Origin: an uncultured Verrucomicrobiae bacterium
Lineage (GTDB): Bacteria > Verrucomicrobiota > Verrucomicrobiia > Chthoniobacterales > UBA10450
Direction of reading: 5' to 3'
Assembly: GCA_963834385.1 (NCBI GenBank)
Contig: CAWIBO010000005.1
Span: forward strand, 576,001 to 640,000
Length of the DNA stretch: 64,000 bases
Part shown: in pieces, positions 1 through 64,000 of the stretch
Layout: each line of letters begins with the position of its first letter
Numbering within the stretch: position 1 is the first letter of the stretch
Notes under the pieces: model-generated
Told to the model about the DNA's origin: nothing
The model's input: only the letters and a program-made list of their open reading frames with translations
Databases searched by the model: none
Translations under genes and position numbers: made by a program

Positions 1-65
1 GAGCCCGGCCGCCTCCGGGAAGAACAAACGCCGTCAGTCACCATTCAGGGAGGCCCGCGTTCGCG

Positions 66-881
66 ATGAACGATTCGCGGCCCATCGGTGTTTTCGATTC
101 CGGCATCGGCGGCCTGACCGTGGCCGCCGCTCTCCGGCGCCTGCTTCCCCACGAATCGATTGTTTATCTCGGCGACACCGCGCGCGTCCCTTACGGCGGA
201 AAAAGCGCGGCCACGGTCGAGCGCTACAGCCTCGAGCTGGCGGACATTCTTCTGGCGGACAATTGCAAAGCCATGGTGGTGGCGTGCAACACCGCCTCGG
301 CCCTGGCCCTGCCCGCGCTCCAGCGAACGCTCCCTGTGCCGGTCCTCGGCGTGATCGAGCCGGGCGCCGCCGCGGCCGTCGCCGCCACCCGTTCCAACCA
401 CGTCGGCGTTATCGGAACCCGCGCCACCATTCGGAGCGGTGCCTACGAGAAAGCCCTGCGCCTGCTGCGGCCAGAGATCAGGATCACCGTCCAGGCCTGT
501 CCTTTGCTGGTGCCGTTGATCGAGGAGGGCCGACTCGAAAGCGATCTGACCAACATGGCCATTGCCGAGTATCTCGAACCGCTCCTGCGGGATGGGGTCG
601 ATACCCTCGTTCTCGGCTGCACGCATTATCCGTTGCTTGCGCCCGCCCTCGGCCGCGCCGCGCGCGGCATTCAGCTGGTCGATTCCGCGCAGAACTGTGC
701 GGCCGCCACGGAGCGACTCCTGCGCGAGAACGGTCTCAGCGCCTCCCCTTCGGCTCCGGGCCGGTTGCAGGTCGCGCTGACTGATCCGCCCGACCATTTT
801 CTTTCCGTGGCGCGCGACGCGCTCCGTCTCGAGATCGGCGAAGTCGCGCTCCGCGAGGTGCTGCACCCGGCGAAGGCCTGA
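66..881 (+). CDS. murI: Glutamate racemase
   Basis: Motifs PIGVFDSGIGG, VPYG, VVACNTAS and LVLGCTHYP (two catalytic Cys). Confidence 0.97.
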   Translation: MNDSRPIGVFDSGIGGLTVAAALRRLLPHESIVYLGDTARVPYGGKSAATVERYSLELADILLADNCKAMVVACNTASALALPALQRTLPVPVLGVIEPGAAAAVAATRSNHVGVIGTRATIRSGAYEKALRLLRPEIRITVQACPLLVPLIEEGRLESDLTNMAIAEYLEPLLRDGVDTLVLGCTHYPLLAPALGRAARGIQLVDSAQNCAAATERLLRENGLSASPSAPGRLQVALTDPPDHFLSVARDALRLEIGEVALREVLHPAKA

Positions 882-908
882 GCGCAGCGTTGTTTGTTGA
901 GCAGTCTG

Positions 909-1923
909 TTAGGAGGAGCCCGCGGCAGGCTGCCCGCTCCGGCGTCTCAGGAAGCCGGGCGAGGCGAGATGAAAAATGGCGGCGCCAATCAGCGAACGCA
1001 CTTCGCCGCGCTCCATCTTGATTTTCCGGGCGATCATCATCCGGCCCGGCCTGGCGCATGAGCTGGATGGTGCGGACCCCGATCAGCGCGGGCAAAGCCG
1101 TGGCGAAACGGAGCCGCACCGGGCGCACCGCACAGGCGTAATCAATTCCGCGGGCGAGACCCTCCTCCGCCCGGTCGAGCCAGCGCATGATCACCGGCAG
1201 CGCGGCCTCGGGCCGGTCCATGATTTCTTCCGGGCGCACCCCGACCGCGGCCAGCTCGTCCGCCGGCAGATAACAACGCCCGTTTCGCAGGTCCGCGCCA
1301 AGATCGCGCAAAACGTTTACGAGTTGCAGTCCCTGACCATAGGCCCGGCCCCATTCTTCCATCTCGGCGGCTGATCGATCGGCAAACCGCGGCAACTTGC
1401 GCGAAGCGATCCGTGTCCAGAATTCGCCGACGCATCCCGCGACAAGATAGGTGTATTCCTCCAGCTCAGCGGCCGTGGCCAGCGCCTGCACTCCGCCGCC
1501 GGGAAACCGTTCCAGGTCGAGCCGCTGACCGCGGGTGATATGCCCGAGCACCTCCCGGATGTCGCGCTGGTCGGCGGCCTCGGAGCGCTCCAGCCAGCGA
1601 ACGATTGCCGGCAGCTTTTCCAGCAAAACCCTTTCCCCGGGGTTTCCTTGCGGCGGTGCGAACCGGTCCGCCAGCGGTTGCGTTTCGGCGGCCGACCCGT
1701 TCCCGGCAAACACAGCGGCCAGGGCGGCCAAACCCTCGCGTCGCGCGTCCGGCTCGATCGCGCCGGTATCGGCGATGGTGTCACTCGCGCGCGCCAGCAG
1801 GTAGGCCAGGGTCACCGGATCACGCATCGGCCCCGGCAGCCACCGGATCGACAGGTAAAAGGAACGCGAGACCTCCCGCAGGACCGGGCCGCGCAGGGGG
1901 GCAATGTTATCGGGGTTGTTCAC
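909..1923 (-). CDS. Squalene/phytoene synthase family protein (apparent frameshift near 1040)
   Basis: VSRSFYL, YLLARASDTIAD, YTYLVAGCVGEFWT, GLQLVNVLRD..D and GRCYLP motifs. The C-terminus continues in another frame (IARKIKMERGEVR...) to TAA at 909-911. Confidence 0.88.
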
Positions 1924-1944
1924 GTGCTATTCTGGCCTGGGAGC

Positions 1945-3043
1945 ATGGAGCCAATCCGCCACATTTACGCGCACATTCCGTTCTGCGCACGTCTCTGCCC
2001 TTATTGCGCCTTTTACAAGACCCTGCCCGATCGCGCCCTGGCCCGGCGCTTTTGCGAGGCGCTGGTGGCCGAGACCGCGGCTCCCGCCTGCCCGCTCCAG
2101 CCGGAAACGATCTTCTTCGGCGGAGGAACGCCCACGGCTTTGTCCCGGGCGGATCTCGATTATCTGCTCACCGGTTTCCGGCAGGCCCTCGACCCGGGGC
2201 AGCTCGCCGAATGGACGTTTGAAGCCAATCCCGGCAGCGTTTCGCGCGCCAAAGCGGAACTCCTGCGCGGACACGGGGTCAACCGGCTCAGCCTGGGTGT
2301 GCAATCGTGGGACGACGATCTGCTTCGTCTGCTCGGCCGCGAACATAACGCCGCCCAGGCGGACGAATCGTTTCACGAGATCCGCGCCGCCGGTTTCAAA
2401 AATATCAGCATCGACCTCATGTTCGGTTTGCCCGGGCAGACCCTGGCGCAATGGCGTGCGTCACTTGAGCGGACCGTGGCTCTTGGCCCGGAACATATCT
2501 CCACCTATTGCCTGACCTACGAGGAGGACACCGACTTTTTTCTGCGCCACCAGCGAGGCGAACTTAGGCAGGATCCCGATGCGGACGCCGGCTTCTTCGA
2601 GCTGGCGGCAACCCTTCTCGGCGAAGCGGGCTACCATCATTACGAAGTCTCGAACCATGCCCGGCCGGGCTTCGAGTCGGCCCATAATCGTGCCTATTGG
2701 GCCGGCGCGAATTATCTCGGGCTTGGCCCGAGCGCCTTCTCGACCGTCGGAGTCGCGGCGGTGGCAAAACGTGCCCGATTACCGGGCGTATACCGATCGG
2801 GTCCTGGCCGGGGAATCGGCCATTTCGTCGGTGGAACATCTCTCCGAGGAAGCGAAGCGCGCCGAGCGGATCGCCCTTTCGCTGCGCACGTCGTCGGGCG
2901 TCCCTGCGGACTGGCTCGCGGACGAGTCTGCGCAACAGGAAGAGTTTCTGTCGCTTGGGCTGCTCCGGCGGGAGGCCGACCGGATCATTCTGACCGAGCG
3001 CGGACGACTCCTGGCGGATGAAGTCGCCGGGGCTTTCGTCTGA
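1945..3043 (+). CDS. hemW: Radical SAM heme chaperone HemW (HemN-like); frameshift near 2755
   Basis: HIPFCARLCPYCAF (CxxxCxxC), FFGGGTPT, YEVSN and HNRAYW. The C-terminal domain is in ORF 2579..3043 (LTERGRLLADEV). Confidence 0.93.
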
Positions 3044-3059
3044 GGCGGCGCTGTGGATT

Positions 3060-3268
3060 GGACGCGCGAAGCGCGTCCCTCCGGAGGGACATGCTTCCGC
3101 ATGTCCACGTTTGCCGTTAAACCCCGCCGTAACGACGGCTTCGCCGACCAAAGCTCCGACGCCACCCAATTTCCGTTGCCTCGGACGCGCGGAAGCGCGT
3201 CCCTCCGGAGGGACATGCTTCCGCATGTCCACGATTGCCTAAACCCCGCCGTAACGACGGCTTCGCCG
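3060..3268. repeat. Direct repeat (2 x ~87 bp): back-to-back GGAG-type REP hairpins plus a copy of the uppS 3' end
   Basis: GGACGCGC(G)GAAGCGCGTCCCTCCGGAGGGACATGCTTCCGCATGTCC...AAACCCCGCCGTAACGACGGCTTCGCCG at 3060-3146 and 3183-3268. Confidence 0.92.
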
Positions 3269-3955
3269 GCCGTACTCGGCCACCGCCTCAAACAGGTCGG
3301 TCTTCGTAAAATCCGGCCAAAGCTTCGGCGTGACCCAGATTTCCGTGTAGGAAAGTTGCCAGAGCAGAAAATTGGAGAGACGCATCTCACCCGAGGTGCG
3401 AATGAGCAGATCAGGATCGGGATACGCCCGCGTGTACAAATGTTTGCTGAACATCTCGGGATCGATCATGGCGCTGTCGATGTGACCCGCCTTGACCTCG
3501 TGCACGATGCTGCGGATGCCGTCGATGATCTCGAGCCGGCCACCATAGCTCAACGCCAGGATCAGGGTGAGCCCGTTGTTCTGCGCGGTCTCCTCGATCG
3601 AACGATGCAACTGCCGCTGGCAGGCCTCCGGCAGGTCGGTCAGTCGCCCAATGGCCTGTAGCTTCACGTTCTTCTCCAGCAGCTCCGGCGTTTTCTCCTT
3701 CAGAAAACGTTCGAGCAGCTCCATCAGCGCGAAGACTTCCGCCTTGGGCCGCTGCCAGTTCTCGGCCGAGAACGCGTAAAGGGTCAGAAACTCGACCTTC
3801 AGTTCGCCGCAGGCTTCCACGCACTCGCGCACCGCCTGCGCCCCCTGCTCGTGCCCCTTGATCCGCGGCAGCCCGCGCGATTTCGCCCAGCGCCCGTTCC
3901 CGTCCATGATCACGGCGATGTGCCGCGGGATCTTGCTGGGAGAATCGGCGGCCAT
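3239..3955 (-). CDS. uppS: Undecaprenyl diphosphate synthase (isoprenyl transferase)
   Basis: PRHIAVIMDGNGRWA, YAFSAENW, PDLLIRTSGEMRLSNFLLWQ and RRYGG. ATG at 3955. Confidence 0.96.
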   Translation of the reverse strand: MAADSPSKIPRHIAVIMDGNGRWAKSRGLPRIKGHEQGAQAVRECVEACGELKVEFLTLYAFSAENWQRPKAEVFALMELLERFLKEKTPELLEKNVKLQAIGRLTDLPEACQRQLHRSIEETAQNNGLTLILALSYGGRLEIIDGIRSIVHEVKAGHIDSAMIDPEMFSKHLYTRAYPDPDLLIRTSGEMRLSNFLLWQLSYTEIWVTPKLWPDFTKTDLFEAVAEYGRRSRRYGGV

Positions 3956-3966
3956 GGCGGGAGGCG

Positions 3967-5646
<1,680 letters not shown>

Positions 5647-5647
5647 T

Positions 5648-6514
5648 CTAGAGGCGCCCCAGCGAAATCAGGATCAGCAGGACCAGGCCGAGCACGATCC
5701 GGTAGATCGCGAAGGGGGTGAATCCGCGGGCGCGCACCCAACGCATGAACCACGCCACCACCGCCAGCGCAACGATAAAAGAAACAACAAACCCGATCCC
5801 GAGGACGATCCAGCGATGGGTCGTCATGACCAGCGGCACCAGGTCGGCGTCGGCCGCGTTCCGCGAGGGCAGCACCGCCTTGAGCAGGTCGTAGCTCGTC
5901 GCCACCACCATCGTGGGGATCGAGACAAAAAAGGAGAACTCGAGCGCGGCCGCCCGCGAGAGCCCGGCCACCTGCCCGGCCGCAATCGTGGACATCGAGC
6001 GGGAGGTGCCCGGGAAAACCGCGGAAAGAATCTGGACGACGCCGATCCAGACCGCCTGCGGCAGGGTCATCTGCTCCATGCGGTTGGTGCGCGGCCGGGT
6101 GAAATACCAGTCGACCGCCCACATGATCACACCGCCCACGAGCAGCGCCCACGCCATGATGGTAAGGCTCTCGAGGTTCTGGCCGATCTGCCGTTTAAGC
6201 AGGAAAACCGGGAAGGCGGTGACGACAAACGCAATCATCACCAGGCTGAGCGGATGGGTGAAGAGGGTGCGGTCCCCGTTCTCGCCCCGCGGAAAGGTGC
6301 GGACGAACTGCCAGAGCCGGTCGCCGAAATAGACAAAGAGGGAGAGGATCGCGCCCAGCTGGATGACGATGGTGTACATCTTCCAGAAGTTGTCCTGCAG
6401 GTCGATGTGCAGCAGCGCCTCGACAATGCGCAGGTGCGCCGTCGAGCTGATCGGAAGAAATTCAGTCAGTCCCTCGATGATCCCGAGCAGGACGGAAAGC
6501 AGATAATCTCTCAT
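5648..6514 (-). CDS. uppP: Undecaprenyl-diphosphate phosphatase (BacA family)
   Basis: GIIEGLTEFLPISSTAHL, IQLGAIL, PGTSRS and FAIYRI motifs; polytopic membrane protein. Confidence 0.96.
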   Translation of the reverse strand: MRDYLLSVLLGIIEGLTEFLPISSTAHLRIVEALLHIDLQDNFWKMYTIVIQLGAILSLFVYFGDRLWQFVRTFPRGENGDRTLFTHPLSLVMIAFVVTAFPVFLLKRQIGQNLESLTIMAWALLVGGVIMWAVDWYFTRPRTNRMEQMTLPQAVWIGVVQILSAVFPGTSRSMSTIAAGQVAGLSRAAALEFSFFVSIPTMVVATSYDLLKAVLPSRNAADADLVPLVMTTHRWIVLGIGFVVSFIVALAVVAWFMRWVRARGFTPFAIYRIVLGLVLLILISLGRL

Positions 6515-6538
6515 CTCCGCAACAGAAAGGGCCGGGCT

Positions 6539-6911
<373 letters not shown>

Positions 6912-6922
6912 GCTCGCCCGGT

Positions 6923-7919
6923 TCAGCCGCCGCCCGGCCTCTCGCCCAGCGCGTCCATTTCCGCCGCCACCATCTCCGCCACCAAGGTGCGAAAATCGCC
7001 CGCCGGACGCCAGCCCAGTGTTTCCCGGATCTTCTTCGCGGAACCCACCAGCGTCGCCGGGTCGGCCGGCCGATCAAAGGCCGGATCACGGCGCACATGA
7101 TCCCGCCAGTTCAGCTTCACCGCCGCGAAGGCGGCCTCGACAAATTCCTGGACGGAATGCGTTTCCCCCGTGGCCACCACATAATCGTCCGGGGTGTCGT
7201 GCTGCAGCATCAGCCACATCGCCTGCACGTAATCCTGTGCCCGCCCCCAGTCGCGCCGCGCTTCGGTGTTGCCCAGGACTCAGCTCCCGCTCCAGCCCCC
7301 GCGCAATCCGCGCCGCCCCCCGCGCAATCTTCCGGGTAACAAAATTCTCACCGCGGCGCGGCGACTCGTGGTTGTAGAGAATGCCGTTGCAGACAAAAAG
7401 GCCGTAGGACTCCCGGTAAACGCGCACGAGGTTGGTGGCAAAGGCCTTGGCACAACCGTAGGGGCTCGCCGGGCGCATCGGCGTTTCCTCCGTCTGCGGC
7501 GATTCCGTGGCGTGCCCGAAAATCTCGGAGCTGGAGGCATGGTAAAACCGGACCGGTTGCGGCTGGTCGCGCGTGATCTCGAGCAGGCGCAGGGTGGCCA
7601 TGCCGATCTCGTCGCAGGTCGATTCCGGAATTTCAAAGCTGAGGCCGACGTGACTTTGCCCGGCCAAATGATAAACCTCGCCCGGCTTCACCTCGGCAAA
7701 GATCCGGCGCATGGTGGTGCCATCCGAGAGATCGCCGTAGTGCAGCGACAACTGATGGGCGCTGTCGATTTCCCGCAGATGTTCGATGCGCGACCGGAGG
7801 AGGTTGCTGGTTCGCCGCACAATGCCGTGCACCGCGTAGCCCTTTTCCAGGAGCAACTCGGCCAGGTAAGAGCCATCCTGACCCGTGATCCCGGTAATCA
7901 ATGCAACCTTCGACGCCAT
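6923..7919 (-). CDS. gmd: GDP-mannose 4,6-dehydratase (frameshift near 7280)
   Basis: ALITGITGQDGSYLAE, SHVGLSF, SPYGCAK and NHESPRRGENFVTRKI. The C-terminus (MWLMLQHDTPDDYVVATG) is in 6923..7228. Confidence 0.95.
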
Positions 7920-7989
7920 CCGGCCCCATCAACCACTGTGATCACCCGCGAGACAAGCGCGAAGTTCGGCCGTTCCCCTCCCTCCTACT

Positions 7990-8531
7990 GCTCCGAATAG
8001 ACAGGATTAACAGGATGAACAGGATTCGAACAAGTCTTGTGCGTTCTCCGCCCTTCCACTGTCAGCTTTTCAGTTGTCAGCGTTTCAGCATTTTCCGTCA
8101 CGTGATCAGTGATCCGCGACCAGTGATCAGCTTCTCCCCGCCATCCTCCATCCTCGATTCTCCATCCTCCATCCTCGTTCCCCCTCCCCCGGTAGGGCGA
8201 GACTCCGTCGAGCCTGGGAGCAGGCCCGGAAGTTCACCACAGAGATCGCAGAGGGCACAGAGGAAAGTGAGGGGTGTGTGAAGACAGGATGAACAGGATT
8301 AGAGGAGGCTCCGGCGGCCGAGGGCCGCTTCCCTCTGTCAGCGTTTCAGCTTCCTCTTCACGCTCCGTGCCTCCGCGCCCCAATCCTCCATCTCCTATCT
8401 CCAGGATGAACAGGATTAGAGGAAGGCTCCCGCGGCCGAGGGCCGCCCTTGTCAGCGTTTCAGCTTTCCCCCCCCGTGATCCGTGATCGGTAATCAGTGA
8501 TCAGCCTCAATACCGTCAGACCATTCACGAT

Positions 8532-8555
<24 letters not shown>
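7990..8555. repeat. Mosaic intergenic repeat array (9-mer ACAGGATNN, 8-mer TCAGCTTT, 7-mers TGATCAG/CCATCCT/CCATTCA, 9-mer CACAGAGNN, GTAG REP)
   Basis: Blocks read directly, e.g. GACAGGATTAACAGGATGAACAGGATT (8000-8026), GGTAGGGCGAGACTCCGTCGAGCC (8191-8214) and CCATTCACGATTCACCATTCACCATTCA (8521-8548). Confidence 0.9.
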
Positions 8556-9656
<1,101 letters not shown>

Positions 9657-9718
9657 CTCCGCGCACCTGTGTAATTCGGCATTTCAGCTTTGCTCTCTTT
9701 GGGCTACGATAGCCCTCC

Positions 9719-11497
9719 TTGTCGAGCCGATCGCACTTATCTCTGCCCGCTGGCGAGGCCCCCCGCAAGTTGCTTCCGGGCGCCCTGGCCCTGGTCGCCC
9801 TCGCTTTCCTCTGGTTTATCCTCATCCGTCACCTCAGCAATGAATGGTCGGTGAACGAGCAATACGGCTACGGCTGGTTTGTCCCGTTCTTCGCCGCCTT
9901 CCTTTTCTGGCTGCGCTGGGAAGATCGCCGCCGCCCCTTCCCCTCCTGCTCTTGCTCCTGATCCTGCTCCTGCTCCTGATCCTGCTTCTCCTCGCGATCG
10001 TGCTCCTGCTCGTGCTCGTGCTCGTAATCCTGCTTCTGCTCCACCATTCACGATTCACCATTCACGATTCACGCTCCTGCTCCCCGCGGCCGCGGCCGCG
10101 CTGCTCCTGCCGGTCCGCGTTTTCGAGATCGGCAACCCCGATTGGCGCCCGCTCGGCTGGGTTCACGCCGCCATCGTCGTCGGGCTCACGCTCGCTTTCA
10201 TCCACTCGATCGGCGGCCGGTCCTGGCTTCGGCACTTCGCTTTCCCCGTTCTTTTCTTCCTCATCGCGGTGCCGTGGATCACGCCGGTGGAAGCGCCCGT
10301 GGTCCAGGGTCTCATGCGCATCGTCGCAATTGTCTCCACCGAAGTCGTCACGCTGCTCGGCATCCCCGCCCAGCTCGAGGGCAGCCTCATCCGCATCCAA
10401 AATGGCCTCGTCGGCGTCAACGAAGCCTGCAGCGGCGTGCGCTCTCTCCAGACCTCGCTCATGATCGGCCTTCTCTTTGGCGAACTGAAACGGTTCACCG
10501 TCGGTCGTCGGCTCGGACTGATCGTGGGAGCCGTCGTCATCGCCATGATCTTCAATTTCCTGCGCGCGATTATCCTGGTCTGGCTGTCCGCCACAAGAGG
10601 GGCGGAGGTGGCCAATTCCTGGCATGACGCACTCGGCTACGCCATCGTCGGCGGCGTTTTCCTTGGCACCATGGCCCTCGCCGCCGCCTTCGGACGCTCC
10701 AAAACCCCAATCGAAAATCGAGAATCGAAAATCGAAAATCCGTCACCATTCACGGCCCTGACCGCGACGCCGGCCGTCGCCGCCCTCCTCTGGCTCGTGG
10801 CCGTCGAGTTCGGCGCCGCCGCCTGGTATCGCGCCAGCGAAACCGATCTGGTCGCGCGCGAAAGCTGGACCGTGCAACAACCGACCGACGCTCCCGGTTT
10901 TCGCCCGATCGAGATCGACGATCAGGTTCGCCAAACCCTCCGTTACGACTCACGGCTGGCAGGTCGCCTGGACCGGTCCGATCCCCACCGATAACGGACA
11001 ACCGATCACCGATCACCACCGGAAACTCGCTCCGAGTTTCCAGCTCTTCTATCTTCCGCTGGGAACCCGGCACTTCCACCATCCTGCGGGCGCGGGCGCA
11101 TCGCCCGGATGTTTGTCTGCCGAACGTCGGCTGGCGCGAAGCGGCCGACCACGGCATCCGCTTTTACCAGGTGGGCGGCGGCCTCTCTCTTCCGTTCCGG
11201 CATTTCACCTTTGTCCGCGATCTGCCAGGGCGACGCGCACTCCAGGCCGAGGCTTTCTTTTGCATTTACGAAGACCGGGTCCGCCCCTCTTTGCAAACCA
11301 GCGCGGCCGACCTGACCGCCGGCGATGTGGGCGGGTGGATGCCGGCCGAACGGTTCCGCGTGGTCCGCGAAGGCCTGCGCAACCCCGGCCAGCAGGTAAT
11401 GGAATTGGTCATGCTCACGCCTGATGCCCTTTCGCCCGCCGACGCCCAGACACGCTTCGCCGAGATGCTCCCAAGCCTTGTCCAGACCAGCCGCTGA
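9719..11497 (+). CDS. Exosortase fused to a C-terminal EpsI-like domain (apparent frameshifts near 9930, 10950 and 10985-11050)
   Basis: N-terminal QYGYGWFVP; VNEACSGVRS (Cys), NFLRA (Arg) and WHDALG (His) catalytic triad; C-terminal FRWEPG...AHRPDVCLPNVGW (H-x-P-x-x-C...GW, EpsI-like). Confidence 0.88.
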
Positions 11498-11527
11498 CCA
11501 TTTTCCGCCCGCCTCCGCCGAACAGAG

Positions 11528-11773
11528 GACAGGATTAACAAGATTAACAGGATGGGATTGCTGGCTCTTCCGTCTCCCTAAGAATCCTGTCCATCCTGTA
11601 AATCCTGTCCAAATTCGACCTCCGGGAACCGCAAGCGCCGCCGCGTGCCCGTATCGACGCGCCGCGAAAAACGCCCTGCCAGGGAACTCAGAAAGACAGG
11701 ATTAACAAGTTTAACAGGATTTGCTGGCTCATCCGTCTCCCAAAGAATCCTGTCCATCCTGTAAATCCTGTCT
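11528..11773. repeat. Two tandem ~80-bp MITE-like hairpins with 9-mer-array terminal inverted repeats
   Basis: GACAGGATTAACAAG.TTAACAGGAT...TTGCTGGCTC.TCCGTCTCCC.AAG-AATCCTGTCCATCCTGTAAATCCTGTC at ~11528-11609 and ~11695-11772. Confidence 0.88.
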
Positions 11774-11832
11774 AAAAAACTCATCACCCCGCTCGCTGCT
11801 TTGGCTTACCATCACAGAACCACCACCGCCTG

Positions 11833-13900
11833 ATGCCCAGCGATTTCATGATGACGCCGGAAGAGCTCCGGCTGCGCACCCGCAAACGCCGCCGCCTTTT
11901 CCTGATCCTCGGAATCGGCCTCGCGCTCGGGCTCATCATCTTTTTCGCTGCCCGCCCGACCGGTCGCGCCATCAAATCCTGGCAGGCCCGACGTCACGCC
12001 GAGAAAGCCTTTGCCTATCTCGACCAGGAGAAATGGGAGGAGGCGAAAAACTCGGCCGTGTCCGCCTATCAGCTTTCACGCAACGAGCCGCAGGCGATCC
12101 GCGCCATTGCACGGCTGCTTTCCCGGACCCGACAGGCGGAGGCACTCGAATTCTGGAAGCAGTTTCGCGCCGACAACAAGATGTCCGCCGACGATCTCCG
12201 CGACGAGGCAAGCATTGCGCTTCTGGCCGGGATCACGCCGCGGGCCGAAACCGCTATGATCGAGCTGCTGGCCCTGCCCCAGCCGGAACCACGCGACCAT
12301 CTGCTGGCCGCCCAGCTTGCGGCCCAGAAAGGATCGGCCGCCGAAGCCACCGCCGCGATCGACCAAGTCCTCGCCCATCCCAAAACCGACGAACGCGAAC
12401 GTCTCCAGGCCGCCATCCTCCTTCTCGGCGGTCGCGCCCAACGAAGAAACCCGCCAGCGAGCCTGGTCAGAGATCGAGAAGATCGGCCAGGGCCAGACCG
12501 CCCCCGCCCTCGACGCCCTCGTCCTCCTCGCGCAGCGCGCCATCTCCTCGCCGACTCCCCCCAATAACCAACAACCAATAACCAATAACCGCGCCGCCCC
12601 CGGCGCCACCCCCAATAACCAACAACCGATAACCGATAACCGCGCCGCAGGCGCCACCCCCAATAACCAACAACCAGTAACCAATAACCGCGCCGCCCCC
12701 GGCGCCACCGCCCTCGCCCAGGCCCTCACCGCTCATCCCCTCGCCGGCGCCTCGCAAAAACTCATCGCGCGCGACCTGATCATTCGCGACGCGCCCGACC
12801 AGCGGGAGACGATGATCACCGAAGCGATCGCCGAATGGAAACAGGGCAGCCCCGCTGACCTGGCGGCGCTCGCCATGTGGCTCAACGGCAAACAGGAGCA
12901 CGACCGGCTCCTGGAGATCGTTCCGCTCGAGACGGCGCTCCGGTCGCGCGAGCTTTATCTTCAATACCTGGACGCGCTCGGGCGCACTCGGACGCTGGGG
13001 CGAGATCAAGACCCTTCTCGAGGCCGAACGTTTCCCGCTCGATCCCGTGGTGCAGTTCATGTATCTGGCCCGGGCCACGACGCAGCTCGGTGAAAAGACC
13101 GCCGCGGAGAATAGCTGGCTGCGCGCGCTCGACGCCGCTCACGGCAATCCCGGCAAACTCATGAGCGTGGCCGCTTACGCCGAAAAGAACGGGATGATCG
13201 CGGTGGCCGACCAGGCCTATGCGACCACAATCGCCGAGGCCCCGAAACTCCGCGCGGCCCATCAGGCGCGGCTCCGCCTGGCCCAGGGCGAGCGTGACAC
13301 GCGCAAGATGAACGAGACCCTGCGCGTCATGCTCGAGCATTGGCCAAACGATCCCGCCGTGCAGAACGACGAAGCGTATACGCGGTTGCTCCTGTTGGGA
13401 GCGAACCGCGAGGAGTCAGAAGCCGGAAGTCGGGAGTCGGCAGAGTCCGCAGCCGAAGCGGCTTCTCCAACAACCAATAACCAACAACCAATAACCAATA
13501 ACAGCGCCGTCCGGCGCCACCCCCCAAACTTCAATCTCCCATCTTCCATCTCCCGGCGAGGTCTCCTCGCCGTCGCCACCTCAACAACCAATAACGGATA
13601 ACGGAGAACTCGACCAAATCGCAGCCCTCGCTGAGCGCTTGGTCGCCTCCAACCCCACCAGCCTCCCGCATCGCACCCTCCTTGCGCTGGCCCGGCTGAA
13701 GCAAGGCCGCCCCGCCGACGCCCTTAAGGTTTACGAGAACATTCAGGTGCCGCCCGGGGCCCTGACCGCCTCCGCCCTGGCCGTCCACGCCGCCGTCCTG
13801 GCCGCAAACGGCAATCTCGACGAAGCCAGGACCGAAGCCGGCACCGCCGCCCGGTCCGCCCTGCTTGCCGGAAGAGCGCGCACTTCTGACTAACATTTAG
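11833..13900 (+). CDS. Membrane-anchored TPR-like helical-repeat protein with translated repeat inserts (at least 4 frameshifts)
   Basis: Basic patch plus one TM helix (RKRRRLFLILGIGLALGLIIFF), then Ala/Leu-rich helical repeats across ORFs 11833, 12317, 13047 and 13639. Likely ends LLPEERALLTNI* at 13900. Confidence 0.75.
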
Positions 13901-13989
13901 CCCGGCTCGCAAAGGCATTTGTTCAAGGAAGCCGGGCGAATCTCCTCTTTGTCGACCCAGTCAATATTTGTGGACATTTTGGGCTCTCC

Positions 13990-14335
13990 CCCGGTAGGGC
14001 GAGACTCCGTCGAGCCTGGGATCGATAAGGGTGCAGACAGACAGGATTTACAGGATGAACAGGATTAGGTGAAGGCTCCCGCGGCCGAGGGCCGCTCCCC
14101 TTTCAGCTTTTCAGTTGTCAGCATTTCAGTTTTTGCCTTTAGGCTCCGCGCCCCACGCCCCATGCTCCGTGCCCGACCCTGTCAGCTTGTCAGCGTTTCA
14201 GCTTTTCAGCTTTTTTCTTCAAGCTCCCAGCCCCTGCTCCGCGCCCCTAGCTTCCAACTTCCATCTCCAATCTTCCGCGGCCGGCAGCCGCTCCCTTTCA
14301 GCTTTTCAGTTGTCAGCGTTTCAGCTTTTCTCTTA
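13990..14335. repeat. Mosaic repeat array (GTAG REP, 9-mer block, 8-mer TCAGCTTT blocks, 7-mers)
   Basis: GGTAGGGCGAGACTCCGTCGAGCC at 13993, ACAGGATTTACAGGATGAACAGGATT at 14041, and three TCAGCTTT-type blocks. Confidence 0.9.
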
Positions 14336-14345
14336 ACTCCCAACA

Positions 14346-14678
14346 ATGTCCCGCGGCCAACACCTCATCGTTCTGCTCCTTTCCGCCGCCTGTCTCATCC
14401 TCGCGGTCGCTGCGCTCGCCACCGCCCGGTCTAATCAGGATCTGCAAACCGAGCTGCAAGCCCAGCAAACCGAGATCAACAAAGGCGTGCTCAGCCAGCA
14501 GATCGGGACCAATCTCATCCGCGACATTGCCGGGTCCGCCATTCAAAACGAGAACCTGCGCGCCCTGCTCGCGCGTCACGGCTTCACCATCCAGGAAACA
14601 CCGGGACCGGCCGCCGCGCCCGCAAACGCCGCCACCCCTTCGTCGACGCCTGGCACTCCGCCGCCGCGCCGCCGCTGA
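14346..14678 (+). CDS. Small single-TM coiled-coil protein A1 (unknown function)
   Basis: TM helix, then NQDLQTELQAQQTEINKG..SQ.IG.NLIRD...NENLRALLARHG, and a Pro/Thr tail ending PRRR. Clear paralog of 21735..22085. Confidence 0.85.
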   Translation: MSRGQHLIVLLLSAACLILAVAALATARSNQDLQTELQAQQTEINKGVLSQQIGTNLIRDIAGSAIQNENLRALLARHGFTIQETPGPAAAPANAATPSSTPGTPPPRRR

Positions 14679-15070
14679 TGATGCGCCCGCCCCAACACCT
14701 TCCCCCGCAGCCACACCGTGACCTCGCCCATGGACGATCCGCCGTTGTTCAATCCGCCCCGGTCCGAACCGCGTTTTGGCCGCTCTTTTTCATCTCCCTC
14801 ACCCTGATCACCGTGCTCGGCTGGGAACTGGCCATGGCCGGCCAGGCCCGGCGCACCGCCCAGCAACTGCGCACCCAGCAAAACAGCGTGGTCGAACAGT
14901 CACAGCAGGTTCAACTCGCCCTCGAAAAGCTGGCGCGCGACCTGGTCGAGCTCGGCAAAACCGACCCCGCCGCCCAAGCCTTGGTGACGAAGTACAATAT
15001 CAGCGTAACCGGCGTCCCCTCGTCGCCCGGCCACGGCGCCCTCCGCGACCCCTCAGTAGCGGCCGTGTAG
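14678..15070 (+). CDS. Small single-TM coiled-coil protein B1 (unknown function; start uncertain)
   Basis: AFWP plus TM helix, a Gln-rich coil, then LEKLARDLVELGKTDPAAQALV. Paralog of 22093..22470; start overlaps the A1 stop. Confidence 0.82.
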   Translation: MMRPPQHLPPQPHRDLAHGRSAVVQSAPVRTAFWPLFFISLTLITVLGWELAMAGQARRTAQQLRTQQNSVVEQSQQVQLALEKLARDLVELGKTDPAAQALVTKYNISVTGVPSSPGHGALRDPSVAAV

Positions 15071-15095
15071 CGTCGGCCGTCCGCGTGTCCCCTCG

Positions 15096-15292
15096 GGAGA
15101 TCAGTGATCGGTGATCGGCGATCCGTAGTCGGAGATTAGCCCCTCCTGCTCCTGCTCTTGATTCCTGCCCTCTAAGGAGATCAGTGATCGGCGATCAGTT
15201 CCTCCCTTGGCTGCCGACCATTCACGGTTCACCATTCAACCATTCACGCACCCTTCCCCCCGGTAGGGCGAGACTCCGTCGAGCCTGGGAGC
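15096..15292. repeat. Mosaic repeat array (7-mer TGATCGG, 6-mer CTCCTG, 7-mer CCATTCA, GTAG REP)
   Basis: GGAGATCAGTGATCGG twice, CTCCTGCTCCTGCTCTTG, and a REP at 15262-15285. Confidence 0.85.
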
Positions 15293-15430
15293 AAGCGTGG
15301 CTGCTCAGAGACAGAATCTTCAAAACTAACCCCCTTCTGCGCTGAAAGGTGACGTAATAGATTGCGAATATACCACTTACACGACTTCTTACGCGCGCAT
15401 AACTTTTCTCGGAAAATTGTGGAAATTCCT

Positions 15431-15459
15431 TTGACAGAAAACCGATAAACAGGTCTACT
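15431..15459 (+). promoter_or_regulatory. Putative sigma70 promoter of PEP-CTERM gene 1
   Basis: TTGACA-N17-TCTACT in an AT-rich stretch ~95 nt upstream of ATG 15554. Confidence 0.55.
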
Positions 15460-15553
15460 GCGCCTCAGCTTTTCCACGTCCCCTTCCCCCCGCAGAACCT
15501 CTCCTCCCCCCAAGTCGCGAAATTCATCGCCCTTCGTTTGTACCTGATCCCCC

Positions 15554-18500
15554 ATGGATTCTGATCTCTCCTCGCGTCCACTAGACGAGCGCCAGCTCTC
15601 CACCAAAGGATTCACCATCCTTTGCATCGTCTTCCTCCTCCTCGCCGCCGCCGCGGCTTCGTATGGGCAGACATGGACCGGCGGAGGTTCCAGCGATGAT
15701 TGGGGCGATGGTGGTAACTGGTCCGGCGGTGCCCCCAGCTCATCAGGGAGCGCGATCCTAAACTTTGCAGGGACCGCGAGGCTGCAACCTTGGAACAACT
15801 ACGCGAACTACACCCAGTTTCAGTCGATCTTTTTCAATGCAGGTGCAGGGGCATTCACGCTGCGCGGGAATGCAATCAAGCTTTTCGGGAATATCCAAAA
15901 CGACAGTTCGAGCTTGCAAACAATCAACTTCGGATCGTCGGGCGAAGGTAAATGGGGCTTTGTTGGTGGAAATAATGCGGACAGACAATCGTTTCACCCT
16001 GAACAGCGGTAACATAACTGTTAGCCAGTCCATTTTCCTCGATAACGGGGCTGGCATCAATGTCTATGGCTCGAATCGTAACACGTTGACTCTGGATGCA
16101 GTGGTCTTTGACGGCATTGGCGCGAGCGGAGATTTCACAATCAATACCGATCAGCTTGTTATCTTCAATGCTGCGAATACGTATTCGGGACAAACACGCA
16201 TCAAAGCGGGTGAGTTGCGCCTTGGTAACAGCGGTGGGATCAAGAGCGGCACCACCTTCTTTCTGGGTAATTCATCCGGGTCAGCAAATGCTACGCTTAG
16301 CCTAAACGGCTCCAGCCAGACGATTTCGAACGCGGTGAATGTCGAGTCGGGGAATACCGGCACGATGACCGTTCAGTCTTTGAATAATTCGGGGACGAAC
16401 ACTCTTAGTGGGACGCTCACCTTGAATAAGGCGACAACAATTTCTGCGGTCTCCGGTGGCACGTTAGCAGTGAACACGATCACTGGTGTTAACACGAGCA
16501 ACACGCTGACCATTGGCGGAGCGGGAACGGTCAAGTTGGGTGGGACCGTCGACAACACCAATCTCAGCATCAATGCCGCGAGTGGAACATTGATTCTGGA
16601 AAAAACGAGCAGCGGACCCGGCGGGCTCGTCGCAGGCGTTCGTTCGCTGGGCGGCACTCTGACGCTTTCCGGGGGAACCGTCCAGATCGGCGGCACCGGA
16701 CAGGGCGGGAGCACGACCAACGTCGACCAAATCTATAACGGGGCGGACGTAGTGGTGAACAGTGGCACCCTTGATCTGAATGGACGCAACGAGACGATCA
16801 ACGGCTTCAGCGGGACGGGCGGGTATGTGACCAACAATGCCACCGGAACCAGCACCCTTACGGTCGGGTTTGATGGCGCTACTGGCACCTTCGCTGGCAC
16901 AATCCAGGACGGCGGCAGCGGCAAAGTCCTTGCCCTGACAAAGACCGGCAGCGGCACGGTTACTCTCTCGAACACGACCAACACTTACACCGGCGGCACC
17001 GTAGTTTCCGGCGGCCTCGTGGCTATCCGAGAAGGTACAAGCTGGGGGCGTCGCCAGGATCGTTTCAGGCAGCAAACGTCACGTTGAATGGCGGCGGATT
17101 GACCGTCGATTGGACTGCGACGTATGCCGTTGCGTTGCAGACGAACCGGGGTGTTACAATCGGCTCAGGCGGCGGGTCCGTAGGTGCCGGCACCGCCCAC
17201 AGTTCGTCACTAACAATCAACGGTGCCATCGTGAATAACGCCGGCGCCGGCCAGTCTTTCTTCCTCGGGGGCACCAACGCTATCACCATCGGCGGCGCCA
17301 TTTCTGGTTCCGGTCTTGTCCAGGTAAATGGCAGCAACGTCGCCTTCAGCGGAACGAACACTAATTCTGGTGGAACGCAGATCGATAGCGGGGCGCTGCT
17401 AAAGATGAATGGCGGGCAGCTTCAGTCGACAACGGTCGGCTCGCTGGCTGCGAATGGCACGTTTGATCTGAATGGCACGTCTCAGACTGTCGCCGGCCTG
17501 ACGGGAGCAAGTAGCGGCAGTATCCGAAATAACAATGGCACCGCAGGTTCGCTGACGATAAGCGTCGCCACTGGGAACAATACGTTCAACGGCACAATCG
17601 GTAACACAGGCCAAAATGATCTAAGCCTCACGAAAGGGGGGAGCGGCACCCTCTCTCTCACCGGAGTCAATACGTTCACTGGTGGGATCGTAGTGAACGG
17701 CGGGACCCTTTCCGTAAACTCGAATAGCGCGCTTGGCGATACAGCAGGCGTCGTTACTCTGAACGACGGGGCCACGTTCAACAACACTGCGATTGTGAGC
17801 ACCGCCAACGGTATGCGCCTCTTTACAATCACGAATGCTGCCAATGCTACCATCACTTTCAACACCGGAGCGGACTGGAGTTTTGCCTCTAGCGGGACGC
17901 GTGGGATCAGTGGCGGCTCTTCTACCACAACTCTGATCAAAACGGGCGCTGGTACGCTCACCATCAACAACAACTCCCAGTCCCTGACCGGCAACTGGCG
18001 GATCGATCAGGGGACACTTTCGAATTCCTTCGCGAACGCTAATTCATTGGGCACGGGCAACGTGACGCTAAACGGCGGCACGTTTCTAATGAGTTCCTCA
18101 CTGTCGAGAACTGCCGATCGGATTTTCACCTTCAACAATGTCGCGGGCAACGTCATGGACGTGGCCACGAGCGGCATATTCGTCTTTGACGTGGCGAATC
18201 GACTTACAGGCGCAGGTGGGTTCTCGAAGACTGGCAATGGCACACTCCAGATCGCTGCCGGGCAAAATTATGCCGGCACTACCCAAATCACTGGTGGCGT
18301 GATCTCGATAACAGGCGCGGGCAGCATCGCCAACGGAGCGTCCGGTTCCCGTGTGAATATATCGTCTGGTGCGCAACTCGACATCAGTGGCAGCACGTCG
18401 GGAGCGAGTGTCTCAATTATTTCGGAAACCGGCGGGACCAACGGGGGTGCAGTGAAGCTTGGGGCGCGAACCCTCACGATGAACGGAGGAGCGGCGAGCA

Positions 18501-21500
18501 CGACTTACCAGTTCGACAACCTCGGCATTGCTGGCGACACGGGCGGGTTCACTTTGAATGGTGCGAACGCCAGCACGACGCTGCGACTTTACGGGGCCTC
18601 TGCGTATACGGGCGCGACAAGCATTCAGCAGGGCACCTTGGTCCTGGCAGGCACAGGAGCGTCCTCCGGTTATACTCTCTCGGGCGGCGGCCTGACGACC
18701 GAAGGAGCGAATCGTCTTACCAGCGCCAGCAACATTACTGTGTCGAATAGCGGCAGTACCTTTACAGTTGGCGGGGCTACGGAAACGGTCGGGGCACTCG
18801 CGGGCAGCGCAGGCACGATTGCGATTGGTGCAAACACTCTGACCACCTCTAGCGCCAGCTCGACGACATATAGCGGTGTCTTCACCGGTATCGCGGCTGG
18901 CCGGCTTGAGAAAGGCGGAACTGGCACGCTGACCCTCGGCGGAAGCGGAAGCGCGTTCCTCGGGCAGCTTAAGTTGGCAGAGGGCACAGTCGTTGTGAAC
19001 AGCGCTTCAGCTTTGGGCAATAACACCTCGACTTCGACGCGCGCGATCGACCTAGGCCTTAACGCTGCGAACACCTCTCAAGCAAACAACGTTTCGCTGC
19101 TCGCGAGCAACGGCGTCACGTTCAGCCAGTCCATCTACGTTGCGCCGAACACGTCCAACGCCACGCGCACCATCGGCTTGAATGGCGGCGCCGGCTCTGC
19201 CACATTTAGCAACGAAATTTTTCTTGCTGGCAACGCGACGCTCGATGCCACCGGCGGCGCGACGACCGTCAGTGGCAGGTTGACTGGCGCTGGCGGCATT
19301 ATTGCCAATGCCGGAAACATCTCCTTGAATGCGGCAAACAATTATACGGGATCTACCGCAGTCAATGCCGGAACTCTCACCATCAAAAACAATAGTGCTT
19401 TGGGAACGACGGCAGGTGGCACCAGCGTCGCTGGCGGCGCGACTCTGAAGCTTGATGGCACGGGCAGCTCGCTTTCAGTGGGCGCGGAGGCTCTCACCCT
19501 TAACGGGAGCGGCGTCGCCAACGGTGGCGCCCTGGCAAACGTCGGCACGAACTCCTACGCTGGCGCCATCACTTTGGGCAGCAACGCGTCGATCCACGCC
19601 GGCGGAGGAACGCTGAATCTCACGGGCGGAATTACGAAAGATGCCAAAATTCTTACCCTTACCGGTGGCGGTACGATCACCCTCAGCACCTTCGGAATTT
19701 CCGGCGCGTCAGCCGGTTCCGACCTGATCGTGGATGGCGTTACTTTCAATGCCAACGTCGCCAACGACTACAACGGTCCGACGTCGATCATCAACGGCGG
19801 TGTCTTCAACGCGAACGTCGCCGATGCCCTCCCCCCCGCGAACGGCCGCTCGGCTGTCAGCATGGATGCGACCGGCTCCGGCAGTTCGCAGCTAAACCTG
19901 GGTGCAAATCAATCCATTGCCTCGCTGCTCGGACTCAGTTCTTCGCTGATCAATTTGAACGCGTTTACTCTCACGTTCGGCACCGGGGCAGGTACCTTCC
20001 GATTTCGCCGGTGTCATTTCTGGCAGTGGTAAACTCGTGAAGGATGGTGCCAGCACCCAGTCGCTCTCCGGAAACAACAACTTCAGCGGGGGCACTGATC
20101 TTGCCGGAGGAACGCTGGCCATTAACAGCGCCTCTTCGCTCGGAGCCGTGGGCGGTGCTCTCGCTTTCACCGGGACCAGCACTCTCCGGACGGATGCAAG
20201 CTTCAGCTCCGCTCGTAATTATTCGATCAATTCCGGCGTCACAGGGACCATTGACACCAACAACAACACCTTCACGCAAACCGGCGTCATTTCGGGCGAT
20301 GGCAACCTGAGCAAGTCTGGTGCGGGATCGCTGATCGTGACCGGCACCAACACCTACCTTGGTGCAACCACCATCAACAGCGGGATCCTTCAGGTCGGAA
20401 ATAACGGCACAACGGGAACGCTCGGTGCCGGGCAGGTGAACATTGGCGATGCCGCCACGTTGCGTTTTGACCGCTCCGATCCGTTTTCGGTCAGCAACAG
20501 CATCAATCTCGCGGGCGTTGGCGGTCAGCAGGGCTTTGTTAATGTCTTCAGGAGCGGGCAGCAGGTAACGCTTACCGGGGCGATCACCAGCGCCGGCGCC
20601 GGTCTGACCAAATCGGGACTGGGCAAGCTCGTGGTCGATAATGCCTCGAACAGCTTTACGTCAGATGTCCGTATTCAGAGCGGGATCCTGGAGACCGCAA
20701 CTCTCTCATTCGGCGGTTCCAACAGTTCCCTCGGGAAAGGCAGCATCTTTATTGGCGACGACGGAAGTGCCGGCACATTGCGTTACACCGGCACAACGGC
20801 CAACACAGACCGGCTGCAATTCAACGCCCTTCAGGCGACCGGCACAAACAACATCATCGACGTGGTTTTCTTCCGGGACCACCCTCACGGTCACCTCAAA
20901 TATGACCGAAGACGCTGCGGGCAATGGCCTAGCTAAGGAGGGCGCGGGCGCGCTTAGTCTGACTGGAGCCAACAACTATAGCGGCGCTACTTCGGTTAAC
21001 GCTGGCTCGCTGTTCGCGAATAATTCGTCGGGTTCGGCTACGGGCACCGGAAACGTGACCGTGAACAATTCCGGCACAACCCTGGGCGGCACTGGCGTGA
21101 TCACGGGCACCGTGAACGTTGGGGCAGGCGCCAACCTCGTCGTCGGTAGCACGGCAGCCGCAGGAACAACCGAAACCCTTCACATCGGTTCCCTCACCCT
21201 GGCTTCCACTTCTAACTTTACCGTCGACCTGATGGGCACGGCGGTTGGCTCAAGTTACGACCAACTCCTCGTCATGGGTGCGGTCAATCTTGGAGGAGCA
21301 AACCTGATCGTGAACGCAGGGGCTGGACTTAACCTTCTGGATAAGTTCTTTATCGTTTCGAATGACGGTGTCGACGCCATCAACGGAATTTTTAGCCAGA
21401 ATGCGACGGTTAGCTCCGGGAACTACCTTTTTGCCATTAATTATCTCGATAATTTCGGTGGGGTCGGTCCCGGAAACGATATCTCGTTAACCGTGACCGC

Positions 21501-21597
21501 CGTCCCCGAGCCCGGCACGTGGATCGGCGGCTCGCTCGCGTTCCTCGCGATCGGCTACACCCAGCGCCGCCGGTTCCTGAAGCGCCGCGCTTCTTAG
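15554..21597 (+). CDS. Giant (~2,000 aa) PEP-CTERM protein with autotransporter-associated beta-strand (PATR-like) repeats; 4 apparent frameshifts (~15975, 17045, 19995, 20868)
   Basis: Signal peptide then TWTGGG...W....NW; many LTKxGxGTLxLxxxNTYTGGTxVxxGTL repeats; C-terminal VPEPGTW, TM helix and RRRFLKRR. Confidence 0.9.
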
Positions 21598-21599
21598 CC

Positions 21600-21730
21600 G
21601 TAGGGAGCACGGCTTTGTAAGCCGTCCATTAGCCGGGTTACGAACCCGGCCTCCTAACCGAATAAGTGAACGCGCGCACCTGCGCGCTACTTTCTCCTTT
21701 CGACTTTCGACTTTCGACCTTCTACTTTCT
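21600..21730. repeat. REP-like hairpin pair and TTTCGAC heptamer block
   Basis: GGAGCACGGCTTTGTAAGCCGT and CCGGGTTACGAACCCGG hairpins (related copy at 22472-22520); TTTCGACTTTCGACTTTCGAC at ~21698-21718. Confidence 0.7.
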
Positions 21731-21734
21731 CCAA

Positions 21735-22085
21735 ATGTCCCGTTCCCAGTTCACCATTCTCCTGATCATCGCCCTCGCCTGCCTCGGGCTGGCCGCCGCG
21801 GGGATTGTCGTCGCGCACGGGAACCAGGCGCTCCAGGCCGAGCTCCAGGCGCAACAGGCTGAGATCAACAAGGGCACGACCAGCCAGAGGGTGGGTTTGA
21901 ACCTGGTGCGCGCCATGGCGGTGTCAGCACGGAAGAATGACAACCTCAAGAGCCTGCTCGACCGACACGGCTACAAGCTGAGAGAGGACGAGCCTGCGGA
22001 GACGTCGGCGGACGAACCGGAGCCGGCCGCGTCCCCCTCGCCCACTCCAACTCCTTCCCCGACGACAACGCCGCGCCGCCGCTAG
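21735..22085 (+). CDS. Small single-TM coiled-coil protein A2
   Basis: MSRSQF.. plus TM helix, NQALQAELQAQQAEINKG..SQ.VG.NLVR...NDNLKSLLDRHG, tail ending PRRR. Paralog of A1. Confidence 0.87.
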   Translation: MSRSQFTILLIIALACLGLAAAGIVVAHGNQALQAELQAQQAEINKGTTSQRVGLNLVRAMAVSARKNDNLKSLLDRHGYKLREDEPAETSADEPEPAASPSPTPTPSPTTTPRRR

Positions 22086-22092
22086 AAACATC

Positions 22093-22470
22093 ATGGAAGA
22101 TCGCGACACACCCCACCACGACCCGGCCCCGGCGCCCGCGGCGGTCCGCCGGCCGCTGAACGCCTTTTGGCCGGTCTTGATCCTGTCGCTCAGCATCCTG
22201 GCCATGTTCGGCTGGATCGTTTGGACCGGGGTGCAATCGCGACAAAAAGCTCTCGAGGTGCGCGAGCAGCAGGAGAAATCAGTCGAACGCGCCAGGGAGA
22301 TGCAGCGCGCGCTCGAACGTTTGGCGCGCGACCTGGTGGAGCTTGGAAAGACCGATCCCGACGCGCAGGCGCTCGTGACCCAGTTCCGTATCAATGTGGT
22401 GGCGCCGTCCGGAGCCGCTCAAGCCCCGTTTTCGAGTGCCACCGACACCCCGGCTGGAGCGGGCCCTTAA
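22093..22470 (+). CDS. Small single-TM coiled-coil protein B2
   Basis: AFWP plus TM helix and coil, then LERLARDLVELGKTDPDAQALV. Paralog of B1. Confidence 0.87.
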   Translation: MEDRDTPHHDPAPAPAAVRRPLNAFWPVLILSLSILAMFGWIVWTGVQSRQKALEVREQQEKSVERAREMQRALERLARDLVELGKTDPDAQALVTQFRINVVAPSGAAQAPFSSATDTPAGAGP

Positions 22471-22471
22471 T

Positions 22472-22790
22472 GGAGAACGGATTTGTAATCCGTTGAGCCA
22501 GGTTACAAACACCGGCCACCGAAGACTCAGCAGCGAGAGTATCCCAATACAGGTGATCAGTGATCAGCCGCTCCGCTCCCCCAACTCCCATCTTCAAGCT
22601 TCCGCGGCCGAGCCGCCACGCTCCCGTCCCGCTCCATGCTCTAGCCACCGCATCTTCTAGCCTCCCCGCTGTCTCGCCGCTGCTTCATTCCGCAGTCCGA
22701 GATGGGCAATCTTCTCCACCGAACGGATAACCGAAACCCGCGCGTCAGCGCGCTCCCGCCCGCTTTCAGCTTTTCAGCTTGTCACCTGCC
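22472..22790. repeat. Mosaic repeat array (GGAG hairpin, 7-mer and 8-mer blocks)
   Basis: GGAGAACGGATTTGTAATCCGTT, GTGATCAGTGATCAG and TTTCAGCTTTTCAGCTTGTCA. Confidence 0.7.
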
Positions 22791-22940
22791 CGCAGCGCTC
22801 GCGCAGCGATTGCGGGCGTGGGCGTCCCCGCTCCAAGCCCCGCTCCCCCTCGCCTTCCAATTTCCATAGTCGTTGGACGTCTGGTCGACCACCAGCGGTA
22901 GGGGTGAAGTTGTTCACCGCTCTTCACAGGCCGCAACATG

Positions 22941-22957
22941 TCGGCATTTTCTTTGCG
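22941..22957 (+). promoter_or_regulatory. Putative sigma54 (-24/-12) promoter upstream of the giant surface-protein gene
   Basis: TCGGCATTTTCTTTGCG: exact GG-N10-GC spacing with GGCA and TTGC cores. A sigma70-like TTGACG-N18-TCTTAT follows at 22975-23004. Confidence 0.5.
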
Positions 22958-23382
22958 GAGACCCTCTTTTCTTGTTGACGAGTGGGAGGCGACTTTGGTC
23001 TTATCCGCCGTTCTCATTCGCGTTCTCCCCCGGCCAGCGCCTTAACCCCTCCCCCAAATCTGAAAACCCGCGTTTCCATCGCCCTGGCCGGATTGCGCCC
23101 TAACGCCGGGCCGACCGGTCCAAAAACCTCGCGCCGTTACAGTTTCTACAACGCCAACTCGATCGGGTGCGCCAGCAATCAGACCCCTTTTCGAGGAGGC
23201 GGTCGTGACGAATCCACGAGCCGTTCGTTCGACATGCTAACTGCGCAGTCCTTTCTCATGAGAAGCTTTCCTGCCCTTGCTCTGCACTCTTGCGGTCTGC
23301 GCTCTCTCGCGCGGCTGTGTGATCGCTTCCCATTTTTCGGTGCGGTGAACTCGGCTGACATCCAATCGGAGGTTTCCGGCAA

Positions 23383-26300
23383 ATGACTTTCCAGCCTCTT
23401 TCTTTCCTCAGCCGCGTGCAGCAACAGCCTTTGACGCGGCTTCGCGCGGCAGCCTCCTCCCTCGCTAAAACCTTCGGCGCCTCGCTTCCGCGCCGCATTT
23501 CCGCCTTTCACTCCCTCTTCTGTTTGATGATGGTCGCTTCCTCGTTCTTTGCAGTGGCGAGCACAACTTTAGGAGCAACCTACAATTTATGCACCTCTAC
23601 TGCTGACCTGACCGCTGGTTCCAAATATATTGTTGTTTCAACAGGGACCAACGGATCCGGCGTTGCGCTGAGCTATCAAGCTGCGAGTAACAGACCTCAG
23701 TCCGCCTCGGTTACTGTAGCCTCAAGTGCGATTTCAACGACGGCGGCATCCGTCTCATCGGATACAACCTCAGCGTACGAGATCACTCTCGGCGGGAGCA
23801 CCGGGGCGTGGACCCTTTATGATGCAGTTAACGCTGGATATCTGTATGCCGCTAGCTCATCTAATAATCACCTTAAGAATCAATCGACCTCAACGACTTG
23901 GACAATAACTTTTTCTTCAAATGCTGCAATCATGACCAGTGCGGCGCAGGCGACTCGTAACGTATTACAATACAATTCCACCAGTTCTTTATTCTCGTGC
24001 TATACCTCGGGTCAGTCTTCCGTTTACCTGTATAAGTTGGCAGCCGGCCCCTCTGCCCCGGTCGTCACGACCGGCACCGCCGGCACCTTCACCACCACTT
24101 CCGCAGCAATTACCGGCAACAATGTGACTTCAGATGGTGGCTCCGCTGTGACTGAGCGCGGCATCGTCTATAACACCAGCGCAACACCGACTACAGCGAA
24201 CTCGAAGGTCACGGTCGCAGGTACGACCGGCAGTTACGACGCAAACATGACCGGTCTGACGGCTGGCACCACTTATTTTGTAAGGGCCTACGCGATCAAC
24301 GCCATCGGCACGAGTTACGGTTCCGAAATCAGCTTCCCCACTTTGCCCTCAGCGCCGGTGGCGAGCGCGGCAACGGCCATCACCTCCAATAGTTTCAGCG
24401 CGAACTGGGCGGCCGCGACCGGAGCGACCAAATATCGCCTGGATGTATCGACTGATAACGCATTCGGCAGTTTCGTTTCCGGCTTTAGCAGCTTGGATGT
24501 CGGAAACGTAACGACGAAGTCGGTTACGGGCTTGGCGGTCGGAACAACTTATTATTACAGAGTCAGAGCAGAAAACGGCTCAGGCCAGAGCGCAAACTCC
24601 GGCACGATCACGACCGCCACCACCACGCCGACCATCGTCATCACCGGCTCCTTCACCCCGTTTACCACAACCTTTGGCACAGCCAGCGCAGCGCAATCAA
24701 TCAGCGTTTCAGGGTCCAACCTTCTGGCCAACATCACGGTCACCGCCCCCACCAACTACGAGGTATCGCAAACGGCTGGCGGAGCCTCTGGTTATGCGGC
24801 TTCACAGGTATTAACGCAAAGCGGCGGGACAGTTCCCAGCACTACCGTCTATGTGCGGATCGCTGCTTCCGCGCCGGTTGGATCTCCGGCCGGCAATGTC
24901 TCCGCCTCGAGTACGAGCGCGACTACCCAAAATGCGGCGGTGAGCGGAACGGTGTCGGCCGCGGCGCCGACCGTGACGACGACCTCTCCCGCAACGAACA
25001 TCTCTACAACTTCAGTGACGTTGGGTGGCAATATTACCAACACGGGCGGCTCGAATGCGACAGTGCGCGGCTTCGAATACAGCACGACCAACGGGTTCGC
25101 CAATGGAAGTGGAACACCGGTTTCTGAAAGTGGCAGTTTCTCAACGGGTGCCTATACCCTGCCTGTGACCGGCCTCACCCCTGGAACGATCTATTACTTT
25201 AAAGCCTTCGCCACGAATCCCGGTGGAACCAGCTACGGAGCGCAAGTCTCCTTCACGACAGTGCAGGCATACTCGGGTTCTTATAGCGTAGGAACAGGCG
25301 CACCGCTCTACACCACTCTGAAATCGTTCTTCGACGCGGTGAATGCCGGTGTAGTGACAGGGAACATCACCGTAAACATTGTCGGCGATTGCGCCGAATC
25401 AGCTGCTGCCGTCCTGAACCAATGGACGGAATCACCCGCGAGTTCGAATTTCACCATGTTGATCCAGCCCTCGGGCGGAGCGGCCAGGACGATTTCCGGA
25501 AGCATCTCGGGAAATCCATTGGTCAATTTCAACGGCGCGGACAACGTCACCATCAATGGCTTAAATTCGGGTGGGAATTCGCTCACGATTTCCAACACTG
25601 ATTCGGGCGCGACCTCCGGCACTTCTACGATCAAATTCATCGGTGGTGCAACCAACAACACCATCACCAACGCGAGCGTGCTCGGATCGAGCAGCATGGC
25701 CGTGGGGACGAATGGCGGCAACATCTGGTTCAGCACTGATGCCGTTACTTCCGGCGGCAACGACAATAACACCGTCTCCAACTGTAATATAGGTCCAGCG
25801 GGCGCCAATCTACCTACGAAGGGAATCTTCGGAAGCGGGTCCACCGGCACAACCGCGATTGGCAACAGTGGCATCGCCATTAACAATAATAACATCTTTG
25901 ACTTCTTCGGCGCGGCGACGACAAGCGCCGGTGTTTACACGAGCGGCGGCTGCAACACCTGGACAATTACCAATAATCGCTTCTATCAAACCGGGACGCG
26001 CACTTGGACAACCGGCGCGAACCATTTTCCGATCGACATCAACAATACCTCCGCCACATCCGGAGCCCAAGGTTTCACGATTACCGGCAACACAATCGGC
26101 TACGCCTCGAACACACAAACTGGCGCTTACACTCTGACTGGTTCAACGGGCAAATTTGTTGGCATTCACTTTAACGGAATTACAGGCGGGACGAGCAGTG
26201 ACATTTCGAGTAATACGATCGCATCGGTCAGTCTGAGCGGGGTTACGTCCTCCGGCACCAGCACCAGTAGCCCTTTCATCGGCATATACATTGAAACCGG

Positions 26301-29300
26301 TGTCACCGCCACGAACAGCAACGTCCTGGGCAGTCAAGCGGTGACTGGCTCTCTGACGTTCTCCACTACCACAACGACTGCCACAGATGTTCACGGCATC
26401 TACAATTTCAGCTCAGACGTGTGGACGTCCAGCAGCAATAACATCGGCGGCATTTCTGTAACCAATGCAGGAGCCTCTGGAACGTTTACCGTGTATGGCC
26501 TGAGAGCCAATACCCTGACCAGCGTGGCCTGGACCGCCGCCTCGAACCTCGTTGGCGGAACCGTTGCCGACTCGATTCAATTGAATGCGACAGGCGCGGC
26601 CTCGCAGGTCATAGGCATTCACACGAGCAACGCACCCTCCACCCTGACCTCCAACACCGTGAGGAATCTCTCGTCGAACATCGGCACCGGAACGACTACG
26701 GGCGCCTCTGTGATCGGGATGAATTTAACGACCACTTCATCCAACCACACTCTTTCCCAGAATACGATTCATAGCCTCGCCAATACGAGTGCTGCGACAG
26801 CGACCACGGTGACGGGAATCCAATACACCGCGTCAACGGGCCCCAACCTAATCAACAGGAACTTCATCCATTCTTTATCGGCCGCCAGCACTACGGGGAC
26901 ATTGAATGGAATTCAAGTAAGCGGCGGCACCTCCACTTACCGGAATAACATGATCCGCCTGGGAGCGACCACCTCTACCGCGCTCACCATTAACGGAATT
27001 AACGACGCTGCCGGAACCAATAATTTCTATTTTAACAGCGTCTACGTCGGCGGCAGCGGAGTCGGCACGACGGCCAGCAACACATTTGCATTTCGTAGCC
27101 TTGTGACAACCAACACCCGCGCGTTCGTTGACAACATTTTCATGAATGCGCGCTCCAATGCGACCACCGGGGGCAAACATTATGCCGTGCAGGTCGGGGG
27201 CACCACTTCGAATCCAGCGGGCCTGACCATCAATTACAACGTTTATTTCGTCTCCGGAACCGGCGGCGTTTTCGGTCAATTTAACGGCGCGGATGTCGCT
27301 ACCCTCACGGCTTGGCGCACAGCAGTCGGCCAGGACCTTAACAGCATCAGCGGAGACCCTCAGTTTATCAATCCAACCGGCAACGCTACCACCGTTGATT
27401 TACATATCAGCCCAAGCGTCGCTACGCCGGTAGAAAGCGCGGGAAGCCCGATCGCCGGCATCACGATCGACTTTGATGGTGATACCCGAAATGCGACCAC
27501 GCCGGATATAGGCGCGGATGAGGGGACCTTCATTTCGTCTGTTACGGCTGCAATCAACGTGTCGCCGAGTAGTCTCTCCGGATTTTCTACGAACTTTGGC
27601 ACGCCGTCGGCCGCGCAATCGTTTGACGTATCAGGCACCGACTTAACAGGCGACATTTCGATCGCGGCGCCGGCGGGATACGAGGTGTCGAAAACCTCCA
27701 GCACATCTGGATTTTCCGCCTCTCAATCCTTGACTCCTTCGAGCGGCACGGTGCCGACGACGGCTATCTTCGTGCGACTGACAAACGCCGCTCCGGTGGG
27801 TTCTGTTGCGGGCAACGTTATTGTGAGCAGCCCCAGCGCAGCCACCCAGAATGTGGCGGTGAGCGGCAACGTGACAGCCAATGCGCCAGCCGTGACAACC
27901 GGCACGGCAACATTGATTACCACGACAGGAGCCACCCTGGGCGGCAACATCACGGCAACCGGGGGTTCGAATGCGACCGAACGAGGCGTTTACTACAGCA
28001 CAACGAGCGGCTTCGCTAATGGAACCGGAACCAAGGTTTCTACGACCGGTAGCTACACCACTGGCGCTTACACCGTGGCCGCGAGCGGCCTGAGTGACAG
28101 CACGACTTACTACTTCAAAGCCTTCGCCACGGGTCCAGGGGGGACGAGCTACGGCTCGGAGGGCACGTTTAGTACCCTTGAAGCCCGAGCCGGCGGCACA
28201 TGTCACCAGCTTTACGACTGGAACAATCACCACCACGAACATCCCGGTGCAATGGACGGGCACAACGGCTGACGGGTACCTGTTAAGGGTAAGTTCCACG
28301 ACTCCAGCTGATCCAGTGGATGGAACAGCCGTGTCGGATAAGGCGGCGATTACCAGTGGGACCGGCAATATCAATCTTCCCGCCGGGACTACCTCGTACT
28401 CCGGCTTCACCGGGTTTCTCGCTGGAACGACTTACACGTTCAAGATCTACCCCTACAACAACAGCGGAACGGCCATTGACTATAAGACAACGGGTGCGCC
28501 GAGCGTTTCTGCCATACTTGTCCCGGCTGCGCCGGCCACGCCGACATTCACCGCAGTAACCTCGACCGGCTTCACGGTGAATTGGGGCGCGGTCAATGGC
28601 GCAGCGAGCTACCGACTGGATGTTGCTACCGACAACACCTTCACGAGCTTCGTTGCGGGTTATAGTGATCTGACCGTGTCTGGAACGAGTCAAGCCGTGA
28701 CGGGTCTCGGCGCGAATACTCCCTACTACGCACGCGTCCGGGCCGTTAATGCCAGCGGCACAAGCGCTAATTCGAGCGCGGGAACCCTGACAACTGCCCA
28801 GCTGTCGGCTCCGGTAACCCTGCCAGCCTCAGCCATCACCACGACCGGATTTACGGCCAATTGGAATCCCGTTACGGGCGCGACGGGTTACGAAGTGGAT
28901 GTATCGGAGCCTGGTCCCGTGCTGGCTGAGGACTTTACCGACGGTGATTTCACTGCTGCTCCGGTTTGGTCAGGGGACACGGCGAGTTTCGCGATTCTCT
29001 CTGCAGCTACCTTGCCGAGTGGATCTGCGGCGACTGATGGAAATTATCTGGGAAGCAATGGGAGTGTAGGGAGTGCCATTCTTACGACTCCAAGCACCGA
29101 GACCTCAGAGTGGAGGTTTTCATGGGGATCGCCCAGCTTCAGTCCATCTGGCGCGAATCATTTCGGCGTTATCCTAATGTCCACTGCCGCAGTGACGGGA
29201 GACATCGCTACTGCATCATTTAACGGCTATTATCTACGACTTGGGGCCAACGGGAGCGCCGATACTGTAGAACTGTGGAGAAGCACGGCGACCACTAAAA

Positions 29301-31108
29301 CGAAAGTGGGAGATTTTCCCAGCGCGCCGGGGCTCGACACCGCCGCGTTGCAAGATGGTCTCGACGTGCGCGTTACTCGTAACGCGGCCGGCGTATTTCA
29401 GCTGTTTTATGCCACGGGCTTCCAGTACGGAGCCACCCCAACTACGTCCGCTGGGACTCTGACGGACGCCACCTACTCCTCCAGTGCATACTTCGGCGTC
29501 TACACTTCGTTTGGCAATCCTTCGGCAACGCGCCGCGTCTATATCGATAATATCGTATTCGCTACTCCGAGCCAGGTGTTTTTGACCGGCGGCACCACCG
29601 CGGGAACCAGCTTGAGCTTCTCCGGGCTGTCAGCAGGAACTGCTTATTCCTACGTTGTCCGGGCGACGAGCGCGAACAGCACCAGTCCAAATTCCGACAC
29701 CCGCTCTGTCGCTACTACAGCGACACCAACCATCGAGATCAGCGGGACGCTAACCGCCTTCACCACCACTTATGGAGCCGCCTCCTCTGCCCAAACACTG
29801 AACGTCTCCGGCTCAAATCTAACCACTGACATCACGGCAACGGCTCCCGCCGGATACGAGGTCTCCAATGGCGGGCCTTACGGTCTGACCACAACCTTCT
29901 CTCAAAGCGGTGGCTCAGCCACCGGCACCCTGAGCACACGTCTCGCGGCCCTGACCAAGCCGTCGGATTCGCTCGGAACAAATCTGGCCGTCGCCAGCAG
30001 TGGCGCGTCCACGCAGAACGTCACTGTCTCAGGCACGGTGAACAAGGCCACGCCCACTGTGACCGTCGACGCACCGTTCACCTTTACCTACAACAACACC
30101 GCCCAAGGGCCGAACAGCGCCACGGTTACCGGTGTTTCCGGCGGGGTGGCCCCGTCTGGCACCTTGAGCTTCAGCTATGCCGGCAGCGGGATGACCACCT
30201 ACATGGCCAGCGCCACAAGGCCGACCGACGCCGGCTCGTATGACGCCACCGCCAGCATCACAAGTGACGCGAATTACCTGGCGGCCTCCTCCGCAGCCAC
30301 CGCCTTCTCCATTGCCAAGGCCGACCAGACCATTTCGTTCACCCTGCAATCGAGCGTGGCGAAATCCGCCGGCTCACTCGGGTTGAGCGCCTCCGCCACG
30401 TCCGGATTGCCGGTCTCGTTCGCCTCAGGCACACCGAGCGTCGCAGGAGTCACAGGCTCGACGCTCAATCTCCTCCAGGCCGGCACGACCATTGTCACCG
30501 CCAGCCAGGCCGGCGGCACCAATTACAACGCCGCTCCCAACGTCGACCGGACCCTCCATGTCACCGGGCCCATCGCGGCCAACGACATCAACATCACCCG
30601 GCCGGCCAATAGTTCGGACTTCAAAATCCCGATCAGCGATCTCCTGGAGAACGACCAACGCGTTGACGCCAACGGGAATCTCCTGCCCACCGGCATCAGC
30701 CTGAGCTCGGTGACTGCCGGTATGGACAACTTTGTCGAGATTGCTGGCTCCTATGTCTACTTCGAGCCGGTCGATCCGGCCGCCTCGCCGCTCTCCTTCA
30801 CTTACACCATCACCGACGGCAGCTCGGAGGACACGGCCACCGTCACGGTCACGACCGCCGCCGCCGAGAACTTCACGCTCAACATCGTGAGCGCCGGCGC
30901 CCTCTCCTACGACTCCATGGCCGACGAAACGACCGTGACCGTCCAGCTCATTGGCGTCCCGAATCAGACCTACACCATCGAATATTCCAATAACATGATG
31001 TCCTGGACAAACCTGGGGTCGACCGCCACCGGCTCGACCGGGTCGTTCCAGGTGACCGTTATCGCTCCCGGCAACCAGAACTCCTTCTTCTTCCGGGCAC
31101 GCAAATGA
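23383..31108 (+). CDS. Giant (~2,570 aa) secreted Thr/Ser/Gly-rich multidomain protein: FN3-like repeats, parallel beta-helix, Ig/MBG- and cadherin-like domains, C-terminal 'Y.IE.S..W...FFR' domain; frameshift near 28180
   Basis: Signal-like hydrophobic stretch; YYYRVRA/YYFKAFATN.GGTSYG FN3 motifs; I.NN.I beta-helix repeats ending DFDGDTR...PDIGADE; KADQTISF; PIAAND; ends YTIEYSNNMMSW...SFFFRARK. Confidence 0.88.
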
Positions 31109-33273
31109 AGATCAAAGCGCTCCCCTTCGTGAAACCGCTCCTGCTTGCGGGAACAGCGATGCTCTTCGCCCTGACCGCCCGCGCGGAACTGGTGGTGGAC
31201 TACAACTTCACGGTCAATGCCAATATCCCGGATGGGGTCGGCCAATATTCAAATACCCGGACACTGGGCGGTTTTTCGAGCTACTCGGATGTGAATGCTC
31301 GCATCAACCTGACCAGCGCGCCCGGGAGCACGATGTGGCTCGGTGATCTATATTCGACGCTGACCCTCGGCACCGCCGCTGAAAACGAGCGCGTGGCGGT
31401 CCTTCTCAACCGCCCAGGCCGCAGCAACGCCGCGGGGAAAGGCGCCGGCAGCAGCCTCAGTTCTCTCAATATCACCCTCGACGACGCCGCCACCTACAAC
31501 GTCTTCCATGCCACCGACCACCCGACGGAGCTCTTCCTCGAATCTGATGGACGACTTGGAATCAGCCCGACCGGTCCCCGCGTCGCCTTTAATGAAGCCG
31601 ACCGCAACGCCACCCTCACCGCCTTGAACGGCTCCGCTCTCTCCAGCAACACCTTCACCATTCTTATGGCCGACGTTTCCCAGGGCGGACAGGCGAACCT
31701 GGCCGCCTGGGGACTTACCATTACCGGCACCGCTGCGGGGAGCGGTACCCTGAGCGCCGACGGCGGCACCATGGTCATCCGCGACACCAGCAGCGGCGAC
31801 AACAACACCCTGGGTGCGCAGGTTGTGACCACGCAAGCCGGTGGTGGCCCGCTCGTGGTGAACATTGCCGGCAGCATGACTTTTGCGGGCGGGGTCAGCG
31901 GCAGCAGCGGCTTGACCAAACAAGGAGCGGGCACCCTGATTTTGGGCGCGGGCAATACGTATGCGGGTCCGACCACCATCACTTCCGGTATCGTCGAGGT
32001 GTCGAGCCTGACGAACGGCGGCGTCGCCAGCAGCATTGGCAACTCCAGCAACGCCGTGAGCAATCTCGTCCTTGGCGGCGGCGGCGCCTCCACCACCGCG
32101 CAGCTGACCTACACCGGCTCGGGCGACAGCACGGACCGTCTCTTCACCCTCGGTGCAAGCGATGCGAACATCCTCAACGCTTCCGGCACCGGCGCCCTTG
32201 CCTTCGGGAACTCCGGGGCGCTCGCCTTTCTCGGCTCTGGCAATCGCTCTCTCACCCTTGGCGGGACAAACACCGGCGAGAATATCCTGGCCCTTCTCCT
32301 CGGGGATCCATCCGGTGGCACCTTTTCCCTTCTCAAAACGGATGCGGGCACCTGGAATGTGACAAACCAGAGCAACACCTATTCGGGCTCCACCTCACTG
32401 GGAAATGGCACTCTTGGGTTTGCTGACGGCGCCCTCGGTTCGGGCCCCCTCGTTTTTACGAACCCGGTCGGGACCGCTTCTCTGCGCTGGAACACCGGCA
32501 ACGTGCAGGACCTTTCCAGCCGCATCACGATCAACGATGGCGTAACCGCCCGGTTTAACACCAACGGCAACAACCTCACCTTCGCCAGCACCCTCGGCAC
32601 CCAGGCGGGCCAGACCGGCGCCATCGTGAAATCGGGACTCGGCACCCTGACTCTTTCCGCCCCCAACGTCTACAGCGGCGGCACCACCGTGAACGGCGGC
32701 ACCCTGCTGGTGAACAACACGACCGGCTCGGGCACGGGCACGGGCGCGGTCACGGTGAACAATGCCGGCTCGACCTTCGGCGGCACCGGCATCATCTCCG
32801 GGTCCGTCACGGTCAACGCGGGCGCAAACCTCGCACCGGGCGCCAGCACCGGGATTCTGCAGACCGGCGCCCTGACGCTGGAGTCGAACTCCAACTTTGT
32901 CCTCGACCTGAATAGCCTCGTCGCCGGCACCGGCTACGACCAGCTCCGTGTCACCGGCGCGGTCAGCCTCGGCGGCAGCAACATTCTCGTAAACGCTGGT
33001 CCCGGCCTTTCCCTGGGCGACACCTTCTTTGTTCTTCTGAACGACAGTAGCGACGCCATCAGCGGGCAGTTCGCCCAAGTGTCGCTGGTTTCATCCGAAG
33101 GCTATATTTTTGCCGTTGATTACTTCGCCAACGGCGACAGCGGCATGCTCGGGAATGACATTTCCTTGACGGTGACCGCCGTTCCCGAGCCGGGCACAGT
33201 CCTGGCGGGGCTCCTTCTCCTCGGCGCCGTCGGCTGGTCACAGCGTCGCCGATTCCTGCCAGCGAAGTCGTAG
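31105..33273 (+). CDS. PEP-CTERM protein with N-terminal proprotein-convertase P-like domain and autotransporter-associated beta-strand repeats
   Basis: Signal peptide; NIPDG...DV.ARINL.....WLGDLY..LT; LTKQGAGTLIL...NTY.GPTTI repeats; VPEPGT, TM helix and RRR. ATGA overlap with the upstream gene. Confidence 0.9.
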   Translation: MKIKALPFVKPLLLAGTAMLFALTARAELVVDYNFTVNANIPDGVGQYSNTRTLGGFSSYSDVNARINLTSAPGSTMWLGDLYSTLTLGTAAENERVAVLLNRPGRSNAAGKGAGSSLSSLNITLDDAATYNVFHATDHPTELFLESDGRLGISPTGPRVAFNEADRNATLTALNGSALSSNTFTILMADVSQGGQANLAAWGLTITGTAAGSGTLSADGGTMVIRDTSSGDNNTLGAQVVTTQAGGGPLVVNIAGSMTFAGGVSGSSGLTKQGAGTLILGAGNTYAGPTTITSGIVEVSSLTNGGVASSIGNSSNAVSNLVLGGGGASTTAQLTYTGSGDSTDRLFTLGASDANILNASGTGALAFGNSGALAFLGSGNRSLTLGGTNTGENILALLLGDPSGGTFSLLKTDAGTWNVTNQSNTYSGSTSLGNGTLGFADGALGSGPLVFTNPVGTASLRWNTGNVQDLSSRITINDGVTARFNTNGNNLTFASTLGTQAGQTGAIVKSGLGTLTLSAPNVYSGGTTVNGGTLLVNNTTGSGTGTGAVTVNNAGSTFGGTGIISGSVTVNAGANLAPGASTGILQTGALTLESNSNFVLDLNSLVAGTGYDQLRVTGAVSLGGSNILVNAGPGLSLGDTFFVLLNDSSDAISGQFAQVSLVSSEGYIFAVDYFANGDSGMLGNDISLTVTAVPEPGTVLAGLLLLGAVGWSQRRRFLPAKS

Positions 33274-33429
33274 AGGGCGATTTGCTGCAGCGTCCGCCCT
33301 CCCCGGCGGGTTCCCCCTCCTGGGATGTGATCGGTGATCCGTAATCGGTGACCAGGCTAGCCCGCTCCCTTTCAGCTTCCATCTCCTGCCCGCAGCCGAC
33401 GCATGCTAACGGGCTTGGGAGTAAGCTTA

Positions 33430-33460
33430 GCGATCATCGTAAGCGGCTTACGATCGACCC
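33430..33460. repeat. 31-bp palindrome-containing repeat, copy 1
   Basis: GCGATCATCGTAAGCGGCTTACGATCGACCC, identical to 34248-34278. Confidence 0.85.
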
Positions 33461-33706
33461 TCCCTCTCAGCCCTCAGCTCCCTAGCTCTTCCTGCTCCTT
33501 GCTTCCCACTCCGTCCCAGTGCTCCCGCTCCTCCCAATAAAACCTCTTGCTTATCCCCGAAACCGGGCGAGACTCTGGGCACTTGGATTAGTTCTGTCTT
33601 CTTCGTAGTGCGGTAGATCGTCAGGTGAGTCTCTCATTGGTGATTTTGAAACCCGATTCCCGGGAACGGCTTGTAGCTCGCAGTCTTGCTCCAGAAATCA
33701 CACAAC

Positions 33707-33985
33707 ATGAAACTATACGTAGGAAATCTCTCCTTTGAGACCACTGAAAACGATCTGCGCGACCTCTTCGCGCCCCACGGCACCGTCACCGACGTCGCCA
33801 TCCTGAATGACCGCGAAACCGGCCGCTCCCGCGGCTTCGGCTTCGTCACGTTCTCCGACGCCACCGGCGGCAACGCTGCCATCGCGGCGCTCCACGGCAA
33901 AGACTTCGGCGGTCGCGACCTGACCGTGAACGAGGCGCGTGCCCGCGAGGAACGCCCCCGTCAGTTTGCCGGCAACCGCCGGTAA
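33707..33985 (+). CDS. RRM (RNP-1) RNA-binding protein
   Basis: MKLYVGNL (RNP-2), [15 protein letters not shown] (RNP-1) and [10 protein letters not shown]. Confidence 0.96.
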
Positions 33986-34007
33986 TCGACGCACATCGTA
34001 ATTTGCG

Positions 34008-34045
34008 AACAGGCGCTTCCGCGAGGGAGCGTCTGTTTTGCTTTC
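34008..34045 (+). terminator. Rho-independent terminator of the RRM gene
   Basis: AACAGGCGCTTCC-GCGA-GGGAGCGTCTGTT followed by TTGCTTTC. Confidence 0.8.
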
Positions 34046-34099
34046 TGGGTGCTGAGGTGGGTCACGCGGGGGCGTGGATGCGTGCGCTCCTGGGGGAGC

Positions 34100-34452
34100 G
34101 CCGTGAGGATGGAGGATTGAGAATGGAGGATAGTCGGGAGATCGCCCCGGGTCCGTGCCCCCTTGTCAGCTCACTCTTTCCCCAACTTCCAGCTCTCCAA
34201 CTCCGAGCCGCCAGGCTCTCCGCTCCGCGCCCCAAGCTCCCCGCTTTGCGATCATCGTAAGCGGCTTACGATCGACCCCCTTCCCCTCGGATCAGTGATC
34301 CGTAATCTGTGAACAGCCCCCCGCCCCCAGCTCCGTGCCCTCTCCCTTTCAGCTTTCAGCTTCAGCTGTCAGCATTTTCTTCCAGCTCCAAGCTCCCGCT
34401 CCATGCCCCGCCCATCTTCCATCTTCCAGCTTCCAGCTCCGAGCCGCCAGGC
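34100..34452. repeat. Mosaic repeat array (7-mers GGATGGA/CCAGCTT, 8-mer block, copy 2 of the 31-bp palindrome)
   Basis: GAGGATGGAGGATTGAGAATGGAGGAT, CCATCTTCCATCTTCCAGCTTCCAGCTCC and TTTCAGCTTTCAGCTTCAGCTGTCAGC. Confidence 0.82.
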
Positions 34453-34454
34453 TC

Positions 34455-35237
34455 CTACCGTTCGTCTTCGAAACGCAGGTGTTTCACGGTGAGCCCGTGG
34501 TTGATCAGTTCGGTCAGGGAATCGATCCCGATCCGGAGATGGAGATCGAGGTATTTGGTCGTGACCACGTCGTCGCTCGCCGCAGTTTTCACCCCTTCGG
34601 GCACCATTGGTTGGTCCGAGACCAAAAGGAGCGCGCCGGTCGGGATCTTGTTATGAAAACCGGTGATGAAAATCGTCGCTGTCTCCATGTCGATGCCCAT
34701 GCACCGAATCCGCGAGAGATACTTCTTGAAGTTGTCGTCGTGTTCCCAGACCCGCCGGTTGGTCGTGTAGACCGTGCCGGTCCAGTAATCGCGGCCATGG
34801 TTCCGGATGGTGGTTGAGATCGCTTTCTGGAGCGAAAACGCGGGCAGCGCCGGCACTTCCGGCGGGAAATAGTCGGTCGAGGTTCCCTCGCCCCGGATGG
34901 CGGCGATCGGCAGGATCAGGTCGCCCAGCTTGTTCTTTTTCTTTAAGCCGCCGCATTTGCCGAGAAACAGGACCGCCTTCGGCTTGATCGCCCCGAGCAG
35001 ATCCATCACGGTCGCGGCGCTGGCGCTGCCCATCCCGAAGTTCAGGATGGAAATGCCGTGCGCGGTCGCGTTCGGCATCGGCCGATCGAGTCCCCGCACC
35101 TCGACGTTCGCCACTTCGGCGAAGCGCTTCACGTAATCGGTAAAATTGACCAGGAGAACATACTTCGAGAAATCCTTCAGCGGCGTCCCCGTGTAGCGCG
35201 GGAGCCAGTTGGCGACGATATCGGGTTTGGTCTTCAT
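34455..35237 (-). CDS. amn: AMP nucleosidase (short type)
   Basis: MKTK.DIV.NWLPRYTG, NFGMGS, FLGKCGGL, AIRGEGTS, VYTTNRRVWE and DMETAT. Confidence 0.93.
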   Translation of the reverse strand: MKTKPDIVANWLPRYTGTPLKDFSKYVLLVNFTDYVKRFAEVANVEVRGLDRPMPNATAHGISILNFGMGSASAATVMDLLGAIKPKAVLFLGKCGGLKKKNKLGDLILPIAAIRGEGTSTDYFPPEVPALPAFSLQKAISTTIRNHGRDYWTGTVYTTNRRVWEHDDNFKKYLSRIRCMGIDMETATIFITGFHNKIPTGALLLVSDQPMVPEGVKTAASDDVVTTKYLDLHLRIGIDSLTELINHGLTVKHLRFEDER

Positions 35238-35321
35238 GGAGTCCGCCAGCGCGGATTGGCTCCATGGTTAGCCGGTCCTGCAAGAAAGGGGAAGCGCGGA
35301 GCGCTGCGAGGGGGGTATTTG

Positions 35322-35762
35322 GACAGGATGGAGGATGGCAGAGCGTGAATGGTGAGTGGTGAATTGTGAATGGTAGGGAGGCGGCGGATTGCGGATCACG
35401 GTTCACAGATCACCTGACGGAAAAAGCTGAAACGCTGACAACTGAAAAGCTGACAGGGACGGGCGGCGGGCGTGGAAGGCTTCCCCTAATCCTGTTCATC
35501 CTGTAAATCCTGTCTGTCTGCAGCCTGGCCGATCTCAGGCTCGACGGAGTCTCGCCCTACCGGGGGAGGGCGGCGGCGTGAAGGGATGGTGAATTGAGAA
35601 TGGCGGGGGGCGGCGGGGAATGCGGACCACGGTTCACAGATCACCGATCTCTGATCACCGACCCCAAGAGCAAAAGCAGGATCAAGAGCAAGAGCAGATG
35701 ACGCCATCCCGACGCCCCATCGCGCCATCCGAAATCGCCCTCCCGATAACCGATAACCGCCG
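35322..35762. repeat. Mosaic repeat array including a ~220-bp composite unit also present at 39344-39553
   Basis: Module order: TGAATGG heptamers, GATCAC heptamers, AAAGCTGA octamers, AATCCTGT nonamers, then reverse GTAG REP (35538-35561). A GAGCAA/GAGCAG hexamer block follows. Confidence 0.92.
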
Positions 35763-35787
35763 TCCCGCCGCCCCTCACAAACTCCCC

Positions 35788-35815
35788 TTGCCGCTGGGAC
35801 GGCGGTCCCTACAGT
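35788..35815 (+). promoter_or_regulatory. Sigma70-like promoter of icd
   Basis: TTGCCG-N16-TACAGT, ending 9 nt before ATG 35825; no Shine-Dalgarno. Confidence 0.55.
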
Positions 35816-35824
35816 TTGCCCCCT

Positions 35825-37141
35825 ATGGCTTTCAAGGACCTGACCCCGCCCAAGGGCGATAAAATCTCGATCTCACAAGGGAAATTGACCGTGCCGGATC
35901 AGCCGGTGATTCCGTTCATCCGGGGCGACGGGACCGGGCCGGACATCTGGGCGGCGAGCGAGCGCGTCTTTGACGCCGCGGTTGAGAAAGCCTACGGCGG
36001 CAAAAAGAAGATTTCCTGGTTCGAGGTTTTTGCCGGCCAGGCGGCCAAGGACAAGTTCGATAACTGGCTCCCGGACGACACCGTGACCGGTTTTCGCGAA
36101 TACCTGGTTGGGATCAAGGGGCCCCTCACCACCCCGGTCGGCGGCGGCATCCGTTCGCTGAACGTGGCGCTCCGCCAGATGCTCGACCTCTACGTCTGCC
36201 TGCGGCCGGTGCAGTATTTCAAGGGGGTCCCCTCGCCCGTCAAACATCCCGAGAAGGTGGACATGGTCATCTTCCGCGAGAACACGGAAGACATCTACGC
36301 CGGGATCGAATACGCCGCCGGCACGCCGGAGGCGAAGAAGGTGCTCGATTTTCTCCAGAAAGAGTTTCCGAAACATTTCGAGAAGGTCCGGTTCGGAACG
36401 GAAGCCAAGGCCGCCGACTTCTGGAAGGCCGTGGGTGCGAAAGATTTTCCGACTGACGTCCGGGTGGGTGTCGGGTTCAAGCCGGTGAGCTATTCCGGGA
36501 GTGTGCGCCTGATCCACAGCGCCATCTCCTACGCGATCCAGAACAAGCGCAAATCGGTCACGCTCGTGCACAAGGGGAACATCATGAAGTTCACCGAGGG
36601 CGCGTTCCGCGACTGGGGTTACGAAATTGCGAAGACCCATTTCGGCGCGGAAGAGATCGACGGCGGACCGTGGTGCCGGATCCCGGACGGCAAACCGGGC
36701 GCCGGCCTCGTGATCAAGGACGCCATTGCCGATATCACCCTGCAGCAGGTGCTGACGCGTCCGGAAGACATCGACGTGATCGCGACCTTGAATTTAAACG
36801 GCGATTACCTGAGCGACGCGCTCGCGGCGCAAGTGGGCGGCATCGGGATCGCGCCCGGCGGGAACATCAACTACATCACGGGCCACGCCGTCTTCGAGGC
36901 GACGCACGGCACGGCGCCGAAATATGCCAACCAGGACAAGGTGAACCCGGGGTCGGTCATTCTTTCCGGCGAGATGATGTTCCGCTACATGAAATGGACC
37001 GAGGCGGCCGACCTGATCATCAAGGGATTAAACGGGGCGATCGCGAGCAAGCGGGTCACCTACGATTTTGCCCGGCTGATGGAAGGCGGGACGGAGATCA
37101 AGTGTTCCGAGTTCGGGCAGAACGTGATCGATCACATGTGA
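35825..37141 (+). CDS. icd: NADP-dependent isocitrate dehydrogenase
   Basis: [58 protein letters not shown] and [10 protein letters not shown]. Confidence 0.97.
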
Positions 37142-37154
37142 TCGGACAGGTTCG

Positions 37155-37605
37155 CAATTCCTGGTTTAGAAATCGAATCAGGAAAGCAGGAAGGCAGGAG
37201 GAAAAGGGGCTTGAATGGTGTTTGTGAGTGGTTGGGAAGCGGCGAGATCTGATCACCCATTACTGATCACCGCTCACAGGCCCGAAAAGCGGGCCGTCTC
37301 TTTCCCCCTAATCCTGTTCATCCTGTAAATCCTGTCCTTCTGCAGCCTTATCGATCTCAGGCTCGACGGAGTCTCGCCCTACCGGGGGGCGGAAGCGAGG
37401 ATGGAGGATTGAGAATTGAGGATGGCCGGGATGCTGATCACGGTTCACTGATCACCTGCCTGCCTCACGCAGAGGCGCCAAGGGGATTATGTGGGGCGAA
37501 CGAGAGGAGGGAGACGAGCGGGACGGGCTCATACCCCGACCTTTTTCCTCAGTTCCTGCTTTCCTAATTCAACTTCTTCTTCTGGCTTCCTGGTTTCCAA
37601 ATTCA
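37155..37605. repeat. Mosaic repeat array (9-mer GCAGGAANN family, AATCCTGT nonamers, GTAG REP, heptamers)
   Basis: AATCAGGAAAGCAGGAAGGCAGGA and its inverse TTCCTGCTTTCCTAATT; reverse REP at 37360-37383. Confidence 0.88.
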
Positions 37606-37613
37606 ACGCTCTT

Positions 37614-39277
37614 TTAGGGCGCGGCTTTGATGCGCCAGAAGGCGCGGTCACCGGACGGGATGGCGGTGTCTTGCAGGGAACGGGTGGCCCAGGGCATGGT
37701 CTCGGGCGGAAGCGTTTGCACAGCCTCCCAGCCGAGGAACCCGGTTGAGCGCTCGAGGGTGTAGCGGAGTCCGTAGAGGGCTGGAAAGGTGAGCGTGGGC
37801 CATCCCCGCGGACGATCCACGCCATCGTGCTGATCTGCCGTTTCATCTCCTTTTGCGCCAGAAGCTGGGGTTCTTCGCTCGCCGGGAGCAGGTAGCGAAA
37901 CGCGGCCGGCAGTCGCGCTTTCCAGGCCGCCTCGTTGTGGGCGTCCCCGCATCCGGCGACAAACCAGACATCACTGTTGTGAGCGTATTGCTGCGCCAGA
38001 TGGATGTCGTACATCTTGAGCACGTCGTTCCAGTAACTGCCGCCCTCGAGCGTTCCCATGTCGAGATAAACCCGGAGCGGCTTTTTGGTTCCCCCGGCGA
38101 CCTGGTTGACGTAATTCGGCGAGGTCCAAAAGGCGGGTGAAAAGACTCCGATCCGGCCAAAGGTCGTAAATTCCCGCCCAAGATAGAGGGAGACCAAACC
38201 GCCCATGGAGGAGCCGAGCGTCACGGTGTTCGGCGGATCGTTCAACGTCCGGTAGGTCGTATCGACAAACGGTCGGACATTGTTGATGACAAAACTGGCG
38301 TAGGCGTCCGCCCGCCCCTGCGTGCTGTTGTAGCTGTCTGTCGGAGGCTGGTATTCCGGGATGCGGGCCGTGCCGTTATCGATCCCGACCAGGATCGCCT
38401 CGCGCATCCGGCCCTGCCCGATCTCGCGGGTGGCGGTGGCGTCAGCGCTCCACGAGCCAAACGTCCCGCCCGGATCGAAAACGTTCTGGCCATCGTGCAA
38501 ATAGACCACCGGATAACGCCGCGTCGTGTTCTGGTCGTAGCCCCGCGGCAAATAGATGCGCACGTTGCGGTCCGGGATGTTCGGCGCGGTCGAACCAACC
38601 AGGGCGGTTTCGATCCGGGGCGCTGAAACAACCGCGGGCGGTTGATAGGCAAACACGTTGCCGTCCTGGACGTGGAAGGCATCAAGTGGCGTGAGGTAAT
38701 TGGTGCCGGGAGCCGGGTTGTCCCAGCTCCCGGAACCGTTGTTAAAAACGAACTCGAGCGGTTCACCCGGTTCACCGATCCCCTCGATGCGGAATAATGA
38801 TTCGCCGGTGACCCGACCGTTGCCGACCCGGGTCATGGGCGTCGTGACCCATCCAGTGCCCTGGCGATGGAAGAGGTTCGCCTGCGGCCAGCCGCTCAGG
38901 TAGTAGATCGTTTTGCCGGCATACGGAGCGGGCGGCTGCGCCGTGACGTTGAGCGAAAGCACGCCGGTAAGGTCAAGGGCGTTGGCACTGTTGCACCACT
39001 GGTCGGAAGCGGTGGCCCGCCGGATATACTTATATTGCAAGGCAGTCCCCGCCTGGACAGCCAGTTGGCCGGTCCAGACGTTCCCGGCAGTAAACCGCAA
39101 CTTCGGCGCCTTGGTTACGTCCCAGGCCCCAAGGTCGGGATGGTTGCCGACGACGAAGACGCTGTTGCCAAAACCGACGTCGGCCGTGTGGCTGAACTGG
39201 ACGATTTCCCGATGAGGACTGGCCGCCGGAAGCGTCGCCGCGAGAAGGAAAAAGAGGCAGAAACGGAGGGCGCGCAC
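37614..39277 (-). CDS. Secreted CBM20 (starch-binding) plus alpha/beta-hydrolase (putative esterase) with C-terminal 'YTLERS..W...FWR' domain; frameshift near 37840
   Basis: VFVVGNHPDLGAWD...YKYIR (CBM20); EFVFNNG.G.WDN; YLP.GY, YPVVYLHDGQN, GSSMGG and HNEAAW. C-terminal domain in ORF 37614..37952. Confidence 0.87.
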
Positions 39278-39343
39278 GGGGGGCGGTTATTGTCGTGCTT
39301 GGCGGGAGATTGGCAAGGGGCGGTTGGGGCGGGGGGGGGCGGG

Positions 39344-39602
39344 GCGTGAATGGTGAGTGGTGAATTGTGAATGGTCGGGAAGCGGCAGATCACGGATCAC
39401 CGTTCACCGATCGCCTGAGGCGGAAAAGCTGAAAAGCTGACAGGGACGGGCGGCGGGCGTGGAAGGCTTCCCCTAATCCTGTTCATCCTGTAAATCCTGT
39501 CCTTCTGCAGCCTGGCCGATCTCAGGCTCGACGGAGTCTCGCCCTACCGGGGGGCGGCGGATGGATGCACCGGATCACCGATCACTGATCACCGACTCCC
39601 CG
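39344..39602. repeat. Composite repeat unit, near-identical to 35343-35566
   Basis: Same module order and shared unique linker CAGGGACGGGCGGCGGGCGTGGAAGGCTTCCCCTAATCC; reverse REP at 39525-39548. Confidence 0.92.
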
Positions 39603-39666
39603 AGCTCCGGCTCGCGGCACCCCGGGCTGGTCGCGGGTCTTCTTTGCTGCTTAGGTGGGAGGTGCC

Positions 39667-41238
39667 ATGAGCGCAGACCTTTGGGATCGATTCCAACGCC
39701 ACTACCTTCTTTACGAGGATCTTGGCTTCTCTCTCGATATCAGCCGGATGCGGTTCCCGGATGATTTCCTTTCATCCATGGCGGGCGCGGCCGGCCGTGC
39801 CTTTGCCGAAATGAAGGAATTGGAGGCGGGCAAGATCGCCAACCCCGACGAACAACGGATGGTCGGCCATTATTGGCTGCGCGCCCCGCACCTCGCCCCC
39901 GAGCCCGGTTTGCGCGCCGGCATTGAAACGACCCTCCGCCGGATCAAGCGGTTCGCCTCCGACGTCCAGGTCGGCCGGATCAGCGCGCCCGATGGCCGTC
40001 CGTTTGAGCACCTCATCGTGGTCGGGATCGGCGGTTCAGCTCTCGGGCCGCAGTTCATGGCCGACGCGCTCGGCTCCGGCCGCGACCCTCTCAGCGTTTC
40101 GTTCCTCGATAACACCGATCCTGACGGCTTTGACCGTGTTTTCGCCGGCCTGGACGATCATCTGGCCCACACCCTGGTGATTGTCATTTCCAAATCCGGC
40201 GGCACTAAAGAAACCCGAAACGGCATGCTGGAGACTGCAGCGCAGTTCGAGGCGGCCGGGCATGATTTCGGCCGGCATGCCGTGGCGGTGACCGGTGAAG
40301 GCAGCGAACTCGATCAACACGCCCGCGAGAACAAATGGCTCGAGATCTTCCCCATGCACGACTGGGTGGGCGGGCGCACCTCGGTCATGAGCGCGGTCGG
40401 GCTCCTGCCGGCGGCTCTCCAGGGTTTCGACATTGACCGTCTGCTGGCGGGAGCCGCGGCCATGGATGCGCACACGCGCAGCGAAGAAGTCGAAGAGAAC
40501 GCGGCCATGCTCCTGGCATTGATGTGGCATTATGCGGGGAACGGCCGGGGCGAAAAAGACATGGTCATCCTGCCCTATAAAGACCGCCTGGCTCTTTTTA
40601 GCCGCTACCTTCAGCAGCTCGTCATGGAATCGCTGGGCAAGGAGAAAGACCGGGACGGGACAACGGTGCACCAGGGAATCGCGGTCTACGGAAACAAGGG
40701 CTCAACCGATCAACATGCCTACGTCCAGCAGTTGCGCGATGGCATCGCCAATTTCTTCGTCACCTTTATCGAGGTGCGCCGCGGACGGTCCGGCCCCAGA
40801 CGGGAAGTCGAACCGGGCGTGACCAGCGGGGATTACCTGCAGGGCTTTCTCCGCGGAACCCGCGCCGCGCTCTACGAGAACGACCGGGAATCGATCACCA
40901 TTTCCATTCCCGAGGTCAGCGCCTTTGAGGTGGGCGCCCTGATCGCGCTCTACGAGCGGGCGGTCGGGTTTTACGGCTCTCTCGTCAACGTCAACGCCTA
41001 TCACCAGCCCGGGGTGGAGGCCGGGAAAAAGGCGGCCACCCGGCTGCTGGAACTACAGGGAAAAGTCGTGCAGGCGCTTCGGCACAAACCGGCGCAAACG
41101 GCGGAAGAAATCGCGGGCGCAGTCGGGGCCAACCCGGAGGACGTCTTTCATCTGCTCGAGCATCTGGCGGCAAACGGCGTCGCCACCCGGGAGCGCGCCG
41201 GGAAACCCGCCTCCGCGAGATTCAGTTCTTCCGACTAG
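39667..41238 (+). CDS. pgi: Glucose-6-phosphate isomerase
   Basis: [52 protein letters not shown] and QPGVEAGK. Confidence 0.97.
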
Positions 41239-41274
41239 CACCCGGTCGTCCCCTCGCTATTTTTCCCGGTCATC

Positions 41275-41973
41275 ATGGCGCACCAACCCGACCCCGGCGG
41301 AGGCATGGAAGTCCAATGGCAGGATTTTGTCCGGTTCCTGCGCCAGCTCAGCCATGACCTGCGCAACCATCTCAACGCCATGGAGCTGCAGTCAGCGCTC
41401 CTGAACGAACTGCTCTCCGACCCCGAGTTGAAAGACGAGGTGAAACGGCTGCGCGGCATGATCGCCGAGACGAGCAACGCCTTGCAAAAGCTCGTGAACG
41501 CGGCCAATCCCCCCACTCCCAACACCATGGAGTATAAGGCGTCCGACCTTTTCGAGGACATCCAGAACCGCGTTGCCGCCACTTTCCCGGAACAAAAGGA
41601 CCAGATTGAATGGTCCGCCGGAGGGGAGACGGGAGAGGTGGAAATTGATCCGCAGCTGCTGCCGGAAGCCTTTCTGGAGATCTTCCGCAATGCCTTCCAG
41701 CACGGGCGGGAGGAAGGGCCGATCACGGTGGCGGCCGGGGTTGAGGGTGGGACCTTTTCGATTGTCATTTCCGAGCCAAAAAGCGGGTTTGACCGGGAGA
41801 CGGCTTCCTGGGGACGTCAGCCGCTGCACGACGTTTCCCGCGGGCATTATGGCCTTGGCCTGACCCGGGCACGCGCTATTCTAAAATCTCACCATGGTGA
41901 CCTGCGCGCCCATCACGACCCTGCCCAGTCCCGTCTCGTCACGACGGCCAGCCTCCCGCTTCGGCGCGGCTGA
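41275..41973 (+). CDS. Sensor-less histidine kinase (HisKA plus degenerate HATPase)
   Basis: H-box QLSHDLRNHL, N-box EIFRNAFQH and G2 GLGL; no N-terminal input or TM domain. Confidence 0.8.
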   Translation: MAHQPDPGGGMEVQWQDFVRFLRQLSHDLRNHLNAMELQSALLNELLSDPELKDEVKRLRGMIAETSNALQKLVNAANPPTPNTMEYKASDLFEDIQNRVAATFPEQKDQIEWSAGGETGEVEIDPQLLPEAFLEIFRNAFQHGREEGPITVAAGVEGGTFSIVISEPKSGFDRETASWGRQPLHDVSRGHYGLGLTRARAILKSHHGDLRAHHDPAQSRLVTTASLPLRRG

Positions 41974-41997
41974 GTCGGGTCGAGGCATCGCCCGATC

Positions 41998-43395
41998 ATG
42001 AAGGCGTCGCCCCGGCTCGTCCTCATCATCGACGACGAACGCCCGATCCTGCTCACGCTGGACGCCCTGCTCAAGCGACACGGCTACGAAACGGAGACGG
42101 CGGCCACGGCTGCGGCCGGGCTTCGCGCGATCAAGAGCAAAGGCCCGGGCCTGGTCCTGCTCGATCTCCAGCTGCCTGACGCCGACGGCCTGCAGATGCT
42201 CGAGCAGATCAAGAAGGAACATCCCGAGACGCAGGTGATCATCCTGACGGCGCACGATTCGTTGAGCAACGCCATCGAGTCGATCAAGAAGGGCGCCTAT
42301 CATTTTATCAGCAAACCGTATGCGCCGGAGGAGCTGCTTTCCCTGGCCGAGAAGGCCCTGGAGAAACAGTCACTCCTGCGCGAGACCGAGGAGCTGCGCG
42401 AAAAGACGCTCGCCCTGCAGAAGCGCCTCGAGCTAGCCGAGACCAGGCTGGCCCCGATTTTCCAAAGCAAATCCATGGGCGAGATCGACGAGCTGATCAC
42501 GGCCATGGCCCCCTCGGAAGCGAATGTGCTCGTCACGGGCGAGAGTGGCGTGGGCAAGGAGGTCATCGCCAACGTCATCCACAGCCGCAGCCTGCGGGCC
42601 ACCAAGCCGATGGTGAAGTTGAACTGCGCGGCTTTTCCCCAGGCCATGATCGAATCCGAGCTTTTCGGCTATGTGAAAGGAGCGTTCACCGGGGCCACCC
42701 AGGATTTCCGGGGCATGATTGCGGAAGCGTCCGGCAGCACCCTGTTCCTCGACGAGATCTCCGAGATGCCGCCGGATTTGCAAACCCGGTTTCTCCGCGT
42801 GCTCCAGGAGCGCGAATATCGCCCGCTCGGCAGCACGAAAACCCTGAAGGCCGATTTCCGGGTCATCGCCGCAACGAACCGGCCGATCCAGCAGGCGCTC
42901 GCGCAAAACCAGCTCCGCTCCGATCTTTATTATCGCCTGAACACCTTCCAGATCGAGATTCCCCCGCTGCGGGAACGCCGCGAGGACATTCCGCCGCTGG
43001 TCTCAAATTTCGTGAAACGCTTCGCCCATCAGCTCGGGAGGCCGGAGCCGGAGATCTCGGGGGATGCCTTCCAGAAGCTCCTCGAATATTCCTGGCCCGG
43101 GAATGTGCGCGAGCTGCAAAACGCCATCGAGTATGCGGTGGTGCTGGCCCGCAACAACGTCGTGTCGATCAAGGAACTGCCGGCGGAGGTCCAGCTCCCG
43201 GTCGCGCTTCAGCAGGTCGAGCGCGCGAACGGCCACGCCGCCGGGGTGCAAAGCCTCGACGACCTCGAGCGGAATGCCATTCTCCAGGCCCTCGCTCAAT
43301 CCCACGGCAACAAGAAAAAGGCAGCCGAACTGCTCGGCATCCAGCGCCCCACGCTTTACAACAAGATGAAGCGCTACGCGATTGACCTCCGCTGA
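41998..43395 (+). CDS. Sigma54-dependent response regulator (NtrC/AtoC family)
   Basis: Receiver (IIDDE, LLDL.LPD, FISKP), AAA+ (GESGVGKE, ESELFG..KGAFTGA, FLDEI, WPGNVREL) and Fis-type HTH. Confidence 0.96.
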   Translation: MKASPRLVLIIDDERPILLTLDALLKRHGYETETAATAAAGLRAIKSKGPGLVLLDLQLPDADGLQMLEQIKKEHPETQVIILTAHDSLSNAIESIKKGAYHFISKPYAPEELLSLAEKALEKQSLLRETEELREKTLALQKRLELAETRLAPIFQSKSMGEIDELITAMAPSEANVLVTGESGVGKEVIANVIHSRSLRATKPMVKLNCAAFPQAMIESELFGYVKGAFTGATQDFRGMIAEASGSTLFLDEISEMPPDLQTRFLRVLQEREYRPLGSTKTLKADFRVIAATNRPIQQALAQNQLRSDLYYRLNTFQIEIPPLRERREDIPPLVSNFVKRFAHQLGRPEPEISGDAFQKLLEYSWPGNVRELQNAIEYAVVLARNNVVSIKELPAEVQLPVALQQVERANGHAAGVQSLDDLERNAILQALAQSHGNKKKAAELLGIQRPTLYNKMKRYAIDLR

Positions 43396-43459
43396 CCGCG
43401 TTGAGGTGTGCGGCTCCCGACATGGCGCCCCGCGTGGGCGCGGCTAAGTTGAGGCATCC

Positions 43460-46213
43460 ATGCCGGCCCATCTCCAGAAAGTCCAGGCCCACGCCGAGCG
43501 CGAGCTGATCGCCGTCGGCGCCGGCCAGCCGGCCGAGGTTCTCGCTTCTTACCGACGCTTTCGCAAGGTGGAGGAACACCGCCTGCGCCTCAAGCACCAG
43601 GCCGGGGGGAGCGGTCGCGAAATCTGCCTGCGGCGCGCCAACCTGATCGACGTGATCCTCGGACACGTTTTCCCCGCCGCCATGACGACCGCGGGGGCTG
43701 ATCCCGAACAGGACCTTGCCCTTTACGCGATCGGCGGCTACGGCCGCGGCGAGCTGAACCCGTCGAGCGATATCGACATCATGTTCCTGCACCAGGCGCA
43801 TTCGAGCGGCGTGCCGCAGAAAATCACCGTCGCGATCGAGAAGGTTCTTTATCTGCTCTGGGACATCGGGTTCAAGGTGGGCCATTCCACGCGCTCGTCC
43901 GCCGAGGCCATCGCCCTGGCCAATTCCGACATGCTGACAAAGACCGCGCTGCTGGAGTCGCGCTTTGTCGCGGGAGACAGAAAGCTGGGCCGCCTTTTTC
44001 GTGACCAGTTCCGCGACCACTGCATCCGGGGGTTCGAGCGCGAGTATATCGAGCAGCGGCTGGAAGACCAGGCGGGCCGCCACGGCAAGTTCGGCAACAG
44101 CGTCTACATGCAGGAACCGCACGTGAAAAACGGCTGTGGCGGCCTGCGCGATTACCAAAATCTGCTTTGGATGACCTATTTCCGGGATGGCGAACTTTCC
44201 ACCACTCCCCTCGTGGGCCGCTCCTGGCTCAGCGAACCTGACCGGCGCCAGCTCGATCGTGCCTATGATTTTCTGCTCCGGGTCCGGACCGACCTTCATT
44301 ACGTCACGGGCAGGGCCACCGATGTGCTCCACCTGAGCCAGCAGGAGCAGCTCGCTCGGCGCCTGCAACCGGCGCGGCGCGGCCGCCTCCTGCAGAGCGA
44401 GTCGTTCATGCGGGACTACTACGGCCACACCCGCAACATTTTCCGGGTCACGGAGCGCATCACTGCCCAGTTTTCGCGCGGGGCGGCCTCCGGGCGTCTC
44501 CGCGCCCTTCTCGATTTCCTTCCTCGTGTGCGCGCGACTGAGACACGGCTGGGCGCCTTCATTAGCAGCGCCGGGGAGCTGGCGCTGGCCAGGCCGGAAG
44601 CGCTCCAGGAAAATCCGGAACTTTTGATGGAGGGGTTCGAGGTCATCCAGGAACACAATCTTTCCCTGAACCCCGAGCTGGAAGCGGCCTACGCACGAGC
44701 TCTTCCCCGGGTCACCCGCTCCTACCAATATGCGCCGGCTCCGCGTGACCTTTTCAAAAAGATGCTCAGCCGGAAAGGCGAGGTCGCCCGCGTTCTCCGG
44801 CATATGCATCGGGTTGATTTCCTGGGCCGATACCTGCCGGAGTTCGGCCAGCTCACCTGCCTGGTGCAGCATGAATTTTTTCATCGTTACACCGCAGACG
44901 AGCACACGCTTGTCTGCCTCGACAAGCTTGATGCCCTGACCGTGACCGAGGAGCCGAAACTCCTCCCTTACCGGAAGCTTTTTGAAACGCTCGAGAATCC
45001 CCTGGTCCTTTACCTGGCCCTGCTGCTCCACGACACCGGGCGTGCCGTGCGCGCGCATCCGCATGCGGAAGCCAGCGCTGTCTTCGCCCAGCGGGTGGCC
45101 AACCGCCTGCAACTGCCTCCGGCAGACCGGCGCTCCCTGGTCCTGCTGGTCGACCATCACATCACCCTCTCCAAGATGGCGCAGCATCGGAACCTCGATG
45201 ATCCGCAGACCGCCATCGAGTTTGCCGGCATCGTCCGGGACCAGCGGAACCTCGACGCGCTCATGTTGCTGACCCTGGCCGACGGGCAGGGCACGAGCGC
45301 CGAAGGCTGGTCCGACTGGAAAGAGACGCTGGTCTGGGAGCTTTACCACGCGACCACGCAGTATTTTACCGACCAGGCCGCGTTCTTCGAGGCGCGCCGC
45401 ATCGAGCGGGAGGAACTGCAACGCGAAGTGTCCGCCCTGCTTGCGCCTGACTTCGCCGATGAGATCGAGGCCCACTTCGAGCATATGCCCGACAATTACC
45501 TGCGCGCTTTTCCGCCGCCCGCCATTGCGCAGCACCTGCGTCTCTGCCGCACCTATCTCGCCAACGTCTACACGAAAGGTCATTCCCCCCTGGTCCCGGC
45601 ACTGCACTGGGAAGCCTTTCCGCGCGAAGGTTCAAGTGTGGTGGCCTTTTGCAGCATTGATCGCCCGCAACTGCTGGCGAAGATCGCCGGCTCCTTTTCG
45701 ATCATTCCGCTCAACATTCTCAGCGCCGATATTTACACCCGGGGCGACAGCCTGGTGCTGAACGTTTTCCGCGTCTGCACCAGCCGCGGCGAGGCCGTCA
45801 GTGACGCGTCCGACATTGCGAAGGTGGAGATGACGCTGGGGACCGCCCTGGAAGACAACCGCTTTGAGTTCGGCCCGGTCCTGAAGCGGGCCCGCCGGCG
45901 TCGCGCAACCGTGCTGGCCGGCGACATCGATTTTCCCACGCGGATCAGCGCGGACAACCGGGCGCACCCGGGCTACACGCTGCTGCACGTTGAAACGCCG
46001 GATCGCCTCGGGCTTCTCTTTGATCTGCTGGCCTGTCTTGACCGCGAGGGCGTTTACATCGCCTTTTCGCGCATCAGCACCGAGAAAGGAGCGGCCATCG
46101 ACACCTTTTACATTCTCGACAGCCGGACCCGGGCAAAGATCACCGAGCAGGGCCGGATTGCCTCCCTGCAAAACAGTCTGCAGGCGGCGATCGAGCCGGC
46201 GGCGGCGCGCTGA
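43460..46213 (+). CDS. glnD: [Protein-PII] uridylyltransferase / uridylyl-removing enzyme
   Basis: AIGGYGRGEL.P.SDID (nucleotidyltransferase), K.G.GGLRD, HRYTADEH and LLHD (HD domain), two ACT domains (DRPQLL, DRLGLL). Confidence 0.95.
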   Translation: MPAHLQKVQAHAERELIAVGAGQPAEVLASYRRFRKVEEHRLRLKHQAGGSGREICLRRANLIDVILGHVFPAAMTTAGADPEQDLALYAIGGYGRGELNPSSDIDIMFLHQAHSSGVPQKITVAIEKVLYLLWDIGFKVGHSTRSSAEAIALANSDMLTKTALLESRFVAGDRKLGRLFRDQFRDHCIRGFEREYIEQRLEDQAGRHGKFGNSVYMQEPHVKNGCGGLRDYQNLLWMTYFRDGELSTTPLVGRSWLSEPDRRQLDRAYDFLLRVRTDLHYVTGRATDVLHLSQQEQLARRLQPARRGRLLQSESFMRDYYGHTRNIFRVTERITAQFSRGAASGRLRALLDFLPRVRATETRLGAFISSAGELALARPEALQENPELLMEGFEVIQEHNLSLNPELEAAYARALPRVTRSYQYAPAPRDLFKKMLSRKGEVARVLRHMHRVDFLGRYLPEFGQLTCLVQHEFFHRYTADEHTLVCLDKLDALTVTEEPKLLPYRKLFETLENPLVLYLALLLHDTGRAVRAHPHAEASAVFAQRVANRLQLPPADRRSLVLLVDHHITLSKMAQHRNLDDPQTAIEFAGIVRDQRNLDALMLLTLADGQGTSAEGWSDWKETLVWELYHATTQYFTDQAAFFEARRIEREELQREVSALLAPDFADEIEAHFEHMPDNYLRAFPPPAIAQHLRLCRTYLANVYTKGHSPLVPALHWEAFPREGSSVVAFCSIDRPQLLAKIAGSFSIIPLNILSADIYTRGDSLVLNVFRVCTSRGEAVSDASDIAKVEMTLGTALEDNRFEFGPVLKRARRRRATVLAGDIDFPTRISADNRAHPGYTLLHVETPDRLGLLFDLLACLDREGVYIAFSRISTEKGAAIDTFYILDSRTRAKITEQGRIASLQNSLQAAIEPAAAR

Positions 46214-46267
46214 GGCGCCTGTATTCCACTGGCCGATTGGCCGGCCCCGGCTACCATGCTACCCGCA

Positions 46268-47017
46268 ATGAACGTTCTTATTCTCGCCGCCGGTTACGCC
46301 ACCCGCCTTTACCCGCTCACGGAGAACAAGGCCAAGCCCCTGCTCGAGGTTGCAGGCAAGCCGATGATCGAATGGGTGCTGGACAACCTCGCCCCGGTGC
46401 CCGGGCTCGGCGTCATCTACGTGGTGACAAACAACAAGTTCGCCCGGGACTTCGAGGCCTGGGCGGAACAATACCGTGCGCGGCAACCGCGGATGTCCTT
46501 CAAGATCATCAACGACGGCTCGACCAGCGACGACGACAAGCTGGGCGCGATCGGCGACATCAACCTCGTGATCACGCGCGAGAGCCTGAGCGGTGATGAT
46601 CTGCTGGTGGTGGCGGGTGACAACCTTTTCAGCGAACCGCTCACCGGATTCGTGGAGGCGGCGCGGCAATCCGATGCCCTCCTGGCCACCTATGACGTAG
46701 GCGACCTGGAAGCGATCAGGAAATACAGCAGCATCAGCGTGGACGGCGACGGCGTGATCACCGAGTTCGAGGAGAAGCCGGCCGATCCGAAGAGCACCAT
46801 CACCGGCATCGCGCTCTACTATTTCTCGCGCAAGGTCGTCCCGATGTTTACCACCTACGTCGTGGCCGGAAACAACCCGGACCAGCCCGGCCGCTTCGTC
46901 CAGTGGCTCTACCGCCGGCAACCGGTTCGCACCTTCCAGATCAAGGGCACCTGGTTCGATATCGGGAGCCGGGAAACGCTGGAAGAAGCCAACCGGATTT
47001 TTGCCGACTTTAAGTAG
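46268..47017 (+). CDS. Sugar-phosphate nucleotidyltransferase (NTP_transferase family)
   Basis: ILAAGYATRLYPLT..KAKPLL, VAGDN, FEEKP and WFDIG. Confidence 0.9.
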   Translation: MNVLILAAGYATRLYPLTENKAKPLLEVAGKPMIEWVLDNLAPVPGLGVIYVVTNNKFARDFEAWAEQYRARQPRMSFKIINDGSTSDDDKLGAIGDINLVITRESLSGDDLLVVAGDNLFSEPLTGFVEAARQSDALLATYDVGDLEAIRKYSSISVDGDGVITEFEEKPADPKSTITGIALYYFSRKVVPMFTTYVVAGNNPDQPGRFVQWLYRRQPVRTFQIKGTWFDIGSRETLEEANRIFADFK

Positions 47018-47023
47018 ACCCGG

Positions 47024-47458
47024 TCACTTGAGACGGCCTTCGTCAAATTCGATCAGGTCGAAGTAGGTCCGGATATCCTTGCGCTCGCTCCCGCCGGCTT
47101 CCTTGAGAAAATGCAGGAAGCGGGCCCGCTTGGCCGCGGTGTCCGGTGTGCGCGAGACCATGGCCCGGTTCCACTCGTCGATTTCCTCAGGGGAATGGCG
47201 CGCGGCCCGTTCCTCCACCCAGCGGAGAACGGCTTCATCACTCTCCAGCCGGTTGGCCGCCTCCTCGAAGTCATCGCCATCGATCCGGAGAAAAGCGAGG
47301 AGATGTTTGTCGAACCCGACCGTTTTGTAATTGTAGCCGTCGAGCAGGCCGCGCCGGTGCAGCCGCGCCTTGTCGATCAGCCGGGGAAGATGAACGTAGC
47401 CCCCGAGCTTGTCGTAGGGACTGCGTGGTCGCAGCTTCTGCTTCACCCCGGGGAGCAA
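47024..47458 (-). CDS. DUF5069-like protein
   Basis: PRSPYDKLGGYVHLPRLIDKAR...FDLIEFDEGR. Confidence 0.8.
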   Translation of the reverse strand: MLPGVKQKLRPRSPYDKLGGYVHLPRLIDKARLHRRGLLDGYNYKTVGFDKHLLAFLRIDGDDFEEAANRLESDEAVLRWVEERAARHSPEEIDEWNRAMVSRTPDTAAKRARFLHFLKEAGGSERKDIRTYFDLIEFDEGRLK

Positions 47459-47462
47459 AGAC

Positions 47463-48326
47463 TCAGGCCGCCGGGAGCGGCGCGGTCAGAACCAGCTCAC
47501 CCGTTTCCGCAACCGGGTTGATCGGTTTCGCGCTTTCCGGGAGCAGTTCGGCCTGCTTGAGGGATTTGCTGCCAATCACGAGCTGCCCGGTAAAGATTCC
47601 GCCTTTCTCCACCGAGATGGCCCGGGCCGCGACGTCGCCGTCGAGCGAGCCGTTCTTGCGGATGATCACCTCGGTGTCCGCCGTGATCTCGCCGGCCATG
47701 CGGCCCTTGATCTCGATGCTGCGGACGGTGAGGCGGCGGAAAAACTGAACCTCGGCCCTGCGCTCGACCACCACCTGGCCGGCGGTGAGGCGCCCGAGGA
47801 TTTTGCCGGAATAATTAATCGTGGCGGTTTCCTCGCAGGTGAGGTTGCCGCGCAACTTGCCTTCCACCAGGGCCGACCGGCAAATGACGATGTTGCTGCT
47901 GAGATCGCCCCGGGAGGTGACATGGACATCACCATGCGTCCGGATCTTCCGGCTGAAGCTGGTGGTGATCTTGTAATCCTTCAGGTCAATGTGCGCGCTG
48001 CACTTCGGGCAGATGGTCGAATCGGCCGCGCCACTGACTTCCTGCGGTGTCCGGCATTCAAAACATTTCACCACGCTGCTGCGCTGCGGCTTCCAAAGCC
48101 CTTCCAGCCTTCCCAGGATTGAGGAATCGGCCGCGGCCACTTCGGCCGCCGCCGGTTCGTTCAACTTCGATTTCGCCAGCCGGACGGCCGGCTGCTTGGG
48201 CGCGGCGGGCACGTAATGACTGCCGCACTGGCGGCACATCGTGCTCTTGGCCGCGGCGTAGTCCATCTGCTTAAAGCCGCAGTGCGGACATTCCACACTG
48301 ACTTTTGCAGGAGAACTGTGGGCCAC
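47463..48326 (-). CDS. Double zinc-ribbon plus bactofilin (polymer-forming) domain protein
   Basis: CPHC..CRQC and CFEC..CPKC, followed by beta-helical V.G.L.G.L repeats ending VEKGGIFTG. Confidence 0.85.
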   Translation of the reverse strand: MAHSSPAKVSVECPHCGFKQMDYAAAKSTMCRQCGSHYVPAAPKQPAVRLAKSKLNEPAAAEVAAADSSILGRLEGLWKPQRSSVVKCFECRTPQEVSGAADSTICPKCSAHIDLKDYKITTSFSRKIRTHGDVHVTSRGDLSSNIVICRSALVEGKLRGNLTCEETATINYSGKILGRLTAGQVVVERRAEVQFFRRLTVRSIEIKGRMAGEITADTEVIIRKNGSLDGDVAARAISVEKGGIFTGQLVIGSKSLKQAELLPESAKPINPVAETGELVLTAPLPAA

Positions 48327-48350
48327 GGAGCGCTCTGCCGGATAAGGATT

Positions 48351-48914
48351 CTAGCCGCGGGCCGCGAACGCCGGTTTGGGCGATCCGGAATCTTCGTTGC
48401 GCACCACTTCCGGGCGCGGAGCCGCGCTCGGGATCTTGCCGCTGGCCACTTCGGATTTGCCGATAAAGGTGGCGCCTTCCTCGATCACGAGGCGGGCCGC
48501 CTTCAGGTCACCCTGCAGGGTGCAGCGCGATTTCAATTCGCAACGCTCGCCCACCGTGATGTTGCCCTGGACCTTGCCATAGACCGTGATCGACTTGGTT
48601 TTGATTTCGCCGCGAATGTCCGCGTTCTCGCCAATCGTCAGCACGCCGTCGGAATGGATTTCGCCTTCCACCTTGCCGTCAATGAGCAATTCTTTCTGGA
48701 ACTTGATCGAGCCTTTGATTTCCACGTCGCTCGAAAGGACGTCTTTGCCTGAATGGTCGGCCATAATGTTTCTGCTACTGCTGGTTGATGTTGTGGGTGC
48801 TGTTGATTTGATTTCAGGGCGGCTATCCGGCCGCTCTTTCTCCCCTTCGCCGGCGCTCGGCGATCCTTCACTGATCGGCGAGACAGACTTCTGCGGGATG
48901 AATTTTTTCAACAC
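48351..48914 (-). CDS. Bactofilin (polymer-forming cytoskeletal protein); alternative start at 48764
   Basis: DVEIKGSIKF...LLIDGKVEGEI...LTIGENA.IRGEI...LVIEEGATFIG. Confidence 0.92.
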   Translation of the reverse strand: MLKKFIPQKSVSPISEGSPSAGEGEKERPDSRPEIKSTAPTTSTSSSRNIMADHSGKDVLSSDVEIKGSIKFQKELLIDGKVEGEIHSDGVLTIGENADIRGEIKTKSITVYGKVQGNITVGERCELKSRCTLQGDLKAARLVIEEGATFIGKSEVASGKIPSAAPRPEVVRNEDSGSPKPAFAARG

Positions 48915-48919
48915 GCGCC

Positions 48920-48948
48920 ATTATTGAGAGATCGCCCCGCCCTGTCAA
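48920..48948 (-). promoter_or_regulatory. Near-consensus sigma70 promoter of the bactofilin operon
   Basis: TTGACA-N17-AATAAT, ending 5 nt before GTG 48914. Confidence 0.75.
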
Positions 48949-48974
48949 CGCAATCTCCGGGAGAACTTTTAGTT

Positions 48975-50586
48975 TTAAGGAAAATTTTGCGCGCTGTATA
49001 GCTTTTTTGTCCCATTTTGTCCGACCAGCCGAAGAAAAATGGGCGCCCGCCCGGGCTGGCGGGCCAGGATCCCGGCCATGGCCCCGGAGGGCGCCGGGCC
49101 CCCGCTCAAGGCCGCGGCGTTTTCCAGCACCCAGTCGGCCGGCCCCGCCATCACCCAGGCCACCCCGCGTCCCCGCAGGATCGCCTCCGCTTTCCCCGGG
49201 TTCTCCGTAAGGAAGAACTCGGCCGTGGCGAGAATGCCGGGGAGGCTTTCGTGCGAACTGCCGGCCACCCCGGGCTGCCCCGACCAGTAGGCCACAGCCG
49301 GGCTTTCCCACCACGGCGCCAGAAACGGAAGGGTCTGCCCGCTCCTCATCGCCTCCGCCATCTGCCTCGTGTCGCGTGCATCGGCCAGGACCAGGGCGCG
49401 TCGGGCCGATTCTTCCGGGCCGGGCCAAAGCTGGCGGTCCCAGCCGGCGAAGAACGGAAGAAAAGCCAGAAGCACGGCCGGGAGAATGGTTAATGGCCGT
49501 CGGACCGCCTGCAGCAGGACCGGAAGAAGGAAAGCCAGAAGAAGAAGAGCGAACCCGGCCCAGCGCGCCTGCGCCGCCGCCATTGTCCAGGATAAGAAGA
49601 ACAGGATGAAAAGCGCCGGCGGACCGGGCAGCCTTCGTTTCCACGCGAGCACGAGCATGAGCAAAAGAGCGAAGGGAAACAGCCAGCCTGCCCACTCGCG
49701 CCAGACAGGATCCCAGGGCAGCACCGGGGCGAGCTCCTCGATGGCGCCGGCCCAGCGCCGAAAGGCAGCGTCTCCCAGCGGAAGGGAGAATGACGCCCGC
49801 CGCTCGATCGCCAGACCCAGCAGGAGGACACCCCCGAGAACCCCCCAGCCCAGTCGCCGGCCGGCACCGAAAAGTTGGTTTCTCCGGAAAACAAGATGGG
49901 CCAAGAGGAGCCCGAGGAGAAGGACGGCGGGTTCGTAGAACGAGACCCAGAGCGCCATGCCCCAGGCGATGCCGCTGAGGATGGCCCAGAGTCGCGTGGG
50001 CGTTTCGGACAGTCGGAGTTCGGCCACCAGGGCAAGGGTGACAAGCGCAATGAGCAGCCCATGGTGGTCGGGTCGACCCAGCGCTCCGGCGTGGGCCAGG
50101 ATGGGGCTCGTCGGCAAACAGGAGCAGGGCCGGCCACCGCTGGTGAAAAGCGAACCGCAGGGTCCAGGGCCAGAAGATAAGACCGGCCATCAGCGACAGC
50201 AGCGGCGAGACAATGGCACCCGCCAGATCAAGCCAGCCGGCGGTGAATGGCCGCAGCGCCGCTCCTGTCCCGACAATCAAATAATCGAGCGGCGCGGTGG
50301 TGTGCGGCGTAATGCCGGCCGGATGATTCTCGAAGTCGTGATGCCGGATGACGAGGCCGGGAGTCTCCGCGCAAAGCCGGGCGCGGGTCATTCGGGCATA
50401 ACAATCACCATCGACAAAAAAAACGCGGCCGGCGTGGAACACTTCCGGATGGTTCGCCACCCGTGCGCCCAGGAGGAGAAGAAGAAACCCGAGCATCTCG
50501 AGGGCCAGCAGGAAATGGCGGGCCTGCCTGCGCCAGTCGACATGGGAAGGGATCGGCACGGTTTTGCTTTGGAATTCGCCTGTCAC
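48975..50586 (-). CDS. STT3/AglB-like GT-C fold membrane glycosyltransferase (putative oligosaccharyltransferase); frameshift near 50115
   Basis: N-terminal loop DGDCYARM.R..DFENHP.G...H, then LGRPDHH, IEEL.P, many TM helices and a soluble C-domain with APWWESP..AYW. Confidence 0.65.
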
Positions 50587-50617
50587 GCCATGGTCGCGGA
50601 GGCTGCGCCGCGGCGGC

Positions 50618-52546
<1,929 letters not shown>

Positions 52547-52562
52547 GGGCGAGCCGGATTGT

Positions 52563-53021
52563 TCAGCAACGGTCGTGCAACTGGGCGCGCAGGTAACCCT
52601 CGATATCCGCGGCCGGGGCTTTTCGCAAAACATGCTCCAGCCACGCTTCCCTCTCGAAAGCGAGCAGGCGCAGATCCCAGACACAACCAACCGGGCCGCC
52701 CGCCGGCGCGGGCACCAGCGCGGTCGGGTCGTCCACCGCCGAAACGAAGAGATGCTGCATCAGTTCGTTTTCGTTCGCCCAATAATCGAGAAAAACGAAG
52801 TTGCTGTCGCGTCCGTCGTGCACGCCGAGAAAACCCACCCCATGATGCGGCTGCCCGACCTGGGGCAGAATGTGCGTGGCCACCCTGAGCGCGGCCTCGA
52901 CCAGCTCCAGCCGCGGCTCCTCCCGTTCGTAGGCGATCCCGTAGATCTTGATTTGAAAACCCGCGATCGTCCGCAGCTCAAGGAACCGGATCGGCCGCTT
53001 CGCATAGGCGCGGAAGTCCAC
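52563..53021 (-). CDS. Conserved hypothetical protein
   Basis: Coherent 152-aa ORF in operon position; GVGFLGVHDG, DYW..ENEL and CVWDL..LAFER.AW motifs. Confidence 0.7.
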   Translation of the reverse strand: MDFRAYAKRPIRFLELRTIAGFQIKIYGIAYEREEPRLELVEAALRVATHILPQVGQPHHGVGFLGVHDGRDSNFVFLDYWANENELMQHLFVSAVDDPTALVPAPAGGPVGCVWDLRLLAFEREAWLEHVLRKAPAADIEGYLRAQLHDRC

Positions 53022-53033
53022 CCCGGGTTCTCC

Positions 53034-54295
53034 TCAGCCGGCGGGCTGAATCACGCCGCTGACTTCGCCGAACCCGACGCGATAACCATCGCCTTCGCTC
53101 CAACCCGTGAGCGTCAGCTCATCGCCATCCTCCAGCCACTTGCGCTGTTCGCCCCCGGGCAGGGAGAGCGGATTGGCGCCACGCCAGGTGAGCTCGAGCA
53201 TGCACCCGCGCGAATCCTCGGTCGGGCCGCTGATGGTGCCGCTCGCGAGCATGTCACCGGGCTGCATATTGCAGCCGTTGACCGTGTGATGCGCGAGCTG
53301 CTGCGCAATGCTCCAGTAGAGATTGTTGAAATTTGATTGGGTGATCGTGACCGCCTCCTTCATCGAGGAGGATCGCAGGCGCGCCTCGAGCCTGATGTCG
53401 TAGGTAAAATCATTCGCGGCTTTCAGATAGGAAAGCGGCGCCGGGTCCTGCGCCGGGAGCGGCCGGCGGAACGGCTCGAGCGCGTCCAGGGTCACGATCC
53501 AGGGCGAAACGCTGCTGCAAAAATTCTTGGCCAGGAACGGACCAAGAGGCTGGTATTCCCATGTCTGCAGGTCGCGTGCGCTCCAGTCATTCATCAGGAC
53601 CATGCCAAAGATATGGTCCGCGGCCTTTTCCACCGGGATCGGTTCGCCCAGGGCGTTGCCGGGACCGACGAGGAACGCCATCTCGAGTTCGTAGTCGAAG
53701 GCGCGGGTTGCGGAAAAAATGGGAGCGTCATGGTCCGGCGGTTTGATCTGTCCCTTTGGGCCGCCGGACCGGTTGACCGCTGACCACGATGGAACTGGCC
53801 CGGCCGTGATAGGCCACCGGCAGCCATTTCCAGTTTGGCATCAGGGCGTTGTCCGCCCCGCGCAGCATGGTGCCGACATTGTGGGCATGATGATAGGACG
53901 AGTAGAAATCGGTGTAATTCCCCACCCGCACCGGCAACTGCAGGGTCACCTCCCGCTGTGCGTGAAGCGCGCGCGCGCGCAGCGCCTTGTCATCACGCAG
54001 TTTTCCCGAAGTGTCGGCGAGCAGCCCCTGCACCGTCTCGCGCACGGCCCGCCAGGCCGGCCGGCCCATGGCCAGGAAAGGATTCAGTGCGTCGAGGGCA
54101 AAGATATTCCCCTCGCCCAGCGGCGCCTTGCCGAAGAGACCGGCCTCGTGCAGCACCGCGAGGTCCAGCACCTGGTCGCCGATCGCCACTCCTGCCCGCG
54201 CTGTTCCCTCTCGCGGCCGAAAAACTCCAAAGGGCAGGTTATGGATCGAGAAAGTGGGATTCGGGGGCAATCTCGAGAAAGGAAGTCAGGCTCAT
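53034..54295 (-). CDS. fahA: Fumarylacetoacetase (frameshifts near 54250 and 53715-53750)
   Basis: F.IHNLPFG, YTDFYSS..HA.NVG, PVAYHGRASS, DYELEM, MNDWSARDLQ.WEY.PLGPFLAK and ASGTISG. Confidence 0.93.
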
Positions 54296-55218
54296 GGCAT
54301 CAGTTGCAGTCCGCGCAGGTCGTCGTTGGGTTCATCAAAGCTGCAGCTTCCGAAAGAAGTCACCAGGCGGCGGTGCTGCAGGACCGCGGCCAGCGGAACG
54401 TCGCGGTCGCGCCAGGAGAACGCTTCATCGGTAAAGTGAAAGTGGATCGGATCCTCGTCGGCCAGCACCTCTTGCACCTGCTTTTCGTCGAGCCGGTGTT
54501 CGAGCGCAAGAACGCCCGCGCCGAGGACGTTCAGGAAGCCGTGCATTTCCGTCTCGACGCTTTGGTGATAGCGGCGCACCGGATGATGCAGGCCGGCGGT
54601 GAACTTGATCGGCGTCTCCGTGCGCGCGGCCGCCACCAGGGCAGCCGCGACCTGTTCCAGGGAAGGAAAAGCCGCCGCGATCACGCCACCGGTTCGCAAC
54701 TTGAAGCCGGCCTTGCGCTCCGCGTCGCTGCGGTCGTTATACTGCGAAAGGATGGCGATGGTCGGCGCGGCTGCCTCCGGCGGCGCTTCAAAAAAGCATT
54801 GCAGCCCGAGGGCGCCGAGCATCTCCTCCGCGTGCTCGAACAATTCCACCCCGGCCCCCGGCGGCAGCGGCATTTCCAATTGGGTGATCAGGGCCGCGCC
54901 CTGGTGCGCCGTGTTAAAGCCACGGATGGCATCGGCCATCGACCGGAGGCTCTCGGCGAAATCATTGGCATCTGCTGTCTTCACCCCAAGAGCCGAAACC
55001 AGGAGCGGCTTTTCCCGTTCGAATCTTCCGACCTCCCGGCCCGCGGCATCAAACTGGGCCAGAGGCAGGACAAACGCCCCCAGCATCCATGATTCCGGCG
55101 CCCGGACATACCGCGCGTGATTGGCCAGGGCCGGCTCGAGCTCGAGGTTGGCCGGCGGAAAAAGACCGGCGTAATCAAGGGAACGGGCCAGGAGGGCGCG
55201 GAGAGTGGCGGCTGGCAT
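54292..55218 (-). CDS. Conserved hypothetical protein coupled to fahA
   Basis: LDYAGLFPPA.L, FKLRTGG...FP, KFTAGLHHP, HGFLNV and SFGSCSFDEP; ATGA overlap with fahA. Confidence 0.8.
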   Translation of the reverse strand: MPAATLRALLARSLDYAGLFPPANLELEPALANHARYVRAPESWMLGAFVLPLAQFDAAGREVGRFEREKPLLVSALGVKTADANDFAESLRSMADAIRGFNTAHQGAALITQLEMPLPPGAGVELFEHAEEMLGALGLQCFFEAPPEAAAPTIAILSQYNDRSDAERKAGFKLRTGGVIAAAFPSLEQVAAALVAAARTETPIKFTAGLHHPVRRYHQSVETEMHGFLNVLGAGVLALEHRLDEKQVQEVLADEDPIHFHFTDEAFSWRDRDVPLAAVLQHRRLVTSFGSCSFDEPNDDLRGLQLMP

Positions 55219-55268
55219 CGCTTCAACACAACGTCCCAAGAGAGGCCCTCGTCAACCGTCTCCCGCAG

Positions 55269-56198
55269 TTATCCCGAAAGGTGCGGGGCCATGCGGAAAG
55301 CCCGCGACAACCTGCCGCCCGGCGGGATCGTCAGGAGACCGACCTTGTCCTCGAACGGCTTCTGCTCCTCGTGGTCGGTCAGGCCCCAGCAGGGCTCCAG
55401 GCAAAGAAACGGGCCGCCGTCCGACCAGAGCGTGACATAAGGAACGTCAGCCAGATCAATCTCCACGACGCGCCCGGTGGGATCATCATGGAAACGGAAA
55501 CGGCGATCGGGCACATCGACAAACTCGAGAATAAAGGAGCCGGGCAGGCGCTCACGCGGGAACGGCATCGGGCCGGACGCGATCTCCAAATCCTGGGTCT
55601 CGCCGCTCAGGTAATTCGTGGGCGAGAAATAACGCCGGTATTTGCCCCCGGGCATCAGCAGCCGGAAACTTTCAAAGGTTGTCGCGCCGAACCCGGGGTG
55701 CAGCCCGAACCCCACATGCGCGGTCAGCTCCGGTTCATGATTCAAAAACTTAAAACGGGTCACGAGCACGCCCTCCTCCAGTGCGTAGGTGAGGTCGAGC
55801 GAAACCCGCAGCGGATAATCCTCCGGCGCGTAATCGTCCGGGGTCATCCGGTAGGTCACGGCGAGTTCTTCCTGCCGGGTCAGTGTCCAGACTCTGTCAC
55901 GAAGGAAACCATGCGTCCCGCCGCGGATCTCGCGGCCCCGATAGCATGAGCGTCCTTCCTTCAGCCGATGCAGGTAGTACCCCATGACGGTGGCATGATT
56001 GGCCCAGCCGGCCGCCGGCGCGGAGAGATCATTGTCCCGATACAGAAAACCGGTCCACGTCCCGGCCGGCGCCCGGCGCTGCAGACTGATCAGCTCGGCG
56101 CCCAGCCGCGAAACGATGAAACGGAGGCCGCGCTCCTCATCCGTGATCGCGTCCAGGAGGGAGTCGCCCCGCTTCTCCGCGCGATAACCCGACCCCAT
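55269..56198 (-). CDS. Aldose 1-epimerase (galactose mutarotase-like) family protein
   Basis: GAELIS, HGFLRD, YPLR..L..TY.L, FGLHPGF and FLCLEP.WG. Confidence 0.85.
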   Translation of the reverse strand: MGSGYRAEKRGDSLLDAITDEERGLRFIVSRLGAELISLQRRAPAGTWTGFLYRDNDLSAPAAGWANHATVMGYYLHRLKEGRSCYRGREIRGGTHGFLRDRVWTLTRQEELAVTYRMTPDDYAPEDYPLRVSLDLTYALEEGVLVTRFKFLNHEPELTAHVGFGLHPGFGATTFESFRLLMPGGKYRRYFSPTNYLSGETQDLEIASGPMPFPRERLPGSFILEFVDVPDRRFRFHDDPTGRVVEIDLADVPYVTLWSDGGPFLCLEPCWGLTDHEEQKPFEDKVGLLTIPPGGRLSRAFRMAPHLSG

Positions 56199-56207
56199 CT
56201 TCGTGCC

Positions 56208-57470
56208 TCAGGGGAAGAGGCCGCGGGTCGCCTTGGCGCGCATGACCCGCTCCACGCCGATGGCCATGGCGGAGGTGCGATGGGAGATTTTGTGCTCCTT
56301 GGCGCGCTTGATCACCTGGACAAAGGAATGTTCCAGGATGCGGAAAAGTTTGTCGGTCACTTCCGTCTCGGTCCACATGAAGGACTGGAGTCCCTGGACC
56401 CACTCGAAGTAGGAGACGATGACGCCGCCGGCGTTGCAAAGAATGTCTGGGATGACAAAGATCTCGTCCCAGCGCGTGTCGAGAATGCGGTCGGCTTCCG
56501 GGGTGGTCGGCCCGTTGGCGCCCTCGGCCAGGATGCGGCACTTGAGTTGCCCGGCGTTTTTCTCCGTGATAACGCGGTCGACCGCGGCCGGGATGAGAAT
56601 GTCGCATTTCATCGTCAGCAGTTCGTTCGGGTCGACCAGGTCTCCCTCGTCCCAGCCTTTGAGGGAACCGTGCTCGGTCACCCAGCGTTCCGCGGCCTTC
56701 ACATCCAGGCCTTTCGGGTTGTAGACAGCCTCGTAGGCGTCGCTGATGCCGAGCACTTTCACCCCGGTTTTCAGGGCGAGAGAAAGCGCGGCGACGGAGC
56801 CGACGTTGCCAAAGCCCTGCACAATGGCGGTGGTCTTGCTCGCATCCATCTTGAGCATGTCCATGGCGCGCTCGACCAGATAAACGACGCCACGGCCGGT
56901 CGATTCGCGCCGGCCTTCCGTGCCGCCGATGGCGACCGGCTTGCCGGTGACGATCTCGCTCACGGCATACCCCTGGTAAACGGAATAGGTGTCCATGAAC
57001 CAGGCCATGATCTGCTCGTTCGTGCCCATGTCCGGGCCCATGATGTCGGTATGCGGGCCGACAAACGGGATCATCTCCTGCATGTAACGCCGTGAGAGCG
57101 CCTCCAGTTCCGGCCGGGAAAGCTTGGTCGGGTCGCAGGCGATGCCCCCTTTGGCGCCGCCGTAGGGAAGATTGGCCAGGGCGCATTTCCAACTCATCCA
57201 CATGGCGAGGGCGGCGGTCTCCCCCATGGAAAGGGAAGGCGCGAAGCGGGTGCCGCCCTTGGTCGGGCCCAGGGTCAGATGATGCTGGACGCGATACCCC
57301 TGGAAAGTCTGGGTGCTGCCGTCGTCCATGTGGATCGGCAGGGTCACAGCGATGGAGCGCTTCGGATACATCAGGCGCTCGCGCGCATTGACGTCAATGT
57401 TCAGGTAATCGGCAATAACCTCGAACTGCTGGCAGGCCATCGCGAACACGTCATCGTGATAGATATTCAT
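56208..57470 (-). CDS. gdhA: Glu/Leu/Phe/Val dehydrogenase (glutamate dehydrogenase)
   Basis: GYRVQH, GPTKGG.R, PYGGAKGG, PDMGT, QGFGNVG, EGANGP and NAGGVIVSYFEWVQ. Confidence 0.93.
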   Translation of the reverse strand: MNIYHDDVFAMACQQFEVIADYLNIDVNARERLMYPKRSIAVTLPIHMDDGSTQTFQGYRVQHHLTLGPTKGGTRFAPSLSMGETAALAMWMSWKCALANLPYGGAKGGIACDPTKLSRPELEALSRRYMQEMIPFVGPHTDIMGPDMGTNEQIMAWFMDTYSVYQGYAVSEIVTGKPVAIGGTEGRRESTGRGVVYLVERAMDMLKMDASKTTAIVQGFGNVGSVAALSLALKTGVKVLGISDAYEAVYNPKGLDVKAAERWVTEHGSLKGWDEGDLVDPNELLTMKCDILIPAAVDRVITEKNAGQLKCRILAEGANGPTTPEADRILDTRWDEIFVIPDILCNAGGVIVSYFEWVQGLQSFMWTETEVTDKLFRILEHSFVQVIKRAKEHKISHRTSAMAIGVERVMRAKATRGLFP

Positions 57471-57537
57471 AAAAGAGCGCCGCCGAATCGAAGGGGCGGC
57501 AAATCAGCCTGCTATCTCCGCCCGCGCACCCGAGCCG

Positions 57538-59142
57538 TCAAATCGAATCCGAACGGCCAAAACGACGCCGCAGCAGGGTCACCATGTCCTGAAGCTCGGT
57601 CACTCGCAACAGGTAGGCTGCGCCGAAAAAGACCGTGCCACCCAGTCCGATGGTGCCGAGGATGCCCAGAAGCTGTTCCCAATGAGCGATTTCGGGCCGG
57701 GCGTCGAAGAAAAAGCGCCGCGCCAGCCAGCAGACCCCCGCGAGACAGGCCCCGGCCACAACCAGCTTGCCGAAGGTGCGCGCCATCAGGCCGGTTTCCA
57801 GCCGGCCGGTGTAATGCCGCATCATGGAATAGAGGAAGATGAAATTCGAGAATGCCACCAGGCTGGTGGAAAGGGCCAGACCACGGTGTCCCAGCCCCAT
57901 CTTGAAGGTGAGAAACCAGTTCAGACAAAAGTTCACCAGGATGGAGGAGAAGCTCACCAGCATCGGCAGGTAACGGCGGTCCAGGGCGTAAAACGCCGGC
58001 GCCAGCACCTTGTCCGCCGAATAAGCCACCAGTCCGACGGCATACCAGCGCAACGCGCCCGCGGTCTGTTCCGTCATGAAGGCGGTAAACCGGCCGTGCT
58101 CGTAAATCAGGCTGATGATCGGTTCGGCCAAGATGATCAGGCCAATGGCCGAGGGAATCGTCAGGAGCATGACCAGACGGATGGCATGCGCGAGGCCGCT
58201 GCGGAACTGCGGCATGTCGTTGGCGGCGGCGCTGCGCGAAACCAGTGGCAGAGTGACTGTGGCCACGGCCACGCCGAAGATCCCGAGAGGGAGCTGCATC
58301 AGGCGGAAGGCGATGTTGAGCCAGCTGACCGCGCCATCCTCGAGATAGGAGGCGAAGATGCTGTTGATGAGAACGTTCACCTGCACGGCGCTGGCCGCGA
58401 CCACCGCCGGCCCCATCAACTGCAAAACCTTGCGCACCCCGGGATCACGCCAGTGAAAATCGGGACGGAAGCGGAAGCCCGCCTTGACCAGGGAGGGAAA
58501 TTGCACGGTCAACTGGAGGAAACCGCCGATGAGCGTGCCAACGGCCAGGCCGACCAGCGCGGGCGGTCCAAAGGTTGGATCGATCCACCACCCGACCGTG
58601 ACGCCGCCGATGATGGAGCCGAGGTTAAAGAAGCTGGAGGCGAGGGCCGGGATGCCGAAGACATGCTTCGCGTTGAGCATGCCCATGGCGAGGGCGGCAA
58701 GCGACACGAGCAGGATGAACGGATACATGATCCGCGCCAGGAGCGCGGTCAGCGCCGCCTTCTCGTCGTCAAACCCGGGCGCAAGGATGTTGACCAGGAT
58801 CGGGGCGATGGCGATGCCGATCAGGACCACGCCGCTCATGAAGATCAGGGCCAGCGTGGCGATCTTGTTCGCGAGGCTCCAGGCCGACTCATCCCCTTCG
58901 CTGGCGATCTTCTTCGAGAAGGTGGTGACGAAGGCGGTGGATAGCGCTCCCTCGGCAAAAAGATCCCGCAGCATGTTTGGGGTGCGGAACGCGGTCAGGA
59001 AGGCGTCCATGCTGCGCGACGCGCCGAAGAGCGAGGCGAAGACCACCTCGCGCACCAGGCCCAGGAGCCGGCTGCAGAGAATGGCGATCGCCACCACCCC
59101 GGTCGCCTTTGTGCTGATGCGAGAAGGACCCGGAGCAGACAT
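57538..59142 (-). CDS. murJ: Lipid II flippase MurJ (MviN)
   Basis: SRLLGLVRE, AFRTPNMLRDLFAEGALS.AF and RLMQLPLGIFG; ~14 TM helices. Confidence 0.96.
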   Translation of the reverse strand: MSAPGPSRISTKATGVVAIAILCSRLLGLVREVVFASLFGASRSMDAFLTAFRTPNMLRDLFAEGALSTAFVTTFSKKIASEGDESAWSLANKIATLALIFMSGVVLIGIAIAPILVNILAPGFDDEKAALTALLARIMYPFILLVSLAALAMGMLNAKHVFGIPALASSFFNLGSIIGGVTVGWWIDPTFGPPALVGLAVGTLIGGFLQLTVQFPSLVKAGFRFRPDFHWRDPGVRKVLQLMGPAVVAASAVQVNVLINSIFASYLEDGAVSWLNIAFRLMQLPLGIFGVAVATVTLPLVSRSAAANDMPQFRSGLAHAIRLVMLLTIPSAIGLIILAEPIISLIYEHGRFTAFMTEQTAGALRWYAVGLVAYSADKVLAPAFYALDRRYLPMLVSFSSILVNFCLNWFLTFKMGLGHRGLALSTSLVAFSNFIFLYSMMRHYTGRLETGLMARTFGKLVVAGACLAGVCWLARRFFFDARPEIAHWEQLLGILGTIGLGGTVFFGAAYLLRVTELQDMVTLLRRRFGRSDSI

Positions 59143-59204
59143 GGCGTTGAAGGAACAGCCGACTCAACCCGGCGAAAAGCGAAAACTTCGGGGGCCCGAA
59201 ACTG

Positions 59205-62132
59205 CTAGGCCTTGCGCCGGGAAAGGAACCGCTGGTAGATGAATGAGGCGATGATCAGGACAAGCGCCACCCCGATAAAGGCGCCAATCCGGTAAAGCTG
59301 GCCAAGGTTGGCCAGGTCGTGCAGGAAAAGTTTCGCCAACGTGACCAGCAGCAAAGCGAGCCCGGCATAACGCGCTGCCCGGCTTTTCAGCCACATCCCG
59401 ACGAGAAGCAGAACAAAGGCAAACAGAGCCCAGGCGATGGAATAGGTCATGTCCCGGGCGAAATCGCCGCTGAAGGAAAATGTCAGCGTCGGCCCGATGG
59501 AGAAGTAGTCGGCGATCTCGATGTTCAGGAGAAGAAACGCGAGGAGAGTGCCCAGGGTGTAAAGAAACGGACGAGCCGCGCGTTCCAGCAGGTGCGGCCG
59601 GGGCTCGCCAAAGAGCCGGGCCCCTGCGAGAAGGCAAAGCGTGGTCACGCCATAAGCGTAGAGATACCAGTTCCATAGCCGGAGCGGGGCGCGCGGATGA
59701 TACTCCCAAACCTCGGGGTTCAGCGCCAGCCGGGCAAACGCGACCGCCAGAAGCAAGGTGCCCGCGACGCGCAGTCCGCGGTGCGGCACTTTCCGGAACA
59801 GCCAGATGAGCGCGAGCCCCTCCAGGGCCCAGCCGAGCGTGATCCATTCCCGGTCGAACTGGACCGGGAAAATCAGCGCGACAAAAAAGAGACCGGCGCC
59901 CCCCTGCCAGGCCAGGGCCGCCGCGCCGGTGGCCGGGAGGAGTCCGACCCGGTGCCGCAGATAATAAACTCCCAGGGCGAACGGGACCACGAACGCCGCC
60001 GGCAACAGACCGTTCTGCGCCGCCGGATAAGCCGCGCCGGTCGCCTGGTAGATCAGCCAGAAAAACAGCGCCCCCGCCCCGGCGGAAACCGCCCAGGGCA
60101 GCGCGGCCCGTTTCTCCGCCACGAAATAGGGGTAACCGAGGAAAAGAAACAGCAACCCCGCATACCAGGAAAGCGGCGGCACCGAAAAATCGGGCGCGAA
60201 ATTCTCCAGGTGCCATTGCCCGGCGATGGCCCACGCACAAACGAGCGCGATGGCCGCCAGAACGTTCCGCCGCGCGTAAACGCCAAGACCGAGAAGCAGC
60301 ACCGCGAGCAGCCCGATCACGGCAAAGACCGCGGTCGGATCAGGCAGCGACATCTTCTCCACCACCATCGCGACGAGCGCGAAAGGAAGCGCCGCCGCCA
60401 GGGCGGGCGTGAGAGCGGTCCAATCGCCGGCATCCTTCGCGGCCCGCCGGTTGACGAAAAGCGTCGCGCCGAAAAAGAAAACGCCGAACCCGGCGCTGAC
60501 GACAAGAAATTCGGGGACCGTCGCCAGATCGGCGGGAGCGGTGACAATCCACAGCGCGGCGATGCCGATGGTGAGCAGCAAAGCCGTGAGGGTGGCGGCG
60601 AGGGTGCGCGTCCGGAGCGCGATGACGATAACGAGCGCATCGAGCAGGAGCAGGCCGGCCCAGACCGCCGGCCCCGCCTGGTTTTGGAGGATGACCAAAA
60701 CGATCAGCCCGAGGGAAAGCAGCGGGACAAAAGGGAGCGGGCGCGCCGCCCCCGGGAGGCCGGGCGCGCGCGGCCATAAAATCGGCAGGGCATGAATCCC
60801 GGCAAAGAGCAGAAAGGCGCCAAGCCCCCACCAGAGGCGCGGACCATCGAGGTAGGCCAGCGTCCAGGTGGCAAGAAGAAGAAATGTCGCCAGCCCGGAA
60901 GCGACGCTGATGATGGCGCGCCGGACCCCGGCCTCGCCCCCGGAGAAGGTAAGGATCACCAGGCCGAGATCGGCCGCGAAGATCAGCGAAAAGAAGAGCA
61001 GCGGGGCAAACCCGAGTTGCTCATGCGAGAGGAAGGCCGGGGCGAAGAAGAGCGCGCCGAAGCCGGCGGCCACGCCCGCGGGAATGGTCCATTTGCCACT
61101 GCGCCCGGCGCGGCGGCGAATGAACGAGATAAGAAGAAACTGGAGCTGAAAGCCGAGAAAAATGACACAGGCGGCGGGCGCCCTGGCCACGTCGAAATGC
61201 TCGAGCGCCCAGCCATATTCCATGGCGAGCGTTCCGAGCGCCGCCAGGAAGATGAGATAACTCCAGCCTTTACGCAGGGCGACGGCGGCAATGCCGGCGT
61301 TGAGCAAAGCGACGTAGGTGAAAAGAGCCGGCGCGTTGTCCTGCCCGGTCGCGAGGAGGACGGGCGTGACGAAGCCCCCGAGCAGACCGAGCACCGCCAC
61401 CACCTGCGCATGGAGGCGGACTGCCAGGGCAAAGGCCGCGACGGTGACCGCGGCCATGAGCGCGAAAGCCACCGGCAACGACAAAAGTCCATAGAACGAC
61501 TGGGCGGCGAAGATCGTTGCGTAAAGGACCAGAACGCCGGTGGCGCAAAGGCTCTGCCCCGGCACCCGGTAGCTTCGTGCTGCGCGCCATCCGCCGAGCA
61601 GGAGGGCGAGCCCGGCCGTTCCGCCAAAGAGAACACGTGTGCGCGGCGAGATCAGGTTGTTCTGGAAGGAATATTTCACCAGGAAAACAAGACCGAGGAA
61701 GAGAACGAAGCCGCCGATCCAGGCAAAGAGTTTGACCCCCATGAACGCCTCCCAGTCGATGGCCACGGGACGCGGCGGCGGGACCGACGGCGGAAGCGGT
61801 GGCGGAGGGGGGACCGGGCCGGACGGCAACGGCGGAGGGACCGCGGAAGTGCGCGGCGGCCGTTGCAAAATCGCGGGCTCGGGAATCTTCAGCCCCGTAT
61901 CCGTGCTGCGCGCGGGACTGGGCGGGGCCGAAGCCGGCGGCGCGGCGGCGGCGGCCGGCACTCCCACCGGCGGAGAAGCCGGACGAGGAGTTCCGCCCTC
62001 CAGGCGAAGCAGACGCTCTGAGAGGAGCTTCAGGGTCGATTCGAGCCGCCGCACCCGAGAGAACAGGATCAGCGGCAAAACAAAGACGACGACCGCCAGG
62101 CCGATCGCCGCTAAAGCGAACAACGCCTCCAT
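59205..62132 (-). CDS. DUF2339-like polytopic membrane protein
   Basis: ATG 62132; Pro-rich linker; WEAFMGVKLFAWIGG, LGGFVTP.L and C-terminal KLFLHDL..L..LYRI.AFIG. Confidence 0.88.
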   Translation of the reverse strand: MEALFALAAIGLAVVVFVLPLILFSRVRRLESTLKLLSERLLRLEGGTPRPASPPVGVPAAAAAPPASAPPSPARSTDTGLKIPEPAILQRPPRTSAVPPPLPSGPVPPPPPLPPSVPPPRPVAIDWEAFMGVKLFAWIGGFVLFLGLVFLVKYSFQNNLISPRTRVLFGGTAGLALLLGGWRAARSYRVPGQSLCATGVLVLYATIFAAQSFYGLLSLPVAFALMAAVTVAAFALAVRLHAQVVAVLGLLGGFVTPVLLATGQDNAPALFTYVALLNAGIAAVALRKGWSYLIFLAALGTLAMEYGWALEHFDVARAPAACVIFLGFQLQFLLISFIRRRAGRSGKWTIPAGVAAGFGALFFAPAFLSHEQLGFAPLLFFSLIFAADLGLVILTFSGGEAGVRRAIISVASGLATFLLLATWTLAYLDGPRLWWGLGAFLLFAGIHALPILWPRAPGLPGAARPLPFVPLLSLGLIVLVILQNQAGPAVWAGLLLLDALVIVIALRTRTLAATLTALLLTIGIAALWIVTAPADLATVPEFLVVSAGFGVFFFGATLFVNRRAAKDAGDWTALTPALAAALPFALVAMVVEKMSLPDPTAVFAVIGLLAVLLLGLGVYARRNVLAAIALVCAWAIAGQWHLENFAPDFSVPPLSWYAGLLFLFLGYPYFVAEKRAALPWAVSAGAGALFFWLIYQATGAAYPAAQNGLLPAAFVVPFALGVYYLRHRVGLLPATGAAALAWQGGAGLFFVALIFPVQFDREWITLGWALEGLALIWLFRKVPHRGLRVAGTLLLAVAFARLALNPEVWEYHPRAPLRLWNWYLYAYGVTTLCLLAGARLFGEPRPHLLERAARPFLYTLGTLLAFLLLNIEIADYFSIGPTLTFSFSGDFARDMTYSIAWALFAFVLLLVGMWLKSRAARYAGLALLLVTLAKLFLHDLANLGQLYRIGAFIGVALVLIIASFIYQRFLSRRKA

Positions 62133-62206
62133 GTTCCGGGAAAATAACAAAGCGGGCGCGAGTCTGCGCTGCCGGAGCCGCCACGCGCAAGCAAGGAATG
62201 CCGGGG

Positions 62207-62962
62207 CTAAAGACCGGTCGGATGATCGACAAAAATCCAGGGAAGCCCAAAGCGTTCCGCCAGGTGAGCCGCGAGCGCCTTGACCCCGAAAGTTTCGGTG
62301 GCGTAATGACCTCCCAAAAGAAGGTTCACGCCCAGCTCCTCCGCTGCCACCGCCGCCCAGTGGGGCGCTTCCCCGGTGATGAAGGTATCGACCCCGGCCC
62401 GCGCCGCGGCTTCCACGTCGCTTCCGGCCCCGCCGCTCACAATCCCGATGGATCGACACTCGAGAGGGCCGCCCCCAACGCAGTGCACCGGGCCGCCCAG
62501 CAGTTTCTCCAACCGCGCGACCAGGTCGCCCCGGGCCGTCCTGGTTTCGGACCTGACCCCGATCGGTTTCCCTTTGTGTTCCAGAAACGGAGCGAGGTTC
62601 TGCAGGCGCAAGCCGCGCGCGAGCAGGACGTTGTTGCCCACTTCCGGATGAACATCCAGCGGCAGATGCGCGCTGTAGATCGCCAGGTCATGGTCAAAGG
62701 CAAAGGCAAACTGGCCGCGGACATGGCCCACCACCGGACGCGGTCCTGACCAGAAAAGACCGTGATGCACCAGGAGCAGGTTGGCTTCTTCCTCGACGGC
62801 CTTTCGCATCGTCGGGGTGGAAGCGTCGACCGCGGCGCCGATCTTTGTCACGCTCCCGCCGTTCTCGAGCTGCAGGCCGTTCAAGGCGTTTGCGTAATCA
62901 TCGATCTCTCCGATCCGAAGAAAGCCGTCGCAATAATCGACAAGGTCACGCAGCGAAACCAT
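62207..62962 (-). CDS. Nif3-like dinuclear metal centre hexameric protein (YbgI family)
   Basis: NGLQLE, LLVHHGLFW, YSAHLPLD.HP..GNN, FITGE and GGHYATE.FG. Confidence 0.94.
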   Translation of the reverse strand: MVSLRDLVDYCDGFLRIGEIDDYANALNGLQLENGGSVTKIGAAVDASTPTMRKAVEEEANLLLVHHGLFWSGPRPVVGHVRGQFAFAFDHDLAIYSAHLPLDVHPEVGNNVLLARGLRLQNLAPFLEHKGKPIGVRSETRTARGDLVARLEKLLGGPVHCVGGGPLECRSIGIVSGGAGSDVEAAARAGVDTFITGEAPHWAAVAAEELGVNLLLGGHYATETFGVKALAAHLAERFGLPWIFVDHPTGL

Positions 62963-62968
62963 GGGCGC

Positions 62969-62997
62969 AGTCTGGCGTCTTCCCTTCCCGTGGGCAA
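62969..62997 (-). promoter_or_regulatory. Sigma70-like promoter of the nif3 gene (leaderless geometry)
   Basis: TTGCCC-N17-CAGACT, ending 6 nt before ATG 62962. Confidence 0.5.
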
Positions 62998-63019
62998 ATC
63001 TCGCGTGGCCGGCTTCTTC

Positions 63020-63372
63020 GGTAGGGCGACGCTCCGCGGAGCCTGGGAGCACGCGTCGTCATCCATTAGATACGGCGCCCTGCTTTGTCTGGAGCCAATC
63101 CCGACGAGGGGCGCTTCTTCCCGGAGGGACGAGCTTCCGCTCGTCCTGGACCTGCGGAAGCAGGTCCCTCCGTTTTGGAGCGGGGCATCGATTGCTCCCA
63201 GGCTCGACGGAGTCTCACCCTACCGGGGGGTACGAGGGGCGTGAGTTGTGAATGGTGAATCGTGAATAGAAGGGAGGGCGTCGCTTCCCCAAATCCTGTT
63301 CAATCCTGTAAATCCTGTCTTATCCCAGCCCTCTGCGTCCTCTGTGCTCTCTGCGTTCTCTGTGGTGAACTC
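63020..63372. repeat. Nested REPIN-like element (inverted GTAG REP pair enclosing an inverted GGAG REP pair) plus 7- and 9-mer blocks
   Basis: GGTAGGGCGACGCTCCGCGGAGCCTGGGAGC (63020) ... GCTCCCAGGCTCGACGGAGTCTCACCCTACC (63224); inner CGGAGGGACGAGCTTCCGCTCGTCC-T-GGACCTGCGGAAGCAGGTCCCTCCG. Confidence 0.9.
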
Positions 63373-64000
63373 CTACGCAGCGGCGCCGCAACAAAACTCG
63401 CGCAACAACCGCAGAAAAGCGTCGCTGGCACGCCGGCCGGCCGCCAAGACATGATCGTGGCTCAGGTGTTCGGCCCGGATCCCGGCGGCGAAATTGGTCA
63501 GGCAGGAAAAGCCGGCCACCTCGATCCCAAGCGCGCGCGCCTGGATCGTCTCGAGCACGGTGGACATGCCGACCGCATCGGCGCCAAGCTGCCGCAGCAT
63601 CCGGACCTCAGCCGGCGTCTCGTACTGCGGACCGCGCACCGCGGCGTAAACGCCCTCCGCCAGATCGATCCCCGCCTTCTGCGCCGCGGCGGCAAAGGCC
63701 GACCGAAGCCGCGGCGAGTAGGCCTCCGACATGTCCACAAAACCCCCTTCCCCCTCCAGGGGCGAAACACCGGTGAGATTGAGATGGTCCGTGATCGTCA
63801 TCCAGTCGCCCGGGCGAAAAGTTTCATTCACGATGCCGGCGGCATTGGTCAGGATCAGGCGGCGCACTCCCGCCTCGGCGAGGAAACGGACACCGGCGGT
63901 GGCCTCCCGGGCCGAACGTCCCTCGTAAAGGTGGCAGCGGCCGCAGGCCAGGATCAGGCGGCGGCCTTCCATGGTGACGAGGTGGAACTCGCCCCCATGC
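63373..64000 (-). CDS. Purine-nucleoside phosphorylase (trimeric PNP I family), 5' end outside the window
   Basis: GR.HLYEG, LTNAAG, DHLNLTG.SPL, GPQYETPAE, DAVGMST..E and LSHD.V. Confidence 0.93.
   Translation of the reverse strand, partial: HGGEFHLVTMEGRRLILACGRCHLYEGRSAREATAGVRFLAEAGVRRLILTNAAGIVNETFRPGDWMTITDHLNLTGVSPLEGEGGFVDMSEAYSPRLRSAFAAAAQKAGIDLAEGVYAAVRGPQYETPAEVRMLRQLGADAVGMSTVLETIQARALGIEVAGFSCLTNFAAGIRAEHLSHDHVLAAGRRASDAFLRLLREFCCGAAA

Follow-up and report, generated by a model that had tools for sequence, protein, structure and literature searches.

Paralogous small membrane-protein gene pairs in a giant surface-protein island of a Verrucomicrobiae bacterium, and their relation to the adjacent exosortase module

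An island of surface-protein genes in an uncultured Verrucomicrobiae bacterium contains an exosortase gene, a TPR gene and two pairs of small genes, A1-B1 and A2-B2, each lying ahead of a gene for a giant protein. This arrangement raises the question of whether A and B belong to the exosortase, to the giant proteins or to neither. The island lies in a stretch of 64,000 nucleotides (assembly GCA_963834385.1, contig CAWIBO010000005.1, positions 576,001 to 640,000), called the window here, and its features are listed in Table 1. The initial annotation proposed that A and B are dedicated accessory subunits of the exosortase that are duplicated with each cargo cassette and define an undescribed exosortase subtype.

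Table 1. Features of the surface-protein island and its neighbors (positions are those of the window).
Feature	Position	Strand	Remarks
GDP-mannose 4,6-dehydratase (gmd)	7086-7919	-	ORF spans profile positions 1-218 of 342; neighbor only
NAD-dependent epimerase	8532-9656	-	best NCBIfam match GDP-L-fucose synthase, far below cut-off; neighbor only
Exosortase (xrt) with weakly EpsI-like C-terminal domain	9719-11497	+	PF09721 123 bits; frameshifted in assembly
TPR protein with N-terminal hydrophobic anchor	11833-13893	+	four frame pieces; conserved partner of the exosortase
A1, 110 aa	14346-14678	+	TM, Gln-rich coil, short helix, Pro/Ala tail; no family
B1, 130 aa	14678-15070	+	paralogue of A with longer N-terminal tail; start overlaps A1 stop
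Giant 1, ~2,010 codons	15554-21597	+	PATR repeats and PEP-CTERM tail; 5 ORF pieces
A2, 116 aa	21735-22085	+	50% identical to A1; start 137 bases past giant 1
B2, 125 aa	22093-22470	+	43% identical to B1
Giant 2, ~2,575 codons	23383-31108	+	FN3 and Ig/cadherin-like domains; no PEP-CTERM tail; 2 ORF pieces
PATR and PEP-CTERM protein, 722 aa	31105-33273	+	4-base overlap with end of giant 2
Kinase and sigma-54 regulator	41275-43395		

Re-examination confirmed the order xrt-TPR-A1-B1-giant 1-A2-B2-giant 2-PEP-CTERM gene, all on the plus strand, as first annotated, except that four of the genes (xrt, TPR and both giants) are split over more than one open reading frame and that giant 2 has no PEP-CTERM tail. 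When compared with intact relatives, xrt falls into three tblastn pieces and the TPR gene into four. These frameshifts are probably assembly errors, since frameshifts were likewise present in 4 of 25 other genes for which relatives were compared (0.27 breaks/kb), though the break rate in the island is about twice as high. Scans for promoters and terminators gave results at chance level.

The exosortase has its catalytic Cys, Arg and His in the motifs EACSG, NFLRA and WHD (at 10422, 10554 and 10620). The corresponding motifs ACSG and HDxxG are present in 18 of 18 intact relatives and NxxRA in 15 of 18, and a further motif, HxPDVCL, occurs in 18 of 18 relatives. The generic exosortase cut-off (105.55) is passed by all seven intact relatives (106 to 116 bits), and the main piece of the broken window gene scores 96.6 with TIGR02602 and well above the PF09721 cut-off of 25.7. 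The Cys/Arg/His exosortase of the initial annotation is sound. Its EpsI label is weak, as PF11984 matches 3/3 intact relatives at E 0.0011 to 0.066 and 13 to 19 bits, under a cut-off of 26.1. Classification against the Xrt subfamilies, which had been recommended at the outset, places the exosortase below every named cut-off (XrtA, B, C, D, H, J, N, O, Q, T, V, W and Crt); the best is XrtA (113 to 125 against 208), with XrtD at no more than 97 against 400 and XrtW at no more than 99 against 425. The exosortase probably represents an unnamed subfamily. To this extent the proposed undescribed subtype is supported, but its definition by A and B is not.

Directly upstream of a TPR homologue is where xrt is found at 20 of 20 other loci (a count made apart from L087, from the window's own genome, and the unpublished L102), and PEP-CTERM and/or PATR genes are present at 19 of these 20. 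The exosortase, the TPR protein and PEP-CTERM/PATR cargo are a conserved module of the window's bacterial family. A WecG/TagA-like gene, judged by eye, is the upstream neighbor at 12 of the 20 loci, with PF03808 confirmed for one (L013). The epimerase/gmd pair was not found in the DNA covered at 24 other xrt-TPR loci (only 2 to 3 kb upstream for 20 of them), and these two genes are not conserved parts of the module. The substrates of the exosortase would be giant 1 and the 722-aa protein, whose PEP-CTERM tails it would cleave. The PEP-CTERM/exosortase (EpsH) system with EpsI and PrsT, in the part of its description available (PMC1569441), shares with the window a Cys/Arg/His exosortase, an adjacent TPR gene, PEP-CTERM cargo and neighboring polysaccharide genes, and the fused C-terminal domain of the window's exosortase is weakly EpsI-like; A and B are not among the components described in that part. 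In contrast to the EpsH system, the exosortase here falls below all named subfamily cut-offs, the cargo consists of clustered PATR proteins, and the TPR pieces score only 15.6 to 16.5 bits with the PrsT model (cut-off 312.2). Four intact TPR homologues also gave no PrsT match at E 1e-8 or 1e-20.

Giant 1 matches PF12951 and TIGR02601 above cut-off. By sequence, giant 1 and the 722-aa protein end in a PEP motif, a TM and a basic tail, although PF07589 (17.3 and 18.3 bits, respectively) stays below its cut-off of 20.7 in both. No PEP-CTERM tail and no PF07589 match were found at the C-terminus of giant 2. A2-B2, which directly follows giant 1, is therefore not directly in front of an exosortase substrate.

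HHalign identifies A and B as mutual paralogues (97%, E 2.9e-11), and the two pairs are the sole copies in the window's genome; an extra weak match there lies inside lysyl-tRNA synthetase. They are a real pair, which the initial annotation did not recognize as a described component and for which profile searches find no family. Other searches returned only generic coils (Foldseek, VIA) or designed helical proteins (PDB sequences), single-protein searches returned only the protein itself, plasmids and metagenome contigs yielded nothing, and a lone match in a histidine kinase was spurious. Among representatives at 50% identity, there are 1,169 relatives at E 0.001 and 347 at 1e-10. Each protein is modeled as one 63-residue helix followed by a short helix, and the hydrophobic period of B is 3.5 residues. 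Prediction of an A1+B1 complex (score 0.09 against a mark of 0.32, controls not folded) is counted neither for nor against a heterodimer.

The lengths of A and B change together. Insert classes are +7/+7, +11/+12, +15/+14, +24/+21, +31/+36 and +50/+42 (A/B), and the two proteins fall in the same length class in 97 of 98 pairs (r 0.99; 2 of 100 rows had no anchor). On a tree of 100 rows, built without L120 and the first A of L209 and L210, seven length changes are required for A and eight for B but only eight for both jointly. A motif-based comparison gave r 0.93 on 84 pairs, having skipped 19 of 103, and tests on independent pairs (two or three) were all concordant and below significance. Additionally, single ORFs with an A-type domain, a linker and a B-type domain are present in two genera (L212 and L225, in genomes G838 and G846). 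Their A-type domains match at E 2.5e-9 and 4.3e-9 and their B-type domains at 2e-16 and 6e-13, respectively; neither half of either fusion has a TM, and both start, judged by eye, with a signal-peptide-like segment. Still longer forms were not seen among 8,000 candidates of 313 to 2,000 aa, a range above the length of both fusions, which is weak evidence. Because the coil lengths change jointly and two A-B fusions with signal-peptide-like starts exist, A and B very probably form one heterodimer. It is likely an inner-membrane-anchored parallel coiled coil with a small helical head, similar in shape to FtsB/FtsL, and its soluble parts probably face the periplasm. A and B, single-pass paralogues encoded as a fixed pair, would then form a periplasmic rod held at the inner membrane; a periplasmic strut was one option of the initial annotation.

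The likeness to FtsB (DivIC) and FtsL extends to several features. In each case two paralogues cross the membrane once and differ in their N-terminal tails, short in one partner and longer in the other; a TM is followed by a long coil and a short helix, and B shares the position of a KTDP-like turn with the local FtsB. DivIC (TM 0.63/0.71) and FtsL (TM 0.54/0.61) come closest among the named Atlas models, both under the Atlas bar, and a fold search against solved FtsB/FtsL gave only generic coiled coils. Unlike FtsB/FtsL, the A/B models lack a C-terminal strand, the distribution is patchy, and the genes are adjacent to each other, outside the dcw cluster and not after eno. HHalign of A and B with the genomes' own FtsB and FtsL gave 2.6, 39, 3.2 and 0.6%, compared with 78% for the FtsB-FtsL control, and PF04977 matches only 3 of 43 B members (best E 0.015). 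Identification of A/B as FtsB/FtsL was rejected since no profile match is significant and the genomes examined carry separate ftsB (6/6) and ftsL (5/5) genes.

Gene context separates A/B from the exosortase. At each of the 97 loci with scores for both genes, A lies directly upstream of B; the remaining three of 100 A/B loci comprise the two fusions and a locus at which an upstream ORF was recognized by eye as a divergent A. An exosortase is located at only four of the 100 loci, all in one subclade, and the trees account for this co-location with one or two changes. Conversely, neither A nor B is found at any of the 20 other xrt-TPR loci, including four in genomes that carry A/B elsewhere, or beside the second xrt-TPR pair of the window's genome (on contig C3). 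Within the window's bacterial family, counted apart from three unpublished genomes, the TPR gene is present in 81 of 167 genomes without A and absent in 11 of 30 with A. Duplication of A/B within this family is seen only in the window's genome, contrary to the idea of one duplication per cargo cassette. In the sister family f8, B is present in 29 of 29 genomes and, in a wider set, 103 of 121, mostly beside housekeeping genes; A/B was not found in families f6, f7, f13 and f14 (0/29 each) and is present in 10 of 300 genomes across the phylum. Most copies lie among housekeeping genes, either a LacI regulator and the CCA enzyme or TolC-PgeF and lpxA, and in genera g4 and g43 a PgeF-like gene is the upstream neighbor at 24 of 24 loci. 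Exosortases occur somewhere in all 10 distant A/B genomes tested and in four of five genomes without A/B, making presence per genome uninformative because it is near-universal. With 96 of 100 A/B loci lacking an exosortase, an outcome that the initial annotation had itself named as refuting its proposal, A/B is not a dedicated part of the adjacent exosortase. Two A/B copies would instead have become established in an island of surface-protein genes whose basis is a distinct exosortase-TPR-cargo module.

A/B copies are over-represented beside giant surface-protein genes, whatever the export route. PATR genes occupy 6 of 193 slots adjoining A/B and 5 of 1013 further off (OR 6.5, Fisher p 0.004), an excess drawn from few, related loci, partly from multi-copy genomes added after the pattern was noticed and partly from the giant-rich genomes G220 and G456. 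Together with the window and two autotransporters, which were added by eye, the rows number 11 and require at least seven changes (starred branches). At L218, the order is giant-A-B-A-B, and giants adjoining A/B elsewhere include autotransporters as well as PEP-CTERM proteins. Many cargo-rich xrt-TPR modules have no A/B. The giant genes may simply be landing places for mobile genes.

The reading favored here, with a probability of about 0.45, is that the A/B rod has a general role in the envelope, as scaffold or holdfast, and would aid very large beta-helical surface proteins across the periplasm by any export route. More tentatively, and doubtful in its full form, the rod may be a strut lengthened in near-heptad steps to a lineage-specific distance from the inner membrane that grips nascent giant adhesins in transit, with PEP-CTERM, autotransporter and other C-terminally sorted cargo, copies that travel with adhesin genes, and soluble single-chain forms that arose twice. 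A precedent is SadB, a coiled-coil protein of the inner membrane whose gene adjoins that of its adhesin and which raises surface display (available part of PMC3953254). SadB, encoded in the sadBA operon, resembles A and B in its small size, its inner-membrane anchor and periplasmic location, its Gln-rich coiled coil, the position of its gene beside a giant adhesin gene and the existence of a paralogue in a housekeeping position. It is described there as a homotrimeric lipoprotein with a MATH-like domain and trimeric autotransporter cargo, and A and B differ: they have TM helices (a lipobox pattern occurs in 0 and 2 of 43 members, respectively), their models contain no beta strands and no domain like the MATH-like one of SadB/YajI, and their PATR neighbors are of several export types.

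Somewhat less probable than a helper role, though a serious competitor, is an envelope heterodimer rod with a housekeeping job unrelated to the giants, such as a lineage-specific scaffold for cell shape, division or the wall that is derived from or convergent with FtsB/FtsL, the adhesin-side copies being hitchhikers in recombination-prone islands. The near-core status in f8, the housekeeping neighbors (including the PgeF-like gene of g4 and g43), the FtsB/FtsL-like architecture and the presence of A/B in a 95% complete genome without a PATR match (G060) are consistent with this. However, A/B was not found in most families searched, its profile matches to FtsB/FtsL fall below that of FtsB with FtsL, and it has been placed independently and repeatedly beside PATR giants.

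The alternatives that give A/B a different partner fare worse. The paralogous stalk pair b/b' of ATP synthase is the model for an improbable arrangement in which A and B are oriented N-out, lie on the cytoplasmic side and anchor a partner there to the membrane. The net charge of B is -1.0 before and +1.0 after its TM, and Lys/Arg is more common after the TM in 34 of 43 members and before it in 2 (alignments of 43 rows, made without L049 and, for A, without the L118 and L120 copies, which are frameshifted or divergent). The FtsB and FtsL controls are likewise richer in Lys/Arg after the TM, though, and the net charge pattern of A equals theirs; only the net acidic N-terminal side of B is unlike FtsB/FtsL. 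Charge patterns do not settle the topology once the controls are added, and the two fusions have signal-peptide-like starts in place of TMs. The original proposal of exosortase-TPR subunits, duplicated once per cargo cassette in a new subtype, is very unlikely. A/B does follow xrt-TPR in the window's genome, in G022 and in three genomes of g45, and in G562 (L120) it is flanked by PEP-CTERM genes on one side and a TPR gene on the other. Exosortases accompany A/B in the distant genomes, and no A/B occupies the tolC-pgeF-lpxA site of the window's genome, where sister genera carry the pair. Against this stand the rarity of exosortases at A/B loci, the xrt-TPR loci without A/B (C3 among them), the exosortases of genomes without A/B, the duplication seen in just one genome of the family and the giant 2 without a PEP-CTERM tail. 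The proposal is largely refuted by gene context, though it may apply as local recruitment within one subclade.

In the literature, as far as it was available, no account was found of the passage of PEP-CTERM and other giant Verrucomicrobiota proteins through the periplasm once they are past the inner membrane. Two handles are gained on this problem: an exosortase-TPR-PATR module that is conserved but unnamed, and a pair of paralogues without a family that shows unusually clear genetic signs of being a heterodimer. The stepwise joint lengths of A and B provide a natural ruler series for the distance spanned by the rod. Should the helper role fail, the pair would still be a near-core envelope component of one bacterial family that has so far carried no annotation.

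The genes A and B encode small coiled-coil membrane proteins that are paralogous to each other and have no match in Pfam, NCBIfam or solved structures. Predicted models of both comprise a 63-residue helix (TM segment plus coil), a 9-10-residue helix and a disordered Pro/Ala tail (pLDDT 77, pTM < 0.4). In a sample of 100 A/B loci, spanning 41 genera in 14 families, A lies directly upstream of B at all 97 loci where both were scored. The distance from TM segment to head ranges between a base length and extensions of as much as +50 (A) or +42 (B). Both lengths change jointly, being of the same class in 97 of 98 pairs (r 0.99, inflated by kinship; the strict independent-pair test retains only 2-3 pairs, all concordant). 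On the tree, eight length changes are required for A and B together versus seven and eight separately. Additionally, two loci carry an A-type and a B-type domain in one ORF with a signal-peptide-like start, judged by eye, and no TM segment seen; one of them (L225) stops at a contig end. These fusions point to A and B being partners located outside the cytoplasm. Charge counts around the TM segment are ambiguous on topology. The genetic signs that A and B form a heterodimer are strong. Two A-A-B triplets and one tandem A-B-A-B were also observed (see table).

The initial annotation, whose gene order is borne out by the window sequence, took A/B for dedicated exosortase accessory subunits that are duplicated with each cargo cassette and define a new exosortase subtype. 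The tie to the exosortase did not survive wider sampling. An exosortase is present at only 4 of the 100 A/B loci (scanned over up to 16-20 kb each, some shortened by contig ends), and neither A nor B occurs among 20 fetched exosortase-TPR loci. The four exosortase-bearing loci all belong to genera g23 and g45; together with the window, they are explained on the trees by one or two changes. Elsewhere, A/B lies behind a PgeF-like gene in 24 of 24 loci of the sister genera g4 and g43, a site empty of A/B in the window's genome (G000), and in family f8 the pair is mostly flanked by a LacI regulator and the CCA-adding enzyme. The TPR gene was found in 19 of 30 genomes with A versus 81 of 167 without it (a cross-count excluding unpublished G648, G002 and G685, which the raw tallies of 31/200 for A and 102/200 for TPR include; no further conclusion draws on these three genomes).

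The exosortase module is a real subfamily of a known system, probably an unnamed one, and does not depend on A/B. Catalytic motifs are present in the window gene and conserved in its relatives; seven intact relatives score over the generic cut-off only, under all named subfamily cut-offs. The C-terminal domain is EpsI-like weakly at best. PrsT model scores rule out the TPR protein as PrsT. The 20 loci were fetched around strong TPR matches, from the 102 of 200 family genomes with a match; the exosortase lies immediately upstream of TPR in all 20, and PEP-CTERM and/or PATR genes (PATR being a repeat type of giant beta-helical surface proteins) fall inside the fetched stretch in 19. Immediately upstream, 12 of the loci have a WecG/TagA-like gene (identified by eye), in accord with the link of exosortase/PEP-CTERM systems to exopolysaccharide reported in PMC1569441. 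The window's epimerase and gmd were not found in the available DNA of 24 exosortase-TPR loci. G000 also holds a second exosortase-TPR pair and, on contig C2, two more exosortases.

The window is C5:576001-640000 of G000. This 2.9-Mb genome (5 contigs, 89.6% complete) has no A or B copies beyond the two pairs of the window, in which A1/A2 are 50% and B1/B2 43% identical. The DNA flanking the pairs is similar in short patches only, which indicates an old duplication or second acquisition. At least 10 breaks in about 17.5 kb leave the exosortase in three pieces, TPR in four, giant 1 in five and giant 2 in two; since genes elsewhere are broken too (4 of 25, 0.27 breaks/kb), assembly error is likelier than decay. 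Giant 1 and the last island gene both carry PATR repeats and a PEP-CTERM tail. Giant 2, with its FN3 and Ig-like domains, lacks that tail; its end domain, which has no match in a Pfam search, is possibly another C-terminal export signal. Several types of short repeat motif are concentrated in the island and one other C5 region near 750 kb. In genome G022, the same isocitrate dehydrogenase as the window's lies about 7 kb beyond A/B. Some of the four long ORFs listed last may be wrong-frame calls.

Features recorded in the window and at related loci
Feature	Location	Strand	Remark
A-B fusion	L212:3211-4134 (G838:C78)		Pro-rich linker; extra N-terminal domain, no Pfam match
A-B fusion	L225:1322-1991 (G846:C284)		Pro-rich linker
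A-A-B triplets	L209:7179-8124, L210:7267-8229		both G836
Tandem A-B-A-B	L218:7428-9461 (G888)		behind PATR gene of 1,995 aa
Second exosortase-TPR pair	G000:C3:402821-406214		frameshifted; with divergent PEP-CTERM-like gene, without A/B
6-8-base repeat arrays, exosortase/TPR loops	window 9940-10060, 10710-10740, 10990-11025, 12560-12700, 13470-13600		
6-8-base repeat arrays, intergenic	window 11520-11770, 14090-14330, 15100-15250		
Giant 2 C-terminus	window 30970-31108		short domain, final residues aromatic and basic; similar end on large secreted protein in L016
RRM RNA-binding protein	window 33707-33985	+	closes island with isocitrate dehydrogenase
Isocitrate dehydrogenase	window 35816-37141	+	closes island with RRM protein
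Histidine kinase, sigma-54 response regulator, GlnD/GlnE-type 917-aa protein	window 41275-46213	+	consecutive
Double bactofilin domain protein	window 47463-48326	-	PF04519
Long ORFs	window 48868-50586 (-), 50717-52888 (+), 53719-55092 (+), 55968-57095 (+)		no Pfam match at E 1e-4

The A profile matches 1,169 representatives at E 0.001 (weak ones uninspected, the last one listed spurious) and 347 at 1e-10. Source names of B homologues include 'Chthoniobacteraceae bacterium', and Verrucomicrobiota make up most of the Atlas clusters of A, which suggests that the window comes from a Chthoniobacterales-type organism. The pair occurs in 29/29 genomes of f8 (103/121 in a larger set, of which good genomes 65/71), in 11/11 of genus g33 and in 31/200 of the window's own family, across five genera. 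Among genomes searched, it was found in 0/29 each of f6, f7, f13 and f14, in 10/300 phylum-wide and in 18/201 of the class of G456. Neither the pair nor the exosortase subfamily is described in the literature searched, which left out most subscription papers. The A/B pair is unannotated.

A PATR gene is the direct neighbour of A/B in 6 of 193 slots versus 5 of 1013 further away (OR 6.5, p 0.004, in a sample partly chosen after the pattern was noticed), namely at L112 (f45), L197 (f30), L190 (f9) and L214, L218 and L221 (f8); in the only complete set, all 18 matches in the class of G456, two are PATR-adjacent. With the window and autotransporter genes recognized by eye (L121, L175), there are 11 rows and at least seven changes on starred branches. 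Several of these pairs are second copies, and the pair at L214 is a g32-type copy inside a g313 genome, which suggests that it moved together with the adhesin gene. Among the giants with C-terminal sequence available, those at L121, L175 and L190 have an autotransporter-like barrel at that end, the one in the window has a PEP-CTERM tail and the one at L112 a different short motif; the shared feature is therefore a giant beta-helical passenger, not the exosortase. The proposed association with cargo is retained in this altered form, and the link of A/B to giant adhesins is moderately supported and unproven. Counting against the link, G220 and G456 have very large PATR gene sets, with open frames of up to 20,385 codons in G220.

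Four readings of A/B were weighed. A dedicated exosortase subunit is very improbable given how rarely an exosortase accompanies the pair. A rod facing the cytoplasm is unlikely, as the signal-peptide-like starts of the fusions argue against it. An envelope or division scaffold unrelated to the giants, with the copies beside adhesins hitch-hiking, is a credible second choice: G060 carries A/B without PATR and about nine in ten A/B loci have ordinary neighbours, but the excess of PATR genes as direct neighbours speaks against it. A/B is similar to FtsB/FtsL in build and differs in failing the profile and gene-context tests; the genomes carry their own ftsB/ftsL.

The preferred reading, a tentative one with a probability of roughly 0.45, is that large exported proteins use the A/B head as their chaperone or holdfast. 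SadB, an inner-membrane helper that differs from A/B by sequence type, serves the adhesin SadA in such a role according to PMC3953254. Most likely, A/B would be anchored in the inner membrane, their two coils would lie in the periplasm and zip in register, and the pair would present a two-helix head standing about 6 nm (base) to 12 nm (+42) off the membrane, as estimated at 0.15 nm per residue.

Follow-up and report, generated by a model that had tools for sequence, protein, structure and literature searches.

The question raised by this locus is what is encoded by a pair of small adjacent genes, here called A and B, that stands twice, as A1-B1 and A2-B2, around a large PEP-CTERM surface-protein gene in the window, the stretch of 64,000 nucleotides from an uncultured Verrucomicrobiae bacterium that was analysed here. 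All window features given with coordinates below lie on the + strand. A1 (14346..14678; 110 aa) shows a short N-terminus, one transmembrane (TM) helix (approximately residues 7 to 29), a Gln-rich coil, a C-terminal head with a helix-turn-helix and G-aromatic-x-I, and a Pro/Ala tail. The head module that is homologous to the head of B comprises residues 50 to 85 (14493..14600). B1 (14678..15070; 130 aa) contains a disordered N-terminus, an FxP motif followed by the TM helix and W[QE], a coil, a head with the family consensus DLLxLAxTDxDAKAIVxKYxI, and a tail. The stop codon of A1 and the start codon of B1 overlap by 1 nt (TGATG), with a further ATG 3 nt on, and A2 (21735..22085; 116 aa counted from the ATG aligned with the A1 methionine) is separated by 7 nt from B2 (22093..22470; 125 aa), which reproduces the tight linkage described in the sequence-only reading. 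One TM helix and a long helix are predicted for the proteins of the A/B family; in B2, the predicted helices span residues 25 to 87 and 89 to 97.

The two pairs belong to an exosortase-TPR-PEP-CTERM cluster, as do those of several relatives. An exosortase (EpsH family) open reading frame (ORF) piece (9879..10994; PF09721, E 1.8e-35), whose gene seems to continue past both ends in other frames, is followed by a gene for a TPR-like membrane protein (11833..13893) directly upstream of A1. The latter gene lies in several frameshifted pieces with weak PrsT-like matches and shows 46 to 53% identity with an intact homolog at locus L089. The approximately 6 kb separating the two copies, on which the sequence-only reading was silent, form a single frameshifted PATR (autotransporter-type beta-strand repeat)/PEP-CTERM surface-protein gene (15554..21597), made up of five overlapping or abutting ORF pieces with changing frames; the PATR match is above its cut-off, and the PEP-CTERM-like end scores 17.3 bits, under the cut-off of 20.7. 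Downstream of A2-B2 lie a giant fibronectin-III/cadherin-like secreted protein in two pieces (23383..31108) and another PATR protein whose end resembles PEP-CTERM (31105..33273).

These two are the only A-B copies in the genome, which is 89.6% complete. In genome-wide tblastn comparisons, A1 and A2 share 55% identity over 84 aa (E 2e-25), and B1 and B2 share 44 to 46% identity over 101 to 120 aa (E ~1e-23). The shared motifs on which the claim of a duplication was based are present, namely, the NQxLQ...LLxRHG core and the two PRRR ends of A and the AFWP and LExLARDLVELGKTDPxAQALV motifs of B. The proposed purifying selection on both copies is borne out by a dN/dS of ~0.3, with NG86 values (dN/dS) of 0.32/1.73 for the core of A and 0.32/1.49 for that of B, compared to 0.38/1.33 and 0.52/1.46 for the whole proteins and 0.55/0.84 and 0.51/1.00 for the TM parts; since dS is near saturation, these ratios are rough. 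The two copies look like the result of a duplication inside this family's lineage, while the split between A and B is old. Pairwise, A and B show a weak similarity among the four sequences (23% over 90 aa; E 0.003). The comparison of deep profiles is significant (97.5%; E 8.6e-12), in agreement with the ancient paralogy that had been suggested, and the heads match with 95% in hhalign (E 2.6e-8). The heads score 31.4; 100 column shuffles reached no more than 18.4, and FtsB/FtsL heads at most 11.4. In searches of all genome ORFs, the profiles match, beyond their own genes, only the genes of the partner up to E 0.05. By these profile comparisons, A and B are true paralogs related through their C-terminal head. 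Neither protein fits a Pfam, NCBIfam, or PDB family.

The distribution of the genes bears on whether A and B work together. The 301 genomes of the order contain 57 B matches and 57 A matches, with 56 genomes common to both; the two unshared matches, with E of 3e-4 and 9e-4, are weak ones that fall within frames of 600 to 700 aa. A convincing lone A or B is present in none of the 301 genomes. After 13 of 183 unique B loci with less than 100 nt of upstream sequence were set aside, A lies directly upstream of B in 164 of the 170 assessable loci, A and B are fused in 2, and B occurs without A in 4. Frequent solitary genes had been named in advance as evidence against a heterodimer, and they are rare. 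Almost all Chthoniobacteraceae-type genomes carry the pair, which is scattered in Kiritimatiellia, Lentisphaeria, and Methylacidiphilales-labelled records. In the cultured Chthoniobacter flavus Ellin428, it is compactly arranged, with a TTGAC box and a hairpin resembling a terminator. The B profile matches 913 clusters at 50% identity; word-based homolog searches with single A or B proteins give almost no matches. Relatives carry the source name "hypothetical protein," save for one cluster named YpmS, and the ESM Atlas returns unnamed clusters only (scores of 0.93 to 0.94), some of their rows being labelled Binatota or Pseudomonadota. No longer B-containing protein was found between 299 and 2000 aa, a range above the fusions of 200 to 265 aa. 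A description of the pair was not found in titles and abstract openings; proteomics or signature-protein tables could still list the genes.

The stalks of the two proteins change length together. In 153 of 159 pairs compared (out of 163 measurable ones), the stalk lengths of A and B agree within 3 residues (Spearman 0.94), and they are further apart in the other 6. The classes (A/B) are 0/0 (39 pairs), +3/0 (34), +7-8/+7 (17), +11/+11 (6), +15/+14 (9), +22/+21 (47), and +50/+49 (1). On a 74-row tree built with the insert columns excluded, the length class changes 8 times in A, 8 times in B, and 8 times jointly, and the independent contrasts number 2 on well-supported branches and 4 on all branches, too few for the covariation to attain significance in a sign test. 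Inter-chain couplings favor a parallel register as judged from the alignments: 6 of the 10 top pairs lie within 4 residues of it, a band holding 11% of the cells, and shuffled pairings reach 6 in 1/40, 0/40, and 0/40 runs. This analysis is shallow, with an effective depth of 85 and a top z of 7.4 compared to shuffle maxima of 6.5 to 7.3. Two metagenomic single-chain fusions, P0155 (L258) and P0156 (L289), join the coil and head of A to the short coil and head of B without the TM helix of B. Because the genes are paired almost constantly and the stalks lengthen together, A and B very probably form one two-chain rod in the cell envelope of certain soil and lake bacteria, and the bitopic coiled-coil heterodimer of the sequence-only reading is retained as very probable on the basis of linkage, matched stalks, couplings, and fusions. 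Homo-oligomers of each of the two cotranscribed paralogs are very improbable: two of the four solo B genes (L267 and L271, both adjoining an upstream prepilin-type gene) appear intact, as homo-oligomers would allow, but heptad-sized indels matched between the partners, in-register couplings, and single-chain fusions speak against separate assemblies.

The sequence-only reading had called the heterodimer FtsB/FtsL-like. FtsB and FtsL are described as single-TM proteins that pair through a polar, parallel heterodimeric coil of ~30 residues, in which polar side chains are buried; a short helix and then a strand at the C-terminus follow (PMC10076392). A and B are likewise two small proteins with a single predicted TM helix, and the same layout is probable for them; FtsB and FtsL are also alike at the profile level (93.6%). 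The analogy is one of shape; homology of the heads is not detected, and locus and distribution differ. The window genome holds the canonical eno-ftsB and rsmH-ftsL-ftsI loci besides A/B, which rules out that A and B are FtsB and FtsL themselves. In this genome, ftsB and ftsL occupy separate loci, whereas A is next to B. FtsB turned up in 33 of 33 genomes searched, compared to 56 of 301 for the pair, which is patchy, sometimes duplicated, and variable in stalk length. The A/B heads match FtsB/FtsL heads of the same order at 0.2 to 1.6%; the FtsB-FtsL head control itself reaches only 1.5%, so these values are compatible with a very remote kinship. Full profiles give 5.6 to 67%, the best match spanning only the TM helix and coil. 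A and B stay below the cut-offs of PF04977, TIGR02209, and NF002058 (14.3 bits versus 28.9 for B2 and 12.9 versus 42.45 for A1), and matches of other family members are weak and sporadic. It is quite improbable that A/B descend remotely from FtsB/FtsL and serve as an alternative regulator of a SEDS/PBP or FtsQ-like complex. Such an origin would account for the shared layout, the alignment of the short LxKTDP motif of B with LLKTDP of FtsB (22%), and the DivIC matches at E 0.01 (5 of 139 B and 1 of 51 A members, all under the cut-off), but it fits poorly with the head profiles, the patchy distribution, and the neighbors of 40 loci with wide context, among which no division gene recurs.

Other systems with comparable architecture show partial likeness. 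GspL/GspM and PilN/PilO are also bitopic proteins with TM helix and coil encoded by adjacent genes, and GspM_XpsM is the commonest weak NCBIfam match (8 of 51 A and 4 of 139 B members; best E 5e-4, under the 60-bit cut-off). The GspM-type matches that were checked cover the TM helix and coil only. The GspM-like proteins compared possess a further domain of ~90 residues, for which A and B have no room, since they end ~35 residues past the coil in a low-complexity tail. Profile comparisons with Gsp/Pil proteins give 0.2 to 14% in hhalign, a test of low power in which GspM matches GspL at just 3.8%. The window genome contains a separate GspM-like gene, and no type II secretion or type IV pilus operon genes recur beside the 40 wide loci. 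No exosortase-system model is reached, the closest being an HpsJ-family model (4 of 139 B members; ~17 bits versus a cut-off of 60), and, in contrast to expectations for exosortase/PEP-CTERM accessory proteins, A/B are not codistributed with the TPR gene of the cluster, though they are its neighbors in the window. Compared to phage i-spanins (Rz/LysB), A and B show weak LysB matches only and do not occupy a lysis-cassette position; one B-head pattern matched a single viral sequence, and this is no B gene; no lysis neighbors were seen.

The b and b' subunits of ATP synthase are adjacent paralogs forming a TM-anchored heterodimeric coil. The A/B heterodimer could, like them, point into the cytoplasm (N-out, C-in) and scaffold a cytoplasmic or membrane partner. 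This orientation is unlikely. A and B are shorter than b/b' and lie outside atp operons; PF00430 is not matched, and an atpF model is matched by only 2 of 139 B members; the window genome has its own atpF inside an atp operon; and no atp genes recur among the neighbors of the 40 wide loci. The charges around the TM helix are the argument for a cytoplasmic head: the N-terminus of B is acidic, and within 15 aa of the TM helix, B has 0.84 K/R residues before it and 2.13 after it, compared to 4.41 and 3.07 in the FtsB control. With a 10-aa window, the FtsB control itself points in the wrong direction for the positive-inside rule. Charge thus does not favor C-out for B. The flanks of A are neutral by the K/R measure, but its pre-TM segment lacks acidic residues and usually has one basic residue, which counts against a cytoplasmic head, as do the short signal-peptide-like segments at the starts of P0155 and P0156. 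These starts were recognized by eye, and one of them closes with a Cys resembling a lipobox. Of the two exported fusions, one is known from 1 contig and the other from 3, and searches of named genomes yielded no relatives of either. On one contig (L285), A and B stand in frame with both TM helices; as a functional protein, this would have its two coils on different sides of the membrane. On balance, the A/B head probably faces the periplasm.

Genomic context suggests a role in some lineages. In the lineage of the window, the pair adjoins PATR, PEP-CTERM, TPR, exosortase, or autotransporter genes (window, L089, L090, L197, L255, and L257). Surface-protein or sorting genes are also neighbors in a Kiritimatiellia-type group (L070, L071, L179, L188, and L081) and at a second Terrimicrobiaceae-type copy (L342, L350, and L376), and at L298, the pair is flanked by two exosortases. 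In a motif scan, 12 of 134 loci have a PATR, PEP-CTERM, or pilin motif alongside (by crude group, 4/20, 3/12, 2/46, and 3/56), pilin motifs being near 2 of the 134, compared to 17 of 300 random windows of the own genome. The neighboring TPR family occurs in 125 of 301 genomes and is discordant with the pair in families f6, f8, and f13; in f8, the pair is present in 38 of 39 genomes and TPR in 8, and in f6, TPR is present in 26 of 30 genomes and the pair was not found. Surface-protein or sorting genes thus adjoin the pair in several lineages, a link that is neither general nor obligate. The c11 and c2 genes, which stand before the pair in Chthoniobacteraceae, do not qualify as obligate partners, having no tblastn match in the window genome.

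A general envelope spacer or scaffold, touching peptidoglycan or an outer-membrane protein and having no special tie to export, would explain this pattern through insertion of the pair into variable envelope islands. Most loci have housekeeping neighbors (LacI, CCA enzyme, and tRNA ligases), none common across lineages; TTGAC stands 28 to 66 nt before 91 of 149 A genes, compared to 5 of 149 in a control stretch, which points to a promoter of their own; a search upstream of the two window copies found no sigma-70 consensus promoter. The lack of codistribution with the TPR family also suits a spacer, as does a stalk length fixed within clades, like that of spacer coils (PMC5082667). A spacer is nevertheless rather unlikely, given at least four separate placements beside sorting or surface-protein genes, some with stop/start codon overlap (L071 and L188), and a stalk length ranging over 49 residues.

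The preferred reading as a whole is put forward tentatively, with doubts slightly outweighing confidence: A and B would form an inner-membrane stalk-and-head adaptor, probably periplasmic and FtsBL-like in shape only, that aids surface-protein export. Its structural part is predicted with high confidence, namely, an obligate, parallel, in-register heteromer derived from one ancestral gene, in which two N-terminal membrane anchors would continue as a polar, Gln-rich coiled coil forming the stalk, and two C-terminal helix-turn-helix-strand modules would pack as one small head. With a helix rise of 0.15 nm per residue, the head would stand ~5 nm from the membrane in the window type and ~1 nm further for each extra heptad. 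By analogy with FtsBL, which engages FtsQ through strand addition, the conserved head probably has a third partner in the envelope and may bind it in the same manner. Gene context suggests, as a plausible though more doubtful step, an adaptor or holding factor that would aid the making or export of large surface proteins (PATR passengers, autotransporters, and PEP-CTERM substrates), normally driven by its own promoter, with extra copies set beside the genes of such proteins, as in the window. More speculative, and unlikely in this specific form, is the idea that A/B, as a hitherto undescribed factor, assembles or holds giant beta-repeat surface proteins in the periplasm, with a heptad-tuned stalk as a ruler. 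The two-chain head would be a portable module, borne by paired membrane stalks, by a lipoprotein, or by a secreted single chain, and the stalk would be matched to the envelope of each lineage.

A and B represent a sizeable family without a name, whose matched heptad indels offer a natural experiment in coiled-coil pairing. If the export function is true, the pair would fill a gap in the route that takes barrel-less PATR/PEP-CTERM proteins to the surface in Verrucomicrobiota, adding a component to a poorly understood secretion route of abundant soil and lake bacteria. If the link to export fails, A/B would still be a new FtsBL-shaped envelope complex distinct from FtsBL.

The forward strand of the window carries, in order, an exosortase gene, a TPR-like gene, A1-B1, a PATR gene, A2-B2, an Fn3 giant, and a PATR/PEP-CTERM gene; the 6-kb PATR gene between the two copies, also on the forward strand, has a PEP-CTERM-like end. 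The coordinates, junctions, and motifs that the sequence-only reading gave for A1, B1, A2, and B2 (14346-22470) are confirmed, with the A2 start at 21735. A1 and A2 show 52-55% identity and B1 and B2 44-46%. The dN/dS between copies is ∼0.29 (A) and ∼0.35 (B), falling to ∼0.2 within the cores and rising to 0.5-0.65 across the TM stretches (dS near saturation), which bears out the proposed purifying selection on conserved cores with diverged TM segments. The duplication is not recent, because the flanks have only simple repeats in common. In the tree, A1-B1 and A2-B2 form a single clade with same-family relatives; the nearest groupings of the window proteins are with Spartobacteria- and Verrucomicrobiae-titled records, and family f8, from the same order, clusters with Chthoniobacteraceae-titled ones. 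On this basis the genome is taken to belong to a Verrucomicrobiota lineage of Chthoniobacterales type. No third copy was found in the window's own genome, G000 (2.9 Mb, 5 contigs, 89.6% complete; window at C5:576001-640000). Short TTTCAGC/TTTCGAC-type repeat runs occupy intergenic stretches around the pair (14090-14340, 21700-21730, and 22760-22800). Within 9700-33300, the exosortase, TPR, PATR, and Fn3 genes are frameshifted into pieces, probably through assembly errors, and the four small genes are intact.

Profile-profile comparison indicates that A and B are paralogs, as had been proposed: an 80-column match reaches 97.5% (E 8.6e-12). When alignments of FtsB (27 rows) and FtsL (29 rows) from this order are used instead, full-length A reaches 67% with FtsB and 5.6% with FtsL, and B 22% and 8%; the control, FtsB against FtsL, gives 93.6%. 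The TM-and-coil halves give 33% for A-B and 79% for A-FtsB. The A and B heads match at 95% with a score of 31.4, compared to 8.0 ± 2.0 (maximum, 18.4) in 100 column shuffles and ≤11.4 for FtsB/FtsL. Judged by these profiles, the TM-and-coil halves are generic and the heads specific. Single-chain models show one long and one short helix, H25-87 and H89-97 in B2 (pLDDT 83) and H3-65 and H69-77 in A1 (pLDDT 69), and are too simple for fold searches to be informative.

The proposal that A and B form a heterodimer is very probably correct, in view of linkage, matched stalks, in-register couplings, and single-chain fusions. Upstream sequence is missing at 13 of 183 unique B loci; the 170 assessable ones have A directly upstream in 164 (one frameshifted), a fusion in 2, and no A in 4. 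Frequent occurrence of A or B alone, which the sequence-only reading named as contrary evidence, is thus not seen for B; the loci were mostly retrieved via B, and solo A was tested mainly by an A profile search of 301 genomes. The gap is ≤22 nt in 46 of 53 pairs, and 12 have a four-base overlap. In L267 and L271, a seemingly intact B lacks A and directly follows a gene of prepilin type (N_methyl match just below cut-off).

Stalk length, the distance between fixed anchors, was measured in 159 of 163 pairs (4 dropped for gaps at the anchors). Given as residues added in A/B, the classes are 0/0 (39 pairs), +3/0 (34), +7-8/+7 (17), +11/+11 (6), +15/+14 (9), +22/+21 (47), and +50/+49 (1); a difference of >3 residues occurs in 6 of the 159. 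A 74-row tree with insert columns left out yields 8 inferred length-class changes, each in both chains; only 2 independent contrasts fall on starred branches, so the co-variation is without formal significance. Long-stalk variants are L265 (+50/+38, Pro-rich inserts) and L329 (+50/+49). Inter-chain couplings were computed from 159 pairs at an effective depth of 85, and six of the top 10 lie ≤4 residues from parallel register, among them A46-B71, A47-B72, and A44-B68. The joint top coupling, A D60-B Y106, is a head-to-head crossing. Shuffles reached 6/10 in register in 1/40 runs with tight clusters, 0/40 with loose clusters, and 0/40 overall. The couplings lend modest support to a parallel A-B register.

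The metagenomic single-chain fusions P0155 (L258:442-1146) and P0156 (L289:127-735), each with no Pfam match and with 1 and 3 contigs behind them, comprise a signal-peptide-like start, the A coil and head, a short B coil, and the B head; the B TM is absent. One start ends in a lipobox-like Cys, resembling a lipoprotein (starts judged by eye). On the Chthoniobacter-like contig L285 (minus strand, ∼1990-2790), A and B share one frame with both TMs, the stop and start at the junction being apparently deleted. A collapsed assembly or a dead allele could explain this; if real, it counts against the A/B model. The A N-terminus is short, non-acidic, and usually basic, and that of B is acidic, with basic residues commoner after the TM; the FtsB charge control is ambiguous at 10 residues. 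With the fusions and the A N-terminus in favor and the B charges against, the A and B heads likely face the periplasm.

PMC10076392 describes FtsBL as a heterodimer with a parallel coil, ∼30 residues long, that buries polar residues; the C-terminal strands of the complex form one sheet with FtsQ. The suggested FtsB/FtsL likeness holds for shape but not for family membership, since score, locus, and distribution all differ. Elsewhere, G000 has eno-ftsB, mraZ-rsmH-ftsL-ftsI, atpF in the atp operon, and a GspM-like gene. A second rsmH-like gene lies outside the division cluster (G000:C5:336175-337041), with comparable extra copies in several relatives. Coils that keep length while sequence diverges are described as spacers in PMC5082667; in A/B, by comparison, stalk length is kept between two partners and within clades.

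None of the four window proteins reaches Pfam or NCBIfam cut-offs, and 139 B and 51 A relatives show scattered weak matches to known models in the TM-and-coil part. In a set of 1.84 billion, the B profile (9 rows) finds 913 representatives at a threshold of E 0.001 and 353 when this is tightened to 1e-10. Profile searches of 301 genomes of the order detect B in 57, A in 57, and both in 56; these counts take in the unpublished genome G007, where the TPR family was detected and the pair was not. The pair occurs in 38/39 genomes of f8, 13/39 of f9 (all one genus), and 4/39 of f1 plus G000, and was not found in the genomes searched from f6 (30), f7 (39), f13 (31), f14 (36), and f16 (17). Phylum-wide, 17/401 genomes matched. 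DNA-pattern scans gave true B genes in 23/26, 91/95, and, for metagenomes, 57/59 matches. Named records include Chthoniobacter flavus Ellin428 and the labels Terrimicrobiaceae, Kiritimatiellia, Lentisphaeria, and Methylacidiphilales. Two records that carry the pair, L346 and L354, are titled Blastochloridaceae; because L354 has neighbors like those at L327 and L353, both Verrucomicrobiota loci, its label may not be the true lineage. No published description of the pair was found in titles and abstract openings.

Loci compared across lineages share no common neighbor gene. Chthoniobacteraceae-type genomes have a LacI gene before the pair and often a CCA enzyme gene after it. Upstream of (LacI)-A-B, such genomes (L105:8467-11428, L094, L095, L099, L100, L103, and L106) contain a conserved unannotated gene pair. 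One gene codes for a single-TM protein of ∼135 aa and the other for a helical protein of ∼620 aa that has a signal peptide; there is no Pfam match at 1e-4, and the gene pair was not found in G000. TTGAC lies 28-66 nt upstream of A in 91/149 genes, compared to 5/149 in a control stretch; in most cases, therefore, A and B are transcribed as a unit of their own.

Copies without this box include those beside surface-protein genes: near TPR, PEP-CTERM, and giant secreted proteins (the window, L089, L090, L197, L255, and L257), directly before PATR giants (L070, L071, L179, and L188; L179 by motif only), and directly after autotransporters (L342, L350, and L376; Pfam-confirmed in L342 and L376). The box is kept in L081, after PEP-CTERM and TSP3 genes, and in L298, where two exosortases flank the pair. 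Giant secreted proteins in the window (28094-31108), L081, L197, and L257 have a short C-terminal motif, F[FY]R[VIA], close to their ends, a possible second sorting signal. The TPR-like family (window 11833-13893) accompanies exosortases and occurs in 125/301 order genomes; no NCBIfam model exceeds its cut-off on the window pieces, which carry low-complexity inserts of TNNQQPI-type repeats around 12545-12700 and 13470-13600.

Such neighborhoods make an export helper for surface proteins a lead. A dedicated role of this kind is weakened by a crude scan finding surface-protein motifs near the pair in only 12/134 loci, compared to 17/300 random windows, and by the TPR family, whose distribution does not track that of the pair in the order genomes; a general envelope scaffold follows close behind. 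A and B are real, paralogous coiled-coil proteins of the membrane that form a pair restricted to certain lineages and previously undescribed, with an architecture of an already known kind.
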